Positions 1-64,000 are shown, counted from the stretch's first letter. The stretch is DNA of 64,000 nucleotides from a virus (IMGVR_UViG_3300033066_002031:3864-67863); one strand, 5' to 3'. A program made the numbers and translations. Notes: generated from the sequence alone by a model not told the origin.

Positions 1-1547
1 CCGAGGATCTCCTGATCATCGCGGCTTGGGCTCGCGACGCCAAGGAGGGTCTGCGAATCCGCTCGACGCCGCAGATCATGCTCGCCATCGCGGCTCACCA
101 CCCGAAGACGAAGCCGTACGTGGCTCGCTACGGCACGGCGATCATGACCCGCGCCGACGACGTCCTCCAGGTCTTCGGGGCTTACCGCGACCTGTTCCAG
201 CGGGGCGAGAAGCTGCTCCACAAGGGCAGCCTGCCGCACGGTCTCCGCAAGGCTCTGGCGTCCGCCCTGGCGTCCCAGTCGCTCTACGGTCTGCTGAAGT
301 ACGACGGCGCGAACCGTCCGAACTTCGCCGACGTGCTCAAGATCGTCTCGGGCGACGCCGCGATGAGGAAGTACGGGCGCCCCGACGGCTACCCGCTGTC
401 GAAGAGCGTCTACAACTATTTCGTCAAGGGCGTCGTGGACGAGAACGCGCCGCAGATCATCAAGGCTCGCAAGGCGTTCTTCGCCTCCAAGGACATCAAC
501 GCCGTCAGCCTGGAGACCCTGAAGGCGGCGGGGCTGACCTGGGAGAACGTGATCTCGCACCTCGGATCGTCGAAGCAGTCGTGGGAACTGGTGCTCCCGC
601 TGATGAACGAGCAGGCTCTGACCCGCAACCTGCGGAACTTCGAGCAGGCTGGCATCAGCGAGAAGTCGTGGGATCTGGTCTACGAGGGCTTGCAGAAGAG
701 CGAGGGCAGCGTCCAGTTGCCGTTCCAGTTCTTCCTCGCCCTGAAGGCGGTGACTTCGACCAACGCCAAGACCGCCGTCGGGATCTGCCTGGACCACTCC
801 TGTGCGTCCCTGCCGGACCTGGACGGCGTCACGACGGTGTTTGTGGACAACTCCGGCTCGTGCCAGTCGGCGAAGGTCAGCGAGATGGGCAGCGCCACCG
901 TGGCGGACGCGGGCAACGTCCTCGCCGCCGTCGTGGCGAAGCGGTACGGTCGCAGGGCTAAGGTCGCCGTCTTCGGCGACCGTGGCATCTGGGTCAACGC
1001 ATCGCACGCCGACTCCTGCCTCTCGATCCACGCCAGCGTCTCCCGAGCCGCGACGAGCGGCAGCGAGACGGACTACCAGATCCTGGGCGCGATGAAGGAC
1101 TGGCGGTGCGGCAAGGTCGGCGTCGGCGCCGCGACCGAGACCGGCTTGTGGCACCTGCTCAAGCACATGATCGACAACAAGATCATGACGGACCGCATCA
1201 TCCTGCTCAGCGATCTCTGCTGCTACACCCAGGGCGACGTGAATTGCAGCGTCGACATGCGAAAGATCCTCGGCATCCCGAATGCCTCGATACAGTCGCT
1301 CATCGACCTGTACCGCCGCCAGGTCAACAACAACCTCCGGGTCTACTCGATCAACCTCAATGGGCACGCCCAGGCTCAGACGAGGGACGACGGCAAGACC
1401 CACCTGATGTCGGGCTGGTCGGAGAAGGTGATCTCGCTCATCGCGGATCTTGAGGCTCCGGTCTCGCCCAACGTCAACACGCCGTCGGTTACGGCGCCGC
1501 CCGTCAAGACCATCGACGTCCTTCGCCAGAAGTATCGTCGGGTCTGA
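1..1547 (+). CDS. rsr: Ro60/TROVE-domain RNA-binding protein with C-terminal vWA domain (5'-truncated by window edge)
   Basis: Frame is open from base 3 (EDLLIIAAWARDAKEGLRIRSTPQIMLA...). It carries TROVE-like motifs (ALTRNLRNF, QLPFQFFLA) and a vWA MIDAS motif (VFVDNSGS ... IILLSD). Confidence 0.85.
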   Translation, partial: EDLLIIAAWARDAKEGLRIRSTPQIMLAIAAHHPKTKPYVARYGTAIMTRADDVLQVFGAYRDLFQRGEKLLHKGSLPHGLRKALASALASQSLYGLLKYDGANRPNFADVLKIVSGDAAMRKYGRPDGYPLSKSVYNYFVKGVVDENAPQIIKARKAFFASKDINAVSLETLKAAGLTWENVISHLGSSKQSWELVLPLMNEQALTRNLRNFEQAGISEKSWDLVYEGLQKSEGSVQLPFQFFLALKAVTSTNAKTAVGICLDHSCASLPDLDGVTTVFVDNSGSCQSAKVSEMGSATVADAGNVLAAVVAKRYGRRAKVAVFGDRGIWVNASHADSCLSIHASVSRAATSGSETDYQILGAMKDWRCGKVGVGAATETGLWHLLKHMIDNKIMTDRIILLSDLCCYTQGDVNCSVDMRKILGIPNASIQSLIDLYRRQVNNNLRVYSINLNGHAQAQTRDDGKTHLMSGWSEKVISLIADLEAPVSPNVNTPSVTAPPVKTIDVLRQKYRRV

Positions 1548-1566
1548 GGCGAACCAGGAATCGGGG

Positions 1567-1595
1567 AGCCCCGTCTATACGACGGGGCTTTTCTT
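1567..1595 (+). terminator. Rho-independent terminator after ro60
   Basis: AGCCCCGTC-TATAC-GACGGGGCT stem followed by TTTCTT. Confidence 0.8.
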
Positions 1596-1613
1596 GTGCA
1601 AACGGTGTTCGCC

Positions 1614-1763
1614 ATGACTCCTCCACTCCCTGATTCCGACGACGACTTTGCCGATTATCCGATCGGCATTTGCCGCCATTGCGACAAAGCGTTCTTGAAG
1701 ACGGAGTTCTTCCTGGAGTTTTGTTCATGGGACTGCGAGGAGCGTTGGCTCAGCGGAAACTGA
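1614..1763 (+). CDS. Small Cys-containing hypothetical protein (49 aa, below the ORF-track cut-off)
   Basis: ATG..TGA, MTPPLPDSDDDFADYPIGICRHCDKAFLKTEFFLEFCSWDCEERWLSGN; CxxC...CxxxC pattern. Confidence 0.45.
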   Translation: MTPPLPDSDDDFADYPIGICRHCDKAFLKTEFFLEFCSWDCEERWLSGN

Positions 1764-1783
1764 ATGGATTCGGTGGATTCGCC

Positions 1784-1993
1784 ATGCACAAGAAGTGCAA
1801 TCATTGTAGCGGCAAGGGCGTGGTCGCCGATACGCACCACTGCTATCGAGTGTTCAGCAAGTATCAAGACACCGGCTGGATTGAGCCCCAGGAGTTCCCG
1901 ACCCTGGATCTCGCGAGGCTGTACAAGGCGAGCAACGGCGACAACTCCCGCATGATGCAGATCGTCGATCCAAAAGGCTGCGTCGTCGATTGA
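1784..1993 (+). CDS. Small hypothetical protein with CxxCxGxG motif
   Basis: MHKKCNHCSGKGVV...; tight packing with neighbours. Confidence 0.5.
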   Translation: MHKKCNHCSGKGVVADTHHCYRVFSKYQDTGWIEPQEFPTLDLARLYKASNGDNSRMMQIVDPKGCVVD

Positions 1994-2002
1994 GAGGTTG
2001 AA

Positions 2003-2218
2003 ATGTCCACCATCGTGATGAAGTGCTCCTGCGACGGCTTCCTCGGCAACAAGGCTGCGGCTCGCTATCAAGACGCCCATAACGGCGCCGGGCTCCGGGT
2101 CCATAACAAGACGACCAAGGAGAATACCTTCCGCTGCACCGTATGCGGCACCGAACGGGGCGCGACGGGCGGAGAAGGCAAGAAGGATTCCAAGAAGGAC
2201 GCCAAGAAGAAGTCCTGA
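2003..2218 (+). CDS. Small putative Zn-ribbon protein
   Basis: CSC...HN...RCTVCG, basic C-terminus, GAGG RBS. Confidence 0.6.
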   Translation: MSTIVMKCSCDGFLGNKAAARYQDAHNGAGLRVHNKTTKENTFRCTVCGTERGATGGEGKKDSKKDAKKKS

Positions 2219-2311
2219 GCCGATCCACCGCATCTGAAGAACATGAGCGACCCGCTGTCCTATTGTCAAATTAGGATCAGCGGGTTTCTCATTTCCCCAA
2301 GGAAGGAACAG

Positions 2312-2674
2312 ATGCCGAACCCAACCAATTTCAACCTCGGCGACGCCATGTCGGTTTCCGGGACGACGGTCGGCGAGAACGTCTACTACGTCTTCCACGT
2401 CGACCGCGACGCCAAGTACACGATCGAGACCAAGGGCACGGCGAACGCCACCCTCGGGATCTGGGGTCCGTTCCCCGACGCATCGGCGGCTTCGCAGGGC
2501 GACCATCCGCCGTACGGCAGGGTCGCGGTCAACGGCGTCGCCAAGTGGGGCAGCCGCACCCTCGCCCCAGGCTACTACTGCCTCCGCGTCACGCTGAGCA
2601 CCAACGGCTCCTACGGCTTCAAGGTGCGTCCTTGGCAGTTCGCCGACTACATCATGACCAAGCTGCATTCATGA
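2312..2674 (+). CDS. Beta-sandwich protein resembling a pre-peptidase C-terminal (PPC) domain
   Basis: YYVF...YTIET.G...TLAPGYYCLRV pattern; AAGGAAGGA RBS. Confidence 0.5.
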   Translation: MPNPTNFNLGDAMSVSGTTVGENVYYVFHVDRDAKYTIETKGTANATLGIWGPFPDASAASQGDHPPYGRVAVNGVAKWGSRTLAPGYYCLRVTLSTNGSYGFKVRPWQFADYIMTKLHS

Positions 2675-2687
2675 CGGGAGGCTCGTC

Positions 2688-2984
2688 ATGGACGGCGACA
2701 TCAAGATCAAGCTGGCTAAATTCATCGAGGTTTCCGAAGCCAAGCAGGAGGAGATTCGGGCGGAATCCGACCGCGTCGCCACGCTCGGCGTGCGAGCCCA
2801 GGAGACGAGCCAGGTGGGGGATTACCTCTCCTACATCTTGTCGGTCTGCAATCTCCATGACAAGAAATTCCAGTTCGTCCTGGATCACGTCGGGTTCATG
2901 ACGCAGTTGTCCAACCTCCTGCTCGTCCACGTTACAGCCCTGCAAAGTCGGATTGACAACCTTGACGGCGACTGCGACGCCTGA
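2688..2984 (+). CDS. Hypothetical protein
   Basis: GGAGG RBS, 98-aa ORF. Confidence 0.6.
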   Translation: MDGDIKIKLAKFIEVSEAKQEEIRAESDRVATLGVRAQETSQVGDYLSYILSVCNLHDKKFQFVLDHVGFMTQLSNLLLVHVTALQSRIDNLDGDCDA

Positions 2985-2998
2985 TATAATCCCAAGGA

Positions 2999-3125
2999 GT
3001 CAGGAGGCGGAATCGAATGTGCGGGCTGCATTGCTCATAAATTTCCCCGCAAGGGGTTGACCACACAGTCGGTAGGATGCTGCCCTCATAAAGCAGAGAC
3101 GGCGGTTCGATTCCGCCTCCTGGCA
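2999..3125 (+). pseudogene. Chimeric tRNA-Met(CAT)-like element: tRNA 3' three-quarters preceded by a CRISPR-repeat-like hairpin and a 19-nt self-antisense segment
   Basis: D-loop AGTCGGTA, anticodon loop CTCATAA, T arm GGCGG-TTCGATT-CCGCC and acceptor 3' strand TCCTGGC are present. The 5' D-stem strand is missing, and 2999-3017 is complementary to the T loop/acceptor strand (3106-3124). Confidence 0.55.
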
Positions 3126-3139
3126 TTAAGGAGACGACG

Positions 3140-3493
3140 ATGACGCTCGACGATCTGAAGGCTGACATCGCCAGCGACATCCCGAGTGACGGGACGCCGC
3201 AGTTTGGGATCATACTGCTGATGGTGATCGGTGCGTTGGTCAGCGAAATCATCCACTGGATCTTCAAGCGGTACACCGACAAGCGGGAAGCCGCCGCCCA
3301 GTGCGTCGTCTACTTCCAGCACTTCGGTCCCATCAAGCGAGTTGCCCTGGTCGCCAGGGCTGTGGCGCTGAAGCATCGCTTCGGCGTCGTCTCGACGTCG
3401 AACGAGAAGATCGTCGATACCACCGTCGGGAAGCTCCGCACCTTGTCGGCGGACGACTTCCTGGCTCTCGCGAAGAACATCGGAGCGGCGTGA
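3140..3493 (+). CDS. Hypothetical protein with one hydrophobic segment
   Basis: AAGGAG RBS, 117 aa. Confidence 0.65.
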   Translation: MTLDDLKADIASDIPSDGTPQFGIILLMVIGALVSEIIHWIFKRYTDKREAAAQCVVYFQHFGPIKRVALVARAVALKHRFGVVSTSNEKIVDTTVGKLRTLSADDFLALAKNIGAA

Positions 3494-3590
3494 TGCAGAG
3501 GCATGGCGATGGCGTCGAGTCCGGTCTTGCAGCTTAACCCCAGGCGATCCATCGATCGTCGGCTGCAAGACGGGCTGGGGCGACCAAGAT

Positions 3591-3821
3591 GTGCAAAGAT
3601 TTCATTCGCAAGACGCTGAGAATGTCCGCAACCGTCGCAAGCGAGATTGGCTCCGTGGGGATCGATATGACAAAGATCCGCATCCCCACAACTGCAACAA
3701 GAAGCATCCATTCGACTGCGGCAATTCGAGGTGCGGCATCTGCTCCGAAGCCAAGCGTTACGGTCACGAACCGACGCGGCAGGAGATCCGCAGCCTGGAC
3801 GGCATGATGGATCAGATGTAA
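3591..3821 (+). CDS. Small basic Cys/His protein
   Basis: HPFDCGNSRCGICS...TRQEIR motif; start uncertain. Confidence 0.5.
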   Translation: MQRFHSQDAENVRNRRKRDWLRGDRYDKDPHPHNCNKKHPFDCGNSRCGICSEAKRYGHEPTRQEIRSLDGMMDQM

Positions 3822-3828
3822 CGGAAAT

Positions 3829-3919
3829 CGCCTGGTGGCTCGAATAGTTAGGCTCCGGTTTTACACACCGGCACACCGGCATAAACCGGTTCAAGTAGGT
3901 GCAAGTCCTACCCAGGCGA
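3829..3919 (+). tRNA. tRNA-Val(TAC)-like gene with long variable arm and atypical T loop
   Basis: Acceptor CGCCTGG/CCAGGCG+A; anticodon arm CCGGT-TTTACAC-ACCGG; V-arm ACCGG-CATAAA-CCGGT; T arm GTAGG-TGCAAGT-CCTAC. Confidence 0.7.
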
Positions 3920-3931
3920 CTTAAAAATACC

Positions 3932-3959
3932 TTGACAAACATTTTTGTCGGGGTATACT
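3932..3959 (+). promoter_or_regulatory. Sigma70-type promoter
   Basis: TTGACA-16 nt-TATACT upstream of tRNA-Thr. Confidence 0.65.
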
Positions 3960-3975
3960 ATTGGGCAGGGATAAT

Positions 3976-4046
3976 TCCCCGAAGGTGTTGCGGCAGCATT
4001 CCGCTTTGGTATGGCGGCGGACCGGGTTCGACTCCCGGTCGGGGAT
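3976..4046 (+). tRNA. tRNA-Thr(GGT), CCA not encoded
   Basis: Acceptor TCCCCGA/TCGGGGA; anticodon arm CCGCT-TTGGTAT-GGCGG; T arm CCGGG-TTCGACT-CCCGG. Confidence 0.75.
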
Positions 4047-4061
4047 CTTAGGACAACGATC

Positions 4062-4556
4062 ATGAGCCGATACAGATTTCTCGTCTCGTCCCGCGTCAAT
4101 GCCGAGGCGACGACCCGCACCGGCATCCAGGACTTCGACGGCAACGACGTCGACTACGCCGTGGTGTCGATCCGAGACCCCAAGGCTCCGGTTCCGAATC
4201 TGCATCGCTCTCCCAGGCTGATCAGCATCCTCTCGCTGGCGTTCCACGACGCCGACGACAAGTGCAACGACAAGCCGTATCAGTTGATGACCAACGCCGA
4301 CGCCAAGAAGGTGTACGACTTCGTCTCGACGATGATGAAGGGCGGCGTCGACACGTTCCTGATCCACTGCGAGCTTGGAATCTCCCGCTCGGCTGGCTGC
4401 GCCGCCGCGCTCAGCAGGATCTTCAACGGCGACGACAGCCGGTATTTCATGACGGGCGGTCCTTACGGCTCGTCGATGTACCGACCCAACATGTTCATCT
4501 ACCGCAAGGTGCTCGAAGCCGGTGGCTACTCCCTAAAGCCGATAGGAGCGGAGTAA
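4062..4556 (+). CDS. PTP/dual-specificity-phosphatase-like protein
   Basis: HCELGISRSAG = CX5R active-site loop; VVSIRDP N-terminal motif. Confidence 0.8.
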   Translation: MSRYRFLVSSRVNAEATTRTGIQDFDGNDVDYAVVSIRDPKAPVPNLHRSPRLISILSLAFHDADDKCNDKPYQLMTNADAKKVYDFVSTMMKGGVDTFLIHCELGISRSAGCAAALSRIFNGDDSRYFMTGGPYGSSMYRPNMFIYRKVLEAGGYSLKPIGAE

Positions 4557-4626
4557 GCGTCGCAAAAGGATTTGCGTTGACATGCGTCCTTTTCGATGAC
4601 TCATCCTCATTTGAGGCTACCTCCCC

Positions 4627-5130
4627 ATGAGCGTTCAGACTCGTCGCGGCATCATCTTCGCCAGCTTCTTCCCGACCGGTTTCCTCACACGCAAGTTCGT
4701 CTCGCCGCCCGAGAAGCCGTCCAACGCCTTCCCCGTCGCCTATGACCGCGACCGCTACAATCGCATCGTCGCGGACTTCGGCTTGATCAACGCTCCCGAG
4801 ACCGCCGTCTACGTCGTCGGCTCCTGGAAGGGGTGCAGCGACTCCAAAGACGCCATCGCGTGCGTCCTGCGGGAAGACGGGCGGTGGATGGGAGCCAGCA
4901 CCCATTTCCCCAGATTTGCGGAGATCCCGGAATACAAGGTCGCGGAGCAATTCCTGCCGAAAGGCTCCGACTGGTTCCTCTCCGAGCCGTCGATCCAGGC
5001 GTTCTCGCCGTATCACACCACATGGTTCCGCAAGGACGGCGGCGACATCCACATGACGCTCCTGACGGGAGCCGGAGCCTACTGCGAACTCGCCGACGCC
5101 GACCACTACTGGATGTACAAGACGTTCTGA
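4627..5130 (+). CDS. Hypothetical protein
   Basis: 167-aa ORF with coding-like composition, followed by a terminator-like hairpin (GCCCGCC/GGCGGGC + T tract). Confidence 0.6.
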   Translation: MSVQTRRGIIFASFFPTGFLTRKFVSPPEKPSNAFPVAYDRDRYNRIVADFGLINAPETAVYVVGSWKGCSDSKDAIACVLREDGRWMGASTHFPRFAEIPEYKVAEQFLPKGSDWFLSEPSIQAFSPYHTTWFRKDGGDIHMTLLTGAGAYCELADADHYWMYKTF

Positions 5131-5189
5131 TCTATTCGTCGGTATAGCCCGCCAAGGACAGGCGGGCTTTTTTCGCGAAAGGAATCGCC

Positions 5190-5609
5190 ATGACCAGGGA
5201 CTTGCTTGAACGGATCGGCTGGAACTTCGCCCAGATCGTCGGGAGGATCACCCTGGACCAGAACCAGGGCGCAATCCTCATCGGAGCTTACACCCTCGCC
5301 GCCATCGCCTTCCTCGGGCTGATCTGCGTCGTCGTCTACACGTCCCGCAAGACGCCGGAAGTGAAGCAGGACGTCGTCAATCTCGACGACACCCAGTACG
5401 TCGAGGAGTTTTTGTCCGAGAAGGCGTCGGAATTCATCACGCTCGCCAACCAGATCGAGCGGGGCGACATCGCCGTCTTCAACCACTGGGGCAAGCGGGT
5501 CAACTGCGAGTCGCTGGTCACGCAGTCCAGGGATCTCGCCGCCTGGCTCACGACGTCGGCTAACAAGTTCAGGTCGCTCCAGGGTCTCGTCGACGACGAG
5601 CAAGCCTGA
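5190..5609 (+). CDS. Hypothetical membrane-anchored protein
   Basis: One hydrophobic helix (ILIGAYTLAAIAFLGLICVVVY); AAGGAA RBS. Confidence 0.65.
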   Translation: MTRDLLERIGWNFAQIVGRITLDQNQGAILIGAYTLAAIAFLGLICVVVYTSRKTPEVKQDVVNLDDTQYVEEFLSEKASEFITLANQIERGDIAVFNHWGKRVNCESLVTQSRDLAAWLTTSANKFRSLQGLVDDEQA

Positions 5610-5610
5610 T

Positions 5611-6744
5611 ATGAGCGGCAAGACGTTCGCCGAGTTCTTCGCGGGCATCGGTCTCGTCCGCCTGGGTCTTGAACCCGGCGGATGGCGGTGCGTCTACGCC
5701 AACGACTTCGACGCCACGAAGCGTCGGTTCTACGAGGCGCAATTCGGGGAGGAAAATCATTTCCACCTCGAAGACGTCAACAACGTCGACGCCGTGGTCG
5801 ACCGCATCGACGAAGCTCCGTTCCTCGCGACGGCTTCGTTCCCATGCACCGACCTCAGCCTCGCGGGACGCTATGCCGGGCTTGACGGCAAGCATTCGTC
5901 GGCGTTCTACGCCTTCGCGTCCGTGCTCGAAAGGCTTGGCGACCGCAAGCCCCAGGTCGTGATGCTGGAAAACGTGCCGGGGCTCCTGTCGTCGCGCAAG
6001 GGCAAGGACTTCGAGTTCATCGCCCGCAAGCTCGCGGATCTCGGCTATTGGGTCGACGCCATGATCGTCGACGCCCGCCATTTCCTCCCGCAAAGCCGCC
6101 CCCGCGTCTTCATCTTCGGCATCCGGAATCCTCCTCCGTCCTGGCGAGGCGAAGACGGGAGATTCTTCCCTCCGAACAAAGCCATCTCGCGCGCCAAGAA
6201 AACGGTCGAACTTTCGACTGGCTGGCTCTACATCTCGGCGAAGTCCAAGAAGCGGAGCGACGTGCCGGAACTCCATGAACTCATCGACGTCTTCGACGAC
6301 GGCGACTGGACCGACGCGAAGATCGAATTGTCGGCGAGCCGCATCCCGGAACGGCACAAGGCGTGTCTTGACAAACTCTACGATCGTGGTACGATATGGG
6401 CTGGCACCGCGTTCCAGAGGACGCGGCACGGCAGGCAGGTCGTCGAGGTCCGGTTCGACGGTCTGGCGGGCTGTCTGAGGACTCCCAAGGGCGGAAACGG
6501 GCGGCAGATCGTCATCATCATCGAGTCGTCGAGAACGGCGATGCGTTGGATGAAGCCGATCGAGTACGCCAGGCTCCAGGGCGCCCCGGATTATCCGCTG
6601 GTTGGCTCGACGACGCAGCAGTTGTTCGCCTTCGCCGACGCCGTCTGCGTCCCCGTAATCAAATGGCTCGACGACAACATCCTGACGCCAGCTTACGAGT
6701 ATGCTTCCAAATATGCGGCTGTTCCTGGAATTCCGCCAGCCTGA
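5611..6744 (+). CDS. dcm: DNA (cytosine-5)-methyltransferase
   Basis: Motif I FAEFFAGIG, motif IV FPCTDLS, motif VI ENV, motif VIII QSRPRVF, motifs IX/X EYARLQG / ADAVCVP. Confidence 0.92.
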   Translation: MSGKTFAEFFAGIGLVRLGLEPGGWRCVYANDFDATKRRFYEAQFGEENHFHLEDVNNVDAVVDRIDEAPFLATASFPCTDLSLAGRYAGLDGKHSSAFYAFASVLERLGDRKPQVVMLENVPGLLSSRKGKDFEFIARKLADLGYWVDAMIVDARHFLPQSRPRVFIFGIRNPPPSWRGEDGRFFPPNKAISRAKKTVELSTGWLYISAKSKKRSDVPELHELIDVFDDGDWTDAKIELSASRIPERHKACLDKLYDRGTIWAGTAFQRTRHGRQVVEVRFDGLAGCLRTPKGGNGRQIVIIIESSRTAMRWMKPIEYARLQGAPDYPLVGSTTQQLFAFADAVCVPVIKWLDDNILTPAYEYASKYAAVPGIPPA

Positions 6745-7126
6745 CGTCTGGATCAATCGCTACGTCCTGGCACCGTACGCTCCGTTTCACGATTGGAACG
6801 AGCACATTTTCAAAGCCAGCACCCAGATCCCGATGGGGCAGTTGACGACGTGGAAGCCGCTCGATCCCTGGTACTACAGGCTCGGCACTATTCAAACCTA
6901 CGACCCCGGCGGCGACGTCTGCGAACGCCACGTCAGGGTGTTCCTGCCGATGATCGGCTTGCGGAAACCGATCGAAGGCGAGAAGAAGACCGGAAAACCA
7001 CCATTGACCTTGCTCCCCGGAAGTGAATACGGAATCGTGACTCTGTTCGCTCCGTGCGAGTTGATGGTGGGTGATGGACCAGAGACACATGATCCTCTAC
7101 GTGGGCGACATCCCGCTCAGGCTTAA
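6701..7126 (+). CDS. Hypothetical protein
   Basis: 141-aa ORF overlapping both neighbours. Confidence 0.45.
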   Translation: MLPNMRLFLEFRQPDVWINRYVLAPYAPFHDWNEHIFKASTQIPMGQLTTWKPLDPWYYRLGTIQTYDPGGDVCERHVRVFLPMIGLRKPIEGEKKTGKPPLTLLPGSEYGIVTLFAPCELMVGDGPETHDPLRGRHPAQA

Positions 7127-7724
7127 CGGCGCCGTCAACGACCGCGTCAACGAGCAGATCAATGATTTCGTCGCCGCCATGAGCGGACGCGATCAGTCGG
7201 CGGGGTATTACACGGACCGCCGACGCGCCCCCGCGTCCAAGGTCGCCGACGACATCGCGGTGGGGAAGAAAGCCGAGTTCTTCGCCCTCCTGGCTCTCTA
7301 CCGGCATTACGGCTTCCCGTCGGTCCCGGTCGACCTGGAGATACGGCGGGGCAAGAAGAAGGGATGGGCGACGGATCTCCCATTCGCCAGCGTCGACGCC
7401 CGCTTCCCCAACGCCCACGTCAAGGCGTGCAGCGACAAGACGATCTCGTTCTGCGGCGACTATAGCTGGACGTTCCAGATCGGCGACGCCAGGGGAACCA
7501 GCGGCATCGACGACATCTTCATGCGGGGCAACGACGATATCCTCGTCCTCGTCTACCTCGCCGACGCCGTTACGCCCGAAGCCGTCGTCAAAGCCATCAT
7601 CCCCTGGGATACGGCGCAACTCCACCTCGCCGACCCCCGCAAGGCGTCGCTCGTCGGGCTGAAGAAATGCCTCTACTACGCCGACCTCAAGGCAAATTTT
7701 GCGACGATGAAAACAACCGCTTGA
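7089..7724 (+). CDS. Hypothetical protein, possibly PD-(D/E)xK nuclease fold
   Basis: GKKAE...TDL...HVKA spacing resembles a PD-(D/E)xK core; not confirmed. Confidence 0.4.
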   Translation: MILYVGDIPLRLNGAVNDRVNEQINDFVAAMSGRDQSAGYYTDRRRAPASKVADDIAVGKKAEFFALLALYRHYGFPSVPVDLEIRRGKKKGWATDLPFASVDARFPNAHVKACSDKTISFCGDYSWTFQIGDARGTSGIDDIFMRGNDDILVLVYLADAVTPEAVVKAIIPWDTAQLHLADPRKASLVGLKKCLYYADLKANFATMKTTA

Positions 7725-7949
7725 CAATCTCGGCGCCGCGTGGTAGTATCATGGAGTCGGACGCGAGCGGCTCGGTGGTGCGAAAATGCCGGGGGTCGCT
7801 CGCAAATCCACAAGATGATCATTGGCAATGCGTTATGAGAAACTCATCGGCGAGAACGGTTGCATAGAGCTTGATATTTAGCTTTGCTGCGACCGGCTCT
7901 CGCAAGATGCCTTGCAAACCGATACGGCGACGGGGCTTACGGAGCCGCC
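7721..7949 (+). promoter_or_regulatory. Sigma70 promoter plus CRISPR leader
   Basis: TTGACA(7721-26)-17 nt-TAGTAT(7744-49), then ~200 nt of non-coding leader ending at repeat 1. Confidence 0.75.
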
Positions 7950-8424
7950 GTCGCAACACTACAAACTCCGTCAGGAGTTGACCACGCATCCTTGCCTCCG
8001 ATGTAAATAGATAGGTTCTCGCGTCGCAACACTACAAACTCCGTCAGGAGTTGACCACTACATGGATCAGGACAGCGTCCGCGAGCCCGTCGGGGAGTCG
8101 CAACACTACAAACTCCGTCAGGAGTTGACCACTACATGGATCAGGACAGCGTCCGCGAGCCCGTCGGGGAGTCGCAACACTACAAACTCCGTCAGGAGTT
8201 GACCACGCTACCATGCAGCCCATCGATGCGAACGTGCCGATAACTGTCGCAACACTACAAACTCCGTCAGGAGTTGACCACTGGTGAACCGTGTTAGCAA
8301 GCTCTCCACAGTGGGCGTCGCAACACTACAAACTCCGTCAGGAGTTGACCACGAGTCGATCGTGACCGAGCCGCCGGAGCCGGTCAGGGTCGCAACACTA
8401 CAAACTCCGTCAGGAGTTGACCAC
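7950..8424 (+). CRISPR. CRISPR array: 7 identical 36-nt repeats GTCGCAACACTACAAACTCCGTCAGGAGTTGACCAC, 6 spacers (37, 38, 38, 39, 35, 36 nt)
   Basis: Repeats start at 7950, 8023, 8097, 8171, 8246, 8317, 8389; internal hairpin AACTCC-GTCA-GGAGTT; spacers 2 and 3 identical; no cas gene nearby. Confidence 0.97.
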
Positions 8425-8572
8425 CAACAAAACTGTTCCGCGCAAGGGGCTGTTCACAGCCGATGGAACTGTAACACTATTATCCCCTGCAAAGGGTTGA
8501 CCACAGTACGCACCACGGGCTTTCCGTGCTTTCGTCTGCAACACAAATAACCCCGCAAGGGGCTCGTCGTAC
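8425..8572 (+). repeat. Diverged repeat-like units trailing the array
   Basis: 8469-8504 CTGTAACACTATTATCCCCTGCAAAGGGTTGACCAC and 8534-8572 GTCTGCAACACAAATAACCCCGCAAGGGGCTCGTCGTAC keep the GYAACAC start and a hairpin, now with a GCAA loop; only the first keeps the GTTGACCAC end. Confidence 0.65.
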
Positions 8573-8596
8573 TAAAGTATCCTATCTTTTTTATGC

Positions 8597-8818
8597 TTGA
8601 CGCGGAGGTTCGTCATGGTGCATCAGATGTGTGTGGCGGCGTGCGTCGACCCAGCTTGTGCAAAGGGGTCGACGTTCCTGCTCCGCGAAGACGAATGGCG
8701 AGCCGGTAAGGATCAGTGTCCGCGATGCGGCAAGCCAGCCCACGTCAAACCCTACAGCCTCGACGAGTGGCGGAATCTTGCCGCCGCCGCGAACCAGGAC
8801 GAAGCCAAGAGCGTCTAG
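8597..8818 (+). CDS. Small Cys-rich (Zn-binding) protein
   Basis: C...C...CPRCGKP; start uncertain. Confidence 0.55.
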   Translation: MTRRFVMVHQMCVAACVDPACAKGSTFLLREDEWRAGKDQCPRCGKPAHVKPYSLDEWRNLAAAANQDEAKSV

Positions 8819-9016
8819 TAAGATACAACACGGGCGATGATCGGCATTGGAGACCGAGCCGCACTCGCATTGCGGAGGCAACCCGTTCGAATCGGGTATC
8901 GTCCACTCTGTTTACATGTTCACTATATTGCTGGAGCCAGCAAGATGATCGACAAAATCTTTTCACGGTGCGGTTTCCTTTAGTGTGGCTCAACCGCCAC
9001 GCGAAAGGAAACTGCA

Positions 9017-9331
9017 ATGGGATGGCGAGAGCGGAACCGACCCGCAGATTACACGGCGATCTACGGGTTCCACAAGAACGGCGTCTGGGTTTCGATGTGG
9101 CGTGGATGGCACAGCGGCGGAAGCTGCCGAAGCTTTCGCCCAATCCGCACCACGGCTGAGAAGCGGGATTGGGATCGCGAGTACGGTCGGGCGAAGCGGT
9201 CGCCTCGGCAACTCCCGATGTATGAGGACGAGCGAATCCGCTGCGTCCAGCGTAGCTGGAAAGCCCAGCGACGCCATCAGTACAAGGTGATCGATATGAA
9301 CACGAAGCGAAAGGTTGGGTCCGCCTGTTGA
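9017..9331 (+). CDS. Basic Arg/Trp-rich small protein, MGWRE family paralog 1
   Basis: Starts MGWRER, has RSWKAQRRHQYK near the C-terminus. Confidence 0.75.
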   Translation: MGWRERNRPADYTAIYGFHKNGVWVSMWRGWHSGGSCRSFRPIRTTAEKRDWDREYGRAKRSPRQLPMYEDERIRCVQRSWKAQRRHQYKVIDMNTKRKVGSAC

Positions 9332-9364
9332 AGTTCGCATTTCGCGAACAGAACAGGAGATCCG

Positions 9365-9655
9365 ATGGGCTGGAGAGAAAAAGGGGCTCCGGAGTTTTAC
9401 CGGAACCACCCGGTCAGGGACTGTCGCAGCGGCTCTTACTGGTGGGGCAAGAAGAGGACGAAGGGCGGGTATCGCCGGGAGCCTTCGCTTTATCGCGAGC
9501 TTCACAACGTCGGCGATCCGCTCTACGCACCGAGAGCCAAGCGGTCGTCCAGGCTGAAGAAGTGGTTTTGCTGGGACTGGGAGCCGACCAAAACGCAGTG
9601 GCGGTCGTGGAAGCACTACCGCTCGACGCAATACAAGGTCGTCAGGACGACGTAA
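9365..9655 (+). CDS. Basic Arg/Trp-rich small protein, MGWRE family paralog 2
   Basis: MGWREK...RSWKHYRSTQYK; AGGAG RBS. Confidence 0.75.
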   Translation: MGWREKGAPEFYRNHPVRDCRSGSYWWGKKRTKGGYRREPSLYRELHNVGDPLYAPRAKRSSRLKKWFCWDWEPTKTQWRSWKHYRSTQYKVVRTT

Positions 9656-9940
9656 ATGGGATGGCGTGAAAAAGGACCGCCGCCGGTTCGGAAAACAACG
9701 ATCGACCTTGGGTACGGAAGCGTCTGGCACAAGGTCTTTTGGCACGGCAACGGCGGTCCCGTCAGGTCGCCTCATCGTCATCCCGCCCTGATGAGCGAGC
9801 GGCGGGCATGGGACGAGCAGTACGCGAGACGATCGCGACGCTGGACGACCAAGACGCTCGCCTGGATCTACAAGTCGGGTCGCAAGCCGCGATCCTGGAA
9901 AAACTACCGCGATCACCAATGGAAGCCGGTGGTCGCGTAA
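9656..9940 (+). CDS. Basic Arg/Trp-rich small protein, MGWRE family paralog 3
   Basis: MGWREK...RSWKNYRDHQWK; starts immediately after the previous stop. Confidence 0.75.
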   Translation: MGWREKGPPPVRKTTIDLGYGSVWHKVFWHGNGGPVRSPHRHPALMSERRAWDEQYARRSRRWTTKTLAWIYKSGRKPRSWKNYRDHQWKPVVA

Positions 9941-9944
9941 TTAC

Positions 9945-10027
9945 GGTGGGGAAGCGAATTGGAAAGCAGCCTGATTGCTAGTCAGGTGCCCGTAAAAGGG
10001 TTGCGAGTTCGAGCCTCGCCCCCACCG
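9945..10027 (+). tRNA. tRNA-Ser(GCT)
   Basis: GGTGGGG/CCCCACC+G73; CCTGA-TTGCTAG-TCAGG; long V-arm CCC-GTAAAA-GGG. Confidence 0.85.
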
Positions 10028-10034
10028 CTTTCTG

Positions 10035-10253
10035 ATGGAGCCTGACTGCATGGAGGCAGCGATGGACGCCAAGGCTTTCGACAGCTTGATTCTGTTCTTG
10101 TCCGTTCCTTACATGGGCGACAAGAGGCGGATCTCCTTCAACAAGCCTGGCGTCTTGTGCGAGAGCGGCGAAAATTATGTCGTGAAATCGGACTGGACAT
10201 GCATCGTTCGTCGTGATATAGTCATCATGGTGGCGATGAAGACAAAGAAGTGA
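10035..10253 (+). CDS. Hypothetical small protein within the tRNA cluster
   Basis: 72-aa ORF filling the gap between tRNAs; GGAGG before the internal ATG. Confidence 0.45.
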   Translation: MEPDCMEAAMDAKAFDSLILFLSVPYMGDKRRISFNKPGVLCESGENYVVKSDWTCIVRRDIVIMVAMKTKK

Positions 10254-10259
10254 AGCGAT

Positions 10260-10344
10260 GGGTCGTGGTGGCGAGGAGCCTGAACCGCCTCCTAAGCGGT
10301 TTTTGCCGAAAGGCAATTGCCGGGTTCGAATCCCGGACGACCTA
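10260..10344 (+). tRNA. tRNA-Arg(CCT) with 5-nt D loop and long variable arm
   Basis: GGGTCGT/ACGACCT+A; D arm GGC-GAGGA-GCC; AACCGC-CTCCTAA-GCGGTT; V-arm TTGCC-GAAA-GGCAA; CCGGG-TTCGAAT-CCCGG. Confidence 0.75.
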
Positions 10345-10349
10345 CTGAC

Positions 10350-10417
10350 GGCTCGCGTCCTGGAGACAGGCGGGTCTTCTACACCTGCCCAGCCCAGTTC
10401 GACACTGGGGCGGGCTA
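10350..10417 (+). tRNA. Non-canonical tRNA-Arg(TCT), 68 nt
   Basis: GGCTCGC/GCGGGCT+A; no nt 8-9; D arm GTC-CTGGA-GAC; 7-bp anticodon stem GGCGGGT-CTTCTAC-ACCTGCC; T arm CCCAG-TTCGACA-CTGGG. Confidence 0.75.
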
Positions 10418-10430
10418 CTGACTGATTGAC

Positions 10431-10500
10431 GGCTCGCGCCCTGGAGGCACCGGCGGCTTCGAACCGCTGGCATCGCAAGGTTCGACCCCTTGGCGAGCTA
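10431..10500 (+). tRNA. Non-canonical tRNA-Arg(TCG), 70 nt
   Basis: GGCTCGC/GCGAGCT+A; D arm GCC-CTGGA-GGC; CCGGCGG-CTTCGAA-CCGCTGG; CAAGG-TTCGACC-CCTTG. Confidence 0.75.
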
Positions 10501-10506
10501 CTCGAC

Positions 10507-10576
10507 AGCCTGCGTCCTGGAGACACCCGAGCTTGCGAAGCTCAGGCATAGTCGGGTTCGACCCCCGAGCAGGCTG
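10507..10576 (+). tRNA. Non-canonical tRNA-Arg(GCG), 70 nt
   Basis: AGCCTGC/GCAGGCT+G; D arm GTC-CTGGA-GAC; CCCGAGC-TTGCGAA-GCTCAGG (one mismatch); TCGGG-TTCGACC-CCCGA. Confidence 0.75.
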
Positions 10577-10580
10577 CTGA

Positions 10581-10651
10581 CCCCCGGTGGTGAAATGGTA
10601 TGACACATGCTCGACACGCATGAGTAGAAGGTTCGATTCCTTCCTGGGGGA
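10581..10651 (+). tRNA. tRNA-Val(GAC), C at position 33
   Basis: CCCCCGG/CTGGGGG+A; CATGC-TCGACAC-GCATG; GAAGG-TTCGATT-CCTTC. Confidence 0.7.
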
Positions 10652-10676
10652 CTTTACCAACCAGTCCTGGAGCAAT

Positions 10677-10925
10677 GCGATGAGCAATCGGAAGAGCGAA
10701 AATCTCATGGCGTGGATCTCGGTTTGCATCGGCTTGGGCTTATGGGTAGCCTTCGCCGGAGGTTGCTACACTCTGTTTTCCGGGCAGGGCGATCTGCATG
10801 AGTTCAAGATCGCGATGACCAACTTTCTGTTCGCCTGGATGCAAACCGCCTTCGTCCTTCGCCACCTTGACAATCTCAACGGGTTTCATGTGACCGAGAG
10901 GGAGAAGTTGGTCTACTCTCGGTAA
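10677..10925 (+). CDS. Small membrane protein
   Basis: Two hydrophobic segments. The longer ORF-track start overlaps tRNA-Val, so an internal ATG is preferred. Confidence 0.5.
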   Translation, partial: AMSNRKSENLMAWISVCIGLGLWVAFAGGCYTLFSGQGDLHEFKIAMTNFLFAWMQTAFVLRHLDNLNGFHVTEREKLVYSR

Positions 10926-10936
10926 GCAGTAGTTAC

Positions 10937-11019
10937 AGCAGGGCTATCCGATTGGCGACGGAATCCGCTTGGAAGGCGGACGTGCGAAAGCCTTGAGGGT
11001 TCGACTCCCTCCCCTGCTG
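10937..11019 (+). tRNA. tRNA-Ser(GGA)
   Basis: AGCAGGG/CCCTGCT+G73; TCCGC-TTGGAAG-GCGGA; long V-arm. Confidence 0.88.
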
Positions 11020-11030
11020 CTTGGTTTTAC

Positions 11031-11120
11031 AGAAGGGCAAGCCGATTGGCGACGGTATCCGCTTCGAAAGCGGACGAGCGGCTCAATGCCGCCTTGAGGG
11101 TTCGACTCCCTCTCCTTCTG
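11031..11120 (+). tRNA. tRNA-Ser(CGA)
   Basis: AGAAGGG/TCCTTCT+G73; TCCGC-TTCGAAA-GCGGA; V-arm GCGGC-TCAAT-GCCGC. Confidence 0.88.
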
Positions 11121-11134
11121 CTGCGGTCATTGAT

Positions 11135-11208
11135 GGGGGTTGTGATGTAATTGGATAGCATCCCTGATTGTGCGTCAGGTCGTGCCGGTTCGAGTCCGGT
11201 CAAGCCTA
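11135..11208 (+). tRNA. tRNA-His(GTG), imperfect acceptor stem
   Basis: CCTGA-TTGTGCG-TCAGG; GCCGG-TTCGAGT-CCGGT; possible G-1; one G-G mismatch in the acceptor stem. Confidence 0.7.
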
Positions 11209-11209
11209 C

Positions 11210-12493
11210 TGGGTGTGTTTTGCATACAGACAATCAGAATTAGCAACATGAGAATTCACAAGAGCTTCAAAACTGAACTTGACCCAAACGATAAACAGCG
11301 GACGCTTTTCCTTAAAAATGCCGGAGTTGCCCGATTTGCCTACAATTGGGGCTTGCATCAAGCACAACAAGCTCAGGCGAATGGTCAAAAAAGACCTCGA
11401 TATTTTGAACTCAACCGTCGTCTGAATTTGCTTAAAAAAACAGAATTCCCATGGATGTACGAAGTGTCTAAGTGTGCTCCTCAGGGAGCTTTGCAGGATC
11501 TCGAAGAGGCGTTCAAAAGATTTTTCAAGAATTGCAATCTGAAAAATAAGGGTGGTTTCAAGAGCAAAAACGGTTTTCCCAGGTTCAAAAACAAAAAAAA
11601 CGGTGTTGGCGGCTTTCGACTGACAGGGTCTATCTATGTTTTTGCCGATGCGATCCAAATTCCCAAAATTGGCAAGGTGCGTCTGAAAGAGCGTGGCTAT
11701 ATTCCGACAGACGCTAAAATTCTCAATATTACCGTCACAGAGCGCGCTGGACGTTGGTTCGTCTCGGTGCTGATTGAAGCAGAACTGCCCGAGCCGTCTG
11801 CTAAGCCTGTTGCTGTTGCTGGCGTTGATCTTGGTATCAAAACGCTCGCGACCTGTAGCGACGGCGTGACGTTCCGGCACTCCAAGGCTTTGCAGGAAAG
11901 CCTCCAAAAACTCAGGCGGCTTAGCCGCCTTGTGTCACGCAAGAAGAAAGGCGGTGCCAACCGGAGGAAAGCCGTAGCCAAACTCGGGAAGCTTCACAAG
12001 CGGATTAGTGACATCCGGAACGACACGCTTCACAAGGTCACGACGCACCTGGCGAAAACCAAGTCGGTCGTCGTGATCGAAGACCTTAACGTCTCCGGCA
12101 TGCTCAAAAACCGTTGTCTCGCCAGAGCCATCAGCGATGTCGGGTTCGGCGAGTTCCGTCGTCAGATGGAGTACAAAGGCTCCTGGTACGGCTGCAAAGT
12201 CATCGTCGCTGATAGGTTTTTCCCGTCGTCGAAGATGTGCTGCAAGTGCGGCGAAGTCAAAATCGACCTATCTTTGTCAGAAAGGATCTTTGTTTGTGAA
12301 TGTGGCAATGTGATTGACCGCGATTTGAATGCCGCAATCAATCTTGAGCGATACTGTACCGCCGGTTCGGCGGGAATCTACGCCTGCGGAGAATCGGGCT
12401 CTGGGCTCGGCTCGCAAGAGTAGAGTGTAACCGGATTCGTTGAAGCAGGAAGCGGACTGCAAGCTACAACTTGCGTAAGTTCCGCAGAACAGG
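11210..12493 (+). mobile_element. Non-autonomous tnpB-only insertion element (ends approximate) with omega-RNA region at the right end
   Basis: No tnpA; visibly AT-richer than the flanks; right-end features GCCTGCGGAG..GAAGCAGGAA..AACTT-GCGT-AAGTT..GAACAGG. Confidence 0.6.
11248..12423 (+). CDS. tnpB: TnpB RNA-guided endonuclease (IS200/IS605 or IS607 type), RuvC intact
   Basis: HTH start KTELDPNDKQ..ARFAYNWGL; RuvC-I GVDLGIK, RuvC-II IEDLNV, Zn ribbon CCKCG..CECG, RuvC-III DRDLNAAINL. Confidence 0.93.
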   Translation: MRIHKSFKTELDPNDKQRTLFLKNAGVARFAYNWGLHQAQQAQANGQKRPRYFELNRRLNLLKKTEFPWMYEVSKCAPQGALQDLEEAFKRFFKNCNLKNKGGFKSKNGFPRFKNKKNGVGGFRLTGSIYVFADAIQIPKIGKVRLKERGYIPTDAKILNITVTERAGRWFVSVLIEAELPEPSAKPVAVAGVDLGIKTLATCSDGVTFRHSKALQESLQKLRRLSRLVSRKKKGGANRRKAVAKLGKLHKRISDIRNDTLHKVTTHLAKTKSVVVIEDLNVSGMLKNRCLARAISDVGFGEFRRQMEYKGSWYGCKVIVADRFFPSSKMCCKCGEVKIDLSLSERIFVCECGNVIDRDLNAAINLERYCTAGSAGIYACGESGSGLGSQE

Positions 12494-12502
12494 CGTGATG
12501 TC

Positions 12503-13090
12503 ATGAGCGGCGTATTGACCCGCCCGGTTTTGGTCCTCAATCAGTCCTGGATGCCCATCCACGTTTCCGAGGTCGCCTCGGTCGTGACGAAGCTCTGGAA
12601 CGACGTCTTCAAGGCGATCGACCCGGAGACCTACGGGCTCCACACCTGGGAAGAGTGGATCGAACTGCCGGTCGGTGAAAGTGAGCCATGCATCCGCACC
12701 GGGAAGCTGAAGATCAAGGTTCCCGAGGTCGTGTGTGCGTTCCGCTACGACAAGATGCCTGCGGCGGCGGTCGTGTACAACGCCCGCAACGTCCACAAGC
12801 GGGACCACTACACCTGCCAGTATTGCGGGGCTCAGCCGGGGCTCGACGGCGTCACGATCGACCACGTCGTGCCGAAGGCTCAGGGCGGCGGCTCGAACTG
12901 GCTCAACTGCGTCTCGTGCTGCTCGCCGTGCAACGCCAAGAAGGCTGACCGCACGCCCGAGCAGGCTGGCATGAAGTTGAGGCGGCAGCCGTTCAAGCCG
13001 GAATTCAAGGCGTTCTGGCAGGAGCAGGGCGCCAGGGTCGCAAGCTGGGAGAGGTTCGTCCGGCACGCGCCGGTTATGAGCTATGCTTGA
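12503..13090 (+). CDS. HNH endonuclease (McrA/HNH_5-like)
   Basis: VLVLNQSW start; RD.YTCQYCG..TIDHVVP...GG...WLNCVSCCSPCNAKK. Confidence 0.9.
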   Translation: MSGVLTRPVLVLNQSWMPIHVSEVASVVTKLWNDVFKAIDPETYGLHTWEEWIELPVGESEPCIRTGKLKIKVPEVVCAFRYDKMPAAAVVYNARNVHKRDHYTCQYCGAQPGLDGVTIDHVVPKAQGGGSNWLNCVSCCSPCNAKKADRTPEQAGMKLRRQPFKPEFKAFWQEQGARVASWERFVRHAPVMSYA

Positions 13091-13119
13091 AGCGTCGCCC
13101 CTTCGGGGGCGACCAATTA

Positions 13120-13194
13120 GAGTGGCGAAGATCGCGGGTAGCGGCGGCGTCTCTGCAAAAGACGTATACATCGGTTCGACTCCGACGCCACTCT
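13120..13194 (+). tRNA. tRNA-Cys(GCA)
   Basis: GAGTGGC/GCCACTC+U73; CGTCT-CTGCAAA-AGACG; TTCGACT T loop. Confidence 0.8.
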
Positions 13195-13213
13195 CTCACA
13201 CAAGGACGGAACC

Positions 13214-16015
13214 ATGCTGAAAGTCAATGGAAGCGCCTCGCTGACGCCCGACTCCGTCGTCCTGACGGCTGGGGAGGACGGCGAGTACGGCTCGGCGTGG
13301 CTCCCGACGCCCGTCAGCACGCTCGACGACTTCTCGATATCGTTCGCGTTCCAAGCCAAGCCCGTCCCTGGGAGACCCCTGGGAGCCGGGCTTGCTTTCG
13401 TTATCCAGAACAGCTTCATGTACGGCTATCTGGAGACGGCGACGAACAACAACCCCGGCAAGGGCAGCCTCGGCATGGGGACGGGGAAGAAGGTCGCGAT
13501 CAAGTTCGACTTCTTCAACGACAACGTCAACAACTGGCAGGGACCGGGCATGGCGAGCACCCGGAACGCCACCGGTCTCTACGTCGACAGCCGCATGCCC
13601 GACGTCACGGACCCCGAAGAGATCAATACCGACCTCGACTTCACGAAGCCGGTCTACGTCACGATCTCCTACAACGCATCCGGCGGGACGCTGACGCAGG
13701 AGATGGGCTCCGTCAAGGGGCAGCCGTCCTGGAAACACGTTTACAGCGATCTGAATCTCAGGACTGAATTCGCCAGGGCGGATTACGACGGCGGCAGGGC
13801 TTACCTCGGCTTCACCGGCAGCACCGGCAGCTTCTATGTCTTGCAGTCGCCTCCGACGGCGAGGATCGAGGTCTTCGACCTGAGCGTCAAGGAGCCGAGC
13901 CGCTACCGCTTCTCCTTCTCGCTCTCCGAGCCCAAGATCACGGCGGCTGATGTGTTCGGGACATCCGGACATGTCCGGACGCTGTGGCAGGCGAACAGGC
14001 TCTTGCCCGGCGACTACGTCGTCGGCTGGGACGGGCTCGACGAATACGGCAAGGTGGTCCCAGCTTCCGCCAACCCTTACGTCCAGGTCGTGGCGAGCGC
14101 GAGGAGCGTCGTGGCGTCGACGGTCGGCAACGACGGCGGCTATTCCGCCGTCGGGATCTACGGCATTGCGGCGTCGCGGCACGACGACCGCCTCTACACG
14201 GCGATCCAGGGCGCCGACTCCTGCCTCGGCGGATGCTCGCGGCAGCTTGATGCGTCGGGCAGGATCGTGCAGCCCGCGTACGTCATGGACGCCCCAGGCT
14301 TCGCCGGCTCGGCGGTGACGCTGGACGCGAAATACTTGTACGTCGCGGTCCAGATCGCCCTCCAGGGCGGCTACGGCGTCACGAAGATCACGCGGGACTA
14401 CTACGACCCATCCGACTCATTCACGAGCGAAAGCCTGCTGAGCCACGGCGGGAAGAAGTACATCCACGTCGACGACGGCGACGCTGGCGAGATGACGCTG
14501 ATCCGCAAGATGGCGGCGACGAATTACGCCGACCCTTCCAGGGGTCTCCTGTACGTCGTGAACCGCAGGCTTTCCCGCATCGAGCGATACGACAAGGTCA
14601 AGGGTCAGCCGATCGGGCTCCCGATCGCGATGGACAATCCGACGGCGGTCGCGTACGACGATGCGACGGCGACGCTCTACGCCTCGGACGGCAAGAGCGT
14701 CTTCGCCTTCGACGACGCCGGCAAGCCGCTCCGCACGCTCCCGGCGGCGTTCGTCGACGTCTCGGATCTGGTCGTCGCGAATGGCTTGTTCTACGTGGCG
14801 GATCGCGGCGTCGGTCGCGTGCTGGTCTACGACGCGGCTGGGAAGCTGAAGCTGTCGATCGGGCAGGACAAGGACGACGGCGTCCGCAAGTTTTGGAGCC
14901 TGACCGGACTCGCCGTGGACGCCTCCGGCTCGCTCTACACGGTGCAGAACCTCCGCAAACCCGACAAGCCGTCGACGCTGTCGAACGGCGTCCAGATCGC
15001 CAAATGGAGCCCTTCCGGCGATAACGTGTGGGTGAAGGGAGGCTACTCGTTCCAGGGCGGCGCCGGGACGGCGGCTGACGGCGTGCTCGTCACGTCCGAC
15101 CTCCGCACGTTCTCGATCGACTCCGAGACGCGGGCGTGGAAGTACCTGGGCACGATCGACTATCCGGCTTGGGATTCGGGAGCCGACGCCGACTACAACG
15201 ACACGTCCCGGTCTCCGATGCGGAACCTGGGCGGCACGCTGGTGAAATCATTGCGGGACGAGGGCGGCGTCGTCTTCATCCGCAGCGGCAAGGTGCTGGC
15301 GTCGGTGTCGCCCGACGTCGTCACGAGGGGCGCCCAGAAGTTCAAGTCGACGACCGGAATCCCCGTGGCGTACATGATGTCCGACCGCGCCGGGAACGTC
15401 TGGTGCGTCTCGCGGCATCCGACGACGTGGATGTACGGTCTGTACAAGCTGCCGCTGCTCTCGTTCGACCGGAGCGGCGCCCCGGTGCATAACTGGAACG
15501 CCGTGGCGAAGGTCATGGACTTCGACGCGATCCCGAATTCGATCGCGATCAACGACGGCGGCGTCTACTCCCTGGTTTCGGACTGGACGCTGAGCCCGCC
15601 GAGCAGTATAAGCGTATTCGGGAACTACAGCATCGGCGGCAGCAATGCACTCGTGAAATATTCCCTGAATGGAACGCGGGAATGGACGATCCGCCTGCCC
15701 AACTACGCCGTCTGCCTCGACTCGATCCCAGGCGGGGGCGGCGTCGTCGTCGGCATGGCGGTCGGGAGCGAGGTCTATCAGGTGACGAGCGAAGGTCAGG
15801 TGACGGCGTGCTCCTTCCCGTCGACGCCTTCGGACTGGCTCGACGTCAAGAGCGGCTCGATCGGCGTCAGCCGCGACGAGAAGACCGGTCGCATCGACGT
15901 CTTCACGGAAAACATCGGCTGGTCCCAGACGGCTTGGCATTCGATCTACCAAAGGGCTCCCGTCGTCGTCCTCCGTGGGAAGGCGGTCGGCGGAGCCGTT
16001 TCACCGTTGAAGTAA
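13214..16015 (+). CDS. Multidomain protein: L-type lectin + FlgD-like Ig domain + NHL/beta-propeller repeats
   Basis: Lectin motifs (GSAW..FSISFAF..GLAFVIQN..VAIKFD..YLGFTGSTG); FlgD motif VRTL..GDYVVGWDGLDEYG; NHL-like YVADRG..GLAVD. Confidence 0.7.
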   Translation: MLKVNGSASLTPDSVVLTAGEDGEYGSAWLPTPVSTLDDFSISFAFQAKPVPGRPLGAGLAFVIQNSFMYGYLETATNNNPGKGSLGMGTGKKVAIKFDFFNDNVNNWQGPGMASTRNATGLYVDSRMPDVTDPEEINTDLDFTKPVYVTISYNASGGTLTQEMGSVKGQPSWKHVYSDLNLRTEFARADYDGGRAYLGFTGSTGSFYVLQSPPTARIEVFDLSVKEPSRYRFSFSLSEPKITAADVFGTSGHVRTLWQANRLLPGDYVVGWDGLDEYGKVVPASANPYVQVVASARSVVASTVGNDGGYSAVGIYGIAASRHDDRLYTAIQGADSCLGGCSRQLDASGRIVQPAYVMDAPGFAGSAVTLDAKYLYVAVQIALQGGYGVTKITRDYYDPSDSFTSESLLSHGGKKYIHVDDGDAGEMTLIRKMAATNYADPSRGLLYVVNRRLSRIERYDKVKGQPIGLPIAMDNPTAVAYDDATATLYASDGKSVFAFDDAGKPLRTLPAAFVDVSDLVVANGLFYVADRGVGRVLVYDAAGKLKLSIGQDKDDGVRKFWSLTGLAVDASGSLYTVQNLRKPDKPSTLSNGVQIAKWSPSGDNVWVKGGYSFQGGAGTAADGVLVTSDLRTFSIDSETRAWKYLGTIDYPAWDSGADADYNDTSRSPMRNLGGTLVKSLRDEGGVVFIRSGKVLASVSPDVVTRGAQKFKSTTGIPVAYMMSDRAGNVWCVSRHPTTWMYGLYKLPLLSFDRSGAPVHNWNAVAKVMDFDAIPNSIAINDGGVYSLVSDWTLSPPSSISVFGNYSIGGSNALVKYSLNGTREWTIRLPNYAVCLDSIPGGGGVVVGMAVGSEVYQVTSEGQVTACSFPSTPSDWLDVKSGSIGVSRDEKTGRIDVFTENIGWSQTAWHSIYQRAPVVVLRGKAVGGAVSPLK

Positions 16016-16365
16016 ACCGCCTCCGCCTTTCGGCGGCGGCTTTCCATCTGTTCAGCCGAAGCTGAGCGACAGTTCTAAGGCTGGTTTACATTTCAGCCTG
16101 AGCCAGCCCTTGCGGGCTGGCGGCGGATTCAATCGCGAAGGTTATGCGGAATGCCAGGCGATCCCCTGAAGCCGTTCCCTCCGTCGCCACGACGGTGGTG
16201 CGTTTGAGACAGCCGGGCGGAAACCTTCCGCGATGCCGACAACAGCAGGATAGGTCGCGTCTTGAGACGCGACCAGGGTTACATATCATTCTTTTTGCAA
16301 GAAGAAACTATTCCTCCAGCGGATTTAGCCGCTGGTCTCCCATCCGGATTCAAAATGAGGCAACG

Positions 16366-17319
16366 ATGATCGGCACGCTGATTCTCGCCGTGGCGATGAC
16401 GACCGGCGTCGAGTTGATCAAGACGTCCCGCGAGGTGCAGCAGGACAAAGGGACGTGGGTCGTCTCCTACAAGCTCCGGAGTCCATTCGGCGAGGAGACT
16501 TTCGTACGACGTTCCGACGTCATCCTGACGCTTGCGGGGACCGCCTCCAATTCCGCCGTCCCCGGAGACGGCGTATGCCGCGAGTTCCGCATCGTCGCAT
16601 CGGACGCCGAGAAATCCCCTGGGCATTTCGGTCGCCATGCGATCCATCTCGACGAGTCCGACGCCAGGTCGTGCCGCATGGCGATTCGCGTCGAGATGGG
16701 CGACAAGGACGCCGCCGTCATAAGCCCCGGAAGGGATCTGGATCTCCGAATTTTTTTCGAGCACAACCATTTCGTTTATGGAATTTGGGAACCAATTCTG
16801 GGAGAATGGTCGCTCGACTTCGACATGGGCGAATTCCAATTCCGGGATCGGCTGAAGCTCGACATGGCGGAACGAGCGAAACCCGACTTGGCGATCAACG
16901 TCGGCGAAGGCTCGCGGGACGAAACCTATTCCAAATCCGCTGTCAACAGCGTATACTTTGCGTCCCACGATCCGTGCAAAAACAACGTTTCGGTCAACAA
17001 CATCCCGGTGCGGTACGGGACGAAGCTCAGGTTCTCGTTCAGGTATCTCGTCGCCCTCGGGACCGAGGGCGAACCCTGCGTCGAACTCAGGCAGGAGACC
17101 GACGCAGGGGATATGTGGAAGCGGATTTACGACGCCGACATGACGATCGTCTTGACGACGGTCGGGAAGTGGCAGGAGTATTCCGGAATCATCAACGTCG
17201 ATGGGAGCGGCTCCTTGCTCGACGTGAGATTCCGCCTCGCATCGAGCGACGTCGGCGAAGTATGGATTTCCGACCTGCAACTCAAGGAAGTCGGCTTCTC
17301 ACCATCGAGAAATCCTTAG
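16366..17319 (+). CDS. Exported protein with signal peptide
   Basis: MIGTLILAVAMTTG N-terminus; GAGG RBS; beta-rich C-terminal domain. Confidence 0.65.
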   Translation: MIGTLILAVAMTTGVELIKTSREVQQDKGTWVVSYKLRSPFGEETFVRRSDVILTLAGTASNSAVPGDGVCREFRIVASDAEKSPGHFGRHAIHLDESDARSCRMAIRVEMGDKDAAVISPGRDLDLRIFFEHNHFVYGIWEPILGEWSLDFDMGEFQFRDRLKLDMAERAKPDLAINVGEGSRDETYSKSAVNSVYFASHDPCKNNVSVNNIPVRYGTKLRFSFRYLVALGTEGEPCVELRQETDAGDMWKRIYDADMTIVLTTVGKWQEYSGIINVDGSGSLLDVRFRLASSDVGEVWISDLQLKEVGFSPSRNP

Positions 17320-17386
17320 CCTTCAACGAGGCTTTGTGACCTAGATTAACCTTTAGGCGACAAAACCTCGTACTGGAGCATCACAA

Positions 17387-17794
17387 ATGCGTTGTTTCGT
17401 TATAGTTATTGCTTTTCTGTTCACGTCGGTTTCGATCTCTCACTTCCGCTATTTGCAGAAGCTGGAAACCAAGATCGAAATGATGGAGTCGTACGTCGAC
17501 CAGTCCCGCAAAGAATTGGCGACGCTGACGCGGCTCAACGATCTGCAAGCGGGGCATATGAGCCTCATAGTCGAGACGCAGATGCGGCTCATGCACCGCG
17601 TCGTCCCCCATGTGTCGACGAACAACTACTGCCCCGACTGCGTCGAATACAAGCAGCACATCGACAAGGTCACGAGCGATTTCGAATCTCACGCAGGCGA
17701 CACGGGCAGGACCGAGACGCAGCGTGTCAAGGAGCGAGTCCTCAACGCGATGGCAATGCCAGAGCGGGAGGTCTACGACGGAGAAGACCAGTGA
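17387..17794 (+). CDS. Membrane-anchored coiled-coil hypothetical protein
   Basis: N-terminal hydrophobic helix, heptad region, CPDC motif. Confidence 0.6.
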
Positions 17795-18225
17795 GAATCG
17801 AGATCAGCAGGAAGGACGTCCTCCGAGCGACATTTAGAGCCGGGGGACCTGGCGGGCAGAATCAGAACAAGGTCGAGACGGCGGTGCGGCTGACTCACCT
17901 ACCAACCGGCGTCGTAGCCGAATCGAGGGTCGAGCGGACCCAGGAAGGCAATGAGCAAAGAGCCTGGAAGCTGCTCATTTGCAAGATCGTAAAATCCCAC
18001 GAAGATCGTCTTGCCAACGAGAGGCGAGACAGGTATAATGCAAAAGCCGACGCAGCTTTCGGCAGCCAGATTCGCACGTACGTCCTCGACGGCGGCAAAC
18101 CCCGCGTCGTCGATCACGTCACGGACGTCAAGGCTGATCCAAACGACGTCGTCTTCAAGGGGCGTCTCGACGCCCTCATCACGGCGAACATGATCTTCAG
18201 GCACAGAAAACAAGCAAAATCGTGA
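17791..18225 (+). CDS. Stand-alone GGQ peptidyl-tRNA hydrolase (release-factor catalytic domain, PrfH/ArfB-like)
   Basis: [25 protein letters not shown] and SQIRTYVL. The GTG start overlaps the upstream stop (GTGA), and there is no N-terminal codon-recognition domain. Confidence 0.85.
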
Positions 18226-19014
18226 TCATCCTCCCGATGCGGTCTCTCACGAGAAGACCCAGGCATCCGCAAAAGCCGGACCCATTCTACAGTCGCATGT
18301 TGCGGGTTTCCGTAATCCTGGGAAGCGTTTTCGGAGCCGCCTGGTTCGTCCTGTTTCTCTGCAACCCGGACAGCCTTTTGATGGCGGGCTCCGGAGTTAT
18401 CTTCGGGATCATCTTCGGGATGTGGGTGGCTGGCATCAGTGCCATGACATAAGGATTCGCCATGATCCCCGAACTGCTGGACCACGTTGCTACGCGATTC
18501 ATCAAACGGGCTCTGATCTTCCTGGCGATCGTCGTGCCGCTCGCCGCCTACGGAGCCTACCACCTGATCCGCCTGCTCTTGGAGGCTTTGTCATGATCGG
18601 CGGTCCGTTCTGCTGGATCGACAGCGTCATCGAGTTGAACAACCGTCGCGAGGCGGAGTTGCGGCAAGCCAAGAAGCTGCTCCGAGAGCACCGTCGGGAG
18701 CGGATTCGTGAATTCTGGGGATTCACGAAATTCGTGGCGATCATTTTCCTTCCGCCGATGCTCCTGGCGTTTGTGCTGGGCGGCATCGTCATGAGTTTTT
18801 GCAGATAAGGAGTGCGACCCTGATGTTTGGTCCGGGTTTTGGTCTTGCTATCCTACTAGGCATGATGTTCAAGAACGCAGAAGACGACAAAGTCGGCTGC
18901 GGCTGCCTCATCGCCGCAGCCGTGGTCGTCGGCGTCCTGAGCCTTTGCGGGGCTTATTTCGTCGTCAATTGGCTCTTGAACCACGTTCATGTGACGCTGG
19001 GCTGCCTCGGGTGA
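18222..19014 (+). CDS. Run of four small membrane proteins (18222-18452, 18462-18597, 18594-18808, 18822-19014)
   Basis: Short hydrophobic ORFs, closely packed or overlapping; starts approximate. Confidence 0.5.
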
Positions 19015-19052
19015 AAATCCGCGAGGGAGCCGAAAAAAAATCCAAAGAGATG

Positions 19053-19081
19053 TTGACAACGGTTCCGAGTCGTGATAGGAT
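19053..19081 (+). promoter_or_regulatory. Sigma70 promoter for the ncRNA/tmRNA unit
   Basis: TTGACA-17 nt-TAGGAT. Confidence 0.75.
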
Positions 19082-19099
19082 ACCTACATCTGACGCAGT

Positions 19100-19177
19100 G
19101 AGAACAAGGTTGCATGGAAATGCGGGTTCAAATCCCGCCGCATGCTAGTGGGTCTAGTGACATGCCACCTTTTTCTC
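19100..19177 (+). ncRNA. Candidate Y-RNA-like (permuted tRNA-elbow) RNA
   Basis: Terminal stem GAGAA.AGGT.GCATG / CATGC.ACCT.TTCTC encloses GAAAT, a T arm (GCGGG-TTCAAAT-CCCGC) and then a D-like arm (GCTAG-TGGGT-CTAGT). Confidence 0.55.
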
Positions 19178-19183
19178 TTCAAG

Positions 19184-19546
19184 GGGCGCGTTCTAGAATC
19201 GAATCGCGTCGAGACTGAGATACAGTGCGAGCCGTGCTTGGTCGAGCGGGCACGTTAAAAATCGACCGAAACCTTAGCTGCGAACGACACCGTTCCCTTC
19301 CGTCTCGCCGCCTGATCGGCGAGAGGATCGGACGCAAGGCTCCATCCTGGAGGGCTTTGCGTCCGAGCGTCAAACCAGGATAGGGCAGCGTCAGTTCTGA
19401 CCGGTCGCCGCCCGAAACAAAAACGCCAGATCGCCTGAAATGATTGTGCCGAGTGCAATCTTCAAGGCTAAACCTTCATTCGGAAACGCTCGTAGTGCTG
19501 GTCTTTGCCTGACCCGATGACAGCGGTGCAAGTCCGCTCGCGTCCA
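19184..19546 (+). ncRNA. ssrA: tmRNA, tag peptide ANDTVPFRLAA
   Basis: 5' GGGCGCG pairs with 3' CGCGTCC+A, including G3-U70; tag ORF 19280-19315 ends LAA-stop; T arm AGCGG-TGCAAGT-CCGCT. Confidence 0.92.
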
Positions 19547-19595
19547 ATTGATGCAAGCTGTTTGTTCGCAAGGTCTTATAGCTAGAAAGGTTGCC

Positions 19596-20270
19596 ATGTC
19601 CACGTCCGAAGTCGCTGACCAGGCGGTTCCCGCCAAATCCCCGAAGACCGCGAGCCCCAAGAGCCGGAAGGCATGGGTGCCGCCAGCCGGTTTCAAGCGG
19701 AACATGATGCTGTCGAGCGGCAAGGCGGTGGCTCGCGTCACCTACTGCTACGACACGATCGACGCCAAGATCAAGGTCGTCATCGGCGCCTGGTCGCAGT
19801 GGTATCGCGGCGCAGACGGCAGCGAGCCGCGAATCCAGACCGTCCGCCTTCGGGTCAAGACGACGAACGTGACGGTCAAGCTGGCTGACGGCAACATGCT
19901 GCGAGCCAGGGCTTGCTGCAAGCCGATGGACCAGTTCAACGCCCACACGGGCAAGCACGCCGCGATCGAGCGTCTGCTCCGCAAGAACGCCGACGTTCTG
20001 ACGAAGGACGACCGCCGTCAGATCCGCAACACCCTCTGCCCCGGTCTGGCTCGTCAGATCCAGCGGCGGGAGGAAGCCAAGGCGAAGCGAGACGCCGACC
20101 AGGCGGCGAGGCGAGCCGAGGCGGCTGCCAAGCGAGCCGAGGTCGTGAAGCCGGTCGTCGACCCGCAGTCCAACGGAGCGATTCCGGACTTCGCGGCAAG
20201 TCTCCGCAAGGGGATGGAGATGACGGTCGCGGACGTCGTCGCCGAAGCCAAGGCGGAAGCGGCGGAGTAA
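19596..20270 (+). CDS. Basic hypothetical protein
   Basis: AGAAAGG RBS; 224 aa. Confidence 0.7.
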   Translation: MSTSEVADQAVPAKSPKTASPKSRKAWVPPAGFKRNMMLSSGKAVARVTYCYDTIDAKIKVVIGAWSQWYRGADGSEPRIQTVRLRVKTTNVTVKLADGNMLRARACCKPMDQFNAHTGKHAAIERLLRKNADVLTKDDRRQIRNTLCPGLARQIQRREEAKAKRDADQAARRAEAAAKRAEVVKPVVDPQSNGAIPDFAASLRKGMEMTVADVVAEAKAEAAE

Positions 20271-20289
20271 TCGGAGGAAGGGGTCGCAC

Positions 20290-20586
20290 ATGGTCACGTT
20301 GACGAAATTTCGCGAGAAGCCATTCGTCGCCGGAAGCAATGACGACCCCGTCTATCTCTTCCTCGACCCCAGGACGGGCAACATCTTGTTCCCTGGTCCT
20401 GCGTCGATTCATGCTCCAAGCAAACGATTCGCCTTGCGACAAGAAGACGCATACAGCGAAGTCGTGCTGGAGGTGCAGATCGACGGAGGTCGCGTTGTTC
20501 TCGACCTGGCTTACGTCGCCGACATGGCGGCGGCTGAGGAATGGGTCGAATCGGCGAACGAGTTCCTGGCTTTATTTGTCCAGTAA
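20290..20586 (+). CDS. Hypothetical protein
   Basis: AAGGGG RBS; 98 aa. Confidence 0.6.
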   Translation: MVTLTKFREKPFVAGSNDDPVYLFLDPRTGNILFPGPASIHAPSKRFALRQEDAYSEVVLEVQIDGGRVVLDLAYVADMAAAEEWVESANEFLALFVQ

Positions 20587-20592
20587 AACGAC

Positions 20593-20749
20593 ACCCGCCT
20601 AGCTCAGTCGGCAGAGCACCGACGAAACGATGGTCTCATGTTGGCGGAATTCGGGCGACGGTGTACAACGCCGTCCGCGTGACTCCAATGTGTGGCATGA
20701 TCACATCGTGACGTGTCGGAGGTCCGTGGTTCGATCCCATGGGCGGGTA
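20593..20749 (+). ncRNA. tRNA-like RNA 1 with a 91-nt insert replacing the anticodon loop
   Basis: ACCCGCC/GGCGGGT+A; TA-GCTC-AGTCGGCA-GAGC; CCGAC[20624-20714]GTCGG; AGGTC; CGTGG-TTCGATC-CCATG. Confidence 0.8.
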
Positions 20750-20760
20750 CTCTTACTGAC

Positions 20761-20924
20761 ACCCGGTTAGCTCAACTGGTTAGAGCGCCGTCCCCTGGAT
20801 GGTGGACCCGGTCGTGGAGCCGCAGGAGGTTGCGCAGCCTCCGGTAGCGACGAAACGGCATGGTCTGCACGATCGAATCCGGGAACATGGCGGAGGCTGC
20901 GAGGTTCGAATCCCGCACCGGGTA
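20761..20924 (+). ncRNA. tRNA-like RNA 2 with a 96-nt insert replacing the anticodon loop
   Basis: ACCCGGT/ACCGGGT+A; TA-GCTC-AACTGGTTA-GAGC; CCGTC[20793-20888]GGCGG; AGGCT; T loop TTCGAAT. Confidence 0.8.
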
Positions 20925-20949
20925 CTTCTACTTATGGAGCAGCAACGTA

Positions 20950-21345
20950 ATGCGTTTCCTAACGTGGCGAGAGCGGCTCGGTCGTCCCGAATGCCCTTAC
21001 ATGACGCGGTGGGCGATCAACTTCGGGCTGTTCTCGTTACGCATCCACCATTGGCATAGCTCCGACGACCACCGCTACTACCACGACCATCCCTGGTGGT
21101 TCGTAACATTGGTGCTCAAGGGCTCCTACACCGACGTCTCCGACGATGGTCGCGAGGCGATGACGCCCGGCTCGATCCGCTGTCGACCCGCCCTGCACCG
21201 CCACACCGTGGAGGTCGCGGACGGCGGCTGCTGGACCGTGCTGCTGACCGGCAAGGTCGTGCGGAGATGGGGCTTCTGGGTCAACGGCAAATTTAAAAAG
21301 ACGAACAAGTATTTTCTTGAGCACGGTCATCATCCGTGCAAGTAA
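20950..21345 (+). CDS. Cupin-fold protein
   Basis: HDHPWWFVTLVLKGSY...HRHTVE...WTVLLTG cupin motifs. Confidence 0.7.
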   Translation: MRFLTWRERLGRPECPYMTRWAINFGLFSLRIHHWHSSDDHRYYHDHPWWFVTLVLKGSYTDVSDDGREAMTPGSIRCRPALHRHTVEVADGGCWTVLLTGKVVRRWGFWVNGKFKKTNKYFLEHGHHPCK

Positions 21346-21346
21346 T

Positions 21347-21420
21347 GCCTCCGGAGTGTGTTGGTCAGCACGCAACGACTTCGAGCGTTGTAGTTCGGGT
21401 TCGAATCCCGACGGAGAGCA
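21347..21420 (+). tRNA. Atypical tRNA (TCG/Arg-like) with 8-nt anticodon loop and bulged acceptor stem
   Basis: GCCTCCG/CGGAGAGC; CAACG-ACTTCGAG-CGTTG; TCGGG-TTCGAAT-CCCGA. Confidence 0.6.
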
Positions 21421-21440
21421 ATCCGGGAATAGAGGTCAAA

Positions 21441-22031
21441 ATGATTTTCGAGTCGCACATCACCGTCGAAGGCGTTTCGCTGCCGCGATTCAAGGCGATG
21501 TGCCGCCAGGCAGACGTCAAGCCGGTGCATATCGTCAGCGACACGGGCTCCGGCGTCGAGCAGTTGATGTCGGCTCACTTCCATCATGTGCGGAGCTTCC
21601 CGCAGGCGTATGCCGAGATGGAGGATCTCTGCCGAACGTTCCATCCAGCCGTAGTCCGATCCAAGCTCGAATACATCCCGCGACCCAAGGACGTCGACCC
21701 GCCGACGATCTTCCTGTACGAAGAATGGCATTTCAAGTTCGAGGTGGCGTTCGACTACGTCGAGACGCTGCGGAATCTCGCCGCATCGGCGGGATTCAAG
21801 ACCTCGATCAACGCCGTGCGGCAGCCCCAGGATTCCGAGACGATGTTCGTCTTCGCCACCACGAGGAGCCGCGAGTCGAGCGAATCATTTCGCGATTCGC
21901 TGTTCGGCGTCGAGACGCTTTACTGGAAGCCGATCAACTCGATCCACGAATGCGTGGTGTATGACTCCAATCCTGGGGTCGACCGCTACTGGTTTTGCGA
22001 CTGCCCGTTGAAATCCACCGATCGGATCTGA
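21441..22031 (+). CDS. Hypothetical protein
   Basis: GAGG RBS; followed by terminator ACCGCCG/CGGCGGT + T tract (~22058-22086). Confidence 0.65.
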   Translation: MIFESHITVEGVSLPRFKAMCRQADVKPVHIVSDTGSGVEQLMSAHFHHVRSFPQAYAEMEDLCRTFHPAVVRSKLEYIPRPKDVDPPTIFLYEEWHFKFEVAFDYVETLRNLAASAGFKTSINAVRQPQDSETMFVFATTRSRESSESFRDSLFGVETLYWKPINSIHECVVYDSNPGVDRYWFCDCPLKSTDRI

Positions 22032-22124
22032 CTGGCGTACAATCAAGGACGGATCTGAACCGCCGGAGAGATTCGGCGGTTTTTTTGTTGAAATGTGTTG
22101 CATTCGTCAAATCGAGGCGACATA

Positions 22125-22904
22125 ATGTCGCTTCTGGAATACCGGGAGAAGCTCGTGTTCAATCCGGCGGACATCGTTACGATCCTGGCGACCATCGGGA
22201 TGCTCGTCGTCCTTGAGGGTCTGCTTTCCGCAGACAACGCCCTCGTGCTTGCCGTCATGGTCAAGCACCTGCCGCACGTCGACCAGAAGAAGGCGTTGCG
22301 GTACGGCATCTTCGGGGCGTTCGCCTTCCGCCTCGTCGCGGTCCTATTCGCCGGAATCCTGCTGGATTTCTGGATCTTCAAGATCATCGGCGGCGGCTAC
22401 CTGCTCTACCTGGCGTTGGAAAATCTTCTGAAGCATGGCGACGACGGCGACGTTGCGTCTCGCGAGCGGAGCTTCTGGGGGACCGTGATCGGCGTCGAAC
22501 TAGCCGACATCGCGTTCTCGATCGACTCGATCCTCGCCGCCGTCGCGATGGCGGAAGGCTTGCCCAAGCACCTGCATTCGGCGTCGCTGCTGGCGTTGTC
22601 GCTGAAGACCTGGACCGTATACGTCGGCGGCGTGCTCGGCATCATTACGATGCGATTCGTCGCGGGCAAGTTCATCGGGCTTCTTCGCCGTTATCCAAGG
22701 CTGGAAACCGGCGCCTACTATCTCGTGCTCTGGATCTCGTTCAAATTGATCGGCTCCGGGCTGCACAACGCCCTCGCGGGCAACCCGCAGTACAACCATT
22801 TGCCGCTGGAGATGAACGAGTACGTCTTCTGGGGCGGCATGCTCACGATCTTCGCCTCTTGCTTCCTTCTCCCTTCAAAGGGCAAGGAGTCGACGCCGAC
22901 ATGA
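22125..22904 (+). CDS. terC: TerC-family membrane protein
   Basis: LEGLLSADNALVLAVMV..LP...KALRYGIFGAFAFR; ADIAFSIDSILAAVA; GVLGIITMRF. Confidence 0.9.
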   Translation: MSLLEYREKLVFNPADIVTILATIGMLVVLEGLLSADNALVLAVMVKHLPHVDQKKALRYGIFGAFAFRLVAVLFAGILLDFWIFKIIGGGYLLYLALENLLKHGDDGDVASRERSFWGTVIGVELADIAFSIDSILAAVAMAEGLPKHLHSASLLALSLKTWTVYVGGVLGIITMRFVAGKFIGLLRRYPRLETGAYYLVLWISFKLIGSGLHNALAGNPQYNHLPLEMNEYVFWGGMLTIFASCFLLPSKGKESTPT

Positions 22905-23521
22905 TGAAGATGAGGGCACTCAAAGTTCGAGGCATCTGGTTCACTCTGGCGATGATCTGGACCGGCGTCCTGATCGCCGCCTGTATCGGTCAATACAAGG
23001 CTGCGGCGCGGCACGAAAAAATCATCAGCGACATCGCCAAGGAGTGCGAAGCCGCCTCCAAGGTGTCGAAGATCGCCAGGGACTTTCAGACGGCTTCTTC
23101 TCTCGTGGTCATGTGCGTCTTCGAGCCAGACGAAGCCAGGGCTCTTCAGGCGAGGGCGATGTTCGACGCCGCCGACGACTCGCTCGCGTCCCTGGTGCTG
23201 GTTGATGCCGAGCGGTACGCCAATTTCGCCCATGTCATCGGAATGTCCAGGGAGTATCTCGACGTCGAGACGCTCAAAAAATCCAAAGAGCCGTTCTCGC
23301 ACATTCTTTTCACGAGCACGACCTGCGTCACGACGGTGAACGCCGAGGCGGCTAAGATCATCGAGTCTCACACCAACGTGAGCGAATCGGCGAAGCCGTT
23401 CGGGGGCGACAAGGCGATCCCGCTTGTGGTCGTCGGCGTCGGCGTCATGATCTTCGGCGGCATGCTGGCGTCGTTGCGGACGCCACAGGTCGATCAGGAC
23501 GAATCCCAGCCTGAAATTTGA
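22901..23521 (+). CDS. Two-TM membrane protein
   Basis: Hydrophobic helices at both ends; ATGA overlap with terC. Confidence 0.6.
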   Translation: MMKMRALKVRGIWFTLAMIWTGVLIAACIGQYKAAARHEKIISDIAKECEAASKVSKIARDFQTASSLVVMCVFEPDEARALQARAMFDAADDSLASLVLVDAERYANFAHVIGMSREYLDVETLKKSKEPFSHILFTSTTCVTTVNAEAAKIIESHTNVSESAKPFGGDKAIPLVVVGVGVMIFGGMLASLRTPQVDQDESQPEI

Positions 23522-23584
23522 CCTATTCTGAAATCGAGGAACCTGGGTTTTCTCGATTGAAAGAAAAGTGTAGAATAAAAACCA

Positions 23585-23797
23585 GACCGGGCAGGAGGCG
23601 ACGAGCCTTCTGCCTGAGTCTCTCCGGAAGGCGATCGCCTTACCGAAGCCCGAGAGCGATCTTGGGAATGTTTAACCTCGACATGACGTCGGGGCTTAGC
23701 CCAGGGATGGGCTGCGATCGTAAGATCGTTCTGCGCGTCAAGGACGACGTGCAGGTAGAGCCTAAATAAATGGATTGTCCGATAAATAGGCTTCTAC
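23585..23797 (+). ncRNA. Candidate structured ncRNA (multi-hairpin)
   Basis: At least 7 consecutive hairpins, three with GNRA loops (GCGA, GGGA, GTAA); no convincing ORF. Confidence 0.45.
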
Positions 23798-23839
23798 AAA
23801 AAAGCGACCCCGGCGATGATCTGCCGGGGTCGCTTTTTT
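23798..23839. terminator. Bidirectional terminator at the arm junction
   Basis: A6-GCGACCCCGGC-GATGATCT-GCCGGGGTCGC-T6. Confidence 0.9.
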
Positions 23840-24272
23840 ATTCATCGACGTCGACGTCGTCTTCTTCGGTCCCGTTGGGGGCGGAATTCTCCGTCACCTT
23901 CTTGCCTCGCTCTGGAAGGACGTGGCTTTCCTTGGCGATCTTGGCGATTGCCTGGAGTACCGTGATGATGCAGTGCTCACGCGCCCGCAGCACCTTGGCG
24001 GGCGTCTGGTCGGTGTCGACCTCCGTCGCGTCGCTCGGCATCCATGCGCCCATCTTCGCGATCTGGCGAAAAGCGAAGTTGCTCAGGACGGCTAGCCGCG
24101 TCGTCTGAGCCCTGTAACGGGCGACGTTAGCCTCGGTGACGAACTTGTCGAATTCCAGTTCTTCGATCGTTTCTGCCTTGATGGCTTCGGCGTATTCGAT
24201 CACGTCCTGCTCGGTGATGCCCTCCGGCTCCGAGTCCGACTTCGATTCAATCGGGATTTCTTGGTCGCTCAT
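23838..24272 (-). CDS. Acidic hypothetical protein
   Basis: GGAGG RBS before MSDQE; 144 aa. Confidence 0.65.
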   Translation of the reverse strand: MSDQEIPIESKSDSEPEGITEQDVIEYAEAIKAETIEELEFDKFVTEANVARYRAQTTRLAVLSNFAFRQIAKMGAWMPSDATEVDTDQTPAKVLRAREHCIITVLQAIAKIAKESHVLPERGKKVTENSAPNGTEEDDVDVDE

Positions 24273-24291
24273 AAACACCTCCTGCCAAAGA

Positions 24292-26763
24292 TTAGGACGA
24301 TTGCGGCGCCCTGCCCGACTGAATAAGCCTGCCGATCGTTTCCGCCCATCTCCTAGCGCATCGCTGGGGCGTCATCTGATCGCAGACGTATTTCCTCGCC
24401 CGAAGCAGCCTCAGGCGGTTGCCCTGGGTTTCCTCCGTTGCAATCATAATTTTGGCGGACACGTCTTCGGAAGTCCATGTGTTCGGAACGATTACGGCGA
24501 GGTCAGATGCCGGGTCGACTACGCCTCCGGACGTCGCGACCACCGGGACGGAACTGAGCCATGCCTTCGCGACGCTTCTCCCGAACCCACGGTCCATGTC
24601 GACGTTCAGGAATACGTCGGTTGATGCGATGATTTGTCCAATGTCGCCCTCCTGGATGATCTTGACTCGATCTCCCAACTTGTTCTGGAAGTTCCTGATC
24701 GATTCGGAATGGATCGATCCAATACCCGCCATGACGCCCGCGATGCGTTCGTCGCCCGTTTCCATCGCTTCCGCCAAGGCTACGGCGGAAGCGATGCCGC
24801 AAGTCGACACGACCACAGAGCCTTCGGGAAAGCCCCAGTCGATGCAGTCGCCTTCGGGAACCGTCACTCCGTCGTGGATGATCGCCACGACGCGGGAGTT
24901 GCCGATGCGGTCGGCGGCGTCGCGGCTGGTCGCTACGATCAGGTCCGCCCAGAAAGCCGATTCGACCTCTTCTTTGGCGGTCAAAGGATTGTCGACGACC
25001 TTGATGTTGACGACATGGCTCGGCTGCGAGTCGATCAAAGCTTGGGAAGGAGACGTCCCGTAATATATCATGACGTCCGAAAAACTTGAGAATGATTTCG
25101 CCGTCGCGTCAATTCCGAATGTGGAGAACGAATCGCCGGTCTTGTAGTGGACGGAGCCAAACGACAAGTCGTCGGAGATCCAATGGTCCCGGACGTTTTC
25201 GGCGAACTCCCTGGCGTCGGCGTCCCACCCCTCGACGACGATCGACACCTCGGCTTGCGACGGGAACCCTTCCGGAGTCACGAAATCATTTTGGCTGGCT
25301 CCTTCTATCTTGCATTCGATGCACTCCTCGATCGTCACGACGCCGGGCTTGACGCCGCCTTTACCCAGGGCGCACGAGAACTTGTTGCGGCAAGAGCATT
25401 CCGGGAGCAAACCGCGCCATCGGCAAGCGTCGACGGCTTTCTTGGCGACGTATGCAGCCCTAGGGCTGCGAACCGGAGGGGCGACCTTCCCATCAGCCGG
25501 GCGAGCCGATCGCCGGGATTCGACGGCGGTGCGGATCAGTTCACTCCATTCTCCCCCCGTCTTCCCGATCGTGTACTCCATCGCCGCCGTCTTCGCGGCG
25601 GCGTCGACCCTAGCGGTTCGGTTCGGATCGGCGAAATCGTTCAGGATGCATCTCGCGACGATCTCGCCGCGATTGGTCCTCGGCATGATGCGGACCAGCC
25701 TCTTGTTGACTGACGCGATGCCGACGTCGACGCTTATGACCGGCGTATGCGACGCCCAGGCTTCCACGATCGCTGATCCGAATCCACCTCGTGAAGACGG
25801 CTTGACTAGAGCGTCGATGCACGACAGGTATCCTCCCAGTTCGTAGTTCCACGGGAGGAACCCGACCCTCCCCGGAACCTTGTCGTCGACGAGAGCCTGG
25901 AGGAATTCGAGGTAATCGCCTTCTCCGTATCCGCATATGAGAAGGGCGAATCGTTCGGGCAGGAACCCGACAGCTTCTATGAGCGTTTCGAGATTCGCAT
26001 TCGGCTCGACGCGACCAATGTATCCGATGATACTCTTGTCCGGGAGATTGAACATCCTCCTTGCGACATCCCTGTCGATCGCGAGGCACCTCTCTGGGTC
26101 CACGCCCTTCGGGATGACGCTCAGAATCGCCGCGTTCGGCTCGAACGGGTTCGTCGACGTTCTACATCGCTCGGTGCTGAATACGATGATGTCGGCTGCG
26201 TCCGATCGCTTGGACAGCGAAGGGTTGGACGGATCGATTTCGGAGTCGACGACGCTGAATACGACCGGTTCATTGGTATGCGAATCCAGGAAGACGCCTT
26301 CAACGTCGACGTTGCCAAGAAGGATTGCGGCGTCGCATTTGCCGACGAAGCCGGACGCCGACGCTTTGCCGCAGGACACCTGGAACCTGGACGAAAGGAA
26401 GGCGAACGACATGCGATCCTGATCGGTCAGCAGCGATTCTTCATATTCACTCAGGATCGACATGGCGACGACGCGAGCGTGGGTGTCGTAAAATGATTTC
26501 GCCAGAGACGCTATCGACGCGGCTTCGCCGAGGTCGGGTATCTTGTCGGCGATCAGCACGACTTCGGCGGCGCGGCTCGTGTCCACAACCGGGGCTCTTG
26601 GCGGCGTGTAATCTTCAGGCAGCCCGTCTTCCGTCGCAACCTGCCTGATGACGTCGCGGTATTCTGGCTGTTCCGCAGCGAGGTCGCAGTACACCGGGTG
26701 CGGCAGCGTATAGCTGGGGCATCCGTACGGCAAGTCCTTGCAAGGGCAGTGGTTGCATTTCAC
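24292..26763 (-). CDS. Tandem-domain GT-B (GT4-like) glycosyltransferase with Cys-rich N-terminus
   Basis: IGYIGRVEP.....YLSCIDALVKPSSRGGFGSAIVEAW and a second DVFLNVDMDRGFGRSVAKAW; GTG start overlaps the upstream stop. Confidence 0.75.
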   Translation of the reverse strand: MKCNHCPCKDLPYGCPSYTLPHPVYCDLAAEQPEYRDVIRQVATEDGLPEDYTPPRAPVVDTSRAAEVVLIADKIPDLGEAASIASLAKSFYDTHARVVAMSILSEYEESLLTDQDRMSFAFLSSRFQVSCGKASASGFVGKCDAAILLGNVDVEGVFLDSHTNEPVVFSVVDSEIDPSNPSLSKRSDAADIIVFSTERCRTSTNPFEPNAAILSVIPKGVDPERCLAIDRDVARRMFNLPDKSIIGYIGRVEPNANLETLIEAVGFLPERFALLICGYGEGDYLEFLQALVDDKVPGRVGFLPWNYELGGYLSCIDALVKPSSRGGFGSAIVEAWASHTPVISVDVGIASVNKRLVRIMPRTNRGEIVARCILNDFADPNRTARVDAAAKTAAMEYTIGKTGGEWSELIRTAVESRRSARPADGKVAPPVRSPRAAYVAKKAVDACRWRGLLPECSCRNKFSCALGKGGVKPGVVTIEECIECKIEGASQNDFVTPEGFPSQAEVSIVVEGWDADAREFAENVRDHWISDDLSFGSVHYKTGDSFSTFGIDATAKSFSSFSDVMIYYGTSPSQALIDSQPSHVVNIKVVDNPLTAKEEVESAFWADLIVATSRDAADRIGNSRVVAIIHDGVTVPEGDCIDWGFPEGSVVVSTCGIASAVALAEAMETGDERIAGVMAGIGSIHSESIRNFQNKLGDRVKIIQEGDIGQIIASTDVFLNVDMDRGFGRSVAKAWLSSVPVVATSGGVVDPASDLAVIVPNTWTSEDVSAKIMIATEETQGNRLRLLRARKYVCDQMTPQRCARRWAETIGRLIQSGRAPQSS

Positions 26764-29700
26764 GACGACGGACTCTCCGTGATGGTTACGACTCCGGGAA
26801 TCGCCGCGCAGGATGCGAAGCGGAATCTGAGATTGATCGGTCGGCAAGTGTAAGTCGTCCTGCCGTTTGCGACGTCGGAGGCGTTTCCCCTGTCCAGTGG
26901 GCTGTATGGATAGTAGTACGTGTAGTTGTCGGAATAGACCTCCGTCGAAGAGAACACGCCCGTCGTTGCCCCGACGTACCATTTCGTCACGACCTTGCCC
27001 GAGGCGTCGCGAACGAGTTGCTGATAGCCGGTGGCAGGGACGGACGGGTCCGGATAATACATGTAGTACCTCGGTCCTTCTCCCAGGAAAGGGCACATAG
27101 GAATGTATGCGGGTATCTGGTTGCTTTTACCGATGGCGTCTTGTATCGCGTCCTGGTCGGCATAGACGGCGAGTTCCGGATGCGGATCACCTGCACGAAC
27201 GTCTCCTCCGCCGCTTCCGCCGATGCCGTCCGCATCCCTGTAGGCGTACCCCTGGGTCTGGAACGGCTGTACCGGAGCCGGATAGGACGCAACTCCGTTG
27301 CCCCAGTTGCCTCCATTCAAAAACATCGAATCAACGTCGACGCACTTGCCGTCGGTCATGAAGTATGGCGTGGGAAGCGTGAAGCTTCCACCTACCGTAA
27401 CCGTCGAATTGGTATTTTGGCAGTACGTCACCATTTGGTCGTATGTGCCAAAGAAGCTCCTCGTAGGACCCCCTAGCGGAAAAACTCCGGGGAGGAATCC
27501 GACGTAATAGTCGTAGAACTCGCCCGAAAAATTCCTGGCATTGATGTTGTGGGTGTAGGAATTCCATCTCGGAGGGTAAACGACACTATGTCCAAGGGTG
27601 GAATCAACCGTGATGGCGATGTACCCGTTCGTCGGGAAATATTGGGTCAATCTCCACCTTCTTCCGTCGGGGCATTGCAGTCGATAGACGATCGAGGCGC
27701 TGACGGACGTCCCCGGAGTCGTGACTGGCATATACCCCGTCGCCGGATAGGGGAATTGCTGAAAGTTGTTGCTGAGCAGCGGACCAGAGTTCCTCAATTG
27801 AGGGACGCACGTCATACCGCCGTATCCGGTGGTCTGATACTGATAGCACCCCCACCACTCCGCTCTCTTGTCGTTGTAGACGACGTAATTGTTGACGTCC
27901 CGATAGCTGTAAGCCATTGACTTCAACGTGATGGTCTTGTTGCCGTCGGTGAGCGACATTTCCAGGGGCAGCGGTTCGACGCAGCCGCCGTCGCAACAGA
28001 CCCCGGAAGTCCCTTTGATGCCGATGCCGATCGCGTTGTTCTGGCACGGGAGTGCATGGACGTAGCCGCTGTTGGACTGGAACCCCGGCGCCGAGGTGTA
28101 GACCTCGTATACGCCCCCCGATTCCCTGATGTTGAAATAGCACTTGCCCTTGAAGTCGGTCGTCTTCTTGTCGAGGATTACGAATCCGTCGTCGTTGTGA
28201 TCGGTGATGTAGATATTGTAGCCAACCGCCCCCGGAGGTAGTTTCGGCAGATAGACCTTGGGTATCCAGCCTTTCTTGGACACCTTGAACTCCGCGCTGA
28301 TCGGTCCAGGTTCGGTTTCGCCGTAACGGACGGCTCCGGTGTCAATCATCTGACCATTGGCGTCATAGATTTTGGCGGCGCCGACGAAGGTGTAGCGAAG
28401 CGAGTAGGTCCCGACGTCCAGGCTGCCGCCCTCTTCGCCGTATCCTCTCGGGTCGACGATGGCGGCGACGGTCGGGTTCGGAATCGGATAGTTCCAGTAG
28501 TAGAAGAAGACTGACGCCGGAGAGACAATTGGATCTCTCGACCCGTACGGATATACGAGGTTGAAGTTGGAACCCGTCTCGTTCCGCGTCGGCGGCGCAG
28601 GCGGCAACGGTATCGGACCGTAATACTTCAGAGAATTTCCGGAATACTGGCTGATGATCCGGTGCAGCTTGTCCTTTCCGCCGCGACGCACGCTGGTGTA
28701 GACGTTGGTCGACTTGACCTTGGGGTTACGGGAATAAACGCTTCCGATTTTGGGGAAGAACTCGAACTCCACGCATCCCCAGTTGTCTGTGGTGTATTCG
28801 TACGTTGAAGAAGGTTGACTTTCTTTGATAACGCCGCTGCCGTCGTCGTACATGTATGTGAAGACGAAGTAGTGGGTTCCTGGCGTAATCTGGGCGATCT
28901 TGCCTCTTTCCGGCGTTGCACCGCCCACATGCCCCAGGGGGAACACGCCGTTGTCCAGAGTCGGGTTATACGACATTTCTCCGGGAGACGGCGGCATCGT
29001 AAAGCCGTCGACAAGGGCGATTTCCCTGCTCTGCGCCATCTGGGCGTACAGATACTCGGCTCCTCTCTTCCCAAGCGTGACCTCGACGCCGCCCAGCGGA
29101 TTTGGCACCGTCGTGCTGAGGCTGTTGGGTGCGAATATGACGCTGCCGCCTGGGTCGGTCGTGCTGCTGCTCGTCGGGAACGTGGAGCAACCGCTGACCG
29201 TGACGTCGATCCAGCCCGGCACGTCGCAGAACGTGTAGGCGATCCAGTAGGCTCCTGGAAGCATGCCGCCGCCGTTCCGCCCTCCGCCGACCGGGTCGAC
29301 GACTGGGGCGGTCGTCGGGTCCGTCGTATGCGTTTCGCGGACGGTCCCCTCGCTCCCGTCCAGAACTATCGGGCTGCGGTTGTAGGTGTCGACCGGGGCG
29401 ATCAGGTCGACGTAATCGAGATTGTTGAGCGGCTTGTACAGATAGAGAGGGTCGTCGACGCCGCCTCCTGCTCCCGCGTTGACTGCGGATATGTAGAGGT
29501 TGATCCCTGCGGCGCGGGCTGGATAATCCTCCTGCTTCGGCAGGTAGACGCGGGGAACGTCGCCTTTCTGCTGGACGAAGAATCTCGTGCGAGGAGACGC
29601 CTTCGTTTCCGACTGATTGGTGTAGCATCCGCCCGAATGCCAGTCGAAGATCATCCGCTCGGACACGATCGCGCGGTCCTGACCCACGTTCTTGGAGTCG

Positions 29701-30155
29701 TCCACGCTTGCGACCGTAAAGTATTTCTCGCCGTGGTTCCTCTCAAGCCAGACGACGGAGCCTTGCGGCAGATAGACGCTGTTCGCCACCGACATGACGA
29801 ATGCGGGCTGCCTTAGGATCGTCTTCCCATTGCTGTTCTTCTCGTAGTAGGAGGATCGTCCCGAGGGGTTGGCGACCCATTTGCCCTTCCCGGCGTACAT
29901 AGCTTCCTGCCACGAGAACGCCGTGATGGAGTCGAGCTTGTCGTAGCCCGTGATCATCGCCCAGAATCCGCTCCGCTCGACGACAGGCTGGAGCGTCTTG
30001 CCGGACGCAGAACGGCTCACGCCGTCGCCTGGCGCCATCGACCAGCGACCGCGTTCCTCGATCTTGCGAGCCATCTCGACGAGGAACTGGCTCGTGATGG
30101 GATCGCCGGGTCGGAGTTCCGACGACGACCGCAGGAAGTCGCTCCTGGATCTCAT
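26760..30155 (-). CDS. Large tail-tip/receptor-binding protein with Ig-like repeats
   Basis: Follows the tail genes; carries 3 copies of the G.L..G.Y...YT....GET module also seen in the 37658-43027 protein; Gly/Tyr/Pro-rich. Confidence 0.6.
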   Translation of the reverse strand: MRSRSDFLRSSSELRPGDPITSQFLVEMARKIEERGRWSMAPGDGVSRSASGKTLQPVVERSGFWAMITGYDKLDSITAFSWQEAMYAGKGKWVANPSGRSSYYEKNSNGKTILRQPAFVMSVANSVYLPQGSVVWLERNHGEKYFTVASVDDSKNVGQDRAIVSERMIFDWHSGGCYTNQSETKASPRTRFFVQQKGDVPRVYLPKQEDYPARAAGINLYISAVNAGAGGGVDDPLYLYKPLNNLDYVDLIAPVDTYNRSPIVLDGSEGTVRETHTTDPTTAPVVDPVGGGRNGGGMLPGAYWIAYTFCDVPGWIDVTVSGCSTFPTSSSTTDPGGSVIFAPNSLSTTVPNPLGGVEVTLGKRGAEYLYAQMAQSREIALVDGFTMPPSPGEMSYNPTLDNGVFPLGHVGGATPERGKIAQITPGTHYFVFTYMYDDGSGVIKESQPSSTYEYTTDNWGCVEFEFFPKIGSVYSRNPKVKSTNVYTSVRRGGKDKLHRIISQYSGNSLKYYGPIPLPPAPPTRNETGSNFNLVYPYGSRDPIVSPASVFFYYWNYPIPNPTVAAIVDPRGYGEEGGSLDVGTYSLRYTFVGAAKIYDANGQMIDTGAVRYGETEPGPISAEFKVSKKGWIPKVYLPKLPPGAVGYNIYITDHNDDGFVILDKKTTDFKGKCYFNIRESGGVYEVYTSAPGFQSNSGYVHALPCQNNAIGIGIKGTSGVCCDGGCVEPLPLEMSLTDGNKTITLKSMAYSYRDVNNYVVYNDKRAEWWGCYQYQTTGYGGMTCVPQLRNSGPLLSNNFQQFPYPATGYMPVTTPGTSVSASIVYRLQCPDGRRWRLTQYFPTNGYIAITVDSTLGHSVVYPPRWNSYTHNINARNFSGEFYDYYVGFLPGVFPLGGPTRSFFGTYDQMVTYCQNTNSTVTVGGSFTLPTPYFMTDGKCVDVDSMFLNGGNWGNGVASYPAPVQPFQTQGYAYRDADGIGGSGGGDVRAGDPHPELAVYADQDAIQDAIGKSNQIPAYIPMCPFLGEGPRYYMYYPDPSVPATGYQQLVRDASGKVVTKWYVGATTGVFSSTEVYSDNYTYYYPYSPLDRGNASDVANGRTTYTCRPINLRFRFASCAAIPGVVTITESPSS

Positions 30156-30167
30156 TCGCGATGATCC

Positions 30168-30596
30168 TCAGAAACATGGAGAGAACTGGAAAATGTATTC
30201 GGCGAATCCGGGAGCCCTGGTCATCCTGACGACGGTCCCGATGGTGATGCTGCTGTTGCCGTTGACCTCGTACGCCGGGTAGAACTCGTCGGTCGTGTCG
30301 GTCTGTAGCGTGCCGTAGCGACCGGCGACTTGCTGGATCGATTCGCGGTTCGGGTTCGTATCCGAAAGCCAGGGCAGGTACTCCTGCCATGAATACGGAT
30401 TGGTGCCGCCGGTGATCTTGGCGTAGAACCACTCCTTGCGGTTCGGCGAAATCTGGTATCCGGCTGCGTTGCTCCGGAGGTTGAATCCTGGGGCGACGGC
30501 GACCTTCCCCTGCCTCTCGACTTCCTGAGCCATGAGGTTGAGGAACGACGCCGTGATCTTGTCGCCCCGCTTGATCCTGGGGATGTTGGAAGGCAT
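30168..30596 (-). CDS. Minor tail protein, paralogous to the N-terminus of the 26760-30155 protein
   Basis: GDKITASFLNLM..EVERQG..F.AKITG....YSWQE versus GDPITSQFLVEM..KIEERG..FWAMITG....FSWQE. Confidence 0.65.
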   Translation of the reverse strand: MPSNIPRIKRGDKITASFLNLMAQEVERQGKVAVAPGFNLRSNAAGYQISPNRKEWFYAKITGGTNPYSWQEYLPWLSDTNPNRESIQQVAGRYGTLQTDTTDEFYPAYEVNGNSSITIGTVVRMTRAPGFAEYIFQFSPCF

Positions 30597-30607
30597 CGCC
30601 GCTCCTC

Positions 30608-31435
30608 TCAGACCGGAAGACCGTTGAAGTCCGAATACTGATATATAGGCGACGGATCGTTGCCTAGCTGCGGATTCGGCTTCTGGAAGACGTATTCGAA
30701 CGTCGGCAGGATCGGATGCTTGAGCTTGTTCCACTCGACCTGGCGATACTGGAACTTCCAGTCGATCTGCCATTGGGGGGAGCCCAGCACCGTGGACTGG
30801 CGGCTCGTTTCGCAGCCGATGAACAGCATCGTCCCCGGAGCGGCGCCGTACCATTCGGACTGGTTGACGGTGCCGATCGTGGCGAGGACGTATGGCAGCG
30901 GGAACGTCGGGAACCGATGGGTCGTGATCGAAAGCTCGATCGTCGGCATGACGATGCCGAGCGTCTGCGGCACCGGCGTGCCGTCCGGGAACACGTAAGC
31001 CCCTTCCGGGAGTTGCAGGATGTCGGCGGAGAACGACAGCTTCTCGGTGCGGAAGTTGTCGTCGCCGGACGTCGGGTATTCCGGCGTCGAGAAATCGACG
31101 ACCACGACGGCGTAGTCGTATCTCCCGTGGAGACCGTTGGGGTGCGACTTGCCGACCGGCGTCATGCGGAACGACGACGCCAGGAGCCTTGTATTGTCCG
31201 GGTAGGACGCCGGCACATACCGGGTGTACTGCATGCCCTGCCCCAAACCGTAGGACACGGTCTTGCCCATCATCTCGCGATAGAACTGCCAGCGGTCCGC
31301 CCAATCGACGATGTAGGTCGCGGAGGCGGTGACGCCGTTGCGGTCGCCGCCTTCCGTGGTCTGCTCGTGGAGTTGCTTGAATGGGACCGAGATGCCGCTG
31401 TTGGGCACCAACTTCAAGTCGACTTGATCAGCCAT
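30608..31435 (-). CDS. Tail protein directly after the tape measure (Dit-like position)
   Basis: Synteny only; 275 aa. Confidence 0.55.
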   Translation of the reverse strand: MADQVDLKLVPNSGISVPFKQLHEQTTEGGDRNGVTASATYIVDWADRWQFYREMMGKTVSYGLGQGMQYTRYVPASYPDNTRLLASSFRMTPVGKSHPNGLHGRYDYAVVVVDFSTPEYPTSGDDNFRTEKLSFSADILQLPEGAYVFPDGTPVPQTLGIVMPTIELSITTHRFPTFPLPYVLATIGTVNQSEWYGAAPGTMLFIGCETSRQSTVLGSPQWQIDWKFQYRQVEWNKLKHPILPTFEYVFQKPNPQLGNDPSPIYQYSDFNGLPV

Positions 31436-31457
31436 CGTGAAATCCTTTCACTCATGG

Positions 31458-34400
31458 TTACTGGGCTATCGCTCCTCCGAAATTGTTGACTTCCGTCATG
31501 TTCGCCGGATTCCGAGCCTCGGTGTTCTCGGCGATCTGTTCGAGCACTTTCAGTTGCTTCTTCGGGATGTCTTCCTTAGCCAACGCCGAAGACTGGAGCT
31601 TGCGGGAGAATTCGACGAGCCCCGTGAAGTCCCCGGCGCTCTTGCTGTGCATGTTGGTCATCTCGTCGCCGAGCGGATCGAAGATGCCGGTGCCGCCCTT
31701 CCGCATGTGCTCCCGCTCCCTCGTCTGGGTCTCGTCGGGAGTCTCGCGGAGGAGCCTGGCGATGCTCTCGGTCAGGTTCTTCTCGCTGCCGAACGCGGTC
31801 AGGAGCTTGGAGATCGTGGTGACGTCGCCCTGCTTGAAATCCTCGACGAGCTTGTTCGCCAACTCCATCGCGCCCTTCTCGGTGCTGACGTCGCCGCCCT
31901 TTTCGCTGATGATCTTATTGCGGGCGTCCACCGTGCCGAGCTTCAGGTTGGTTATCGACTTGAGGGCGCGGTCGGTGTTGTCGTTCGAGAGGAGGAGTTG
32001 CCGCTTCTTGGCGGCTGCCTGCTTCGATATCCTGGGCGTCCGGTACTTGGTTCCGCGAAGCGTGCTTCGCTGCATCCTTCCGGCAGCCTCCTTGGACACG
32101 CGGGCGGTGCGGATCGCCATAGCCATCCGCAGCTTCTCGCGATACGAGTTCGTGTCTCCCTTCTTCAGATCCTCCTTGGCTTCTTTCTCAAGCTTGGTCG
32201 CCGCCTCCATCGACTCCTTGACGTTTTCCTTGTCGGTGCCGCGAAGCTTCGCCAGCAACGGGTTGTCCTTGCCGATCTTGGCGTCGTCGACGCCCTTGAG
32301 CTTGAGGTGGTTTTCGTAGTCCTTCCGAGAGAAAGGCTTCAAACCAGCCTGGGTTCGCCTCAGATTCTCGTCCAGGAAAGCCCTCTCCTTGGCGGAAGCC
32401 GCAATCCTGTGGAGGGACGAGTTGTATTCTTCCAGCGCCGCCTTGGACTTGCGGGCGGCGGCGTCCTTCTGCTGCTTGAGCAGCGTCTCGTTGTCGAGCC
32501 CCTGCTTGGCGAGTTCGGCTTGCATGGATTGCCATTTGGCGATCTGCATGGCGTAATTGTTCGCATCATGAATTGGAGACATGCCAAGCGACGCATTCAT
32601 CTGGGGCTTCGGAATGAAGCCCTTCGGGAGCGGCTGGGCTCCAGGCTCGCCGTTCGGGGCGCCCTTCAGGATTGCTCCGTAGAAGCGATTGGCGGTCTCC
32701 AGGTCGTACTCCCTGGACGCAATCTTGTCGGCAAGCTCAAGCTCTTTCTTGGCGTGAGCCTTCTGGGCGTCGTACATGATCTTGTTGCCGCGTTCCCAGT
32801 ATTCGTTGGCGAGCTTCTTTCGCTGGTCCGCGCTGGCGAGGAGATCGAACACCGTCTTCTTGACGGCTTCTTCATAGTCCCTGTCCGCCAACTCCTTCGA
32901 CTTCTCCTGGGCTTGCTGGATCAGCTTCGGGTCCGTCATGTTCTTCAGCCAATTCGGCTTGGCGAATTCCGGCAAGGTCGGGAACGGAGCATTCTTTTCG
33001 CCGTTGGGCGGCGGCGGAAGAATGTTCCTGTTCTGCATGTTCCGCACCTTCCCGGCATTCTGGAAATAGGAGCCCTCCGAGTTGAAGTAATCGATCCAGC
33101 CGACGCCGCTCATTATTCCAGCCGGGAGCAGCAGGGAGTCCAGAGCCGTGCCGACGGCGCGGTTCACCATGTTGCTCATCCGATTGGCGACGCCGCCGGC
33201 GCTGACCGTGCCGGGAACCTGCTCATAGTTCTGTTGCTCGTCAATGAATCCGGCAGCCATGTTGATGACTTTGAAGAATCCGGCGAAGGCGGATTGGACA
33301 GCCTTCCCGACCAGCGGCATCTTGTCGACAAGATGACCGATGAATCGGTCCGTCACCGTCATCAGCGTCCCGCCCATCCAGTCAGCAAGGCTCTTCCAAT
33401 TCGTCTTGAGCCAATCCCACGACGATTCCCAGGCGTTCGTCATTTTCGCCATGAATTCATGCCACTTCTGGCTCATGAATTCGTAGAACGGCTCGAATCC
33501 GGCGATCAGATACTGCTTGGCGGTGATCGCGCCGGATTCGATGGCAGACACCCAGCCTTCGATATGGCTCCTGTTGGCTTCGAAGAAATTGCTGGCGGCG
33601 TCCATCGCGACGCCGAAGAACTCGGCGAGCGCGATGGCGGCTGGCATGAGCATGTCGCCGACCTTGGCGGCGAGAGCCGTCAGCTTGTTCGTGCTCTGCT
33701 CCAAAATGGAGTAGAACTGGCGAGCCCTCACGTTGGCGGCTTCGATGAGCGAGTTCTGGCTCTTCCACTCCTCGGCGCCTTCCGCCATGAACGTGTCGAT
33801 CATCTGCCAGTTGTTAGCCATCTGGAGGATGACGCTCGACGTCTGACGACCCTGAAGCTGCATCTTGCTCAGGACGCGAAGCTGGTCGACGGGCGAGAAC
33901 TTGCCGATGGCTTGCAGCACCATCTTGAGAGCTTCGATGGGCTTCGTATTGATGGCGTGCTCAAGCTCCTGGAACGGGATCTTGAGCGCCTTGGCGTAGT
34001 CCTTGGTCTTGTAGGCGGTCTTGATGAACAACTGCGACATCGCCGTGCCGCCGACCTCGACCTCGACGCCAGCGTCTCGCATGGCGGCGGCGAGACCCAT
34101 GACCTCGCTGGGCATGGCGCCCAGCGTTGAGAGGACGCCGGACAAACGCCTTGTGAGGTCGAGGATGTCGCGACCCGTCGCGGTCGAACTGTTGTCGAGC
34201 TTGACGAGCGCGGAGGCGAAATTATCGATATATTCGGGTCCGAGACCGAAGACGCGGAGGATTCGGACGATGTACGTCGCCGCCTCTTCGGTCGGCATGT
34301 CGGTCAACGCCATACGGACGCGGGCGATCGACTTGGTGAACTCCTCGATCGCCTTGACCTTGAGCGAGCCTTCCAGCCCTTCGCCGATGCCCATGCGGGC

Positions 34401-35930
34401 GCCGAAGCTGGCAAGCTCGAACAGGTCTTTGATGGAGCCGGTTCCCGGCGTCGCCGTGCCGACGGCGACAATGGCGTCGCGCAGCTTCAGCACGTCCTGA
34501 CCAGCCAGGCTCGCGATACGACCGAGTTCCTGATAGGCGACCTGGACGTCGGCTGCCTTCTTGACGGCGGCGATGGCGAGACCGGCGATCACTGCGCCGA
34601 CGACGCCAGCAGCCTTCAAGATCATGCCGACGACTTGCGTTACGGCGGACGCGATGGATTCGACGACCGACGCGATGGCGCTCATCAAGGCATAGAGCAT
34701 GCTCCAAACCGCTTTCAGGGCGTTCAGGAGGGTTCCTATGATCCCGGTGACGAGTCGCATGATTCCGCCGACCACGGACAATGCAACGCCAAATGCTTTC
34801 GCCGCCCCGGATACGAACTGGAGGGCTGACCCCAATCCGTTTACTGCCGCCGAGAAAAAGGTGCCCAGACCTCCGACCACCCTGGCGATGCCTTCCGATA
34901 TTGCCGACACGCCGTTAGATATCATGACGGCGTATTGTGTAGCCTGATTGCCCATCTGGATGAAATGTCGACCCGTCGACCTCATCCAGACGATCGTCTG
35001 CAACATCGCCGGGGACATGCCGCCTTGCCTCGGGGTGGCTATAAGCCTGGCGGCTCCGTTGATCAGCCCCTGACCGATGCTCTGGGCGCGGGCGGCTACG
35101 ACCATGAATGGCATAGACAGGGTTCTTGCCAGGCTGTTCCCGACCGCCCTGGATTTCGCCTGCAAATTATTGAAGAAACCAGATACAGCATTCCCGTAGT
35201 TAGCAAATCTTGAAGTAGTGGCGTCGCCGAAGAGGCGGTTGATAGCTGTATGTATTACGTTGATTCGGGCGAGGAATCCAAACGCGCCGGGGTTCATCGA
35301 CAGCGCCCGCATGCTGATGCCGATCCTGTTCAGGAGATTCTCAATGTCATACACCCCCTGGAACATTTTCACGCGGAATGACATTGGAATAGTATTCAGA
35401 ATTCGGCTGCTTTTAATCAGCTTGTCAATCATATCCTGAATTGGCATCGCATTTTTGCCCCTGAAGGACGCAAAAAGCGAAGCGATGCCTCTGCCGTAAG
35501 ACTGGACGAGCACGGAAAACACATTTCCGAAATTCATCCTGCTCATGGTCAGGCGCTGTAGGTTTTTGTGAACGCCAAGGATCGCCCGGTCGATGAACCC
35601 GATGCCCGTGATGACGCGGCTTGGGTTCAGGAAGTTGTCGAGCCCGTGCCCGGCACGTCGCATCGCGGCGCCGAGCCGGTCGAAATCCCTTGAGGCTCCT
35701 CGGGTGAATTCAATGGTCGCCTTGGCGGCTTTGTTGGTCTTGTAGACGAGATTGTCCATGCCGTCGAGCACGGCTTTGAGACCGATGCCGCGAGAGAACG
35801 TAACGGCGGCGATCTTGGAGCGCAGCCTGTCCATCTTCTCGCCGAGCTTGTCGATCTCGTCGCGAGCAGGCTGCGTCCTAGCCTTGATGTTAATGATCGC
35901 TTCCGCGACCTTCACGCCGCTTCCAAGCAT
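31458..35930 (-). CDS. Tape measure protein (~1490 aa)
   Basis: Ala/Gly-rich helical repeats with a TP901-like core; ATG lies 1 nt after the chaperone-GT stop. Confidence 0.9.
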   Translation of the reverse strand: MLGSGVKVAEAIINIKARTQPARDEIDKLGEKMDRLRSKIAAVTFSRGIGLKAVLDGMDNLVYKTNKAAKATIEFTRGASRDFDRLGAAMRRAGHGLDNFLNPSRVITGIGFIDRAILGVHKNLQRLTMSRMNFGNVFSVLVQSYGRGIASLFASFRGKNAMPIQDMIDKLIKSSRILNTIPMSFRVKMFQGVYDIENLLNRIGISMRALSMNPGAFGFLARINVIHTAINRLFGDATTSRFANYGNAVSGFFNNLQAKSRAVGNSLARTLSMPFMVVAARAQSIGQGLINGAARLIATPRQGGMSPAMLQTIVWMRSTGRHFIQMGNQATQYAVMISNGVSAISEGIARVVGGLGTFFSAAVNGLGSALQFVSGAAKAFGVALSVVGGIMRLVTGIIGTLLNALKAVWSMLYALMSAIASVVESIASAVTQVVGMILKAAGVVGAVIAGLAIAAVKKAADVQVAYQELGRIASLAGQDVLKLRDAIVAVGTATPGTGSIKDLFELASFGARMGIGEGLEGSLKVKAIEEFTKSIARVRMALTDMPTEEAATYIVRILRVFGLGPEYIDNFASALVKLDNSSTATGRDILDLTRRLSGVLSTLGAMPSEVMGLAAAMRDAGVEVEVGGTAMSQLFIKTAYKTKDYAKALKIPFQELEHAINTKPIEALKMVLQAIGKFSPVDQLRVLSKMQLQGRQTSSVILQMANNWQMIDTFMAEGAEEWKSQNSLIEAANVRARQFYSILEQSTNKLTALAAKVGDMLMPAAIALAEFFGVAMDAASNFFEANRSHIEGWVSAIESGAITAKQYLIAGFEPFYEFMSQKWHEFMAKMTNAWESSWDWLKTNWKSLADWMGGTLMTVTDRFIGHLVDKMPLVGKAVQSAFAGFFKVINMAAGFIDEQQNYEQVPGTVSAGGVANRMSNMVNRAVGTALDSLLLPAGIMSGVGWIDYFNSEGSYFQNAGKVRNMQNRNILPPPPNGEKNAPFPTLPEFAKPNWLKNMTDPKLIQQAQEKSKELADRDYEEAVKKTVFDLLASADQRKKLANEYWERGNKIMYDAQKAHAKKELELADKIASREYDLETANRFYGAILKGAPNGEPGAQPLPKGFIPKPQMNASLGMSPIHDANNYAMQIAKWQSMQAELAKQGLDNETLLKQQKDAAARKSKAALEEYNSSLHRIAASAKERAFLDENLRRTQAGLKPFSRKDYENHLKLKGVDDAKIGKDNPLLAKLRGTDKENVKESMEAATKLEKEAKEDLKKGDTNSYREKLRMAMAIRTARVSKEAAGRMQRSTLRGTKYRTPRISKQAAAKKRQLLLSNDNTDRALKSITNLKLGTVDARNKIISEKGGDVSTEKGAMELANKLVEDFKQGDVTTISKLLTAFGSEKNLTESIARLLRETPDETQTREREHMRKGGTGIFDPLGDEMTNMHSKSAGDFTGLVEFSRKLQSSALAKEDIPKKQLKVLEQIAENTEARNPANMTEVNNFGGAIAQ

Positions 35931-35931
35931 T

Positions 35932-36213
35932 TCACCCGCCCTTCTGTGGCTCCGGGATTCCCTTCCGCTTGCGGAATTCCTCCGCAACCTTGTTGACCTC
36001 CCAGAATTCGATCTCGCGAGACCCTTCCGGAACCTGCTGCTCCTCCTTGGCGAGATAGGCGTTTAGCTGGGTCATCGTGAGCGAGCCGATGGCTTCGGGA
36101 CTCGCCCAGTGGTATTTTTCTCCCAGCCACTTGAAGATGTGAGCCCAATCGATGGGCTTGGGCTCGCCTTCGTTCACGACGCCGTCGCCGTCTCGCCGCC
36201 TTCGTCTTTTGGG
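35932..36213 (-). CDS. Tail assembly chaperone -1 frame extension (gpGT-like)
   Basis: Startless frame (..PKRRRRRDGDGVVNEGEPKPIDWAH..) is entered by a -1 slip at C CCA AAA (36207-36213). Confidence 0.75.
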   Translation of the reverse strand, partial: PKRRRRRDGDGVVNEGEPKPIDWAHIFKWLGEKYHWASPEAIGSLTMTQLNAYLAKEEQQVPEGSREIEFWEVNKVAEEFRKRKGIPEPQKGG

Positions 36214-36644
36214 ACCTCGTCTTCGCCCATCGCGACCGCCATGATCTCCTCCATGACCTTGAAGAACGTCGTCGCGCTGATGTTGTTGATCAGTTCGTAG
36301 ACGTCGTCGTCGGTCAGGCTCTTGTCCGCCTTGCGCAGCATCATGCGGGCGATCTCCTGCATGCCCTCGATGCCGTGCAGGTGGGTTTCGGCTTCGACGG
36401 TGCCGAGGAGGGGCGGGAAGTTGACGGCGAGCTTCGCCTGGGCGTCGACGAGCAGCTTGGCTCGCTCTTCCGGCGTCAAGCCGTCGAGGTGCCCGCGAAG
36501 GCTGTCGAGGGGGTTGGGGTACGTCTTCTTGATCCAGCTTTGAAGCTGGCTGATCTCCAGGATGGAGAACGGCTTGATGTAGAAGGTCCGCCCGGCGATC
36601 TCGACGGGCTTGCCGACCGGCAGCATCCGGTTGATGTCCGACAT
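36174..36644 (-). CDS. Tail assembly chaperone (gpG-like)
   Basis: Lies between tail tube and TMP; in-phase slippery heptamer near the 3' end. Confidence 0.8.
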   Translation of the reverse strand: MSDINRMLPVGKPVEIAGRTFYIKPFSILEISQLQSWIKKTYPNPLDSLRGHLDGLTPEERAKLLVDAQAKLAVNFPPLLGTVEAETHLHGIEGMQEIARMMLRKADKSLTDDDVYELINNISATTFFKVMEEIMAVAMGEDEVPKDEGGETATAS

Positions 36645-36660
36645 GGTCTCGTTCCTCGAT

Positions 36661-36700
36661 AAAAAGGCGCCGAGCCCGTTCATCCTGACGGGGCTCGGCT
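36661..36700 (-). terminator. Terminator after the tail tube gene
   Basis: On the minus strand a GCCGAGCCC...GGGCTCGGC stem is followed by a T tract. Confidence 0.6.
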
Positions 36701-36718
36701 TTCGTCGTCATCGTTACA

Positions 36719-37108
36719 TTAGACCGGGAGCGTGATGGCGCCCGTCGCCTTGAACGAAGCCGTCCAGTTGATGACGTCGTTGACGTCCACCGTGACCTTC
36801 AGGCTCTCGATGATGGCGTCGCACTGGAAGTAGCTCGTCGCCGAGACGTAGAGCTTCAGCGTCACGATGCTGCCGGGGAGCAGACCCGGAGGGCTGGCGG
36901 TCGGATTGGCGTTGAGGTCCCAGAACGCCTTGAACGTGCCGGAGCCGCCGGACAGACCGGCGATGTATTCCCGCCATCCGCCGGACTGGCAAGTCGTTAC
37001 TTCCTTGGTCTCGTTGCCGTAGTCCAGGTCCCACGAGGACGTGCGAAGCTCGGTCGATCCGACGGTTACGCATCCGTCCTTGCCGTGGCTGTAATTAGGT
37101 GCGGTCAT
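36719..37108 (-). CDS. Tail tube (major tail) protein
   Basis: SWDLDY...EVTT..SGGWREYIAGL.GGSGTF..FWD siphovirus tail-tube pattern. Confidence 0.85.
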   Translation of the reverse strand: MTAPNYSHGKDGCVTVGSTELRTSSWDLDYGNETKEVTTCQSGGWREYIAGLSGGSGTFKAFWDLNANPTASPPGLLPGSIVTLKLYVSATSYFQCDAIIESLKVTVDVNDVINWTASFKATGAITLPV

Positions 37109-37143
37109 GTTCCAGACTTCTCCTTCCTTGGAGTGTGTTGTGG

Positions 37144-37644
37144 TTAAGAAGAGCTTCCAAGGATCGCGATTTCGTACGTGAGGGTCGCGCCCTGGGGGTC
37201 GATGTGCAACTGGTCGCCCGTCCCGGAGACGACGGGGAATCCCGTCGCGAGCGGCGAATAGTTGAAGAAGAAGCCGCTGGGTCCGACCTTGATCTTGTGG
37301 CTCGTGCCTCCGACCATGCCGACCCAGGCGTTGGAACCGGCGCCGCCGACGAGGATGTCCTGACCGTCGGTCGATGAAAGGTTCCCGATGTAAATACCTT
37401 TGACCCTCAGGAGGTTGACGCTGGCTCCGTAGGCGTCCGTGAGGACGCCGTTCAGGTCCAGATCCTCCGCCGTACCGGTCAAGGACCGGCTCGACGACCA
37501 GAGGACGTTCGCCTGGTTGGCGCCGGAGCCGTTCGCGATCGTCTTCGCCACGGTTTTCGCGAGGGTGTTGGAGGCTTGTCCGAGACCAGCCGTCACCGAT
37601 TGGCTCGCGTTGATTGTCAGACTGACGCTGCCGTTCAAAGCCAT
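37144..37644 (-). CDS. Virion structural protein (compact paralog of the 37658-43027 protein)
   Basis: GANQANVLWS..DLDLNGVL..KIKVGPSGF..SPLATGFPV..YEIAILGSSS. Confidence 0.7.
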   Translation of the reverse strand: MALNGSVSLTINASQSVTAGLGQASNTLAKTVAKTIANGSGANQANVLWSSSRSLTGTAEDLDLNGVLTDAYGASVNLLRVKGIYIGNLSSTDGQDILVGGAGSNAWVGMVGGTSHKIKVGPSGFFFNYSPLATGFPVVSGTGDQLHIDPQGATLTYEIAILGSSS

Positions 37645-37657
37645 TGTGTGACTCCGT

Positions 37658-40600
37658 TCACGAGGAACATCCGAATATTGCGATTTCGTATTGGATCGAC
37701 GCGATCCCGCCGTCGAGCTTGATCTGGTCAGCCGTCGAAGCCGTCACCGGATACCCCGTCGCGAGCGGCGAACTGAGCACCAGGAAACCGCTCGGTCCGA
37801 TTTTGATCTTTGCGGACGTGCTGCTATTGAATACATTAGCCCATCCGTTCGAGGCTGCCGGGGAAAACCACAGATCCTCCCCGTCGGTCTCGGAGTCGTT
37901 GATGATCGCGATGGCTTTGATCCGCACGCAGTCGACCGAATCGCCGAAAATCGTCTTCAGAACCCCGTTCAGGTCGATCACGTCAGCCGCCAGGATCGCC
38001 GTCGAGGTCGTCGGCGGAAGCACGCTCCACACGCCGGGAACCGAGGTCGTCGTGCTCGTCACGCCCGCCGCGTACAGCGACTCGGATTCGGCGCCGCCGC
38101 CGACTCCCGAAAGGTAGATGTTGTATCCCGTCGCCCCGGCGCCGAGACCCGGCAGCGTGATCGATGGGATGTTGCCCGCCGTGACAGCGAACGTCGCCTG
38201 AGGCGCAGCCGTCGTTTCGCCGTTGGCGTTGATGTACGTATAGGTCAAGTAATACGTGCCCGAGGCGAGCTTTCCGCCCGTAAATCCCGCCCCGGAACCC
38301 ACTACCGTCGCCGCCGTCGCAGGCGCCGTGACGAGGCATCCGTTCAACGAAGGCTTCGCGACCGACGTCGTCGCCGTCGTCATGTCGTACAGCGTGCTCG
38401 CCGCCGTCGAGAGCGATGTCGAGGCGTAGAACGTCTCTTGCCCCGTGGCTCCGCCCGGTCCGGTGACGTAGACGTTGCCGCTCGAAACGCCCTGCGGCAC
38501 GGCTGGGATCGTGACTCGCGGGATGTTGCCCGACGCGACCGTGAAAGAAACTTCGGGGCTCGCCGTTGTTTCTCCGACGGAATTTACATAAGTGAAAACA
38601 AGCTTGTATGTACCGGCTGACATCAAGCCGCCGACCGAGCCGCCGCCCGTCGCCGAGACCGTGGGAGCCGATACGGGAGCCGCGATCGTCGCCGTGTTGA
38701 CCAGTGGTATGGTCGTGCCGGACGACAAGGTCGACAGGTCGTAGTTTCCAGGAGAAACGCCGAAGGCGTACAACGATTGCGTGCCGTCGGAGCCGTTGGC
38801 TGGCGTGAGGTAGAGCTTCGCCGCAGACGCCCCGGAAGGGAGCGAAGGGATCGTGACCCTGGGAATGTTCCCGGACGCGATCGTGAACGACGTCGCTGGG
38901 CTCGTGGTGGTCTCGCCGATGCCCGATCCGGTGGAGCTTGGATAGCCGTTGATGACGGTGTATCGCAGCGAGTAGGAACCTGCCGCCAGCAGACCGCCTA
39001 CCGAGCCGCCGCCCGTGGCGTTGACCGTCGCGGCGACGGACGGCGGTGACACGGAAGCCGTGCTGGTCGCCGGACTCGTCCTCGAAGGATGCGCCGTCGC
39101 CATCGTGTAGAGCGTCGTCGCCGAGCTTATGGGCGTCGTATTGTACTTGACGAGCGTCGCCGTCGTCCCATTGACCGCCGAGAGGTAGACGTTGACCCCG
39201 GTGGACAGCGTCGACGCGATCGACGACGGGTTGAACGAGGGGATGTTGCCAGCCGCCACCGTGAAAGTACCGGCTGTGGTGTTGGTCTTGGTCTCGCCGT
39301 TGGCGTTGACGAGCGACATGGAATAGCGGTACGTACCGGCTGGGAGCAGCCCGCCCGCAGCGCCGCCGCCCGTCGCCGTGATCGTCGCCGCCGACCCCGG
39401 ATCGCTTACTTTGTAGGTCGCGGTGAGCGGGATGGTGACGCTGCCGGACAATGATTGGAGCGTAAACGTGCCGGTGCTGATCGACGCGCTGGCGAGCACG
39501 CGGACTTCGCTCAGGGACGCGCCGCCGGAAGCGGTGCAGTAGATGTTCGCCGTCGTTATGCCGGCAGGCGCGGCGGGGATCACGACCTGGATAGCCGCGT
39601 TGACGCCGCCGACCAGGGTATGCACCAGGGTCGTCTCGGGACCGATCAGCGTCTCGTTGGAACCGCTGTTGTATGTGTACGTGAGGATGTAGGTGCCTGG
39701 GGCGATGCTCGAAATGCCGCTCGCGACCGACGTGCATGCCAGGGCTCCAACGGGCGGCGACACGACAGCCGTGCTCGTCGACAGCGGGACGTAGTAGGTC
39801 AGCGGATACGGGATGTCGAAATAGCTTCCTGTCGTGCTGCCGTAATACGTCTCCGTACCGGCGGCTCTGCCAGCGAGCGTGATGTAGACGTTCGTCGTCA
39901 CGCCGGACGTCGGCGGAGACGGGACGAAGATCCTCGGGATGTTGCCCAACGACGACGTGAACGACGTGCGTGGGCTTCCGAGCGTCTCGCCGTTGGCGTT
40001 GGACCACGTATACGAGACTAGGTACGTGCCCGCCGGAAGCGTACCCGTCAGAGAGCCGCCGGACGAGACCACCGTCGCAGCCGAACTCGGCGCGCTCAGC
40101 ACCGCCACGTTGACCACCGGCGGAGCCAGGCTCGCCGCCGACATGTCGTACGTCGTCGTCGAAATCCCCGTGGCGTAATAGACGACGCTGAATTGAGTGC
40201 CGCCAGGCGCGTTCAGATACAGCTTGATGCCGCTTGCGCCGGTCGGGAGAGCCGGAAGCGTCACGCGGGGGATGTTGCCGGACGCGATCGTGAATTGAGC
40301 CGACGACGGCGACGGCGGGGTTTCGCCGAGCGCCGTGTAGAAGCTGTACTGGCAGTAGTAGCTCCCGGCGAGCATGCTGCCGCCTCCGGAGCCGCCGCCC
40401 GTGGGGCTGACCGTGGGCGCCGACGTCGGCGCCGTCAGGAGAGCCGTGCTCGCCGTCGGAGGCGGCGTCGTGAACGCAGCCGTGAGGTCGTAGGTGGAAC
40501 CCGTGACGCCCGATGCGTACAGCCGCTCGCTGCCCGATCCGCCCGTCGCCAGCGACAGATAGATCGTGTAGCTCGTGACGCCGACCGGGAGCGAGCCCAG

Positions 40601-43027
40601 CGTCACCCTCGGGAACGTGCCGGACGTGACGGTGAACGCAATCGTTTCAGGCGACGGAAGCGTTTCTCCCGAGCCGTCGACGAGCGTGTATTTGAGGTAG
40701 TACGTACCGACAGCGAGGCTGCTCGCCCCAGTCTGGATCGAGACCGTGGGGGCGGAAGCCGGGTCGGTCGCCACAGCCGTGCTGGACCCCGGCGGCAGCG
40801 TGTTCGCATGAGCCGTCGCCAGGTCGTAGGTCGTGCCTGTGAGCCCAGTGGCGTACAGCGTCTCCGAGCCCGCCGAACCTCCCGGCGGCGTCAGGTACAG
40901 TTTCGCCGTCGAGTATCCGGATGGGATCGCGGCGAACGTCATCCTCGGGATATTGCCGGACGACACCGTGAACGACGATGACTCGGCGCTGGGCGCACTC
41001 TCGCCGTTGCTGCCGACGTACGTGTAGACGGCGTAGTAGGTGCCAGCCTGCAACGCCCCTCCGACCGATCCGCCGCCCGTGACGTTGAACGTGGGGGCTG
41101 AGCCTGGGTTCGGGAGATAGGCGCCGTTGGACAACGCCGGGGCGGCTTGCGGCGAAGCCGCCGACATATCGTACGTCGTCGTCGTGATGCCGTCCGCGTA
41201 GAGCGTCTCGTATCCGATCGACCCGTCGGCTCCCGTGGAATACAGGCGGATCTTGGTGACGCCAGCCGGGAGAGCCGGAAGCGTCACGCGGGGGATGTTG
41301 CCGGACGCCACGACGAACGGGTCGCTTTCGGGGCTCATCCTTGATTCGCCGTTGGACGTGCTGTAGGTGTATCCGACGCGGTACGTCCCGGCGGCGAGCG
41401 AGCCGCCCATCGAACCGCCGCCCGTCGGAGCCACGGTCGGCTTGGACGCTGGCGACGTGATGACGGACGTATTGGAGCTTGGCGGCGCGGCGTTGGACGC
41501 CACGACCGGCATCGCCATGTCGTACGTCGTCGTCGTGATGGGCGACGAATTGTATTTCACGACCGCCGCAGGACCGGCGTTCGTCGGCGTCGCGTACAGG
41601 TTGATGCTGGTGATTCCGGCGGGGAGCGCCGGCAGCGTCACCCTGGGGATCTGATCGACAGCCACGGTGAACTGCGCCGACGCCGGGGACGCCGTCGTCT
41701 CTCCGCGAGAATTCACATAAGTGTATTTAACGTAATAGTTGCCGGGGACGAGCCACGCGCCGGTGCCGACGCCCGAGACCGTCACCGTCGGGGCTGCGGA
41801 CGGCGAAGGCAGGACGCAAGTGTTGGTCGTCGGGATGCCGTCCCACGCGACGTCGAGCGTGAGCGGGGTCGCCGTGACGCCGGTCTTGTACAGAGTCTCA
41901 TTGCCGGACGCCGCGCCGCTCCGCGTCAGGTAGACGTTGATCGACGTCGCGCCGTTGATCAGGGGCGTGACGACGCCGCCGATCGTCGCCGTCGGGAATG
42001 TGAGAGTCGGGGCGAGACCGCTGCTTACCGACAGCGTCAGGCTCGGGCTCGGGGTCGTCTCGCCGGAGCCGTTGACGTAGGTATATCTCGCGAAGTACGT
42101 GCCGTTCGCGAGCGACGTGGCGACGCTCGTGCTCGTGCCAGGCGCATTCGTCGGCGGCGGGATGCGTGCGGTGTTGGTCGTCGGCGCGTAGGTCGCGTTG
42201 GACGCCAGGTCGTACGTCGTCGTCGTGATCCCGCTGGTGTTGTACAGCGTCTTCGTCGCGGCGGACTGGTTCACGGCGGAGAGGTACACGTTGATCCACA
42301 GGACGCCGCTCGGGAGCGACGGCAGCGTGACCCTGGGGACGTTGCCGAGGGAGGCGACGGTGAACGTGGCGTCGGGGCTGTCGGTCGTCTCGCCGAGGTA
42401 GTTGGCGTACGTGTATGAGATGTGGTAAGCGCCGGCGGCGAGGAGACCGCCGGACGTGCCGCCTCCCGTGGCGTCAATCGTCGGTGCGTCCGTCGGGGCG
42501 CTGATGTACGCCGTGTTGGTCGACGGTGAGCCCTTCCCGGCGTCGGCGAGGTCGTGCGTCGTCGTCGTGATGCCGGTCGCGTAGATATATGCGGTCGATC
42601 CGTCAGCCCTGGTAAGATACAGGCTGATCGAACTGACGTTGCCTGGAAGCGACGGCAGCGTGACCCTGGGGATGTTGCCGGACGCGACCGTGAACGGATC
42701 GCTTTCCGGAGAGGGGAGCGTCTCGCCTCCCGACGACGTTACGTACGTGTACTTGCACTTGTAGTCGCCAGCCGCGAGCAGACCGCCGACCGAGCCGCCT
42801 CCCGTGACGCTGACGGTGGGCTTGGTCGACGGGTCCGAGATGGGAGTGGCGTCCAGAGTCTTGACCCTGGACCAGAGGATGTCGGCTTGATTGGCGCCGA
42901 CGCCGGGTTCGTAGGTGTTGGAAACGCTCTTGTTGACCTCGAAATCGGAGATTTCGAGCCCGGTTTCCACCCTTTGGCTCGCAACTATTTCGACGCCTAT
43001 GGAGGCGTTGAGATCGGGGGTCGGCAT
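37658..43027 (-). CDS. 1789-aa virion protein with 14 tandem ~115-aa Ig/FN3-like repeats
   Basis: 14 copies of the Y...YTY....GE[TS]..SP....FTV.SGNIPRVTLP module, flanked by termini homologous to the 166-aa neighbour. Confidence 0.75.
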   Translation of the reverse strand: MPTPDLNASIGVEIVASQRVETGLEISDFEVNKSVSNTYEPGVGANQADILWSRVKTLDATPISDPSTKPTVSVTGGGSVGGLLAAGDYKCKYTYVTSSGGETLPSPESDPFTVASGNIPRVTLPSLPGNVSSISLYLTRADGSTAYIYATGITTTTHDLADAGKGSPSTNTAYISAPTDAPTIDATGGGTSGGLLAAGAYHISYTYANYLGETTDSPDATFTVASLGNVPRVTLPSLPSGVLWINVYLSAVNQSAATKTLYNTSGITTTTYDLASNATYAPTTNTARIPPPTNAPGTSTSVATSLANGTYFARYTYVNGSGETTPSPSLTLSVSSGLAPTLTFPTATIGGVVTPLINGATSINVYLTRSGAASGNETLYKTGVTATPLTLDVAWDGIPTTNTCVLPSPSAAPTVTVSGVGTGAWLVPGNYYVKYTYVNSRGETTASPASAQFTVAVDQIPRVTLPALPAGITSINLYATPTNAGPAAVVKYNSSPITTTTYDMAMPVVASNAAPPSSNTSVITSPASKPTVAPTGGGSMGGSLAAGTYRVGYTYSTSNGESRMSPESDPFVVASGNIPRVTLPALPAGVTKIRLYSTGADGSIGYETLYADGITTTTYDMSAASPQAAPALSNGAYLPNPGSAPTFNVTGGGSVGGALQAGTYYAVYTYVGSNGESAPSAESSSFTVSSGNIPRMTFAAIPSGYSTAKLYLTPPGGSAGSETLYATGLTGTTYDLATAHANTLPPGSSTAVATDPASAPTVSIQTGASSLAVGTYYLKYTLVDGSGETLPSPETIAFTVTSGTFPRVTLGSLPVGVTSYTIYLSLATGGSGSERLYASGVTGSTYDLTAAFTTPPPTASTALLTAPTSAPTVSPTGGGSGGGSMLAGSYYCQYSFYTALGETPPSPSSAQFTIASGNIPRVTLPALPTGASGIKLYLNAPGGTQFSVVYYATGISTTTYDMSAASLAPPVVNVAVLSAPSSAATVVSSGGSLTGTLPAGTYLVSYTWSNANGETLGSPRTSFTSSLGNIPRIFVPSPPTSGVTTNVYITLAGRAAGTETYYGSTTGSYFDIPYPLTYYVPLSTSTAVVSPPVGALACTSVASGISSIAPGTYILTYTYNSGSNETLIGPETTLVHTLVGGVNAAIQVVIPAAPAGITTANIYCTASGGASLSEVRVLASASISTGTFTLQSLSGSVTIPLTATYKVSDPGSAATITATGGGAAGGLLPAGTYRYSMSLVNANGETKTNTTAGTFTVAAGNIPSFNPSSIASTLSTGVNVYLSAVNGTTATLVKYNTTPISSATTLYTMATAHPSRTSPATSTASVSPPSVAATVNATGGGSVGGLLAAGSYSLRYTVINGYPSSTGSGIGETTTSPATSFTIASGNIPRVTIPSLPSGASAAKLYLTPANGSDGTQSLYAFGVSPGNYDLSTLSSGTTIPLVNTATIAAPVSAPTVSATGGGSVGGLMSAGTYKLVFTYVNSVGETTASPEVSFTVASGNIPRVTIPAVPQGVSSGNVYVTGPGGATGQETFYASTSLSTAASTLYDMTTATTSVAKPSLNGCLVTAPATAATVVGSGAGFTGGKLASGTYYLTYTYINANGETTAAPQATFAVTAGNIPSITLPGLGAGATGYNIYLSGVGGGAESESLYAAGVTSTTTSVPGVWSVLPPTTSTAILAADVIDLNGVLKTIFGDSVDCVRIKAIAIINDSETDGEDLWFSPAASNGWANVFNSSTSAKIKIGPSGFLVLSSPLATGYPVTASTADQIKLDGGIASIQYEIAIFGCSS

Positions 43028-43037
43028 CGTTTGTTCC

Positions 43038-43445
43038 TCAACTCAAGCTTTTATTCAGGTAGATCCTGAAATCCAGAGCCTGCTGCCAAACGCTCGCCGA
43101 TTCGAGCCACTCCCGCTTCTCCGCGATGAGATTCTTTGAGATGAGGCGGATGGCGAATACGCTGTACCCCGAAGCCGAGAGGTTGGATCTTTCGAATGCC
43201 CACATCAGATCGACGCCGATCGATCGAGCCGTCTCGGCGTAGTCGGCGAATATCCCGAACCTGACGTGGTCGGCTTCGTAATAGCATCCGGACATGTTGA
43301 ATCTCGGCACGGAAGCCACGAGATTGACGACGGCGTACGGTCTCGCCGTGCCTTCCGGAGCGATCCCCGTCCACAGCCCCCCTGGCAGCCTCGAAATGAC
43401 GCTGCTTGCGAGGAACCATGTACGGACGGCTTGCAGCGTGGTCAT
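43038..43445 (-). CDS. Tail completion/terminator-like protein (DUF3168-type), paralog A
   Basis: GGLWTGIAPEGTARPYAVV...FGIFA..AETARSI pattern; synteny. Confidence 0.5.
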   Translation of the reverse strand: MTTLQAVRTWFLASSVISRLPGGLWTGIAPEGTARPYAVVNLVASVPRFNMSGCYYEADHVRFGIFADYAETARSIGVDLMWAFERSNLSASGYSVFAIRLISKNLIAEKREWLESASVWQQALDFRIYLNKSLS

Positions 43446-43450
43446 CTAGG

Positions 43451-43828
43451 TCAAGCCCCCGGCGGATTCCTTCCGACGACCCATGAATACTGGATTTCGT
43501 ACAGCCAGACGTCCTGGTTTCCGAGGCTTTTCATCTTCCTGATGAACCACATGGCGCTGGATTTCCTCATGAGTACCATAGTGTATTCATCCGAGTCGGT
43601 GGTCATCTTGCGGAAGTCGTAGAAGGACTTCAGCGACGCCGCCAGCGACTCCGCCGTCGCGGCGCTCGACGCATACACCTTGAACGTCAGATTGTCCGGC
43701 TCGATGTCGGAGTAGCCGCCCTGGACGAATTTCGGCTGCACGAAGTCATGATTAAACACGACGTATGGCAGCCCCTGGTTCTCGGGCGCCACTTCGAGAT
43801 ACATGGCTATCCCAGGGGCGAATTCCAT
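43451..43828 (-). CDS. Tail completion/terminator-like protein, paralog B
   Basis: MYLEVAPENQGLPYVV...FKVYASSAATAESLA. Confidence 0.5.
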   Translation of the reverse strand: MEFAPGIAMYLEVAPENQGLPYVVFNHDFVQPKFVQGGYSDIEPDNLTFKVYASSAATAESLAASLKSFYDFRKMTTDSDEYTMVLMRKSSAMWFIRKMKSLGNQDVWLYEIQYSWVVGRNPPGA

Positions 43829-44181
43829 CAGACCCCCCGCTTCTTCTTGCCCCTTGGGTCGATCGGCGTCGCCGGGGCGGATTCCTGGGGATTGGGCTGC
43901 GGCTCGATGGCGACGATCTGACCGGCTTCAAGGTCGAAGCCGTACTTCACGCCGAGGTCGTCGACGTCCAAGCCGTGTCTTTCGGCGATGTGCGTCATGG
44001 CGAGCTTGACGTCCTTCTGATGCCTGTCGACGAACTGCCGCAACTCGCGTTCGTTGGCTTGAAGACCCTTGAGGATGACGAGGTCGATCTCTTCGAGCTT
44101 CTTCGGTTCCACTGGAAACTCCTGAAAAAATGCGGGGAAACACTGCTGATCATAGGTCGCGTCAGTACAACGCGCCTTCAT
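43828..44181 (-). CDS. Hypothetical protein
   Basis: 117-aa ORF within the operon. Confidence 0.5.
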   Translation of the reverse strand: MKARCTDATYDQQCFPAFFQEFPVEPKKLEEIDLVILKGLQANERELRQFVDRHQKDVKLAMTHIAERHGLDVDDLGVKYGFDLEAGQIVAIEPQPNPQESAPATPIDPRGKKKRGV

Positions 44182-47089
44182 TTCTTCCTATGAAGCAGTC
44201 GTAGTTGATGGCGTTGATCCAGGCGTCTACGAACCCATGAGCCTTGCCGACGGGATTAGTCTTCTGGGGCTGCCAGTATTTCAATTGCCTCCCGCGACGC
44301 AGCATCGCCATGACGTAGTCGCCCTGAAGCGGCAGCTTGGCGTGGTTGTATTTCCGCTCGAAAAGCTTGCCGAGGAGGCGGCATTGCTCGGCGCCGGGCG
44401 CGTAGAGCTTGACGATGAACGGCTGCATTTCGATGCGGTATTCGGTGCAGCTTTGGAAAAGCTCCGTCGCCGTATCCGGGTTCACGACGATGTACGGCAT
44501 GACCGTAGCCGACGGGGCGAACCCCAGCCAGAGCCCCCCTGGGAACGACGGCGACAAGCCGCTGCTCAGGAACCAGGCGTGGATGGCGCCCCAGATGTCG
44601 GCGAGTTCTGGGGTCGTCGTGACGCTCGAATATTCCGCCAATGCGGCGGCGTCGGCAGCCGATATCGGGATATATTGGAAGACGCTCGCCGTTTCCGCAG
44701 CGTGGACGCCTTCGACCCCGACCATCGTCAGCGACAATGTAGCCGATTCGGATACTCCGATGCGTTCCCTGACCGTCGTCGCCAGCGTCAGCGTCGACCC
44801 CGACTCGGCGGCGGTGAACGACTCGATCGACGACATGCTCCAGACGACGAACGCCGACTCGACGAAAGCCGTCCTGACGTGCTGCACAGCCGGCGCATAC
44901 ACGTTCGGCGCGAAGAGCCTGGGGACGAAGGTCATCTTGTTGAATGGACCGCAGGAGGCGTCGCGGTCCCTAGCCAGGTCGTCGTGCCCCGACAACGCCC
45001 ATGCCGTCGACCCGGCTTCGGAGGCGTGCGTCGTCTCGTGGACGACCGCAGTCTTAGCCAGCGAGGACGATTCGGACAGCGAAGCCGCATCCGATTGCGT
45101 CCAGGCGAACACGACGGACGCCTGGTCGGACGCCGTCGCCACGCTGGAGATCGTCACGGATCTGGAGGCGGCTGACTGCTCAGAGCCCCCGAACAGGTCG
45201 ACCGCAAAGAAGCCGAGGCTCCTCGCCGTCTCTGCCAGGGCGACGGAGTCGGCGCCGGTGATCAGCTTCAGAACCGACGCCGCTTCGGCAGCCGCGATCG
45301 ATTGAGATACTGTGGACGACTTGACAATCGCCGACGTTTCATTGAACGACGCGAATTGACCCGTGGATCGATAGAAGGCGGATATCGAATCCGTGGCGTG
45401 GAAGGCGTCTCCGGACGCCTGGGTGCGAGATGCGGCGGACGACTCCGCAGCCGTCGCCGTATCCTGAACGATCGTCGTGAGATAAGAGCCTTCGCCGGTC
45501 GAACCGGAATCCGATCCGGCAAGGCTCGTCGACAGAGACCCCGTCGCGTCCGTCGAACCAATGAAGTCGAAAGCGAATGTATTCTTGGGCAGTGCGGATT
45601 CGGATGCCGACGCCGTTTCGGAAGACGCCACGGCGACGTAGAGGTTGCTCGTGTCCGCAGCCGATGCAGAGTCGATTGCGGAGAGCGTCCATTGCAATGC
45701 CGAGGCGTCCACAGCCGTGGACGACTGCGACGTGATCCGTGCCATCGCAGCGGCGTCCGCAGCTACGGCGGAATCGCCGCTGTACAGGATTCTGGCGTAG
45801 GACAGGAGGCTGTCGACAGCCTGTGCGGTGTCGCCGTCCAGGACGATGTAGATGCCGATGTCGGCGAGCGAAGCCGCATCCGAAGACGCGAGCGTCCTGA
45901 GCAGGGACCGGGACTCGGTCGCCAGGATCGCGTCGATCGCTTGTAGAGACAGTGCAACATATGAGGAGTCGGAAACCGATGCGGAATCGGACGCCGAAGC
46001 CGCCGCATAGATGACGGACGATTCGAGGGTGGAAGACGAGTCGGAGACCTGGCTTTGACGCGAGGCGGACGAAGCCTCCGAGACGCCAGCCTGCTCCGTC
46101 GCGTCGTGGGTCTTGGCGAGGGACGAGGATTCGGCGGAGGACGTCGAATCGGAGGCGGAGGCGAATATGACGACCACCGCCGCGTCGACTGCGGAGGACG
46201 ATTCCGATACCTGGCTTTGACGCGAGGCGGACGAGGTTTCCGTGACGCCGCCCGCTTCCGCCGCCGCTTGGTCCTTGGCGATGGAGGACGCTTCGGAAAT
46301 CGCTGCGGATTCGGAGCCTGGGATTGCGAACAGCACCGACGACGATTCAGCCGCCGAAGACGTCTGGGACGAAGGGATCGCCTTGGCGAGCGACGCGACG
46401 TTCTCGCTGCCGCCGAACTGGTCCGAAGATCCTTTGCCGACGTATCCGACTTCGACCGACATGGACGCCGCGTCGTCGCCGGAATAAGCCACGACGTTCA
46501 GCGAGTATTCGCCGTCCACGAAGGAGGCGACGGTGCCGAATACGGACCTGGCGAAGACTTCCGACGGGTACAGCTTTCGCGGGAACACGCCGATCTGGCG
46601 GTATCCGGAGACGTGGACGGCGTCGTAGCCTTGCACGGAACGCGACAACGCATCCCGAGCCTGAGACGCCGTGACGGATTCCGAGCCGACCACGATCCTC
46701 AGCAGAGACGACGTGTCGGACGCCGAAGACGACTCGACGGCTGGCGTGAAATCGCTGGCGACGAAGGCGTCGGCGGATGCGTGGTAGAAGGCGGAGTCGG
46801 AAGTCGCGGCGACCGCGTCGCTGGACGTCAACGACCTCGCGATGGCGGCGACGTCGTCCGCCCCGGCGGCTTCCCCGCGAGTCGCCGACCAGACGGCGGC
46901 GGAAGCGTCGGATGCGGTCGACGACTCCCAGGACAGCGATGCGTCGTCGGTCGTCGCGGCGTCGGAGCCGGACAGCGATGCGTCGATGTGCGAATTGTCG
47001 TATGCGGACGACGAACCGCCGGAAACGACGATTGTAATCGACGCCGAAGACTGGTCGCTCGCCGTTGTGAAATCATTCGACGACGGCAT
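44162..47089 (-). CDS. Ser/Ala-rich low-complexity virion protein fused to a C-terminal tail-completion-like domain (paralog C)
   Basis: About 850 aa of SDSAxxSES-type repeats, then GGLWLGFAPSATVMPYIVV..VKLYAPGAEQCRLL. Confidence 0.6.
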   Translation of the reverse strand: MPSSNDFTTASDQSSASITIVVSGGSSSAYDNSHIDASLSGSDAATTDDASLSWESSTASDASAAVWSATRGEAAGADDVAAIARSLTSSDAVAATSDSAFYHASADAFVASDFTPAVESSSASDTSSLLRIVVGSESVTASQARDALSRSVQGYDAVHVSGYRQIGVFPRKLYPSEVFARSVFGTVASFVDGEYSLNVVAYSGDDAASMSVEVGYVGKGSSDQFGGSENVASLAKAIPSSQTSSAAESSSVLFAIPGSESAAISEASSIAKDQAAAEAGGVTETSSASRQSQVSESSSAVDAAVVVIFASASDSTSSAESSSLAKTHDATEQAGVSEASSASRQSQVSDSSSTLESSVIYAAASASDSASVSDSSYVALSLQAIDAILATESRSLLRTLASSDAASLADIGIYIVLDGDTAQAVDSLLSYARILYSGDSAVAADAAAMARITSQSSTAVDASALQWTLSAIDSASAADTSNLYVAVASSETASASESALPKNTFAFDFIGSTDATGSLSTSLAGSDSGSTGEGSYLTTIVQDTATAAESSAASRTQASGDAFHATDSISAFYRSTGQFASFNETSAIVKSSTVSQSIAAAEAASVLKLITGADSVALAETARSLGFFAVDLFGGSEQSAASRSVTISSVATASDQASVVFAWTQSDAASLSESSSLAKTAVVHETTHASEAGSTAWALSGHDDLARDRDASCGPFNKMTFVPRLFAPNVYAPAVQHVRTAFVESAFVVWSMSSIESFTAAESGSTLTLATTVRERIGVSESATLSLTMVGVEGVHAAETASVFQYIPISAADAAALAEYSSVTTTPELADIWGAIHAWFLSSGLSPSFPGGLWLGFAPSATVMPYIVVNPDTATELFQSCTEYRIEMQPFIVKLYAPGAEQCRLLGKLFERKYNHAKLPLQGDYVMAMLRRGRQLKYWQPQKTNPVGKAHGFVDAWINAINYDCFIGRNEGALY

Positions 47090-47105
47090 TCAGTTGCCCC
47101 GGAAT

Positions 47106-47131
47106 AAAAAAGGCGGCGGTTGTCCGCCGCC
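47106..47131 (-). terminator. Rho-independent terminator
   Basis: Minus strand GGCGGCGG-ACAA-CCGCCGCC-TTTTTT. Confidence 0.8.
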
Positions 47132-47159
47132 CGCGTCGATCCGTTTGGAGATGCAAGGG

Positions 47160-47765
47160 TTAGCTGAGCGTGATCGTCACCGTGAAGGCGGCACTGGTCC
47201 CGCTGCTCTTGGTGCCGTTAGCCTGCACCTTGCGGTTCAGCATCCTGCCGCCGCTCGTGGCGTTGAACACGCCCCACTCAGCCCAGGCGAAGTTGGCGGT
47301 CGAGCCGTTGAACGTCGACTTGAACGTGATCGTGGCGGCGCCCGACGTGGTGGCGTCGGTGTGCTGCGGATAGGTGGCGTCCATCGCGACGCGAGCCTTG
47401 TTGGACGAAGCCTGCAAGTCCGTCTGCGTCGCCGCCTCAGCCGTCGTGGAGTCGCCGACCCCGATGGCGGCGTTGCCGTTGTTGAAGTAGGTCAGGGTCT
47501 GAGCCGACGTGCCGGTGCCGTTACCGATGAGGCACTGCCAGAGGCACGACGCGCCGCCGTACATGAGGAGATTGCCCTCGGATTCGTGGACTTCTTCCGG
47601 CTTGTTTTCGAGGAAGAAACGCTGTTCGCCCCTCTTCTTCCCGTACTTCGCCCGGTAGTCCTCGATGTCGGCGCCGTAGTATTCGACGCGGGTCCTCACC
47701 TTCCAGGAGGCGGGGTCGTGCGAGTCTCGGCACGTCTGCATCTTGTTCGCGTAGTTCTTCTTCAT
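47160..47765 (-). CDS. Virion structural protein
   Basis: GVGDSTTAEAATQTDL..ANFAWAEWGVFNA..GG.MLNR pattern typical of minor virion proteins. Confidence 0.6.
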   Translation of the reverse strand: MKKNYANKMQTCRDSHDPASWKVRTRVEYYGADIEDYRAKYGKKRGEQRFFLENKPEEVHESEGNLLMYGGASCLWQCLIGNGTGTSAQTLTYFNNGNAAIGVGDSTTAEAATQTDLQASSNKARVAMDATYPQHTDATTSGAATITFKSTFNGSTANFAWAEWGVFNATSGGRMLNRKVQANGTKSSGTSAAFTVTITLS

Positions 47766-47783
47766 ACTGATGTTCCTGTATGG

Positions 47784-48083
47784 TTAGATGTCGATACTGT
47801 TTTCCATCGCGTACAACGCCCGGATCATTGGCGATACGGGAGCCACGGTCGACGACCCGAGTTCAACTTCGTACGCGGCTGGGTTGTCGTTAGCCACGAC
47901 GGCTCCGTCGGCGCCGGACGGGATCACGTAGTAGGATTCGGCGTAGTCTTCGACGCCGGAGTCCTTCGCGATCTGGGCGGCGATTTCCGACATGTCTTCC
48001 GACGCCGTACGCAAGGTCTCCTGGGCGAGTTCGTCGACCAAGTCCCGGAATGCCGCGTCGTCGAATGCGAGATAGTCGTCCAT
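47784..48083 (-). CDS. HK97 gp10-like neck protein
   Basis: N..AYEVELGS....P..PMIRA motif; synteny. Confidence 0.6.
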   Translation of the reverse strand: MDDYLAFDDAAFRDLVDELAQETLRTASEDMSEIAAQIAKDSGVEDYAESYYVIPSGADGAVVANDNPAAYEVELGSSTVAPVSPMIRALYAMENSIDI

Positions 48084-48092
48084 CGTTCCTCC

Positions 48093-48434
48093 TCAGGTCG
48101 GAAGCTCTTTCGCCCAAATCTGGGTGAGCCGCCTCCACTCGTCCACGTCCTTGCATCCCCTGACTTCGAAGTATCGGGTCTGACCGCTGGCGTCCACGAA
48201 CTTGATCCGGTCCAGGTCGGTGATCCCCTGGAAGACGTTGGAGTAGACGACGTGCGTGACCTGCATCCCGAGCTTGTCGAAGTTGATGATCTTGTCGCTC
48301 GAAAGCGGCTCGATGCGGCACGGCATGCTCCTGACCCTGGCGGTCCAGGAGTCCACCTTGCCGCCCGACGCATCCTGGGTGACGGTCTTCCGCTCGATGT
48401 CGACCTTGTGAATCATCAGCGAACGTAGCGACAT
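48093..48434 (-). CDS. Head closure/stopper protein
   Basis: KVDIERK...DASGG...W...PCRIEP..DRIKF...YFEV. Confidence 0.75.
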   Translation of the reverse strand: MSLRSLMIHKVDIERKTVTQDASGGKVDSWTARVRSMPCRIEPLSSDKIINFDKLGMQVTHVVYSNVFQGITDLDRIKFVDASGQTRYFEVRGCKDVDEWRRLTQIWAKELPT

Positions 48435-48436
48435 GT

Positions 48437-49726
48437 TCAGTCCCTGAAGTCCCTGTACAGGTTGAGTATCTGGGTCGCGGCTTCGGGGAGACCGGACATG
48501 CCGAGGCTCTGCTTGCGAAGCTGGTATTCGTAGTCGCCGAGCTTCTCCCGCTCGAAGATCCGGCTGGTGTTCGCCTCGTCGAAGAGCTTCTGCACCGACA
48601 GGGCGCAGGCGTATTGGACGGCGTCCGGCACGGTGTCGAAACCCGCGTTGTACATGACCCGGATCGCAGCCGGTCCCCTCAGCACGAACGGGTCGGGGTC
48701 GATGAAGAAGTATGGTCCGAAGTTCTCCAGCGGTCCGTACGTGTCCTCGCCGCCGAAATTGATTTCGCCCGTGTTGGGGTCGAACGTGTACGACGTCGAG
48801 TCCTGGGTGTAGACGTTAAGCTTCGCCTGCCTGCTGTTCGCCGCGTCCAGCGAGCCCTGGGGAGCCCTCAGGTCCACGGCTGGATACTTCCCGAACGGAG
48901 GCGTAGCCGTCGCGACCCATCCGCTGCCGATGCCGTTGATGTACGTAGCCACGTCCTGGATCGTCGGGCACGACGCGAACGGCACGATCACCGGCGAAGA
49001 CACGACGCCAAGGCTGGTCGTCTGGAGCCTGATTCCGGTGCCGACGAGCGGGATGTCCTTCTGGTGAATGCTCTTGCCGCCCATGTATAGCTGGACGCTG
49101 GCTCTCTGAACGGTGCTGGTATTGACGTTCTTGATCGAGAGAGCCGGTCGCGGATTGAGCGACAGGCGGTCGACGCGATTGACCGGGAAGTTGCGCAGCA
49201 CCAAGCTCCCGAACCCGTTGCCGTCGTAAATCTCGTCGTAGTCGCGAGCGATGAAGTGGCGGTTGCAATACTGCTCGATCATGTCGCTTGCGACGGATAT
49301 GAGCCACTGTAGATACGGGATCTGCGAGCTTGAAATGTTCGGCGTCGCGGCGATGGCGTTGTCCAGGGAGATGAGACCCGGCTGGTTAAGCTCGACGCCG
49401 ATCGCTTGATAGACCGGGATGCTGGCGTCGAGGATCACCTTGGGGTCGCCCGAGCCGACCGTGGAAGTCACCGTGACGGAGTACCTTCCGGGGCTCGGCA
49501 GCGTGAGCGTGTTAGCCGCCGATATCGTGATGGTGACGACGCTGTTCGGGATGCTGGTGAGCGACACGGCTGGGTTGCAGTAAGCCGTGCCGATGACGGG
49601 ATTCCACAGCGTGGCGGCGAGCGTCTCGGAGCCGGTGAAAGTGTAATTCGTGCCGTCGGAATTGGTGATCGTAACGGGGTACGAGCATCCAGTACCGATG
49701 AATTGGGGGTCGAGATTGGTTCTCAT
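48437..49726 (-). CDS. Head-tail adaptor (gp6/gp15-like) with extra domains
   Basis: ASDMIEQYCNRHF..YNAGF..VPDAVQYAC..EKLGDYEY. Confidence 0.75.
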   Translation of the reverse strand: MRTNLDPQFIGTGCSYPVTITNSDGTNYTFTGSETLAATLWNPVIGTAYCNPAVSLTSIPNSVVTITISAANTLTLPSPGRYSVTVTSTVGSGDPKVILDASIPVYQAIGVELNQPGLISLDNAIAATPNISSSQIPYLQWLISVASDMIEQYCNRHFIARDYDEIYDGNGFGSLVLRNFPVNRVDRLSLNPRPALSIKNVNTSTVQRASVQLYMGGKSIHQKDIPLVGTGIRLQTTSLGVVSSPVIVPFASCPTIQDVATYINGIGSGWVATATPPFGKYPAVDLRAPQGSLDAANSRQAKLNVYTQDSTSYTFDPNTGEINFGGEDTYGPLENFGPYFFIDPDPFVLRGPAAIRVMYNAGFDTVPDAVQYACALSVQKLFDEANTSRIFEREKLGDYEYQLRKQSLGMSGLPEAATQILNLYRDFRD

Positions 49727-49822
49727 GAAACCTCCGCAGGCACAAATGGAAAGCGGAATGCACCGCTACATCTATAGTAGTGCATTCCGCTTGAGTTATT
49801 CCGTGTCGTCAGGCAGCCGCGA

Positions 49823-50323
49823 TTACGGCTGCGAAGAGGCGATCGGGGAGACCGTCTCCTTGACGGCGGCGATGTTGGCGACGTTCTCGGGGCGCTTGAA
49901 GCGACCGTGAGCGGCGATGACGAGCAAGCCGACGACGGCGTTGCCGGAGCCGCCGACCGTCGCGACGCCCTTGACCCATCGATACTTGTTCAGCACGCTG
50001 GTGCCAGCCGTGGTCTCGGCGGCGACAAGCTGCTCGCTGGAGATTTCGACCAGCGCGATCTTGTTGTCGTCGGCGGCGACGTACTGCGTGATCGCGAAGC
50101 CGCTGACGTCCGTGTAGCTGCCGCCGCTCGTCGCGGAAGCCTGGAGCTTGAAGTCCAGCGTCGTCGAGGCGTCGACGACACCGCCGAGCACGACGAAGAG
50201 CAGACGACCGTAGAGACCCGCGTCGACCGCCGTGGTCGAGACGGTTCCGGCAGCCGTGGAAGCGGGAGCGTTGTAGCTCACGATCGCCAGCGACTGATAC
50301 AGGGGAGTGTTGTAGGTAATCAC
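49823..50323 (-). CDS. Capsid-associated (decoration) protein
   Basis: Directly downstream of MCP; beta-rich. Confidence 0.55.
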   Translation of the reverse strand: MITYNTPLYQSLAIVSYNAPASTAAGTVSTTAVDAGLYGRLLFVVLGGVVDASTTLDFKLQASATSGGSYTDVSGFAITQYVAADDNKIALVEISSEQLVAAETTAGTSVLNKYRWVKGVATVGGSGNAVVGLLVIAAHGRFKRPENVANIAAVKETVSPIASSQP

Positions 50324-50475
50324 TTAATCTTCCTCCGATTGGGAGTTGTTCGAGGACGCGGTTTGCGGCATGGGGAATGGATGGTTCATGCCTGCAACTA
50401 CTGCTTGTGTTTGGCGTCAGCCGCCCCGAGGTTGAAGTCGGGGCGGCTGCATATGACCAATCGCGACGCCAGCGA

Positions 50476-51795
50476 TTAGTTCAGGATGACGAACGGCGAG
50501 ACCTGGGTCGTGCCGTCGCTGTAGGTGAACGGAGCGTCGAGCCAGGGCTGACCGTCGACTCGGTGGATGAATCGCCAGGTGATCTGGTTCGTGTTGAAGC
50601 GGGCGTGCTCGCTGGTCGCGATCTCGATCGACTGGCGGTCGCCGATGAGGTAGTAGCTGAAGTCGACGAGCATGACGTCGCCAGCGGTGCCGAGGGGCGG
50701 AACCTTCTCGGTGAAAATGATCGGGCGCCCGAGAAGCTGCATCGGCATGCTCTGCGTCAGCGGACCGCCGCTGGCAGCCGTCGCAGCCGGGTTCGGCATG
50801 TAGACGACGCGACCGGAGGCGTCGGCAAGCTGGATCAACTGAGGCATGACCGACTGGGACATGATCCAGACAGCCTTCTTCTGCGAGGACGGCAGAAGGG
50901 CAGCCTGCATCTTGGCGGCGTCGACCAGCTTGAAGGTCGTGCTGGTGCCGCGATTGACCGTGAGGGCGGCGGCGCTCGTCGAGACGCCGCGAGGCTTGCC
51001 GACGCCGTTGCCGTTGAGGAACGCATAGTCCTCGTGCCAGCCGATGGCGCGGGCGAAGAGGCGGGTGAGGATCGTGTTCAGACCGAACGCATTGTCCTGG
51101 AGCAGCGTACGGGAGACGTAGCTGACGCCGGAGAGTTCGCGGGCGGTCAGTTCGATCTGCTTGAACGTCGGCTGGGTCTCGGGACGGCTCTGGGCTTCCT
51201 CGACCCAGTAGGCGTTCATGCCGCCGAAGAAGGCGGTTTGCCCAGCGATGGGGATCTCGGTCTGGTCGAGAGCCGGGATCGTGATCTGGCGCGTCGACAT
51301 CGGGACGATTTCCGCGTACGGGCGGACGATCGCCTCCTCGGCGCTGACCTGGAGGATCTGCTGGAGATACTCGGGCGGGACCAGATAGCCGCCGTTGGGA
51401 CCGCTGACGGAGTTCAGCGGACCACCCTTGGTGGCGCCGTAGACCGTGGCGATCTTGTTGTGGTCGCCGAGCAGAACGGAGGCGAAGAAGTCGGGGAAGC
51501 CCTTGGTGCGGTCTTCGCTCGCCGTAACGAGACTGACCCGGTTGCCCACGCCCTTCGTGATCCCCGCCGTCGCCTTCTCAATGGCAACGCCGACGGCGTC
51601 CTGGATCGCCTCGCCGAACTTCGACGAGAACGTGTCCAGAGCTTTGCTGAGAATCTCAGCCTCGGGCTTGTCTCCGCACGGCTCCAGGAAGCCAGCAGCG
51701 ACGAGAGGAGCCGCGTCGGACTCTCCCATCTGGATCTGCTCCCCAGGCTGGTGGTTGGAGAACTCCTTCTTCAGAGTGTACCACTTCATCTTCAC
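50476..51795 (-). CDS. Major capsid protein, HK97 fold
   Basis: GGYLVPPEY..WVEEAQ..P.F.QIEL...FLNGNGVGKPRG..LLGRPIIFTE..DFSYYLIGDR. Confidence 0.95.
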   Translation of the reverse strand: MKMKWYTLKKEFSNHQPGEQIQMGESDAAPLVAAGFLEPCGDKPEAEILSKALDTFSSKFGEAIQDAVGVAIEKATAGITKGVGNRVSLVTASEDRTKGFPDFFASVLLGDHNKIATVYGATKGGPLNSVSGPNGGYLVPPEYLQQILQVSAEEAIVRPYAEIVPMSTRQITIPALDQTEIPIAGQTAFFGGMNAYWVEEAQSRPETQPTFKQIELTARELSGVSYVSRTLLQDNAFGLNTILTRLFARAIGWHEDYAFLNGNGVGKPRGVSTSAAALTVNRGTSTTFKLVDAAKMQAALLPSSQKKAVWIMSQSVMPQLIQLADASGRVVYMPNPAATAASGGPLTQSMPMQLLGRPIIFTEKVPPLGTAGDVMLVDFSYYLIGDRQSIEIATSEHARFNTNQITWRFIHRVDGQPWLDAPFTYSDGTTQVSPFVILN

Positions 51796-52075
51796 GTCCT
51801 TGTGTTTACAGTTGTTTCACGATCTCAACTGCTTCGGTGGCTAACCTCTAAGCCGAACAAAAGCTGCCTACCTGTGGCGAGGATTGATTACCCCGTTGGG
51901 AGGCTCCACTCGTCGACTCTGGCGACTCTGCCGAAGGCGTCCGCTGCTCCGAGGGCTCCAAGCCCCCGGAGTTTGATTTGATGACATCCATCTGTTCATA
52001 TCTTGATGGATTGTCGTACAAACTTATTTGTAGGTCATATTTACGGCGGACGTCGCAAATACGCCTATTTGACGA

Positions 52076-53767
52076 TTAAACCCTGCCGCGACGGCGGTCG
52101 AGTTCGTCGGAAATCATTTTCTCGATCAGAGCCGTGAAGTCGATCGACTCCATGTACTTGACCAGAGCCATCTCGATCTGCTTGCGAGTCCTGAACATGA
52201 TGAGCTTGCAGGCTGGCTTCTCGTCGGCGTCGACGCCCTTCTTCGGAGCGACCTTCTCGTCGTCCGCGTCGTCGTCGTCTTCCTCGTCGTCGCCGTCGTC
52301 TTCCTCGTCGGAAGGCTTCGGCTTGGGCTTGGAAGCCTTGCTGTCGTCGGCGTCGCCGTCGGGCTTGCCGCCCGGCTTGTCGTCCTCGTCGGGCTCCTCG
52401 TGAGGCTTGGCAGCCTTGCCGCACTCGCACTCGTCCTTGGGCTTGCCGCACTCGTCGCAGACCGGCTTGTCGGGTGCCTTCTTGTCGCCGCACTTGCACT
52501 CGTCCATCGGCTTGCCGCACGTCCTGCACTTGCCTTCGTCGGCAGCCTTCTCCTCTTCCGGCTTCTCTTCCTCGACCGGCTCCTCGGCAGCCTTGGGCTC
52601 GGCGGACGGAAGCGTCACGGCGTTGATCTCTTCAGGCGGCGTGTGCTGGACGACGACCGTGCCCTTGGTGGAGTCGGGCTCGACTTCCTTGGCGGCGGGC
52701 TCTTCGACCGGCGTTTCAGCCGCGACGGGCTCTTCGACCGGCGTCGGCTCCGGATCGACCACGGCGTCGACGACGACCGGCTCGGGTTCGACAGCCTTGG
52801 ACTCGGCGACGGCTTCGGCGGATTTGCCGCACTCGCACTCGCCTTTGAGCTTGCCGCACTTGTCGCATCGCTCCTCGGAATCCGCCTTGCCCTTCTCGTC
52901 CTCGGGCTTGACCTCTTCCTCGGACTCCTCTTCCTTCTTCGGCTTCTTGGGCTTGTCCTCGTCGACGAGATAGCCGCCGTCGGGACCGCTGACGGAAGTC
53001 AAAGCCTTGTCGGTCTCGACCTCAGCCGCCTTCTCTTCCTCGACGACTTCGACGGCTTCCTCAACGACTTCGACGACGGCTTCGGCGGCGGTCTCTGCGG
53101 ACTTGGTCGTGGTCTCTTCGGCGGTCGGCTCGTCGAGGTCGCCCGCCTCGAACTTGATGTCGACCGGGACCGACACCAGGATCTTGCGGACTTCGCCCGG
53201 AACCGCCATGCCCTTGGAAACGGCGATGGCGAGGGCTTCGGGATTCGACGGGACCGGCACGGCGCTGTATTCGAGCATCACCGACTCGCGGATGATCGCC
53301 CAGCACCTCTCAAGCTCCGGTCGCTCCTCCATCTCCTTGACCGAAGGCGGCGACGCCGACTTCACGAGGAAGCCGATGGAGAAGGCGTTGAGGAATTTGT
53401 CGCGGTACAGGTTGAACGTCATCTCGCCGAGCGGCGTGTGGTTGAACTCCGTCTTGGCGATGAGTCGGCGTCGGTCCTTCGAGAGCTTGATCCACTGGCA
53501 GCGACCGATCGGCGGCTGCTTGTAGTCGTGAGCCCAGAGGACGACGGGGTTGACGCGGAACTGCGCGAGGTCGACGCCCTTGGGCAGCACGACCTCAAGG
53601 TCTCGGTCGATGGCGTCGGTCGACACCGTCGCGATGACGGCTCGCTCGCCTTCCTTGACCTCCATCGCAGCCTTGAACGACTTCCGGATCGTCGAGCCGA
53701 TCGTCAGCTTCTCGCCGTCGGGACCGACCAACTCGGCTCCGACGGTGTTGATGATGTTTGGTTCCAT
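52076..53767 (-). CDS. HK97-type prohead protease fused to a long acidic scaffold with CxxCGKxxxECxC repeats
   Basis: NPVVLWAHD..PPIGR..AFSIGF..EYSAVPVPSNPEAL; Glu/Lys/Pro-rich tail with 3 Cys repeats. Confidence 0.9.
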   Translation of the reverse strand: MEPNIINTVGAELVGPDGEKLTIGSTIRKSFKAAMEVKEGERAVIATVSTDAIDRDLEVVLPKGVDLAQFRVNPVVLWAHDYKQPPIGRCQWIKLSKDRRRLIAKTEFNHTPLGEMTFNLYRDKFLNAFSIGFLVKSASPPSVKEMEERPELERCWAIIRESVMLEYSAVPVPSNPEALAIAVSKGMAVPGEVRKILVSVPVDIKFEAGDLDEPTAEETTTKSAETAAEAVVEVVEEAVEVVEEEKAAEVETDKALTSVSGPDGGYLVDEDKPKKPKKEEESEEEVKPEDEKGKADSEERCDKCGKLKGECECGKSAEAVAESKAVEPEPVVVDAVVDPEPTPVEEPVAAETPVEEPAAKEVEPDSTKGTVVVQHTPPEEINAVTLPSAEPKAAEEPVEEEKPEEEKAADEGKCRTCGKPMDECKCGDKKAPDKPVCDECGKPKDECECGKAAKPHEEPDEDDKPGGKPDGDADDSKASKPKPKPSDEEDDGDDEEDDDDADDEKVAPKKGVDADEKPACKLIMFRTRKQIEMALVKYMESIDFTALIEKMISDELDRRRGRV

Positions 53768-53808
53768 GCAATACGCCCTCCAAGGCGGTCTAAGATCCGT
53801 GATTCAAT

Positions 53809-55290
53809 TCAATCCCCGGATGTGTCGATGGAGATCGAGTTGTTTTGTGACAATGCTTGAAGAAGCTTTGATGCCGTTATATGATCTACAAGGTTATTTG
53901 GCTCCTCGGCGCCCTTTTCGGGGGGCTTCGCAGGTTTCGGAGGAGCGGGCTTCCCAGGCGCCGCGACCGGCTTGGGGTCGCGGATCGGGTGGGACAACGG
54001 TGCGACGTTGACCGGCAGGATCGGCTCGTCGCCCCACTTCTTCGGCGGCAGACCGTCTTCGGCGCGGATTTCGTTGATGGTCTTGACGCCGTACATCAAA
54101 AACATTTTGCGGTTTTCACGCTTCTCGGTCTCGTTCTCAGGGACCGGGTCGTCGAACGCGACGAAGAGCCTGCCGTCGGGGTCGAACTTGGGGCACAAGT
54201 CCTTGTTGATCCGCTCCTGCATGCGGATGCATCGCGGACGGACGGCGTCGATCGCGTGACGGTAGTTGCCAGCTTCGGCGTTGGCGCGGTTGACGTCCTC
54301 GGTCCTCAACAGGCTGATCGGCACCTGGAAGGCGTTCGCGATCTCCTCCTTCGACACCTTTCTTAGCTGCAATGCTGCCAGGTCTGACGGCGGGAACACC
54401 AGCGGCTTGTAGTCCAGACCGCTTTCACCGACCAGGACGCCTCCGCCGCCGCCCCAGCGGAACTTGTTCTGGATCTTCCGCTCAAGCCGCATCGCCTCCT
54501 GCTGACCGATCGGCTCCTTCGGGCTCACGAGCATGTCCGGGCGAGCCCTGTTGTCCAGCGTCGCCTCTTCGTAAGCCAGCATCTTGTCGTGGATGATCGC
54601 GTGCTCGAAAGCCGCGCGGAGCGGGCTCCAGCCCAGGATGTAAGGGTCGACGAGGCTCGAATACTTGAAATGCACGATCTCGTCGGGGCTGAACGTCGTA
54701 TTGCCAATGCCGGAAGCGAATATGTATTCCTTGATGACGTTCGACGAATCGAAGTTCGGAATCACCGTCATCATGTGGGATTGGAGCAGGTACACCCGCG
54801 TCGGCACGCCCAGGGCGTCGAACTCCAGCGACCAGTATGCGTCGCCGCAAATCTCCTGGTAGAGCGTCGTCAATTCGATCAGGTCGTATTTCGTGTGCTG
54901 ATAGTTGACCCTGTTGAACATGTCGATGATCGGATGGCTCGTGACCTCCTGGATCTTCGACGAACCGTTCAGCGACGCCCCCAGACCAGCCTTCTCGCGG
55001 AGATAACGCTCCCGCTCAAGCGTCACGGGTTCGAGACCGAGGTGCGACTTCGCAGCCCTCTGACCCTTCTTGGTCTCCACGTACACGCCCATGCGCGTGG
55101 AGGCGACGGCTGAGGCGTTCTTCGTCGCGCATGCGTAGGCGACGTTCTTGTACGCCTGGATCAATTCGATCCGGCTCGGCGCCCGCGCGTGGCGGAAGCT
55201 GTCGACGAAGCCGTACTGGCTGGCGCCGCCGGTGAGACCGCCAAGCCCAGACTTCGTCACCCAGCGTATGGCTCGTTTAATTGGCGACAC
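53809..55290 (-). CDS. Portal protein (HK97 family)
   Basis: VAYACA..G.AYW..GVP..YLL..EIVHFK..GWSPL..EIANAFQVP..N.ANAE..TINEIRA. Confidence 0.93.
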   Translation of the reverse strand: MSPIKRAIRWVTKSGLGGLTGGASQYGFVDSFRHARAPSRIELIQAYKNVAYACATKNASAVASTRMGVYVETKKGQRAAKSHLGLEPVTLERERYLREKAGLGASLNGSSKIQEVTSHPIIDMFNRVNYQHTKYDLIELTTLYQEICGDAYWSLEFDALGVPTRVYLLQSHMMTVIPNFDSSNVIKEYIFASGIGNTTFSPDEIVHFKYSSLVDPYILGWSPLRAAFEHAIIHDKMLAYEEATLDNRARPDMLVSPKEPIGQQEAMRLERKIQNKFRWGGGGGVLVGESGLDYKPLVFPPSDLAALQLRKVSKEEIANAFQVPISLLRTEDVNRANAEAGNYRHAIDAVRPRCIRMQERINKDLCPKFDPDGRLFVAFDDPVPENETEKRENRKMFLMYGVKTINEIRAEDGLPPKKWGDEPILPVNVAPLSHPIRDPKPVAAPGKPAPPKPAKPPEKGAEEPNNLVDHITASKLLQALSQNNSISIDTSGD

Positions 55291-55311
55291 CGCGTCACCT
55301 TCCCTGTTTGG

Positions 55312-57903
55312 TCATCGTCCCTGCCAGAACGCCGGGTTGTCCCAACGATTCCAGTTGTGCTCGTCGAATTCCTCGATCGGAGGAGCCGAGTCGTCCGGCT
55401 TCTCGCCGTCGTCGACGAATTCGATCCGGTCCACGTCCCCGTACAGCTTGGAGATCCCGACGACCATGTACCGCATCGCGTCGCAGATGTGGTCGTTCTC
55501 CTTGACCGGGTTCTCGTCGATCTTGACGCCGTACGAGTCGAGGATCTGGTCGTCGTTCCTCGCCGGGGCTTCCGGGTAGTGGTATCCCGCGACCTCCTGA
55601 CGCAATGCGGAACAGGTGTCGAATATGAACATCTTGTTGCGTCTCAGACGCTGCGACACCTGCAAAATACCGTAGTCGCGACGCTTCGGAACCTTCTGCA
55701 CCGCGAAATCCAACTTGCGAAGCTGCATGATGTGCTCGGGCTGAGCCGAGTCGGCGAACCACAGGATGTCCTGCTCGCACGGGAGATGCGCGGCGTGCTC
55801 CTGGATCGTCATGTTTCGCGTGTATCTCTCCCAGTAAACCCATAGGACATCGTTCTTGTCCAAAACCCCTGCCACGGCGGCGAATGGGGCTCGGAAACCC
55901 CAGTCGATCCCGCCGAAATGCCGCCCCTCCGGCAGACGCCTCGGCGGCACGACGCGGTCCTCGAAATCGGGATAGACCAAGCCCGACCGCTTGATCTTCC
56001 AGTCGCCGTGCAGCAGCCTCGCCTTCTCGACGGGGTCCAGGTTCTCCAGCGACTTGCGGTACGACTCCGCGTCGACGTGCGGGTTGTCGTCCACCTTCGC
56101 CGGGATGAAAACGATTTCCTTGTTCTTCTTCGCCGGGTTCACGCACCGCTCGTACACCCACTGGGAGCCGACGCCGCCTGGGTTGCTGGCAGCCCTCATC
56201 CGCAGCGGCACCGGCATCCCAGCCGGTTTTCGCAGACGGCTGAACAGATACGTGTATGACGACTCGTTGAAGTGGGTCAACTCGTCGAAGGCGCAGAATT
56301 GCAGTTCCGAGCCCTGATACCGGAGCTTGTCGTTCTCGTGCTCCAGATACCCGAACGTCAGGTTCGCCCCGGACGGGAAGCGGAACACCTTGTCCTTCTC
56401 GTTCCACTTGACCTCGCTGGCGAACGGAGCCAGCCACTCCTTGGCTCGGTCCATGATGGCGCCGGGGAGATTCAAGTCGGCAAACGTCTTACGAAGGATC
56501 AAAGCAGAATATCCAGGCACGTCGACGTATTGCAAAGCCGCCATCAGCAAGGCGTCGCTGTTGTGCGTTGGGATGCAGGATCGCGAGCAAAGATACTGGT
56601 GGCTCGGCGAGTCCACCGCGATGCACTTGACCGGCACCGGATCGACCTTGCGGCACGCGACGATGTAATGCCAGTGCTGCTTCTCGCTCGTCTTCAGCTT
56701 CTGCCGAGCCGCCTTCCGCTCAAGATGGAAGATCCGGACGTCCGTCGTGATCTTGACGCGGAATTTTTCCCCATAGTCCTCACCGTTCAACATCGCCCTG
56801 CCGATGATCAGGCTGGCTTTCAAGCCGAGCGACCTGGCGAGTTCAAGGCAGCCGTAGGCGATCTCGGGGTTTGTATTGCAGAATTCGGCACCGCCGTCTT
56901 CGTCGCAGCAGCCGTCCGTGTCCATCAAGCCGCGAAGAAGCTCCATCCGCTGCTCAGCACTCGCCCGCATGTATTGCTCAGGGATGTGCTTGTTGTCCAG
57001 GATGCCAAGCTCGCGGAGCTTGCCGCGAATTTGCTTGATGTACCAAGCCTTAGGCTCTGAGCAGTCCGTGATCTCAAATCCCAGGCTGGCGATCCGATCA
57101 ATGATTTCTCTGTCGGGCGGATGGCAAGTGAATCCGCCGCCTGCCGACGTGCCGTCGCCCAGCCAGGCGCCGACAAGATATGGAGGAAGCAGCAGATCCT
57201 GCCCTTCCCACTGAACCGCACCGGCGACGCGAATGGCGTGGTTGTTGTGCGTCCCGCCTCGCGTCTTGAGCGTCTTGAAGATTTCGGCAGTACTCTTAGC
57301 ACTGCCGGTCGGCGCCGGTTTGGTCGGAGGCTTCATGACGACGTTGCGGGCGGCAACGTCTGGTCGCTTGCCTTTGCTGCGGCTCGGTCGCTTTGCACGA
57401 CGGGCGGCTCGCCATTCGTCGGTGCGGTGCAAAAGTTCAATACGATCTTTGTAGGTGAACGTGTGCCAGAGGTGAGTACCAGCGGCGATGATCTTCTCGC
57501 CAGTGTCGAATTCGATCTCGTAACATTCGGCGTCGTATTCGACTTCCGACTCTGCAAGAACTTTGCAGGGCTTACCGGTCTCGTCGAAGACCGTGTCGCC
57601 AGGTCGAATTCTGCCCATCGGCACCCATCCGCTCGGAGTCGGAATAGGTGTATCGATGTATACCAGTTTCCCGCCTGAAGCGCTTCCTCCGTAGAAAGCC
57701 TCCAGGCAGTCCAGCATGAGGAAAGCCGCCTGTTTAGGCGTAGGCGTATGCGGGATGTACTTCGTCATCTTCGGCGTGCAGAGTTGCAGGAGTTGCGGGT
57801 TGGACACGATCATGTCCGACCACTTCTCCGTGACGGCGGGATTGACCCTGTATCGCGGCTTGTCGTTCTCGGGTTGATTGACGGAGATGCCGTTGTCGTC
57901 CAT
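55312..57903 (-). CDS. terL: Terminase large subunit, interrupted by an intein in Walker A
   Basis: YGGSASGGK|intein|S; YQGSELQFCAFDELTHF (Walker B); ASNPGG; GGIDWG; NDHICDAMRY. Confidence 0.95.
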   Translation of the reverse strand: MDDNGISVNQPENDKPRYRVNPAVTEKWSDMIVSNPQLLQLCTPKMTKYIPHTPTPKQAAFLMLDCLEAFYGGSASGGKLVYIDTPIPTPSGWVPMGRIRPGDTVFDETGKPCKVLAESEVEYDAECYEIEFDTGEKIIAAGTHLWHTFTYKDRIELLHRTDEWRAARRAKRPSRSKGKRPDVAARNVVMKPPTKPAPTGSAKSTAEIFKTLKTRGGTHNNHAIRVAGAVQWEGQDLLLPPYLVGAWLGDGTSAGGGFTCHPPDREIIDRIASLGFEITDCSEPKAWYIKQIRGKLRELGILDNKHIPEQYMRASAEQRMELLRGLMDTDGCCDEDGGAEFCNTNPEIAYGCLELARSLGLKASLIIGRAMLNGEDYGEKFRVKITTDVRIFHLERKAARQKLKTSEKQHWHYIVACRKVDPVPVKCIAVDSPSHQYLCSRSCIPTHNSDALLMAALQYVDVPGYSALILRKTFADLNLPGAIMDRAKEWLAPFASEVKWNEKDKVFRFPSGANLTFGYLEHENDKLRYQGSELQFCAFDELTHFNESSYTYLFSRLRKPAGMPVPLRMRAASNPGGVGSQWVYERCVNPAKKNKEIVFIPAKVDDNPHVDAESYRKSLENLDPVEKARLLHGDWKIKRSGLVYPDFEDRVVPPRRLPEGRHFGGIDWGFRAPFAAVAGVLDKNDVLWVYWERYTRNMTIQEHAAHLPCEQDILWFADSAQPEHIMQLRKLDFAVQKVPKRRDYGILQVSQRLRRNKMFIFDTCSALRQEVAGYHYPEAPARNDDQILDSYGVKIDENPVKENDHICDAMRYMVVGISKLYGDVDRIEFVDDGEKPDDSAPPIEEFDEHNWNRWDNPAFWQGR
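56560..57666 (-). mobile_element. Class 3-type intein (369 aa) with LAGLIDADG homing endonuclease
   Basis: Starts LVYIDTPIPTPSGW; block B HLW; block F VKCIAV; block G IPTHN followed by extein Ser; LGAWLGDG / LRGLMDTDG motifs. Confidence 0.88.
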
Positions 57904-57917
57904 GACGAATTTCCTTT

Positions 57918-58532
57918 TCAGGAGTGGGCGGGGTAGTAATATTCGGGCAGGACGTGGGGGTTGATTTCACCGGCGGCGTCGATGTAGTTCAGGTCGTAGC
58001 CGCCGAAATACTTCACGGCGGGGTCGCAGTCCGGGAATCGCCCGCAGCCCATGAACTGGATCTTGACCCCGGAATCCCTGGGAGTCCTCAGCCTTGAAAG
58101 CATGTATCTGTACTGCATTCCTGGGAACCGCTCGATGTGGTCGAAGCCGACGAACGTGGCTTCAACGCCCCCGTACCGATAGACGTCATGCTCGGAGCCC
58201 AGCGTGTCGAATATCAGCCTGGCGCCGGACGGGAAAATTATTTCCCGCCACCGCTCTTCAAACACCAGATCCAGGCGGTCAGCCGCCCCGCTCAGAATTG
58301 GAGCGAACATGTATTTGCAGTCGTCGAGGCTGTACCGGTGGACCGCCGAATCGTGATGGCAGAACAGGAATCCCCTGTGGTGCGGAGAGTCGACGTTCTT
58401 GACGGCGGCGGCGACGAGAGCCGTCGTGCCGCCGACGAGGTTGCCCGTGAGCGTCGAAAGCGATTCGCTGTAGACGAACGCCTTCTGCATCGGAGTGAGC
58501 TTGATGTTCAGGTATTGTTCAACGTCGATCAT
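57918..58532 (-). CDS. Degenerate terminase-ATPase-like protein 1
   Basis: TPMQKAF..GNLVGGTT..FPSGARLIF..RYGGVEATFVGFDHIERF..YRYMLSRLR aligns with the TerL N-domain; Walker A Lys is absent. Confidence 0.7.
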   Translation of the reverse strand: MIDVEQYLNIKLTPMQKAFVYSESLSTLTGNLVGGTTALVAAAVKNVDSPHHRGFLFCHHDSAVHRYSLDDCKYMFAPILSGAADRLDLVFEERWREIIFPSGARLIFDTLGSEHDVYRYGGVEATFVGFDHIERFPGMQYRYMLSRLRTPRDSGVKIQFMGCGRFPDCDPAVKYFGGYDLNYIDAAGEINPHVLPEYYYPAHS

Positions 58533-58992
58533 TCTTGGCTCTCATGTACGGGCAGGCGTCGTGGTGCCCGTGCAGCAGCGTCTCGCAGGTGCATTCGGGC
58601 TCGCGAGACAGGGCGTCCTGGTGCCGCGTGATGCTAGCGGCGATGTCGGGCGGGACGTAAGAGCCGCCTTGCGGGATGACGACGTTGCCGTTGGCGTCGA
58701 TGCTCGCCAGGACGGTGCCGCTGCCGTCCTTCCACTCCCGCAGGCTGTATTTGCACGAGTCGGCGCCTCGCACGATGAGCGGGACGTCTTTGTGCGACAC
58801 GGCTCCGTAAGTCGACACGGCTTCCGGCGGCACTTTGAACCACCCGGACAGTTCTTCCGTGGTGTAGCTTCGCGTGTGGATCTTCTCGGCGTCGTCGGGG
58901 TCGATCTTGATTTCGCAGCCGCCGACCCTGTAGATGCCGAATGGTCCGTACAGTCGCATCACGTCCTGCACGGGGTCTCCGTGGTAGCTCAT
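58519..58992 (-). CDS. Hypothetical protein
   Basis: GGAGG RBS; C-terminal CTCE..HH..C. Confidence 0.6.
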   Translation of the reverse strand: MSYHGDPVQDVMRLYGPFGIYRVGGCEIKIDPDDAEKIHTRSYTTEELSGWFKVPPEAVSTYGAVSHKDVPLIVRGADSCKYSLREWKDGSGTVLASIDANGNVVIPQGGSYVPPDIAASITRHQDALSREPECTCETLLHGHHDACPYMRAKNDRR

Positions 58993-59040
58993 GTCGCCTC
59001 CATGTAATGAAAATAGTGTATACTGTTGATGCGTATACAC

Positions 59041-59832
59041 TTAGGGGGTGTTGTACGGCTTCTCTTCGTCCGGGATGGTGTCGGGGTGGGGCGTCATCGG
59101 CTTGGCGGGCTGGCTCTTCGCCCTGCTGGCGGGACCGAACCAGGGGGTCGTGCGACCTTTCCAGTTGGCGCCCATAGGGGCTGGTGCGGATTCGAGGTGG
59201 TAGGCGAAGATGTCGGGGATGAGGCGGCGGTGCTTCCGCTTCCACTGGAGCGCGAAGAGCATGTCGGAGCGTGCGGCGTCGGTGTGCCCTTCGGGGTAGT
59301 GGGAGATGCCGGAGGCGGACGGATTCCAGGCTTGGAAGTAGCCGATCGGGATGTAGCCGCCGTATTCCGACTTGGCGATGCGGGTCGCCATGGGGAACGG
59401 GTGCGGGTGTACGAAGACGTTGAGTTCGTGCTGCGGCGTGGGGCTGGAGAGGAATTCGCCCCAGGCGTCGAAGCTCTTGCAGTTGAGGCGGTCGACGCCG
59501 TAGATGCATTCCGGGTCCGGCTCGGAGTTGCGGAACATGTTTCGCGTGCCGGGCGGCAGCGCGATGTCGGCGTCGATGTGGATGACCCAATCCGATAGGC
59601 TCAGGTGCTTGAGCCCTACGTTGATGGCTTTCGCCTTATTGAACGGACCGCCCTCGCTGAAGACGGTCGTCTTGACGCAGTGGACGCCCCAGAAGTCGCA
59701 CGTCTTGATGGTGTTGTAATCATCGGGAGTCGTCACGACGACGAGGTGGTCGAACGCATTCCTGTTGAACATAAGTGAATGCGAGAGGAAATCGGAGTAG
59801 CCGACGCAGGTCGTCACGGCTTCGATACGCAT
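59041..59832 (-). CDS. GT-A (GT2-like) glycosyltransferase
   Basis: FNKAKAINVGL..WVIHIDADI (DxD)..GYFQAW..SDMLF. Confidence 0.8.
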   Translation of the reverse strand: MRIEAVTTCVGYSDFLSHSLMFNRNAFDHLVVVTTPDDYNTIKTCDFWGVHCVKTTVFSEGGPFNKAKAINVGLKHLSLSDWVIHIDADIALPPGTRNMFRNSEPDPECIYGVDRLNCKSFDAWGEFLSSPTPQHELNVFVHPHPFPMATRIAKSEYGGYIPIGYFQAWNPSASGISHYPEGHTDAARSDMLFALQWKRKHRRLIPDIFAYHLESAPAPMGANWKGRTTPWFGPASRAKSQPAKPMTPHPDTIPDEEKPYNTP

Positions 59833-59851
59833 GTCGCAACCTTCCCTGGTA

Positions 59852-60433
59852 TCACCAGCACAATTCAGGCGACCGCCTGAATTCCTCGAAATCTTCCGGC
59901 GTGAACCAGCCGCAGTCTTCGGGGCGGGCGACGACGTGATCCTGGGAGAGCAGCCTCCGCACCACCCAACTGCGGTGCGGACCCTCCGGATCTCCCGACG
60001 AGCGTACCCTCGCTGGCGCCGGTCTCTCCCCGCCGAGGCTGACCGCCTTCGGCGCCATCGCCAGGTATTGCTCTTCGCTGAAATCTAGGACGCGATCGAA
60101 GCCTATGAAATGGAACTGGGTCGCGTATCTCTTGGCGGAGCACGTCTTTTCGAGCGAGCCGAGGAGGATCGAGGCGCCTGAGGGGAATGCGAAACTGCTC
60201 GACGACTCGATCCAGGAGGCTTCGGGCGGGAGGAACGCCGCGACGTGGCGTTGCAATTGGGGGAGCCGCCTGGGATCGCGGCACAAAATAACAGCCCTGT
60301 AATATCCGGATTCGCATCCCGGAATCGCCGCAGATACGAGTGCAGCCGTGTTGCCCCCTCCGGACGGCGCCCCGAAGAAAGCCTCACGGCTGCGGATGGA
60401 TGCGAAATGATTTTGCTTCACGTTGGGCGTCAT
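59852..60433 (-). CDS. Degenerate terminase-ATPase-like protein 2
   Basis: KQ..F..EAFFGAPSGGGNT..YRAVIL..FAFPSGASILLGSL..FHFIGFDRVLDFSEEQY..RVRSSGDPEG; ATGA overlap with the upstream gene. Confidence 0.7.
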   Translation of the reverse strand: MTPNVKQNHFASIRSREAFFGAPSGGGNTAALVSAAIPGCESGYYRAVILCRDPRRLPQLQRHVAAFLPPEASWIESSSSFAFPSGASILLGSLEKTCSAKRYATQFHFIGFDRVLDFSEEQYLAMAPKAVSLGGERPAPARVRSSGDPEGPHRSWVVRRLLSQDHVVARPEDCGWFTPEDFEEFRRSPELCW

Positions 60434-60906
60434 GCCGGTGGGTTCGCGGTGACGGCTGTCCTGTTGCCGACGCCGTCGACGACGATCTGGAGCCTGTCGG
60501 CGGTGTCGTTGATGTCCCGCACCGTCACGGTCCCGCTGCCGACGTCGGCTCCCGAGAGCTTGGCGGCGACCATGCTGAGGATCAGGGCGAGCGTCTGACG
60601 CGGGTTGTAGCCCGTCTCGACGTTGATATAGTCGAGACCCATCGAACTGAGGATTCCGGGGTTGATCGTCTCGCACGCGACGAGCGGAGAGCCGCCGCCC
60701 GTATCCCACGCGATGTGCCCCTTGAAGTCGGCGGGGTGGGTTACGAGTGCGCCGTAACAGCCGCTGTTCGCGACGATCTCGACGACGCCCGACGTCGTCC
60801 TGGCGGCGTACGTCGTGAAATCGTAGTTCAGGAGCGTGTAGCCTACCGACAATCCGGTGTTGGCTGAACCGAAGCTCGCCTGGTAGGCTCTCGTTATATT
60901 CGCCAT
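60430..60906 (-). CDS. Hypothetical virion-associated protein
   Basis: GGAGG RBS; operonic. Confidence 0.6.
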   Translation of the reverse strand: MANITRAYQASFGSANTGLSVGYTLLNYDFTTYAARTTSGVVEIVANSGCYGALVTHPADFKGHIAWDTGGGSPLVACETINPGILSSMGLDYINVETGYNPRQTLALILSMVAAKLSGADVGSGTVTVRDINDTADRLQIVVDGVGNRTAVTANPPA

Positions 60907-60924
60907 CGGAACAACCTCCCGTCG

Positions 60925-61308
60925 TTACACCTGGGTGGCGCCGTGGAAAGCCGCCACCTTAGCCGCAGCCTTCTGGTAAATCTTGGTGCCGACCGTGTTG
61001 TAGGCAGCGGCGAATTCGGGGTCCGCCATAAGTTCCTGGAGCGTGTCGAACGTCACGGCTTCGGTAGCCGGCACCGGCGGCGTCGCGTTCGGATCGCCGG
61101 GCGTTGCGGGCGTGAGCGTCTGACCGAGACTGACGCTCACCTGGGCGACGGGCGGCTTGTCCCAGTCGTCGGCGGTCGGGTTGATGTTGAACACCACCCT
61201 GCCCGTGCCGGCGAACAGGTCGAGCGCGATGAAGCTCAGCCATCCGTAGGCGTTCGTCAGCGGGGCGGAGGAGCATGGGTTGGGGTAGCTTGGGATTCCG
61301 AGTGCCAT
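60925..61308 (-). CDS. Small protein after the tail fibre (possible fibre chaperone)
   Basis: GAGG RBS; synteny only. Confidence 0.55.
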   Translation of the reverse strand: MALGIPSYPNPCSSAPLTNAYGWLSFIALDLFAGTGRVVFNINPTADDWDKPPVAQVSVSLGQTLTPATPGDPNATPPVPATEAVTFDTLQELMADPEFAAAYNTVGTKIYQKAAAKVAAFHGATQV

Positions 61309-61318
61309 TGATTCATCC

Positions 61319-64000
61319 TCAGGTAAGATTTACGGATTTCCACGCCGAGCCGTCCCAGGCGTAGAGCTTGCCGTTCGCCGTGTCGTAATACAGACCGCCG
61401 CCGCTCGTCGGGTTCGTCGCCGGGGCTCCGGAGCCGGTCGGGACGCAGATGTAGCCGCTCTTGTCCACGCTGGACAGAGCCGTTCCGCTGCTGTCCTGCC
61501 ATTCGGTCAGGTTCGCCGTCTGGCTGGTCGCCGCGCGGGCGATGAACGCCTTGGTCGACGCCGCCGACGCCCGCACCTCAAGCTGTCCCGTGGCGGCAAA
61601 GTTGCCGACGCCGACATATCCAGTCGTGTCGAAGTAGACGCACGCATTCTGATTCGTGTACAGTTTGAAGGGATGATTCGTCTCGGTGCCGACCAAGCCG
61701 AACGAGTTGCCGATCGCCTGCATTTTGCTGATGGCGCCGCTCGTCGAGTTGGCTCGCAGTTGGGGATTGCCGGAGCCACGAGCCTGGATCGCCGCGTTAG
61801 CCTGACCGCATTCGATGCCGACGCCGAAGTCTCCGGAGGCGACGCCGCTGTAGACGATGCCGTTGTAGGTGACGCCAGCCAGCACCGTGCCGCTGCTGTC
61901 CTGCCACTCCGTCAGATTCGCCGTCTGGCTCGCCGCGCCCTGGACGATCAGCCCCTTCGCCGAAGAAGTCGGACAGGATGCGTGCAGCGAGGCGCCGGGA
62001 GAAGCGGTGCTCACGCCGACGTTGCCGTCCGAGTCTATGTACAGCCGCGAGGTGAAGACGCCCGTCGCGCCGTCGATGGTCTGGAAGTCCATCGCCGTCC
62101 TGTAGTTGCCCGTGTTGACCGACTTGGCGACGATCTTCGCGCGGTCGAAAAGTTGACCTCCCGAGCGGGCGGCGAAAACAAGTTCGGCGGTGTTGCTGGT
62201 CGAGTCGAATTTGTTGTTGCGGATTCGCACTTGCAGATTGGTGGATGCTGAGTCGAAGACGTCCAGCTTGGCTCCCGGCGTCGACGTGCCGATGCCGACT
62301 GAGCCGCCGTAGGGGTTCAACAGGATGTCGCCGTATTCGATCCCCTCCTTGACGACCTGGAAAGTCAGCGTGTTGTTCGACGTATCGATCGTCTGCTGTG
62401 AATAAACATTGCCGTAGCCGTCCTCAAGCCCCATCCAGAAAGTGCATGACCCGTATAGATGCAACGTCGACACCGGGTTGCCGGTGCCGATGCCGACATA
62501 CCCGATCGAGTTGACCGCCACCCGAGCAGAGCCGCTGCTGTTCTGCCACTCCTGGAGGTTCGCCGACTGCGACGGGGCGCCACGGACGACCAGACCCTTA
62601 TCCGTCGCCGCTGCTGGTGTGACGACTGCGGCTGCGCCCGACCCCGAAGCGTTGAGCGTCAGAGGCGTTCCGGCGGCGCTTCGGAAAAAGGCGCCGTTCG
62701 TGAAATCGACGTACACCCCCCCGCCGGAGTTGTTGTTGCGCAGCACCACATTTCCCGAGCCGTCGAGTTGGATCAGACCAGAATATGCTTGATTGTTGCT
62801 GTAGAAGTCGATGCCGCTGCCCGCCCCTTGCCCTGCGGGCGATGACATCATGATATGCCCATGCGCTCCCGACGCCCCCCGCACGGAAACCGTCATATTT
62901 CCGTCGCTGTCCTGCCATTCCTGGAGGTTCGCCGACTGGCTCGGGGCGCCGACGATGGTCAGGGGCTTGGTCGCGGCGGCTAGCGACGTCAGCGTCGTGC
63001 CGCCCGTCGGCGTGATAGCCGCGACGTCCAAGATGCCTGGGGTGCCGTATGCAGAGATTTTGTATCCGTTGGTGTTTCGATCGAGCCCAGCCGCCCAGTT
63101 CTGCCCGCCGTTGACGCCGGTTCGGACGTACGCGCCGCCCGAACTGTAAGCCATAGCCTCTACCACTGCATCGCCGGACCCGGAGTTGTGGACGTGCATG
63201 TAGGCGTTGCCGGTGGACCATCCCCCGGCGTGTATGACGTAATAGTCGCCCGAAACAAGATTGCCCGTCGCGACGGAGACGACGGCTTCACCGGCGGCTG
63301 CGGCGTTGCACTGGAAAGCCGCCACCCTGGGCATGTATCCGTTGTAAAAGTTGTGCGCCGCGTTGAGTTCGGCGGTGCCCCAGTAGGTCTTGCCGTCCGC
63401 GCTGATCCTGTTCATCGCGGTGCCGCTGCTGTCCTGCCATTCCTGGAGATTGGCGGACTGTGATGCGGCTCCCCTGACGACCAACGCCTTGGTCGACGAG
63501 GACGAGGCACGGACGTCAAGCTGAGCCGACGGCGTGTACACGGCGCCGCCGATCGACACGAGCCCCGAGTTGTCGGTATACAGGGCGGTGACGCCGACGC
63601 CGATGCGGAGTGTGTTGGTCGTGTAGCCGCTGATGCCGAAGCCGTACTTGGCGGAGTTGGTGTCGACCTCGAACAGCGTGCTGCCGCCGGACGTCGCAAC
63701 CGCGAACCGGGTGGGCGAGAAGCTGCCGAGTACGTTGCCGCTGCTGTCCTGCCATTCCTGGAGGTTCGCCGTCTGCGACGATGCTCCCTGGACGACGAGC
63801 GGCTTGACCCCTGCGGCGCTCGATACGACGTGGAGTTGCCCCGACGCCGATCCCGTGTTGATGCCGACCTTGCCGCCGTTAAATACAATCGCATTGGCAT
63901 TCGTCGTGTCGCCGACGCCCGTGGTGGTCAGCGACCCTGTGTAGGAGCCGCTGCCGAACACGCGGAGCTTGCCGTTGTACGTGTCGGCGATCTTGGCGAC
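61319..64000 (-). CDS. Tail fibre protein (5'-truncated by window edge)
   Basis: Frame is open to base 64000; GNVGI-type fibre repeats; 6 copies of the [GA]AxSQxANLxEWQxSxG spacer motif. Confidence 0.8.
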   Translation of the reverse strand, partial: VAKIADTYNGKLRVFGSGSYTGSLTTTGVGDTTNANAIVFNGGKVGINTGSASGQLHVVSSAAGVKPLVVQGASSQTANLQEWQDSSGNVLGSFSPTRFAVATSGGSTLFEVDTNSAKYGFGISGYTTNTLRIGVGVTALYTDNSGLVSIGGAVYTPSAQLDVRASSSSTKALVVRGAASQSANLQEWQDSSGTAMNRISADGKTYWGTAELNAAHNFYNGYMPRVAAFQCNAAAAGEAVVSVATGNLVSGDYYVIHAGGWSTGNAYMHVHNSGSGDAVVEAMAYSSGGAYVRTGVNGGQNWAAGLDRNTNGYKISAYGTPGILDVAAITPTGGTTLTSLAAATKPLTIVGAPSQSANLQEWQDSDGNMTVSVRGASGAHGHIMMSSPAGQGAGSGIDFYSNNQAYSGLIQLDGSGNVVLRNNNSGGGVYVDFTNGAFFRSAAGTPLTLNASGSGAAAVVTPAAATDKGLVVRGAPSQSANLQEWQNSSGSARVAVNSIGYVGIGTGNPVSTLHLYGSCTFWMGLEDGYGNVYSQQTIDTSNNTLTFQVVKEGIEYGDILLNPYGGSVGIGTSTPGAKLDVFDSASTNLQVRIRNNKFDSTSNTAELVFAARSGGQLFDRAKIVAKSVNTGNYRTAMDFQTIDGATGVFTSRLYIDSDGNVGVSTASPGASLHASCPTSSAKGLIVQGAASQTANLTEWQDSSGTVLAGVTYNGIVYSGVASGDFGVGIECGQANAAIQARGSGNPQLRANSTSGAISKMQAIGNSFGLVGTETNHPFKLYTNQNACVYFDTTGYVGVGNFAATGQLEVRASAASTKAFIARAATSQTANLTEWQDSSGTALSSVDKSGYICVPTGSGAPATNPTSGGGLYYDTANGKLYAWDGSAWKSVNLT

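What the first reader, a model, noticed from the sequence alone, without database searches (positions are those of the whole stretch)
1..23797. Possible undescribed Ro60 / tRNA-mimic / ribosome-rescue system on a phage accessory arm
One co-oriented arm encodes Ro60/TROVE, a tmRNA, a stand-alone GGQ hydrolase, an HNH nuclease, a CX5R phosphatase and three basic RSWK paralogs. It also carries at least four classes of deviant tRNA-like RNA: short-D-arm Arg tRNAs, insert-bearing tRNA bodies, a permuted T/D RNA and a self-antisense tRNA-Met chimera. Known: bacterial Ro60 binds tRNA-mimicking Y RNAs (YrlA), and tmRNA, ArfB and PrfH rescue stalled ribosomes. Inference: the phage protects translation against host tRNA- or rRNA-cleaving defences using decoys, replacement tRNAs and rescue factors.
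Basis: partly seen in the sequence, partly recalled or inferred. Interest (0 to 1): 0.75.

Follow-up and report, generated by a model that had tools for sequence, protein, structure and literature searches.

The report
Phage RNA toolkit, not one system
An uncultured phage, probably of planctomycete bacteria, carries real Ro60, tmRNA, release-factor-fragment and odd tRNA genes on one arm, but they are separate swappable modules of a kind already seen in large phages, not one new integrated system.

Summary

The reading as one Ro60/decoy/rescue system is not supported.

1. Ro60 has its own partners. Five or six YrlA-type Y RNAs lie just upstream of the window. They carry a signature (GGTGCAG-N5-GGYTACTTC) shared with 39 units beside Ro60 genes in 14 Planctomycetota loci. 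No RNA on the arm has it.
2. In the closest relative (about 75-80% identity), the 3.1-kb Y RNA+Ro60 cassette is missing at the syntenic site. So is the 6-kb block holding the tRNA cluster, TnpB, HNH and lectin. The upstream ORF, GGQ gene, tmRNA and twin tRNA-like bodies are kept.
3. None of nine other Ro-bearing phages has an RF-1 gene.

The Ro60 + RF-1 + tmRNA + tRNA combination already exists in Bxz1-type mycobacteriophages. This scan also noted similar toolkits on other phage DNA.

Worth keeping:
- GGQ and tmRNA co-occur: six of eight RF-1 phages have a tmRNA, against one of nine controls (p=0.015).
- A covarying compact tRNA-Arg quartet covers all six Arg codons.
- Two conserved tRNA bodies carry 90-nt anticodon-arm inserts.

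The parts
1..1547 (+). Ro60/TROVE gene, 3' 1547 nt. The full gene is L003 3551-5410 (619 aa). Its Y RNA array lies at L003 2540-3497, upstream of the window.
   Evidence: Pfam TROVE 64-73 bits. It is 50-58% identical to TROVE proteins of Planctomycetota MAGs. It matches the phiLo phage Ro60 structure 9KOP at E 4e-14. YrlA hits of 31 and 38 bits lie upstream.
2999..3127 (+). Remodelled tRNA-Met ('body 3'). The anticodon arm (CAU) to the 3' end is retained. The 5' part is replaced by an antisense leader and hairpins, one of them a repeat-like hairpin ending GGGGTTGACCAC.
   Evidence: The fold gives a 20-bp 5'/3' helix. The relative L172 has an intact 73-nt tRNA-Met(CAT) at the syntenic site. The repeat motif is at 3053-3064.
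3829..3920 (+). tRNA-Val(UAC), 92 nt, with a long extra arm
   Evidence: ARAGORN and Rfam tRNA 35.6 bits. Relatives L172 and L174 have a 75-nt Val(TAC) here.
3976..4047 (+). tRNA-Thr(GGU), canonical
   Evidence: ARAGORN and Rfam 42 bits. Conserved in L172 and L174.
4062..4556 (+). HCX5RS-motif protein, a putative cysteine phosphatase (164 aa as called)
   Evidence: Motif HCELGISRS. DSPc 19.9 bits is below the cut-off of 33.5. Only 3 relatives exist, at 80-82% identity, one named 'predicted protein tyrosine phosphatase' by JGI.
7950..8424 (+). CRISPR-like array of seven 36-nt repeats. It is on the arm but not part of the claimed system.
   Evidence: A promoter-like site lies at 7721-7749.
8832..8906 (+). 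tRNA-Ala(CGC)
   Evidence: ARAGORN. L172 has tRNA-Ala(TGC) at the syntenic site.
9017..9940 (+). Three tandem basic RSWK paralogs (104, 96 and 94 aa). They are orphans.
   Evidence: No Pfam or PHROG hit. The Atlas model is disordered.
9945..10028 (+). tRNA-Ser(GCU)
   Evidence: ARAGORN and Rfam 38.2 bits.
10260..10577 (+). Four tandem compact tRNA-Arg-like genes (CCU, UCU, UCG, GCG). In the UCU, UCG and GCG copies nucleotides 8-9 are absent; the CCU copy has a short connector instead. All four share a 3-bp D stem, a 5-nt D loop and a 7-bp anticodon stem. The CCU copy also has a long extra arm.
   Evidence: ARAGORN permissive mode and folds. 9 of 21 pairs show compensatory double changes among three copies. 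No Rfam tRNA hit at E<=5. A promoter-like site lies at 10194-10222.
10581..11209 (+). Canonical tRNAs Val(GAC), Ser(GGA), Ser(CGA) and His(GUG)
11170..12451 (+). TnpB (IS605 OrfB, 417 aa) with a RAGATH-18-like 3' RNA. This is a mobile element.
   Evidence: Pfam OrfB_IS605, TNB and HTH domains. RAGATH-18 30 bits at 12383-12451.
12503..13090 (+). HNH endonuclease (195 aa)
   Evidence: Pfam HNH_5 47.9 bits and HNH 42.9 bits. It lies in the 6-kb block that L172 lacks at the syntenic site.
13119..13194 (+). tRNA-Cys(GCA)-like RNA with a 6-bp anticodon stem
   Evidence: Rfam tRNA-Sec model 32.9 bits, sequence and fold. ARAGORN does not call it.
17387..17794 (+). Orphan 135-aa ORF. Its stop overlaps the GGQ start (GTGA). 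It has a hydrophobic N-terminus, a helical hairpin and a CPDC loop.
   Evidence: Conserved upstream of the GGQ gene in L005, with its C-terminal end also in L006 and L008. 3 hits among 1.8 billion representatives. AlphaFold mean pLDDT 70, two long helices.
17791..18225 (+). Stand-alone GGQ protein (144 aa), an RF2 C-terminal fragment (domain 3 plus the end of domain 4)
   Evidence: Pfam RF-1 88 bits. TIGR00020 positions 221-352, 119 bits. Aligns to E. coli RF2 residues 232-361.
19053..19183 (+). Promoter-like site (TTGACA-17-TAGGAT) and a tmRNA leader carrying a T-arm hairpin plus a second hairpin
   Evidence: Not conserved in L005, whose leader carries a repeat-like hairpin instead. No Ro60 signature.
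19184..19549 (+). One-piece tmRNA, tag ANDTVPFRLAA, G3-U70 pair
   Evidence: Rfam 103 bits against GA 47, ARAGORN, alignment with four planctomycete tmRNAs.
20594..20749 (+). tRNA-shaped body 1: normal acceptor, D and T arms, with about 88 nt in place of the anticodon loop
   Evidence: Of 44 pairs, 2 are compensatory and none is broken against L005.
20763..20925 (+). tRNA-shaped body 2, with a 96-nt insert
   Evidence: Of 49 pairs, 7 are compensatory and none is broken against L005.
21347..21419 (+). tRNA-Ser(CGA)-like gene. It is an insertion relative to L005.
   Evidence: ARAGORN and Rfam 32 bits. The L005 alignment skips window 21350-21440.

Best explanation
The arm is a mosaic accessory region of an uncultured siphovirus-type phage, probably infecting Planctomycetota. 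It is built from independent, exchangeable modules that each act on host RNA metabolism or translation.

Module A is a canonical Ro60 ribonucleoprotein cassette of about 3.1 kb. It contains five or six YrlA-type Y RNAs plus Ro60, of the type found in planctomycete chromosomes. By analogy with known Ro60-Y RNA-PNPase complexes, it most likely redirects a host exoribonuclease. This step is inferred.

Module B is a variable tRNA block. It includes a quartet of compact tRNA-Arg genes covering all six Arg codons, and it is interleaved with mobile genes (TnpB, HNH). The tRNAs supply or replace host tRNAs. This step is inferred.

Module C is the conserved core: a coupled gene pair (an orphan helical protein and an RF2-fragment GGQ hydrolase), then a separately promoted tmRNA, then two tRNA-shaped RNAs with long anticodon-arm inserts. 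The tmRNA is predicted to be charged with alanine and to tag peptides on stalled ribosomes using host SmpB. The GGQ fragment lacks the stop-codon-reading domain and most likely releases peptides from stalled ribosomes without reading a codon. Both steps are inferred from family knowledge.

The modules share a theme, not a mechanism.
For: Phage identity: terminase, portal, protease, major head and tape-measure genes lie on the - strand, in a 67.9-kb IMG/VR record.

Host clade: the Ro60 is 50-58% identical to TROVE proteins of Gemmataceae, Gemmata, Urbifossiella, Thermoguttaceae and Planctomycetaceae MAGs.

Module A: YrlA hits lie at L003 2693-2767 and 3112-3174. Six units share one fold. The signature GGTGCAG-N5-GGYTACTTC occurs in 44 units, 39 from 14 planctomycete Ro60 loci and 5 from the phage. 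In the phage it occurs only upstream of Ro60.

Modularity: in L172, synteny jumps from window -1450 to 1638 and from about 9918 to 16011. There is no Ro60 by tblastn and no Y RNA signature. No Ro60 above 58% identity exists in 5.8 billion proteins, although that relative's other proteins are in the collection. L005-L008 keep the GGQ gene with the end of the upstream ORF or the tmRNA, and L005 keeps the upstream ORF, GGQ gene, tmRNA and twin bodies together. Several promoter-like sites sit before RNA genes.

Across phages: RF-1 is present in 0 of 9 Ro-bearing phages. A full-length tmRNA is present in 6 of 8 RF-1-bearing records against 1 of 9 Ro-bearing records without RF-1, p=0.015.

GGQ identity. 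tmRNA features.

Structural selection on the odd RNAs.

Literature: Y RNAs next to Ro60 in more than 250 bacteria and phages (PMC4201824); a phage Ro60 that binds phage Y RNAs and host PNPase (PMC12135203).
Against: - No expression or binding data exist, so every function is inferred.
- L172 and L005 are separate short contigs of one metagenome assembly. Ro60 or the tRNA block could lie elsewhere in that relative's genome.
- The host assignment rests on one possibly transferred gene and its RNAs. The phage tmRNA is not close to the four planctomycete tmRNAs compared.
- The co-occurrence samples are small, chosen by hand and not phylogenetically independent. Very large phages often carry tmRNAs anyway.
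- The YrlA hits are below Rfam's gathering score (31-38 bits against 69).
- The twin tRNA bodies, the RSWK paralogs and the 135-aa ORF have no assigned function, so a hidden link between modules cannot be excluded.
- No phage SmpB was found, so tmRNA function depends on an unverified host partner.
Confidence: 0.7

Rival explanations
1. One integrated system in which Ro60 binds the deviant tRNA-like RNAs of the arm as decoys, while replacement tRNAs, the tmRNA and the GGQ factor restore translation after host nuclease attack.
For: All the parts are co-oriented within 24 kb. Ro-like genes sit in or next to tRNA clusters in four other phages. Bacillus phage G has a tmRNA 3 kb from its TROVE gene. 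ScottMcG has all three gene types.
Against: The Ro60 clade signature is present only in the upstream Y RNAs and absent from every arm RNA. The Ro60 cassette is missing at the syntenic site of the closest relative, which keeps GGQ and tmRNA. RF-1 is present in 0 of 9 Ro-bearing phages. In ScottMcG the three genes are spread over 32 kb. The arm also carries unrelated genes and several promoter-like sites.
Confidence: 0.07
2. A narrower counter-defence reading without Ro60. The compact tRNA-Arg quartet is a nuclease-resistant replacement set for all Arg codons, aimed at an Arg-tRNA-directed anticodon nuclease of the colicin D type or at the phage's own host shut-off. GGQ and the tmRNA clear the ribosomes stalled by such cleavage.
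For: The four anticodons cover all six Arg codons. The shared non-canonical design covaries: 9 of 21 pairs show compensatory changes. The quartet has its own promoter-like site. The altered 7-bp anticodon stem and reduced D arm change surfaces that nucleases read. Phage tRNAs that escape anticodon nucleases through loop changes are published (PMC10264068). GGQ and tmRNA co-occur across phages.
Against: No nuclease, host or expression data exist. The Arg block is absent at the syntenic site of the closest relative, which still keeps GGQ and tmRNA, so the two are not obligately linked. The phage's tRNA anticodons match its own most-used codons, and AGG makes up 20% of Arg codons, which also fits plain supply. 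Whether ArgRS charges these tRNAs is unknown.
Confidence: 0.2
3. The deviant tRNA-like RNAs are non-functional debris. They are tRNA genes damaged by insertions of a mobile hairpin element and by recombination in a fast-changing arm.
For: Body 3 derives from an intact tRNA-Met seen in L172, and it carries a repeat-like hairpin. Val(UAC) has a 17-nt insert that relatives lack. The same hairpin type is inserted in L005's body 1 and in its tmRNA leader. tRNA genes come and go between relatives.
Against: The twin bodies keep 93 of 93 predicted pairs, with 9 compensatory changes, across about 24% divergence, inserts included. The compact Arg genes covary in every stem. Body 3 is retained in the 93% relative L174.
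Confidence: 0.12

Closest known systems
Bxz1-type (Bixzunavirus, cluster C) mycobacteriophages, e.g. ScottMcG
   Same: One phage genome carries a TROVE/Ro60 gene, a stand-alone 'RF-1 peptide chain release factor' gene and a full tmRNA. That these phages also carry many tRNAs is from my own knowledge.
   Different: There the three genes are spread over about 32 kb of a 154-kb myovirus genome. The RF-1 protein is shorter, a GGQ domain only (118 aa). The hosts are actinobacteria. No compact Arg quartet or insert-bearing tRNA bodies are known there.
Bacterial and phage Ro60-Y RNA (YrlA) modules (Chen et al. 2014, PMC4201824; Thermus phage phiLo Ro60, PMC12135203)
   Same: The TROVE protein has tRNA-mimicking Y RNAs encoded directly beside it. 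The order T arm, acceptor-like hairpin, D arm is enclosed by a terminal stem. The phage copy is related to a host-clade copy.
   Different: Five or six tandem units is more than the two to five per locus seen in the planctomycete loci examined here. The Rfam YrlA score is below threshold, at 31-38 bits against 69. The Planctomycetota-type terminal signature is not in the Rfam hits. Binding is untested.
Translation-related gene complements of large and huge phages
   Same: tRNAs, tmRNA, release-factor-like genes and RNA-surveillance genes occur in varying combinations. The Lak and LR7565xx huge phages tested here carry RF-1 hits, and most of them carry a tmRNA.
   Different: This phage is only about 68-77 kb, a siphovirus-type genome, yet it carries the same kinds of genes.
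ArfB and PrfH stop-codon-independent GGQ rescue factors (PrfH-RtcB: PMC9304027)
   Same: A GGQ peptidyl-tRNA hydrolase domain without a functional stop-codon reader, so codon-independent release on stalled ribosomes is the expected activity.
   Different: The best match is RF2 residues 232-361, not ArfB (35.6 bits, GGQ motif region only) or PrfH (61.5 bits against a cut-off of 166.65). There is no ArfB-type basic tail, no RtcB in the phage and no domain 2.
Phage tRNAs that evade anticodon nucleases (van den Berg et al. 2023, PMC10264068)
   Same: Phage-encoded isoacceptors with altered anticodon-arm features could escape host tRNA-cleaving defences.
   Different: Here the change is architectural (D arm, connector, 7-bp anticodon stem). 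It affects a complete Arg set. No nuclease is identified.

Membership tests
Ro60 / TROVE (Rsr) | TROVE domain above the Pfam cut-off | tested here: met
   PF05731 scores 64-73 bits against a cut-off of 23. 50-58% identity over the full length to annotated TROVE proteins.
Ro60 / TROVE (Rsr) | Similarity to a solved Ro60 ring structure | tested here: met
   Sequence match to the phiLo phage Ro60 structures 9KOP and 9L5Y, E 4e-14, query residues 266-468. The fold itself was not modelled.
Ro60 / TROVE (Rsr) | Y RNA genes adjacent to the protein gene | tested here: met
   Five or six units lie at L003 2540-3497, ending 54 nt before the start codon.
Ro60 / TROVE (Rsr) | Protein binds the Y RNA terminal stem | not testable with these tools
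   Needs RIP-seq or EMSA.
YrlA Y RNA (Rfam RF02553) | Score at or above the gathering threshold (69 bits) | tested here: not met
   31.1 and 37.9 bits, matching only the tRNA-like core (model positions 19-90 and 24-84). Host-clade units score 36-47 bits.
YrlA Y RNA (Rfam RF02553) | T arm, acceptor-like hairpin and D arm enclosed by a stem formed from the 5' and 3' ends | tested here: met
   Met for units Y2 and Y3. Y5 has the T arm and hairpin only. Y1, Y4 and Yx have the terminal stem only.
tmRNA (Rfam RF00023) | Full-length match above the gathering score | tested here: met
   103.1 bits against 47, model positions 1-374.
tmRNA (Rfam RF00023) | G3-U70 alanine identity pair and a tag reading frame ending in a degron | tested here: met
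   The 5' GGGCGCG pairs with 3' CGCGUCC, giving G3-U70. The tag is ANDTVPFRLAA followed by a stop.
tmRNA (Rfam RF00023) | SmpB partner | tested here: not met
   No SmpB (PF01668) in the 67.9-kb record at E<=0.1. A host SmpB is presumed. The record is about 88% complete.
ArfB | GGQ domain plus a C-terminal basic tail helix; NCBIfam NF006718 cut-off 100 bits | tested here: not met
   35.6 bits, aligned only over residues 2-35. The C-terminal part is homologous to RF2 domain 4 instead.
PrfH | TIGR03072 cut-off 166.65 bits; paired rtcB gene | tested here: not met
   61.5 bits. No RtcB (PF01139) in the record.
Class I release factor RF2 (prfB) | Full-length protein with the PCRF domain and the stop-codon-reading domain 2; TIGR00020 cut-off 370 bits | tested here: not met
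   119.5 bits covering only profile positions 221-352. No PCRF hit appears in the GGQ protein or in the upstream ORF. The upstream ORF is not a degenerate RF N-terminus: hhalign probability is 0.4% and the model is helical.
Cysteine (PTP/DSP) phosphatase | HCX5R(S/T) active-site loop | tested here: met
   HCELGISRS at window 4368.
Cysteine (PTP/DSP) phosphatase | Domain match above the Pfam cut-off, or the fold | tested here: not met
   DSPc 19.9 bits against 33.5. The best PDB match to a DSP has E 0.8. The fold was not modelled.
HNH endonuclease | HNH domain above the cut-off | tested here: met
   HNH_5 47.9 bits against 27.5, and HNH 42.9 bits against 21.4.
Canonical tRNA (Rfam RF00005), for the compact Arg quartet | Score at or above 29 bits; standard D arm and connector | tested here: not met
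   No RF00005 hit at E<=5 over 10260-10577. ARAGORN calls all four only in permissive mode. The 3-bp D stem, missing nucleotides 8-9 and 7-bp anticodon stem are seen.

The most novel reading that the evidence does not exclude
The conserved core is a dedicated phage ribosome-rescue module not yet described. It comprises the orphan helical protein, the RF2-fragment GGQ hydrolase, the phage tmRNA and the twin tRNA-shaped RNAs with long anticodon-arm inserts. In this reading the GGQ fragment works together with the phage tmRNA and/or the non-decoding tRNA bodies on ribosomes stalled by host defence nucleases. The compact Arg quartet would be an add-on that replaces cleaved host tRNA-Arg.
Probability: 0.15. 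Interest if true: 0.75.

Novelty: new member of a known kind. Interest (0 to 1): 0.42.

Why it matters
As one 'system' it does not hold up, and that is useful. The same gene combination keeps being flagged in phages, and here close relatives show directly that the parts are gained and lost as separate cassettes.

Three things are still worth attention.

1. Phage RF-like GGQ genes track phage tmRNAs: six of eight against one of nine. That is a testable hint that the two work together in infected cells.
2. A complete, covarying set of architecturally reduced tRNA-Arg genes would make a clean model for asking whether phages redesign tRNAs to escape tRNA-targeting defences.
3. This appears to be a phage of Planctomycetota, a phylum with few known phages. 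It carries a host-type Ro60 cassette whose conserved Y RNA signature could define the Ro60 binding site for that clade.

Tried and rejected
1. Split release factor. The upstream 135-aa ORF ends in ..AMAMPEREV.., which resembles the end of RF domain 2. Rejected: no PCRF hit at E<=1, hhalign probability 0.4%, and the AlphaFold model is a helical hairpin.

2. Complex prediction for the 135-aa ORF with the GGQ protein.

3. Permuted (two-piece) tmRNA. Rfam tmRNA_permuted scores 38.5 bits at 19094-19315, below its GA of 47. Rejected: the strand after the upstream T arm cannot pair with the tmRNA 5' acceptor strand, and a full one-piece tmRNA is present.

4. tmRNA leader RNA as a Y RNA. It has no YrlA hit and no Ro60 signature, and L005 has a different hairpin in its place.

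5. Hammerhead or other ribozyme in the twin-body inserts. There is no Rfam hit at E<=5, and reading by eye finds no CUGANGA core.

6. Link between TnpB and the CRISPR-like repeats. TnpB's 3' region lacks the GTTGACCAC motif.

7. The repeat in five candidate host-clade genomes. Matches were no better than the reversed-pattern control.

8. Close relatives in IMG/VR by Ro60, GGQ, portal or capsid protein. None, or a single distant fragment. No close phage by megablast.

9. Exact-pattern scans of viral contigs for the twin bodies gave only chance hits.

11. GGQ homologues at 49-53% identity (L169-L171) have no tmRNA on their short contigs. This is uninformative.

Full report
WHAT THE DNA IS

The window is bases 3864-67863 of a 67,863-bp IMG/VR virus record, estimated 88% complete. 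The - strand from about 24.3 kb onward encodes a siphovirus-type structural module: tape measure, head-tail adaptor, major head protein, protease, portal and large terminase. The flagged arm (window 1-23797, + strand) converges on that module and continues 3.9 kb upstream of the window (L003). No close relative exists among 50,697 deposited phages. The capsid protein is at most 37% identical to any of them.

CHECK OF THE OBSERVATION

The listed proteins are present.
- Ro60/TROVE. The gene starts at L003 3551, 313 nt before the window, and encodes 619 aa.
- An RF-1-domain GGQ protein at 17791-18225.
- HNH at 12503-13090.
- An HCX5RS protein at 4062-4556. Its DSPc score is below the Pfam cut-off, and it has only three relatives, all at 80-82% identity.
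- Three tandem RSWK paralogs.

The tmRNA is full-length (103 bits). It has the G3-U70 pair and the tag ANDTVPFRLAA.

The arm also contains genes the finding does not mention:
- a C5 DNA methylase;
- a seven-repeat CRISPR-like array;
- TnpB with a RAGATH-18-like 3' RNA;
- a 933-aa lectin/NHL protein;
- TerC;
- upstream of the window, a tRNA-Gly and a SufS-like cysteine desulfurase.

Most other ORFs are orphans. Six promoter-like sites were found, all on the + strand. That total is not above the shuffled expectation (6 against 4.4). Three of them carry an extended -10 element and sit directly before the repeat array, the Arg tRNA set and the tmRNA. Because all non-structural genes of this contig lie on this arm, their co-location is not in itself informative.

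RO60 HAS ITS OWN, CANONICAL PARTNERS

The roughly 1-kb non-coding stretch before the Ro60 start codon gives two YrlA hits, at 31 and 38 bits. Both cover the characteristic order of T arm, acceptor-like hairpin and D arm. Reading and folding the stretch shows six tandem units whose 5' and 3' ends pair in a terminal stem. Five of them carry the motif GGTGCAG-N5-GGYTACTTC.

The closest Ro60 proteins (50-58% identity) are chromosomal genes of Planctomycetota MAGs. Their flanks hold two to five units with the same motif, and YrlA scores there reach 36-47 bits. In all there are 44 units: 39 in 14 planctomycete loci and 5 in the phage.

A scan of the whole phage genome allowing three mismatches finds the motif only in those five units, plus one hit in the structural module. 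Shuffled sequence gives 3.5 hits. So none of the deviant tRNA-like RNAs in the window carries the signature of this Ro60 clade's ligands. Ro60 with adjacent Y RNAs, in phages too, is published (PMC4201824; PMC12135203).

THE GGQ PROTEIN AND THE tmRNA

The 144-aa protein matches RF2 best: TIGR00020 positions 221-352 at 119.5 bits, and E. coli RF2 residues 232-361. It matches PrfH (61.5 bits) and ArfB (35.6 bits, GGQ region only) far less well. It is therefore an RF2 domain-3/4 fragment without the stop-codon reader.

Its start overlaps the stop of a 135-aa ORF. I tested whether that ORF is the missing N-terminal half. It is not:
- it is an orphan;
- profile comparison gives 0.4% probability;
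- the model is a hydrophobic N-terminus followed by a helical hairpin.

The phage encodes no SmpB and no RtcB.

L005 (80% protein identity) keeps the full block of upstream ORF, GGQ gene, tmRNA and the next genes. The shorter contigs L006, L007 and L008 (80-97%) each keep the parts they cover.

THE DEVIANT tRNA-LIKE RNAs

Compact Arg quartet. Four tandem Arg genes (CCU, UCU, UCG, GCG) share a 3-bp D stem with a 5-nt loop and a 7-bp anticodon stem. In the UCU, UCG and GCG copies nucleotides 8-9 are absent. Nine of 21 pairs show compensatory double changes among three copies. Together the four read all six Arg codons.

Twin bodies. Two tRNA-shaped bodies at 20594-20925 have normal acceptor, D and T arms, but about 88 and 96 nt sit in place of the anticodon loop. 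Against L005, at about 24% divergence, all 93 predicted pairs are kept and nine changed on both sides. These RNAs are under structural selection, and I cannot assign them a function.

Body 3 (2999-3127). It derives from an ordinary tRNA-Met. The relative L172 has an intact 73-nt tRNA-Met(CAT) there. In the window, and in the 93% relative L174, the 5' part has been replaced by an antisense leader and hairpins, including a copy of the array-repeat hairpin.

Others. The 92-nt Val(UAC) is 75 nt in relatives. The two-hairpin RNA before the tmRNA is not conserved in L005.

THE DECISIVE TEST: RELATIVES

The CX5R protein led to L172, a 10.5-kb contig from the same assembly as L005. Its synteny with the window runs from window -1450 straight to 1638. 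The whole Y RNA array plus Ro60 (about 3.1 kb) is replaced by about 210 nt that encode a different small hairpin RNA. There is no Ro60 by tblastn and no Y RNA motif.

Synteny also runs from the third RSWK paralog (about 9918) straight to about 16011. The tRNA cluster with the Arg quartet, TnpB, HNH, the Cys-like tRNA and the lectin gene are therefore absent at that site.

No Ro60 above 58% identity exists in the 5.8-billion-protein collection, although that relative's GGQ and CX5R proteins are in it.

One caveat applies: these are short contigs, so the missing pieces could lie elsewhere in that genome.

ACROSS OTHER PHAGES

Nine Ro-bearing phages were tested: hosts Nitratidesulfovibrio, Streptomyces (three), Brevundimonas, Gordonia, Bacillus (phage G), Thermus and Arthrobacter. 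None has an RF-1 gene. Only Bacillus phage G has a full-length tmRNA. In four of them the Ro gene lies in or beside a tRNA cluster.

Of eight RF-1-bearing phage records, six have a full-length tmRNA: ScottMcG, EniyanLRS, Lak-C1, prophiT49-2 and two huge phages. The contrast with one of nine gives Fisher p=0.015. The sample is small and not phylogenetically corrected.

ScottMcG, a Bxz1-type phage, has TROVE, RF-1 and tmRNA spread over 32 kb. The combination is therefore not new.

Earlier notes of this scan report similar toolkits in other phage genomes. Two follow-ups reached the same conclusion, that the combinations vary and there is no fixed system.

VERDICT

The unifying interpretation is not. 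The arm is a mosaic of exchangeable modules:
- a host-type Ro60/Y RNA cassette;
- a variable tRNA block mixed with mobile genes;
- a conserved GGQ-tmRNA core with two unexplained tRNA-shaped RNAs.

The tRNA anticodons mostly match the phage's most-used codons. That fits plain supply as well as replacement. The counter-defence idea remains open for the Arg quartet and for GGQ/tmRNA, without Ro60.

Noticed in passing
L003:2540-3497 (upstream of the window; window position = L003 position - 3863): An array of six tandem Y-RNA-like units lies directly before Ro60. Five carry GGTGCAG-N5-GGYTACTTC, two carry the full YrlA tRNA mimic, and one has only a T arm plus a hairpin. The same motif flanks Ro60 in 14 Planctomycetota loci, usually with one further unit just downstream of the gene. 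It may define the Ro60 binding site of this clade.
   Followed up: yes
window 7950-8572, 3045-3068; L005 about 3450-3475 and about 1880-1905; L172 about 7240-7850 and about 420-450: The hairpin plus GTTGAYCAC end of the CRISPR-like repeat also occurs singly in several places: inside tRNA-like body 3, inside L005's copy of twin body 1, in L005's tmRNA leader, and in the small RNA that replaces the Ro60 cassette in L172. Each phage's solitary copies resemble its own array variant (GGAG or GGGG + TTGACCAC in the window; GGGGTTGTCCAC or GGGGTTGATCAC in the relative). This suggests a shared RNA-processing or RNA-binding signal, or a mobile hairpin. No cas gene was seen, and TnpB's 3' RNA lacks the motif.
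   Followed up: partly
phage records: Across annotated phages, short RF-1 (GGQ) genes go together with full-length tmRNA genes: six of eight records, against one of nine Ro-bearing records without RF-1 (Fisher p=0.015). In prophiT49-2 the RF-1 gene lies inside a tRNA cluster next to an RtcB-like ligase.
   Followed up: partly
window 16009-16103: A roughly 95-nt element (a terminator-like hairpin plus CAGTTCTAAGGCTGGTTTAC) sits at rearrangement junctions in two relatives. In L172 it follows the RSWK genes directly. In L174 it lies inverted next to window 2293. It may be a recombination hotspot or module boundary.
   Followed up: partly
L003:105-1582: A tRNA-Gly(UCC) and a SufS/CsdA-like cysteine desulfurase (398 aa, Aminotran_5 295 bits) lie at the far end of the arm. 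A sulfur donor of this type could serve tRNA thiolation, but this was not examined.
   Followed up: no
window 19520-19549 versus L005 about 2250-2285: The T loop of the window's tmRNA reads GGTGCAAGTCC instead of the canonical GGTTCGAnnCC that L005 and four planctomycete tmRNAs keep. Its Rfam score (103 bits) is well below theirs (147-155 bits).
   Followed up: partly
W02 (LuckySocke) 17977-18057; W14 (BRock) 97140-97220: Two Streptomyces phages have 81-nt elements that pass the tmRNA gathering score (57 and 64.5 bits) although they are only tRNA-sized. They may be tmRNA-like tRNA domains without a coding part.
   Followed up: no
L008:3-440: In this 1.2-kb contig the ORF before the GGQ gene has a molybdopterin-oxidoreductase-like N-terminus (CRFCGTGC..) joined to the last 20 residues of the phage's 135-aa ORF. 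This is probably an assembly chimera.
   Followed up: no
window 55312-57903 (- strand): The large terminase is long (863 aa), and its PHROG matches fall in separate stretches. It may contain an insertion or intein. A first-reader note also mentions two ATPase-only paralogs upstream.
   Followed up: no
L011 (about 6442-9986): In one planctomycete chromosome the Ro60/Y RNA locus lies next to an RtcA RNA cyclase gene, echoing the rsr-yrlBA-rtcBA arrangement known from Salmonella (the Salmonella arrangement is from my own knowledge).
   Followed up: no

Follow-up and report, generated by a model that had tools for sequence, protein, structure and literature searches.

The locus analyzed here belongs to a sewage-type phage of about 68 kb with a GC content of 61%. 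The stretch of 64,000 nucleotides under study, hereafter the window, corresponds to bases 3864-67863 of a linear 67,863-bp IMG/VR virus record with an estimated completeness of 88%. Capsid, portal, protease, terminase, and tape-measure genes identify a tailed phage. Its accessory arm on the + strand contains a TROVE/Ro60 gene, a C5 methyltransferase gene, eleven tRNA genes, a tmRNA gene, and a CRISPR array. The TROVE-domain (Ro60) protein is encoded at 78-1547 (E = 2e-17), 1.4 kb upstream of the chimeric unit. No cas gene was found in the ORFs scanned in the 67.9-kb record, including 4.2 kb outside the window, and the missing part of this 88%-complete record could hold one. No adjoining gene is recognizable as an anti-CRISPR gene. 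Megablast of positions 1-6000 revealed no close relatives in public phage records, and IMG/VR scans with ORF117 and with Ro60 found no relatives either.

Several other features of this phage deserve a record. The start of the contig, outside the window, encodes a class-V aminotransferase, a cysteine-desulfurase-like gene (L034:386-1582, Pfam E = 7.7e-88), and an AbiEi-like antitoxin-type protein is encoded at 21336-22031, directly after a tRNA-Ser gene (PADLOC, E = 8.7e-25). The tRNA-Val(UAC) gene at 3829-3920 has an extra 20-nt hairpin in the variable region. Both sister lineages introduced below have a 75-nt tRNA-Val, from which the window tRNA-Val differs in the acceptor and T arms; thus, the gene looks replaced rather than being the same gene with an insert.

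The chimeric locus (2962-3493) and the related CRISPR array have the following parts, where types A and B are two sister lineages:

2962-2990, + strand: sigma-70-type promoter, TTGACG-17 nt-TATAAT with TG before the -10 element, 11/12 matches
2999-3017, + strand: 5' arm of a 19-bp helix (the 'antisense leader'), GTCAGGAGGCGGAATCGAA, pairing with 3106-3124
3018-3042, + strand: fast-diverged spacer segment from leader to repeat, about 60% identity to type B
3043-3064, + strand: solitary CRISPR repeat unit (3' part), with 22/22 identity to the type A array repeat at its positions 15-36; it consists of TT, the hairpin CCCC-GCAA-GGGG (3045-3056), and the 8-nt handle TTGACCAC (3057-3064)
3065-3066, + strand: junction dinucleotide AC, defined by the alignment and raw sequences against type B
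3067-3125, + strand: tRNA-CAU remnant, positions 14-73 (Rfam tRNA, 25.5 bits), with D loop 3067-3074, D-stem 3' strand 3075-3078, anticodon arm 3080-3096 (CAT 3087-3089), T arm 3101-3117, acceptor 3' strand 3118-3124, and discriminator A 3125
3106-3124, + strand: 3' arm of the helix, TTCGATTCCGCCTCCTGGC, formed by the T loop, T-stem 3' strand, and acceptor 3' strand
3140-3493, + strand: ORF117, a small protein with a hydrophobic stretch; GGAG at 3130-3133, 6 nt past the helix
7950-8570, + strand: the phage's cas-less CRISPR array, with the repeat family of the solitary unit

The anatomy proposed in a preliminary description of this DNA, a 3' part of tRNA-Met combined with a CRISPR-repeat hairpin and an antisense leader, is present in the sequence in all its parts. 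From the promoter match, transcription is predicted to start at about 2997-2998, 1-2 nt before the leader arm. The promoter is common to the three lineages, being identical in type B and reading TTGACG-17-TATGAT in type A. The repeat unit is intergenic and lies 55 nt downstream of this promoter. There is no + strand terminator between the unit and helix and ORF117; hence ORF117 is probably co-transcribed, and the unit may be an mRNA leader only. Within the fast-diverged segment 3018-3042, the 8-mer CTCATAAA recurs in the anticodon loop. A 7-codon mini-ORF (ATG TGC GGG CTG CAT TGC TCA TAA) is observed at 3017-3040, with GGAGG 9 nt upstream; both this GGAGG and the start codon are inside the 19-bp helix, and the mini-ORF is absent from type B.

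The sister loci were found via close homologues of ORF117, P0001 (96%) and P0002 (75%), whose contigs were compared with the window. Samples in which the sisters occur include ERR2607589 (PRJEB27054) and SRR34691368. Three lineages could thus be compared: the window, type A (L020, L021), and type B (L022-L027). In type A (75% ORF117 protein identity), the promoter is followed by a 36-aa hydrophobic small ORF, 5 nt, an intact tRNA-Met(CAU) gene that is called by ARAGORN, and ORF117, with no lone repeat. In type B (96% identity), the promoter is followed by the leader GTCGGCAGGCGGAATCGAA, a diverged stretch, the lone repeat TTTCCCCGCAAGGGGTTGACCAC, 21 nt GAAGAACAAGAAGTAACGACC equivalent to the last part of the small ORF of type A, and finally the whole tRNA. 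The window is equivalent to type B in which 34 nt after the handle, comprising the 21 native nt and tRNA positions 1-13, are swapped for AC. The lone repeat unit is identical in the window and type B. Other, distant homologues of ORF117 lack a tRNA or an intergenic region upstream, and therefore no further lineage could be drawn from them.

Thus, the locus derives from a phage tRNA-CAU gene, of which a remnant is left; the 3' 22 nt of the CRISPR repeat of this clade were acquired in its 5' leader. In the window, a later event replaced 34 nt past the handle by AC, joining the handle to the D loop and destroying the tRNA. Type A, as the outgroup, polarizes the changes: the deletion arose in the window lineage, and an extra G in the tRNA arose in that of type B. 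For the lone repeat and the loss of the small ORF, the simplest explanation is a gain before type B and the window diverged, in their common ancestor. As for the junction, which the preliminary description suggested seeking in relatives, the lone repeat is found again in type B, and the fusion of handle to D loop occurs in the window and in neither type A nor type B.

Against the Rfam tRNA model, 3068-3125 reaches 25.5 bits where the gathering score is 29, no D arm is aligned, and ARAGORN makes no tRNA call there; the intact homologues score 55.9 bits in type A and 52.3 bits in type B. The presence of a whole tRNA at the same place in the sisters demonstrates that the window retains positions 14-73. 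The repeat handle occupies the place of positions 1-13, that is, the acceptor 5' strand, nucleotides 8-9, and the D-stem 5' strand, in agreement with the earlier proposal that the repeat sits where the 5' D-stem strand should be. With these positions missing, the window has no complete cloverleaf and, accordingly, no functional tRNA at this place. The tRNA of type B (L022:3709-3781) has an 8-nt anticodon loop CUGCAUAA with an extra G, and ARAGORN reads its anticodon as 'gcat'; this tRNA is either decaying or possibly quadruplet-reading. An intron or insert splitting the tRNA between positions 7 and 8, to be spliced by Cas6 and a ligase, was rejected because in comparison with the sisters the 5' part is simply deleted.

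The repeat unit itself is unambiguous. The sequence CCCCGCAAGGGGTTGACCAC at 3045-3064 is not expected to occur in shuffled sequences. It matches the trailing array unit 8485-8504 at 18/20 positions, and its hairpin is the same as that at 8551-8562, as anticipated by the preliminary description, in which the hairpin and 3' end were a copy of the variant repeats 5.4 kb away. The closest counterpart is the canonical repeat of type A, since all 22 nt of the lone unit (3043-3064) are identical to its positions 15-36 (44.1 bits). The match to the window's own canonical repeat is limited to 9 contiguous nt. The 8-nt end TTGACCAC is common to the lone unit and all seven canonical repeats of the window; on the + strand it is found in these repeats, one trailing unit, the lone unit, once in a gene, and nowhere else.

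The window array starts with seven identical 36-nt repeats GTCGCAACACTACAAA-CTCC-GTCA-GGAG-TTGACCAC (7950-8424), followed by degenerate trailing units up to 8570 that keep the older hairpin of the CCCC/CCCT-GCAA type. Its spacers 2 and 3 (8059-8096, 8133-8170) are identical, evidently as a result of the duplication of one repeat-spacer unit. The type A array (L020:7233-7912), also cas-less, contains six canonical repeats GTCGCAACACTAAGTT-CCCC-GCAA-GGGG-TTGACCAC and four trailing units, 59-61 nt apart, in which the hairpin and the TTGTCCAC or TTGCCACA end are kept and the 5' half is scrambled. The type B contig of P0004 stops before any array, so that the array comparison covers the window and type A. 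Across the arrays, the hairpin stem covaries (CTCC/GGAG, CCCC/GGGG, CCCT/AGGG), and the 8-nt end is constant or one base off. The retention of hairpin and handle in the trailing units looks like that of a conserved or selected core, and this is exactly what the lone unit holds. The lone unit is thus a genuine 3' part of a CRISPR repeat, a hairpin with its 8-nt handle. Cas6-processed class 1 repeats, and likewise Cas13a repeats, have a small hairpin that is separated from the spacer by 8 nt. The lone unit has the older hairpin CCCC-GCAA-GGGG, and the seven active repeats of the window have CTCC-GTCA-GGAG; because of this difference, the present partner protein may no longer recognize the lone unit.

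The unit is solitary, as the next hairpin/handle unit is at 7950, and BLAST of five repeat variants against 2900-3250 hits this site only. Its 44.1 bits exceed the cut-off of 41.1 bits used by SRUFinder, and its coverage places it in the 'partial match' class, which comprises 50-90% coverage (PMC10651486). It is not a mini-CRISPR array, since there is no second hairpin/handle unit downstream.

Directly upstream of the array, at 7071-7724, both lineages encode a conserved 217-aa protein. Assignment of this gene as Cas6 was rejected: it has no family match, and its 26 homologues on large phage contigs adjoin DNA methyltransferase and glycosyltransferase genes and not arrays. The TnpB-type gene at 11170-12423 is matched by the PADLOC Cas12u4 and Cas12f models (E = 8.6e-86). 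It was rejected as an effector of the array because its 3' flank has no repeat and the TnpB-type gene of type B (L022:1778-2872) is a different element elsewhere. As the two TnpB proteins are 29% identical and the genes occupy different sites, they represent separate insertion sequences in sister phages.

No matching host array was found in GTDB genomes, JGI metagenomes, IMG/VR, PLSDB, and INPHARED, and blastn of the repeat against plasmids and phages gave no match. A scan of GTDB genomes for the hairpin-handle pattern returned ten single matches, mostly in genes and close to the estimated chance number; the only match in JGI metagenomes is a Solibacteraceae locus also found in GTDB, and the only one in IMG/VR is in an unrelated phage (L009, IMGVR_UViG_3300033072_000552). 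In this phage, the exact 20-mer CCCCGCAAGGGGTTGACCAC occurs once (L009:6314-6333), in an intergenic position directly before an intrinsic terminator. In the acidobacterial metagenome-assembled genome (Solibacteraceae; L013:3739-3758, L028:411-430), it occurs once in a non-coding stretch. Both 20-mers may be due to chance or may be independent lone units of the same repeat family. A cognate array elsewhere would be recognized by GTCGCAACAC...CCCCGCAAGGGGTTGACCAC or by the CTCC-GTCA-GGAG variant.

The other prominent element of the locus is the long helix that encloses the repeat unit. Segments 2999-3017 and 3106-3124 form 18 Watson-Crick pairs and one G-U pair with no mismatch, including a perfect 17-nt core (3001-3017 with 3106-3122). 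The complementarity of the leader to the T loop and acceptor 3' strand, with a single G-U, is therefore as described before, except that the arm ends at 3124, since 3125 is the discriminator A. In the whole 64 kb there are two perfect inverted repeats of at least 17 nt within 250 nt, the other one being the terminator at 23798-23839. Folding, proposed earlier as a check, bears out the structure: segment 2990-3135 has a minimum free energy of -67.8 kcal/mol (z = -5.3), and 0 of 200 shuffled sequences fold as well. In all predicted folds, the hairpin 3045-3056 is free of the rest of the RNA. The long helix is predicted to be more stable than a cloverleaf-like fold with the leader as the 5' strand, by 18 kcal/mol in the window and by 12 kcal/mol in type B.

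The helix can be compared across the three lineages. The leader corresponds by homology to the part of type A in which the 36-aa small ORF, still intact there, has its ribosome-binding site and start. Over a 12-nt core, the type A sequence forms 8 Watson-Crick pairs, one G-U pair, and 3 mismatches with its own T arm, and type B and the window pair at 12/12 positions. When all 19 nt are counted, type B forms 16 Watson-Crick pairs and two G-U pairs and has one mismatch. Two leader changes are specific to the window, G to A and C to G, which convert a G-U pair into A-U and a C x C mismatch into G-C. Because types A and B agree at both sites, these changes are derived in the window. According to simulation, the probability that two random substitutions both improve the helix is about 0.002. 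Better pairing thus arose where the 5' acceptor strand of the tRNA itself was lost, in the window lineage. Two causes would each explain the perfected pairing, selection on an RNA helix or template-switch mutation of imperfect repeats. The preliminary description held that an intact tRNA-Met without a repeat-like segment in relatives would point to a chance inverted duplication. The outcome of this test was divided: such an arrangement does exist in type A, but in type B the repeat and the leader coexist with the intact tRNA, and therefore the structure is not a chance inverted duplication.

The rate of change in this element differs from that of its surroundings. The window and type B diverge by 4.0% in ORF117 and 2.4% in ORF98, and lineage-specific changes in the 354 nt of ORF117 are balanced, with six in the window and five in type B. 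The element of about 130 nt accumulated at least 10 derived changes in the window lineage, compared with one in type B and about two expected (1.7% in ORF117). They include two changes in the leader, about six changes plus indels in 3018-3042, the deletion, and one change in the D stem. None of the window-lineage changes fell within the 22-nt repeat part, and the adjacent 25 nt were hit by many. Judged from these alignments, the burst of changes is consistent with a repair scar or with relaxed constraint. That the hairpin was spared is suggestive, with a divergence too small to be statistically decisive: since the flanks differ by only 2-4%, the conservation of these 22 nt from type B to the window counts for little.

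Type B matches type A again (14/14) from the base that directly follows the handle, and the preceding 8 nt are unrelated. The solitary unit was probably captured from a CRISPR array. Capture could have occurred by recombination between an array spacer, in a host or a rival phage, and the matching phage sequence. A random array fragment is expected to bring a foreign spacer along, and the exact transition from repeat to native sequence fits recombination between spacer and protospacer. The second lesion, in the window, begins at the same junction and removes 32-34 nt, and the array spacers are 35-39 nt long; the shared junction and the near-spacer size suggest that capture may have been followed by a second deletion mediated by an array or by repair. 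Thus, recombination of a spacer with its target would explain both the exact junction in type B and the roughly spacer-sized loss in the window. Such recombination of phages with CRISPR loci has been documented (Varble et al., 2019; Watson et al., 2018; both as cited in PMC8616872). Comparison of the spacers of both arrays with all loci compared revealed no protospacer, and none of the spacers equals the proposed captured protospacers. The capture model predicts the existence of spacers GAAGAACAAGAAGT... and (A/T)CAGTCGGTAGG... in some host or rival-phage array, and lone repeats would be expected to adjoin native sequence in every case.

A more elaborate scenario can be built on this model, and we regard it as unlikely in its entirety. 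A targeted phage would have escaped CRISPR by recombining with the targeting array, taking the hairpin and handle at the protospacer edge, so that the target became a self-marked pseudo-spacer. A second event of the same kind would have removed a spacer-sized piece, and the product would have been reused as a Cas-released guide or decoy on a dead tRNA, with the 19-bp helix holding the cleavage halves together. If true, solitary repeat units in phage tRNA regions would be fossils of CRISPR hits turned into weapons.

Among the three readings offered in the preliminary description, the solitary repeat unit fits best, being an exact 22-nt copy that is solitary, intergenic, and promoter-proximal. 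As to its role, we tentatively prefer a crRNA mimic with which the ORF117 transcript begins, either a decoy or a sibling-directed guide; this reading is the first in our ranking and still falls short of being probable. It is followed by a neutral scar, a helix of the 5' untranslated region, a Y RNA or switch, and, finally, CAST homing or an attP site. In a host with a cognate repeat-processing Cas protein, the exposed hairpin would be bound and the RNA cut. The product would start with the handle UUGACCAC followed by the D-loop and anticodon-arm sequence, that is, it would mimic a crRNA. Such an RNA could occupy Cas proteins as a Racr-like decoy, or it could work as a one-guide mini-array against sibling phages that retain the whole tRNA gene. 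The 19-bp helix would keep the tRNA remnant from adopting the tRNA fold and give the RNA a paired 5' end. Compared with the type B tRNA gene, the would-be guide aligns over 39 of 40 positions, with one mismatch (position 1) and one gap; compared with type A, it has many mismatches.

The alternative that survives best is a neutral scar, in which leftovers of recombination and deletion persist in a dispensable tRNA locus and the RNA is the 5' leader of ORF117, with no Cas-related activity. We consider it a substantial possibility, placed below the crRNA mimic. Independent disabling lesions are present in both unit-bearing lineages, the 8-nt anticodon loop with its extra G in type B and the deletion in the window, which fits simple decay. 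The excess of derived changes in the window lineage, the dissimilarity of the lone hairpin to the current repeats of the phage, the lack of a cognate system in the databases scanned, and the distant ORF117 homologues without an upstream tRNA or intergenic region point in the same direction. However, the hairpin and handle were spared by the changes that struck the adjacent 25 nt, and they are the part retained when the trailing repeats of the arrays decay. Both leader substitutions led to better pairing, with the low probability given above, and the unit is directly past a strong and conserved promoter.

The helix could also be the functional element on its own. A terminal helix of 19-20 bp would guard the ORF117 mRNA from decay at the 5' end or serve as an RNase III site, replacing tRNA processing, and the hairpin would be incidental. 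The placement of the helix agrees with such a role, as it begins 1-2 nt past the predicted start and ends 6 nt before the GGAG of ORF117; so do its advantage of 18 kcal/mol over the cloverleaf-like fold, its improvement where the tRNA 5' strand was lost, and the weaker version already present in type B. Nevertheless, this explanation accounts neither for the presence of the repeat unit nor for its exact preservation, and templated mutation could yield the same helix. We find it improbable as the sole explanation, and it is compatible with the crRNA-mimic reading rather than exclusive of it.

Much less probable is an RNA that partners the Ro60/TROVE protein as Y RNAs do, or a conformational switch that mimics a tRNA. 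In bacteria, YrlA RNAs have a terminal stem joined to a tRNA-like domain, and the locus, with its long terminal helix, tRNA-derived parts, and TROVE-domain gene upstream, has some resemblance to them. But in 2400-4400 no match to a Y RNA family was obtained at E<=10, the parts follow one another as in an ordinary 5'-truncated tRNA and not as in a permuted YrlA, pairing in the helix occupies the T arm, which a tRNA mimic would require, the sisters hold an ordinary tRNA gene at the locus, and the leader stems from a small ORF. The earlier suggestion of such an RNA near ro60 is accordingly not supported.

Phage attP sites often copy 3' parts of tRNAs. The preliminary description had also read the locus as a repeat with a tRNA 'spacer', which is literally true of the anatomy in that tRNA sequence directly follows the handle; still, its extension to a tRNA-gene homing guide, by analogy with the delocalized atypical-repeat crRNAs that guide CAST homing beside tRNA genes (PMC11656645), or to an attP-type fragment for integration, is the least credible of all readings, as neither a Tn7-type transposase nor an integrase was found in the scanned ORFs of the 67.9-kb phage record, the TnpB genes of the window and type B are separate insertion sequences at different places, and the tRNA fragment is the phage's own gene, intact in sisters, and not a copy of a host attachment site.

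The crRNA-mimic reading has to be viewed against the known phage-encoded repeats. Solitary repeat units downstream of promoters, Racrs, and sibling-directed mini-arrays have been described (PMC10651486, PMC8616872, PMC11656645), and phage solitary CRISPR repeats are known as RNA anti-CRISPRs whose origin is not established. In the literature library searched, we found no paper describing a solitary repeat unit built into or linked to a tRNA gene. The locus captures three natural stages: an intact tRNA, a captured repeat with the whole tRNA, and a handle fused to a truncated tRNA. Because each stage has an exact junction of repeat and native sequence, an origin by spacer-target recombination is directly testable. 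The locus also provides a small defined RNA for asking whether it acts as a decoy, as a guide against sibling phages, or not at all. Finally, it shows a clade of mid-sized phages of about 68 kb that carry cas-less arrays, with the hairpin re-coded by compensatory changes.

The closest counterparts are the solitary repeat units and Racrs (Faure et al., 2019, as cited in PMC8616872; Camara-Wilpert et al., 2023, PMC10651486), with which the lone unit shares a single repeat-like unit in a phage intergenic region, past a predicted promoter, with no cas gene nearby and the hairpin kept. It differs in that only the 3' 61% of the repeat is held, the unit is joined directly to a truncated tRNA inside a 19-bp helix, an ORF and not a terminator comes next, and the same phage has a seven-repeat array. 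Cracrs, crRNA-like regulatory RNAs of phages (bioRxiv 10.1101/2024.10.29.618823), are likewise phage-encoded, and a crRNA-like RNA from the lone unit would similarly load on host Cas proteins; the difference is that Cracr guides aim at host cas or toxin promoters. The delocalized or atypical crRNAs of CAST elements near tRNA genes (PMC11656645) also show an atypical repeat outside an array followed by tRNA-related sequence; here, in contrast, the element is a phage with no transposon machinery, and the tRNA gene belongs to it. [quoted passage not shown] Unlike in these arrays, the 'spacer' of the lone unit has no second repeat after it, is the phage's own adjacent sequence rather than an acquired one, and matches the sister locus imperfectly.

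Follow-up and report, generated by a model that had tools for sequence, protein, structure and literature searches.

Compact cloverleaf of phage tRNA-Arg genes, apparently a genuine tRNA design, preserved by compensatory mutations in two strains

How much of its core can a tRNA lose and still be expected to decode arginine? The question is raised by three adjacent genes in a linear IMG/VR virus record of 67,863 bp, about 88% complete, of which the 64,000-nt part IMGVR_UViG_3300033066_002031:3864-67863 was analysed here and is called the window. The encoded proteins include an HK97-type portal, a prohead protease and a large terminase, and the source is probably an uncultured tailed phage whose relatives are prophages or contigs within Planctomycetota genomes. 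Cultured phages are all distant, with a best portal identity of about 21-27%, and blastn of the tRNA cluster against them matched the Ser tRNAs alone. A planctomycete host is likely, since 37 of the 44 genome loci with portal relatives sit in MAGs named Planctomycetota; the taxa represented are Gemmatales, Gemmataceae, Tepidisphaerales, Phycisphaerales and Brocadiia.

The three genes lie on the + strand and carry the Arg anticodons UCU (10350..10417, 68 nt), UCG (10431..10500, 70 nt) and GCG (10507..10576, 70 nt), the lengths counting the discriminator, which is A in the first two and G in the third. All can be drawn in one and the same way. A 7-bp acceptor stem passes directly, with a linker of 0 nt at positions 8-9, into a 3-bp D stem of the form GYC/GRC (GCC/GGC in the UCG copy) closed by the loop CUGGA; a single A then separates the D stem from an anticodon stem of 7 bp, whose 7-nt loop contains U33 and A37; and the 3' part consists of a V loop of 3, 5 and 5 nt, respectively, a 5-bp T stem and the T loop UUCGACN. 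The GCG copy has a single C.A mismatch at pair 3 of the anticodon stem. The initial annotation had described three tRNA-like Arg genes sharing one unusual architecture, and this was confirmed both by reading the sequence and by a scan of both strands of the 64 kb with a purpose-written descriptor (connector 0-2 nt, D loop 4-6 nt, V loop 3-6 nt). The scan gave exactly three matches, at 10350-10416, 10431-10499 and 10507-10575, each with the discriminator base next to it, and found the compact architecture nowhere else in the window on either strand. The minimum-free-energy fold given by RNAfold is the compact cloverleaf for the UCU and UCG copies, and a covariance model built from the two 70-nt copies recovers the third copy at 59 bits. 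The compact tRNAs are G-C-rich (63-70% GC), in a phage of about 60% GC.

Standard tools handle these genes poorly. With default settings ARAGORN reports the UCU copy alone, giving it a different D arm; all three appear, with the correct ends, in its metazoan-mitochondrial mode. An existing Rfam family covering the fold had been set beforehand as the finding that would count against the proposal; none of the families in release 15 matches the trio at E<=10, in a search of 18.5 kb or in one of 246 nt, and RF01852 has no match on the three genes. The ordinary neighbouring tRNAs score 32-51 bits in Rfam, the gathering threshold of RF00005 being 29 bits. The expectation that scanners may miss such genes was borne out, with one of the three detected by default ARAGORN and none by Rfam, and to this extent tRNA annotation of phage metagenomes is blind to them. 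A limited full-text literature search found no published description of the architecture, and it looks as if this tRNA design has not been described before for bacteria or phages.

Of particular value for judging the fold is a second strain, represented by an 11.8-kb ENA contig (L310) that was reached via the protein family of small basic proteins encoded just upstream of the cluster. It is about 80-85% identical to the window upstream of the cluster and 95% identical downstream, and it carries four compact genes rather than three: CCU at 6436-6503 (68 nt), UCU at 6517-6584 (68 nt, 62% identical to the UCU copy of the window), UCG at 6598-6668 (97% identical to the UCG copy of the window, with a 6-nt V loop) and GCG at 6675-6744 (the same sequence as in the window). 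Over 65 core positions the UCU copy of the window shares 82% identity with the compact CCU gene of L310, which indicates that it is a relative of the latter with a shifted anticodon. The four-gene form is also present in two more ENA assemblies (L313 and L314), wastewater metagenomes included, and the GCG gene is identical in all three contigs. The trio in its window form recurs, identical, in Logan and JGI assemblies (L239 and L241) in which the phage is 99.9-100% identical.

The window strain and L310 together provide seven sequences, six of them distinct, for an analysis of covariation. Among the six, 97.7% of the pair cells are standard pairs, and compensatory changes occur at 13 of the 22 pairs (28 cells) and in all four helices. 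None of 500 shuffles reached the observed pairing or covariation, and when the partners were slid by 1-3 columns pairing dropped to 28-42%. The three window copies taken alone differ on both sides at 12 of 22 pairs with 98.5% of cells paired, a figure that becomes 28-46% on sliding by 1-3 columns. An identical structure was predicted independently by RNAalifold. The two features that most distinguish the drawing from an ordinary tRNA are themselves included: the outermost two pairs of the 7-bp anticodon stem covary (C-G in four sequences, G-C in two), in the 3-bp D stem the middle pair does likewise (U-A in five, C-G in one), and the D stem of the UCG gene, GUC/GAC in L310 vs. GCC/GGC in the window, has undergone a double compensatory change. 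The stem covariation that had been noted between the copies thus holds in all four helices, and L310 adds further compensatory changes to it. Four deep lineages, at 60-70% identity, are represented among the members, and retention of the fold is therefore not the inertia of recent copies. Judged from these alignments, compensatory mutations appear to have maintained the compact shape in two strains, so that it has the look of a real tRNA design.

The same figures largely refute the notion that the genes are decaying duplicates, that is tRNA pseudogenes, or else ordinary tRNAs misfolded on paper, to which we would give very little credence. This notion can appeal to the minimum-free-energy folds, which depart from the cloverleaf in three of the six sequences, and to ARAGORN, in whose drawing of the UCU copy the connector has 2 nt, the D stem 4 bp (CCUG/CAGG), the loop 4 nt and the anticodon stem 5 bp. 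When that alternative D arm was evaluated over the whole set it was rejected: 67% of its cells are paired, covariation is absent, and it is broken in four of the six sequences. Decay is equally hard to reconcile with the proportion of compensated pairs among members so divergent, with loops that are invariant and with genes that are identical across independent assemblies.

Invariant or nearly so are the D loop CUGGA, the single A after the D stem, U33, A37, C35, G53 and the T loop, which is UUCGACN in five members and CUCGGCA in the sixth, the UCU tRNA of L310; this one is odd in having C54 and G58 and also G32. CUGGA supplies G18-G19-A20 after C-U, like the core of canonical tRNA-Arg D loops, and the discriminator is A throughout, except for G in the GCG member. 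The identity set read by bacterial ArgRS of the E. coli type consists of A20, C35, U36 or G36, and A73 or G73, and every one of these elements is present in the sequences; the retention of G18-G19-A20, C35 and the T loop, as first described for the trio, is seen across the members. In every member exactly one pair of the 7-bp stem, the third or the fourth, just below two outer G-C pairs, is a G.U or a mismatch, and three members have a mismatch within this stem. The weak pair may be a retained hinge in the role of the 26-44 junction of normal tRNAs.

These features also bear on whether the RNAs decode at all. They might instead be uncharged tRNA mimics, serving as decoys or sponges of some tRNA-binding enzyme, as partners in the phage's Ro60 / Y-RNA-like system, as primers or as regulatory RNAs. 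What would suit a mimic is the abundance of odd tRNA-like RNAs in the phage, its TROVE protein, the loss of the core read by many tRNA enzymes, and the failure of general tRNA models to recognise the genes; but a mimic has no need of a perfect 7-nt anticodon loop with U33 and A37, nor of A20, C35 and A/G73, nor of four Arg-box anticodons standing in the same order in two strains, and the genes are in line with canonical tRNAs at tRNA-like spacing. We consider the mimic unlikely, and favour functional Arg decoder tRNAs with a compensated compact core, at a probability of roughly 0.7. The sequence, the fold and its covariation, the order and anticodons common to the strains and the codon bias are observed; that the genes are transcribed, processed and charged, as well as their three-dimensional geometry and the selective reason for it, we infer.

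The setting of the genes is that of a tRNA cluster. They are preceded by a tRNA-Arg(CCU) detected by ARAGORN at 10260..10344 (+, 85-86 nt), the first Arg gene, so that four Arg anticodons, CCU, UCU, UCG and GCG, do stand in a row as the initial annotation had it. In this CCU tRNA a 3-nt connector leads into a 3-bp D stem whose 5-nt loop is GAGGA; the anticodon stem is 7 bp long, and the variable arm is long and capped by GAAA, which amounts to a class II shape on an Arg anticodon. The tRNA folds with a z of -3.1, and it scores 28-30 bits with the compact-tRNA model. It is unrelated to the 68-nt compact CCU gene that occupies the same slot in L310, and the anticodon order CCU-UCU-UCG-GCG is common to both strains despite this turnover of genes. 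About 35 nt before the first Arg tRNA lies a sigma-70-like promoter candidate (10194..10222, +; TGGACA, a 17-nt spacer with TG, TATAGT), by consensus the sole promoter-like site in 8400-13300, and it is kept at the same place in L310 as TGGACA-17-TATAAT. The flanking genes are a canonical tRNA-Ser(GCU) upstream (9945..10028, +; ARAGORN; 38 bits with the Rfam tRNA model) and a canonical tRNA-Val(GAC) (10581..10652, +; ARAGORN; 50.8 bits in Rfam) that begins 4 nt past the last compact tRNA. The remaining tRNAs of the cluster, for Ser, Val, His, Ala and Thr, are all canonical, and the odd shape is therefore Arg-specific, most simply the legacy of one founder.

The tRNA cluster is part of an accessory module, since a related contig at about 74% nucleotide identity (L308, from NCBI GCA_054403235.1) retains the small basic proteins and the methylase but is without the segment matching window 9940-16011, in which lie the tRNA cluster, TnpB, HNH and a lectin-like gene. 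Elsewhere L308 carries genes for tRNA-Met, Val(UAC), Thr(GGU) and Ala(UGC).

The proposed course of events would begin with a single founder tRNA-Arg whose core was rebuilt and which became the ancestor of the compact set. This founder would have lost nucleotides 8-9, one pair of the D stem and the part of the D loop holding 14, 15 and 21, and its anticodon helix would have gained two G-C pairs at the expense of the variable loop. By the rules of mitochondrial compensation, a stack of D stem (3), A and anticodon stem (7) should be roughly equivalent to the canonical 4 + 1 + 5 plus two tertiary layers. What processing and translation factors touch would have survived, namely an acceptor-T minihelix of 7/5, the elbow formed by G18-G19 and T54-Psi55-C56, an anticodon loop of 7 nt and the ArgRS determinants. 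The founder would then have been duplicated, with the anticodon shifting within the Arg box. Under standard wobble the anticodons CCU, UCU, UCG and GCG suffice for all six Arg codons, and with the CCU tRNA the compact genes could thus form a private Arg set, behind one promoter-like site, by which all six are readable. In the window the spacers to the next tRNA are 4-13 nt long, mostly starting with CU, and CCA is encoded in no compact gene. These features fit the established maturation pathway of RNase P and RNase Z cutting followed by CCA addition, and because of them we suppose that the precursors would be cut by the host's RNase P and RNase Z and finished by the CCA-adding enzyme.

As to what such a set is for, the likeliest use would be to sustain Arg decoding during infection for a genome rich in AGG. 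AGG makes up 21% of the Arg codons in the 73 called genes of the phage and 25% in the late genes, its share being 8-12% in four related phages without tRNA genes and 5-9% in samples from three Gemmatales genomes. This enrichment lends modest backing to real decoding, at least by the CCU and UCU members, and those are the only members for which it accounts. The UCG and GCG anticodons serve the codons most used by the candidate hosts, and their presence suggests independence from the host tRNA pool. A possible additional benefit would be to free the phage from reliance on host tRNA-Arg when this is in short supply, switched off or under attack.

This leads to a refinement of the preferred reading, not exclusive of it, in which the compact shape is itself an adaptation: the tRNAs would be charged decoders whose rebuilt core and long, G-C-rich anticodon helix turn them into poor substrates for a tRNA-Arg nuclease of the host or a competitor, or for some other tRNA-depleting defence, and the phage would in this way substitute its own for the whole Arg set during infection. 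The initial annotation had raised such nuclease-resistant replacement as a possibility. We hold it tentatively, as a possibility with the odds against it. In its favour, the Arg set is complete, including UCG and GCG for host-preferred codons, so that codon supplementation alone does not suffice as an account, and the GCG anticodon needs no A34-to-I editing, the reaction carried out by TadA, which it bypasses. The tmRNA and the Ro60/TROVE protein can be read as a wider investment by the phage in quality control of RNA and translation. Phage tRNAs have been found able to rescue infection from tRNA-cleaving defences, with colicin D, which targets tRNA-Arg, among those named (PMC10264068), and independence in the Arg set would fit the idea that phage tRNAs replace tRNAs that are cut by defences or depleted (PMC10264068). 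Against it, the anticodon loops are ordinary for tRNA-Arg, and descent from one odd founder explains an Arg-specific shape equally well. Somewhat more doubtful still is the fuller version, that a core geometry not seen before is accepted by the usual bacterial machinery (RNase P, the CCA-adding enzyme, ArgRS, EF-Tu and the ribosome) and was fixed by escape from a tRNA-Arg-directed defence or from host tRNA turnover, giving an attack-proof Arg set.

Comparison with known systems puts the compact decoders in perspective. Relative to canonical tRNA-Arg (RF00005) they share the 7/5 acceptor-T branch, the T loop, the CUGGA core, the anticodon loop, the discriminator and the setting in a phage cluster, and the class I features of a 7-bp acceptor, a 5-bp T stem, a 7-nt T loop, U33 and a purine at 37 are found in all six distinct sequences. 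Unlike canonical tRNAs they are without nucleotides 8-9 and without A14, R15 and A21, and hence without the 8-14 and 15-48 tertiary pairs; their D loop is the 5-nt CUGGA and their anticodon stem has 7 bp, as against 7-11 nt and 5 bp in class I.

The closest parallels are those to which the initial annotation had pointed, tRNA-Pyl and mitochondrial tRNA-Ser(UCN). The tRNA-Pyl of Methanomethylophilus alvus has a 0-nt connector between acceptor and D stem, a 4-nt D loop and an interrupted 6-bp anticodon stem. In mammalian mt-tRNA-Ser(UCN) the connector measures 1 nt, the anticodon stem 6 bp and the V loop 3 nt, the D loop is small, and both G18-G19 and T-Psi-C are present (PMC7609411). The phage RNAs resemble tRNA-Pyl in a compact core with a connector of 0-1 nt, a D loop of 4-5 nt, a lengthened anticodon stem and a variable loop of 3 nt, and tRNA-Pyl, despite such a core, is still L-shaped and functional on the ribosome (PMC7609411). 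The differences are considerable: tRNA-Pyl has a 6-bp stem, lacks G18-G19 and T-Psi-C, has a CUA anticodon and is served by its own PylRS, whereas the phage RNAs have a 7-bp stem, a 3-bp D stem, a canonical elbow and four sense Arg anticodons, and no dedicated synthetase, or any aaRS-like Pfam match, was found among the 39 proteins of the 68-kb record that were scanned, which are part of its gene set. With mt-tRNA-Ser(UCN) and the other compensated mitochondrial tRNAs they share the exchange of a shorter connector and small D loop for a longer anticodon stem and short V loop, and mt-tRNA-Ser(UCN), like them, still has G18-G19 and T-Psi-C. Mitochondrial tRNAs, shaped by mutation pressure, are rich in A/U and have co-evolved mitochondrial enzymes; the phage tRNAs are G-C-rich and presumed to use bacterial ones. 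The phage genes have the long anticodon stem with short connector and D arm that mark compensation of the mitochondrial type, and the relaxed ARAGORN mode finds them, but since they lie in a phage of about 60% GC the likeness is one of design, not descent.

The claim that the phage tRNAs are a more extreme version of these relatives stands as regards the 7-bp anticodon stem and the 3-bp D stem but not as regards the connector, a length of 0 nt being known from M. alvus tRNA-Pyl (PMC7609411). The cloverleaf had been called novel, but the offsetting of a long anticodon stem by short connectors is already a rule for mitochondrial tRNAs (Steinberg and Cedergren 1994, 1997, cited in PMC4394434). 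The design principle is known, and what is new is the combination and the setting. Bacteria and phages do have other non-canonical cloverleaves that annotation often misses, namely allo-tRNAs, selC-like tRNAs and tRNA-Sec (Mukai et al. 2017, PMC5389517). Allo-tRNA and tRNA-Sec have an acceptor/T branch of 8/4, 9/4 or 9/3, a long V arm and a long D stem; the phage Arg tRNAs, unlike them, keep 7/5 with a V loop of 3-6 nt and alter the D/anticodon branch. If the latter are working elongators, the D/anticodon branch can be rebuilt far beyond what has been assumed and still serve standard bacterial enzymes. They would then make it possible to study, on a natural test bed, the reading of the core by ArgRS, RNase P, modification enzymes and the ribosome, and would be a new scaffold for the engineering of orthogonal tRNAs. 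A full private Arg set is also relevant to the question, now debated, of codon supply vs. evasion of defences as the role of phage tRNAs.

How widely is the fold distributed? A pattern scan across IMG/VR (CCTGGAGRCA, 28-32 nt, GTTCGAC) gave 34 loci, none with the fold, and in JGI and ENA metagenome contigs, searched with the same pattern idea, all 119 examined among the matches listed were chance. A single-protein search of IMG/VR with the portal gave nothing. A portal alignment led to 80 IMG/VR loci, and 50 whole records with portal relatives of 33-51% identity were searched with the covariance model; none of the 50 matches it, and the four most complete portal relatives have no ARAGORN-detectable tRNA genes. 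The fold was not found in 156 Planctomycetota genomes (5 + 151) searched by model or in 401 searched by pattern; these searches gave canonical tRNAs, chance matches and one weak 68-nt tRNA-like match. The latter, in a Planctomycetota MAG (L307, G074:C76:860-927), scores 36 bits with the compact-tRNA model and has a 7-bp acceptor, a long interrupted anticodon helix, the loop CUUUACA, which would read UAA, and the T loop UCCGACU; ARAGORN has no match at this locus. The upstream 67-aa ORF and the downstream HNH, used as bait, returned the same two strain types and nothing more distant, apart from an HNH homolog that led to an unrelated phage tRNA cluster with essentially canonical tRNAs. In that phage (L330, Logan SRR20069394) at least 19 tRNA genes lie upstream of the HNH homolog, at 840-3640, and a tRNA-Ile(GAU) among them can be folded with an anticodon stem of 7 bp and a D loop of 5 nt, perhaps by chance. 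The fold is thus found in one phage lineage, in two strain types, and the evidence for its conservation therefore rests on paralogs and close strains.

Several other elements near the cluster may be mentioned. Upstream of it, at window 9017-9940 (+), are three tandem paralogs of a basic, Trp-rich protein of 94-104 aa, with a conserved MGWRE start and an RSWK..R..Q.K end, for which homologs were found only in this phage lineage (6 clusters). In a JGI contig (3300045347, L243:749-1266) phage sequence of 98.7% identity breaks off in or just past tRNA-Ser(GCU), at window 10023, and a strong terminator hairpin and low-GC DNA encoding an EamA/DMT transporter follow; either a prophage was attached here at tRNA-Ser, or the assembly is chimeric across this tRNA. 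Directly 3' of tRNA-His is a TnpB gene (OrfB_IS605 and Cas12f1-like TNB; window 11170-12423, +), with a sub-threshold RAGATH-18 match at its 3' end (12383-12451, +); the element is not in L310 and so looks like a recent IS insertion into the tRNA module. Between the HNH and lectin-like genes, at window 13119-13194 (+), lies a tRNA-Sec-like cloverleaf with a 9-bp acceptor and a 4-bp T stem, of which there is a homolog near L310:8850-8908. Its anticodon loop CUGCAAA gives GCA, a Cys anticodon, and it reaches 32.9 bits with the Rfam tRNA-Sec model, for which the gathering score is 47; the class that it resembles is that of selC-like tRNA-Cys / allo-tRNA.

The phage has many RNA-related genes beyond the tRNAs, which include, besides TnpB and a C5 methylase, a tmRNA and a TROVE protein. 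The tmRNA is encoded at window 19184-19549, and a TROVE (Ro60-like) protein of 715 aa at record 3263-5410, that is up to window 1547; weak YrlA-like and tRNA-like RNA matches lie around window 20590-20930. Also near the left end, record 386-1582 encodes a class-V aminotransferase / cysteine-desulfurase-like protein (Pfam E = 8e-88). The large terminase (window 55312-57903, -; 863 aa) has weak LAGLIDADG / homing-endonuclease matches at residues of about 307-370, preceding its ATPase domain, which suggests the presence of an intein or an inserted homing endonuclease.
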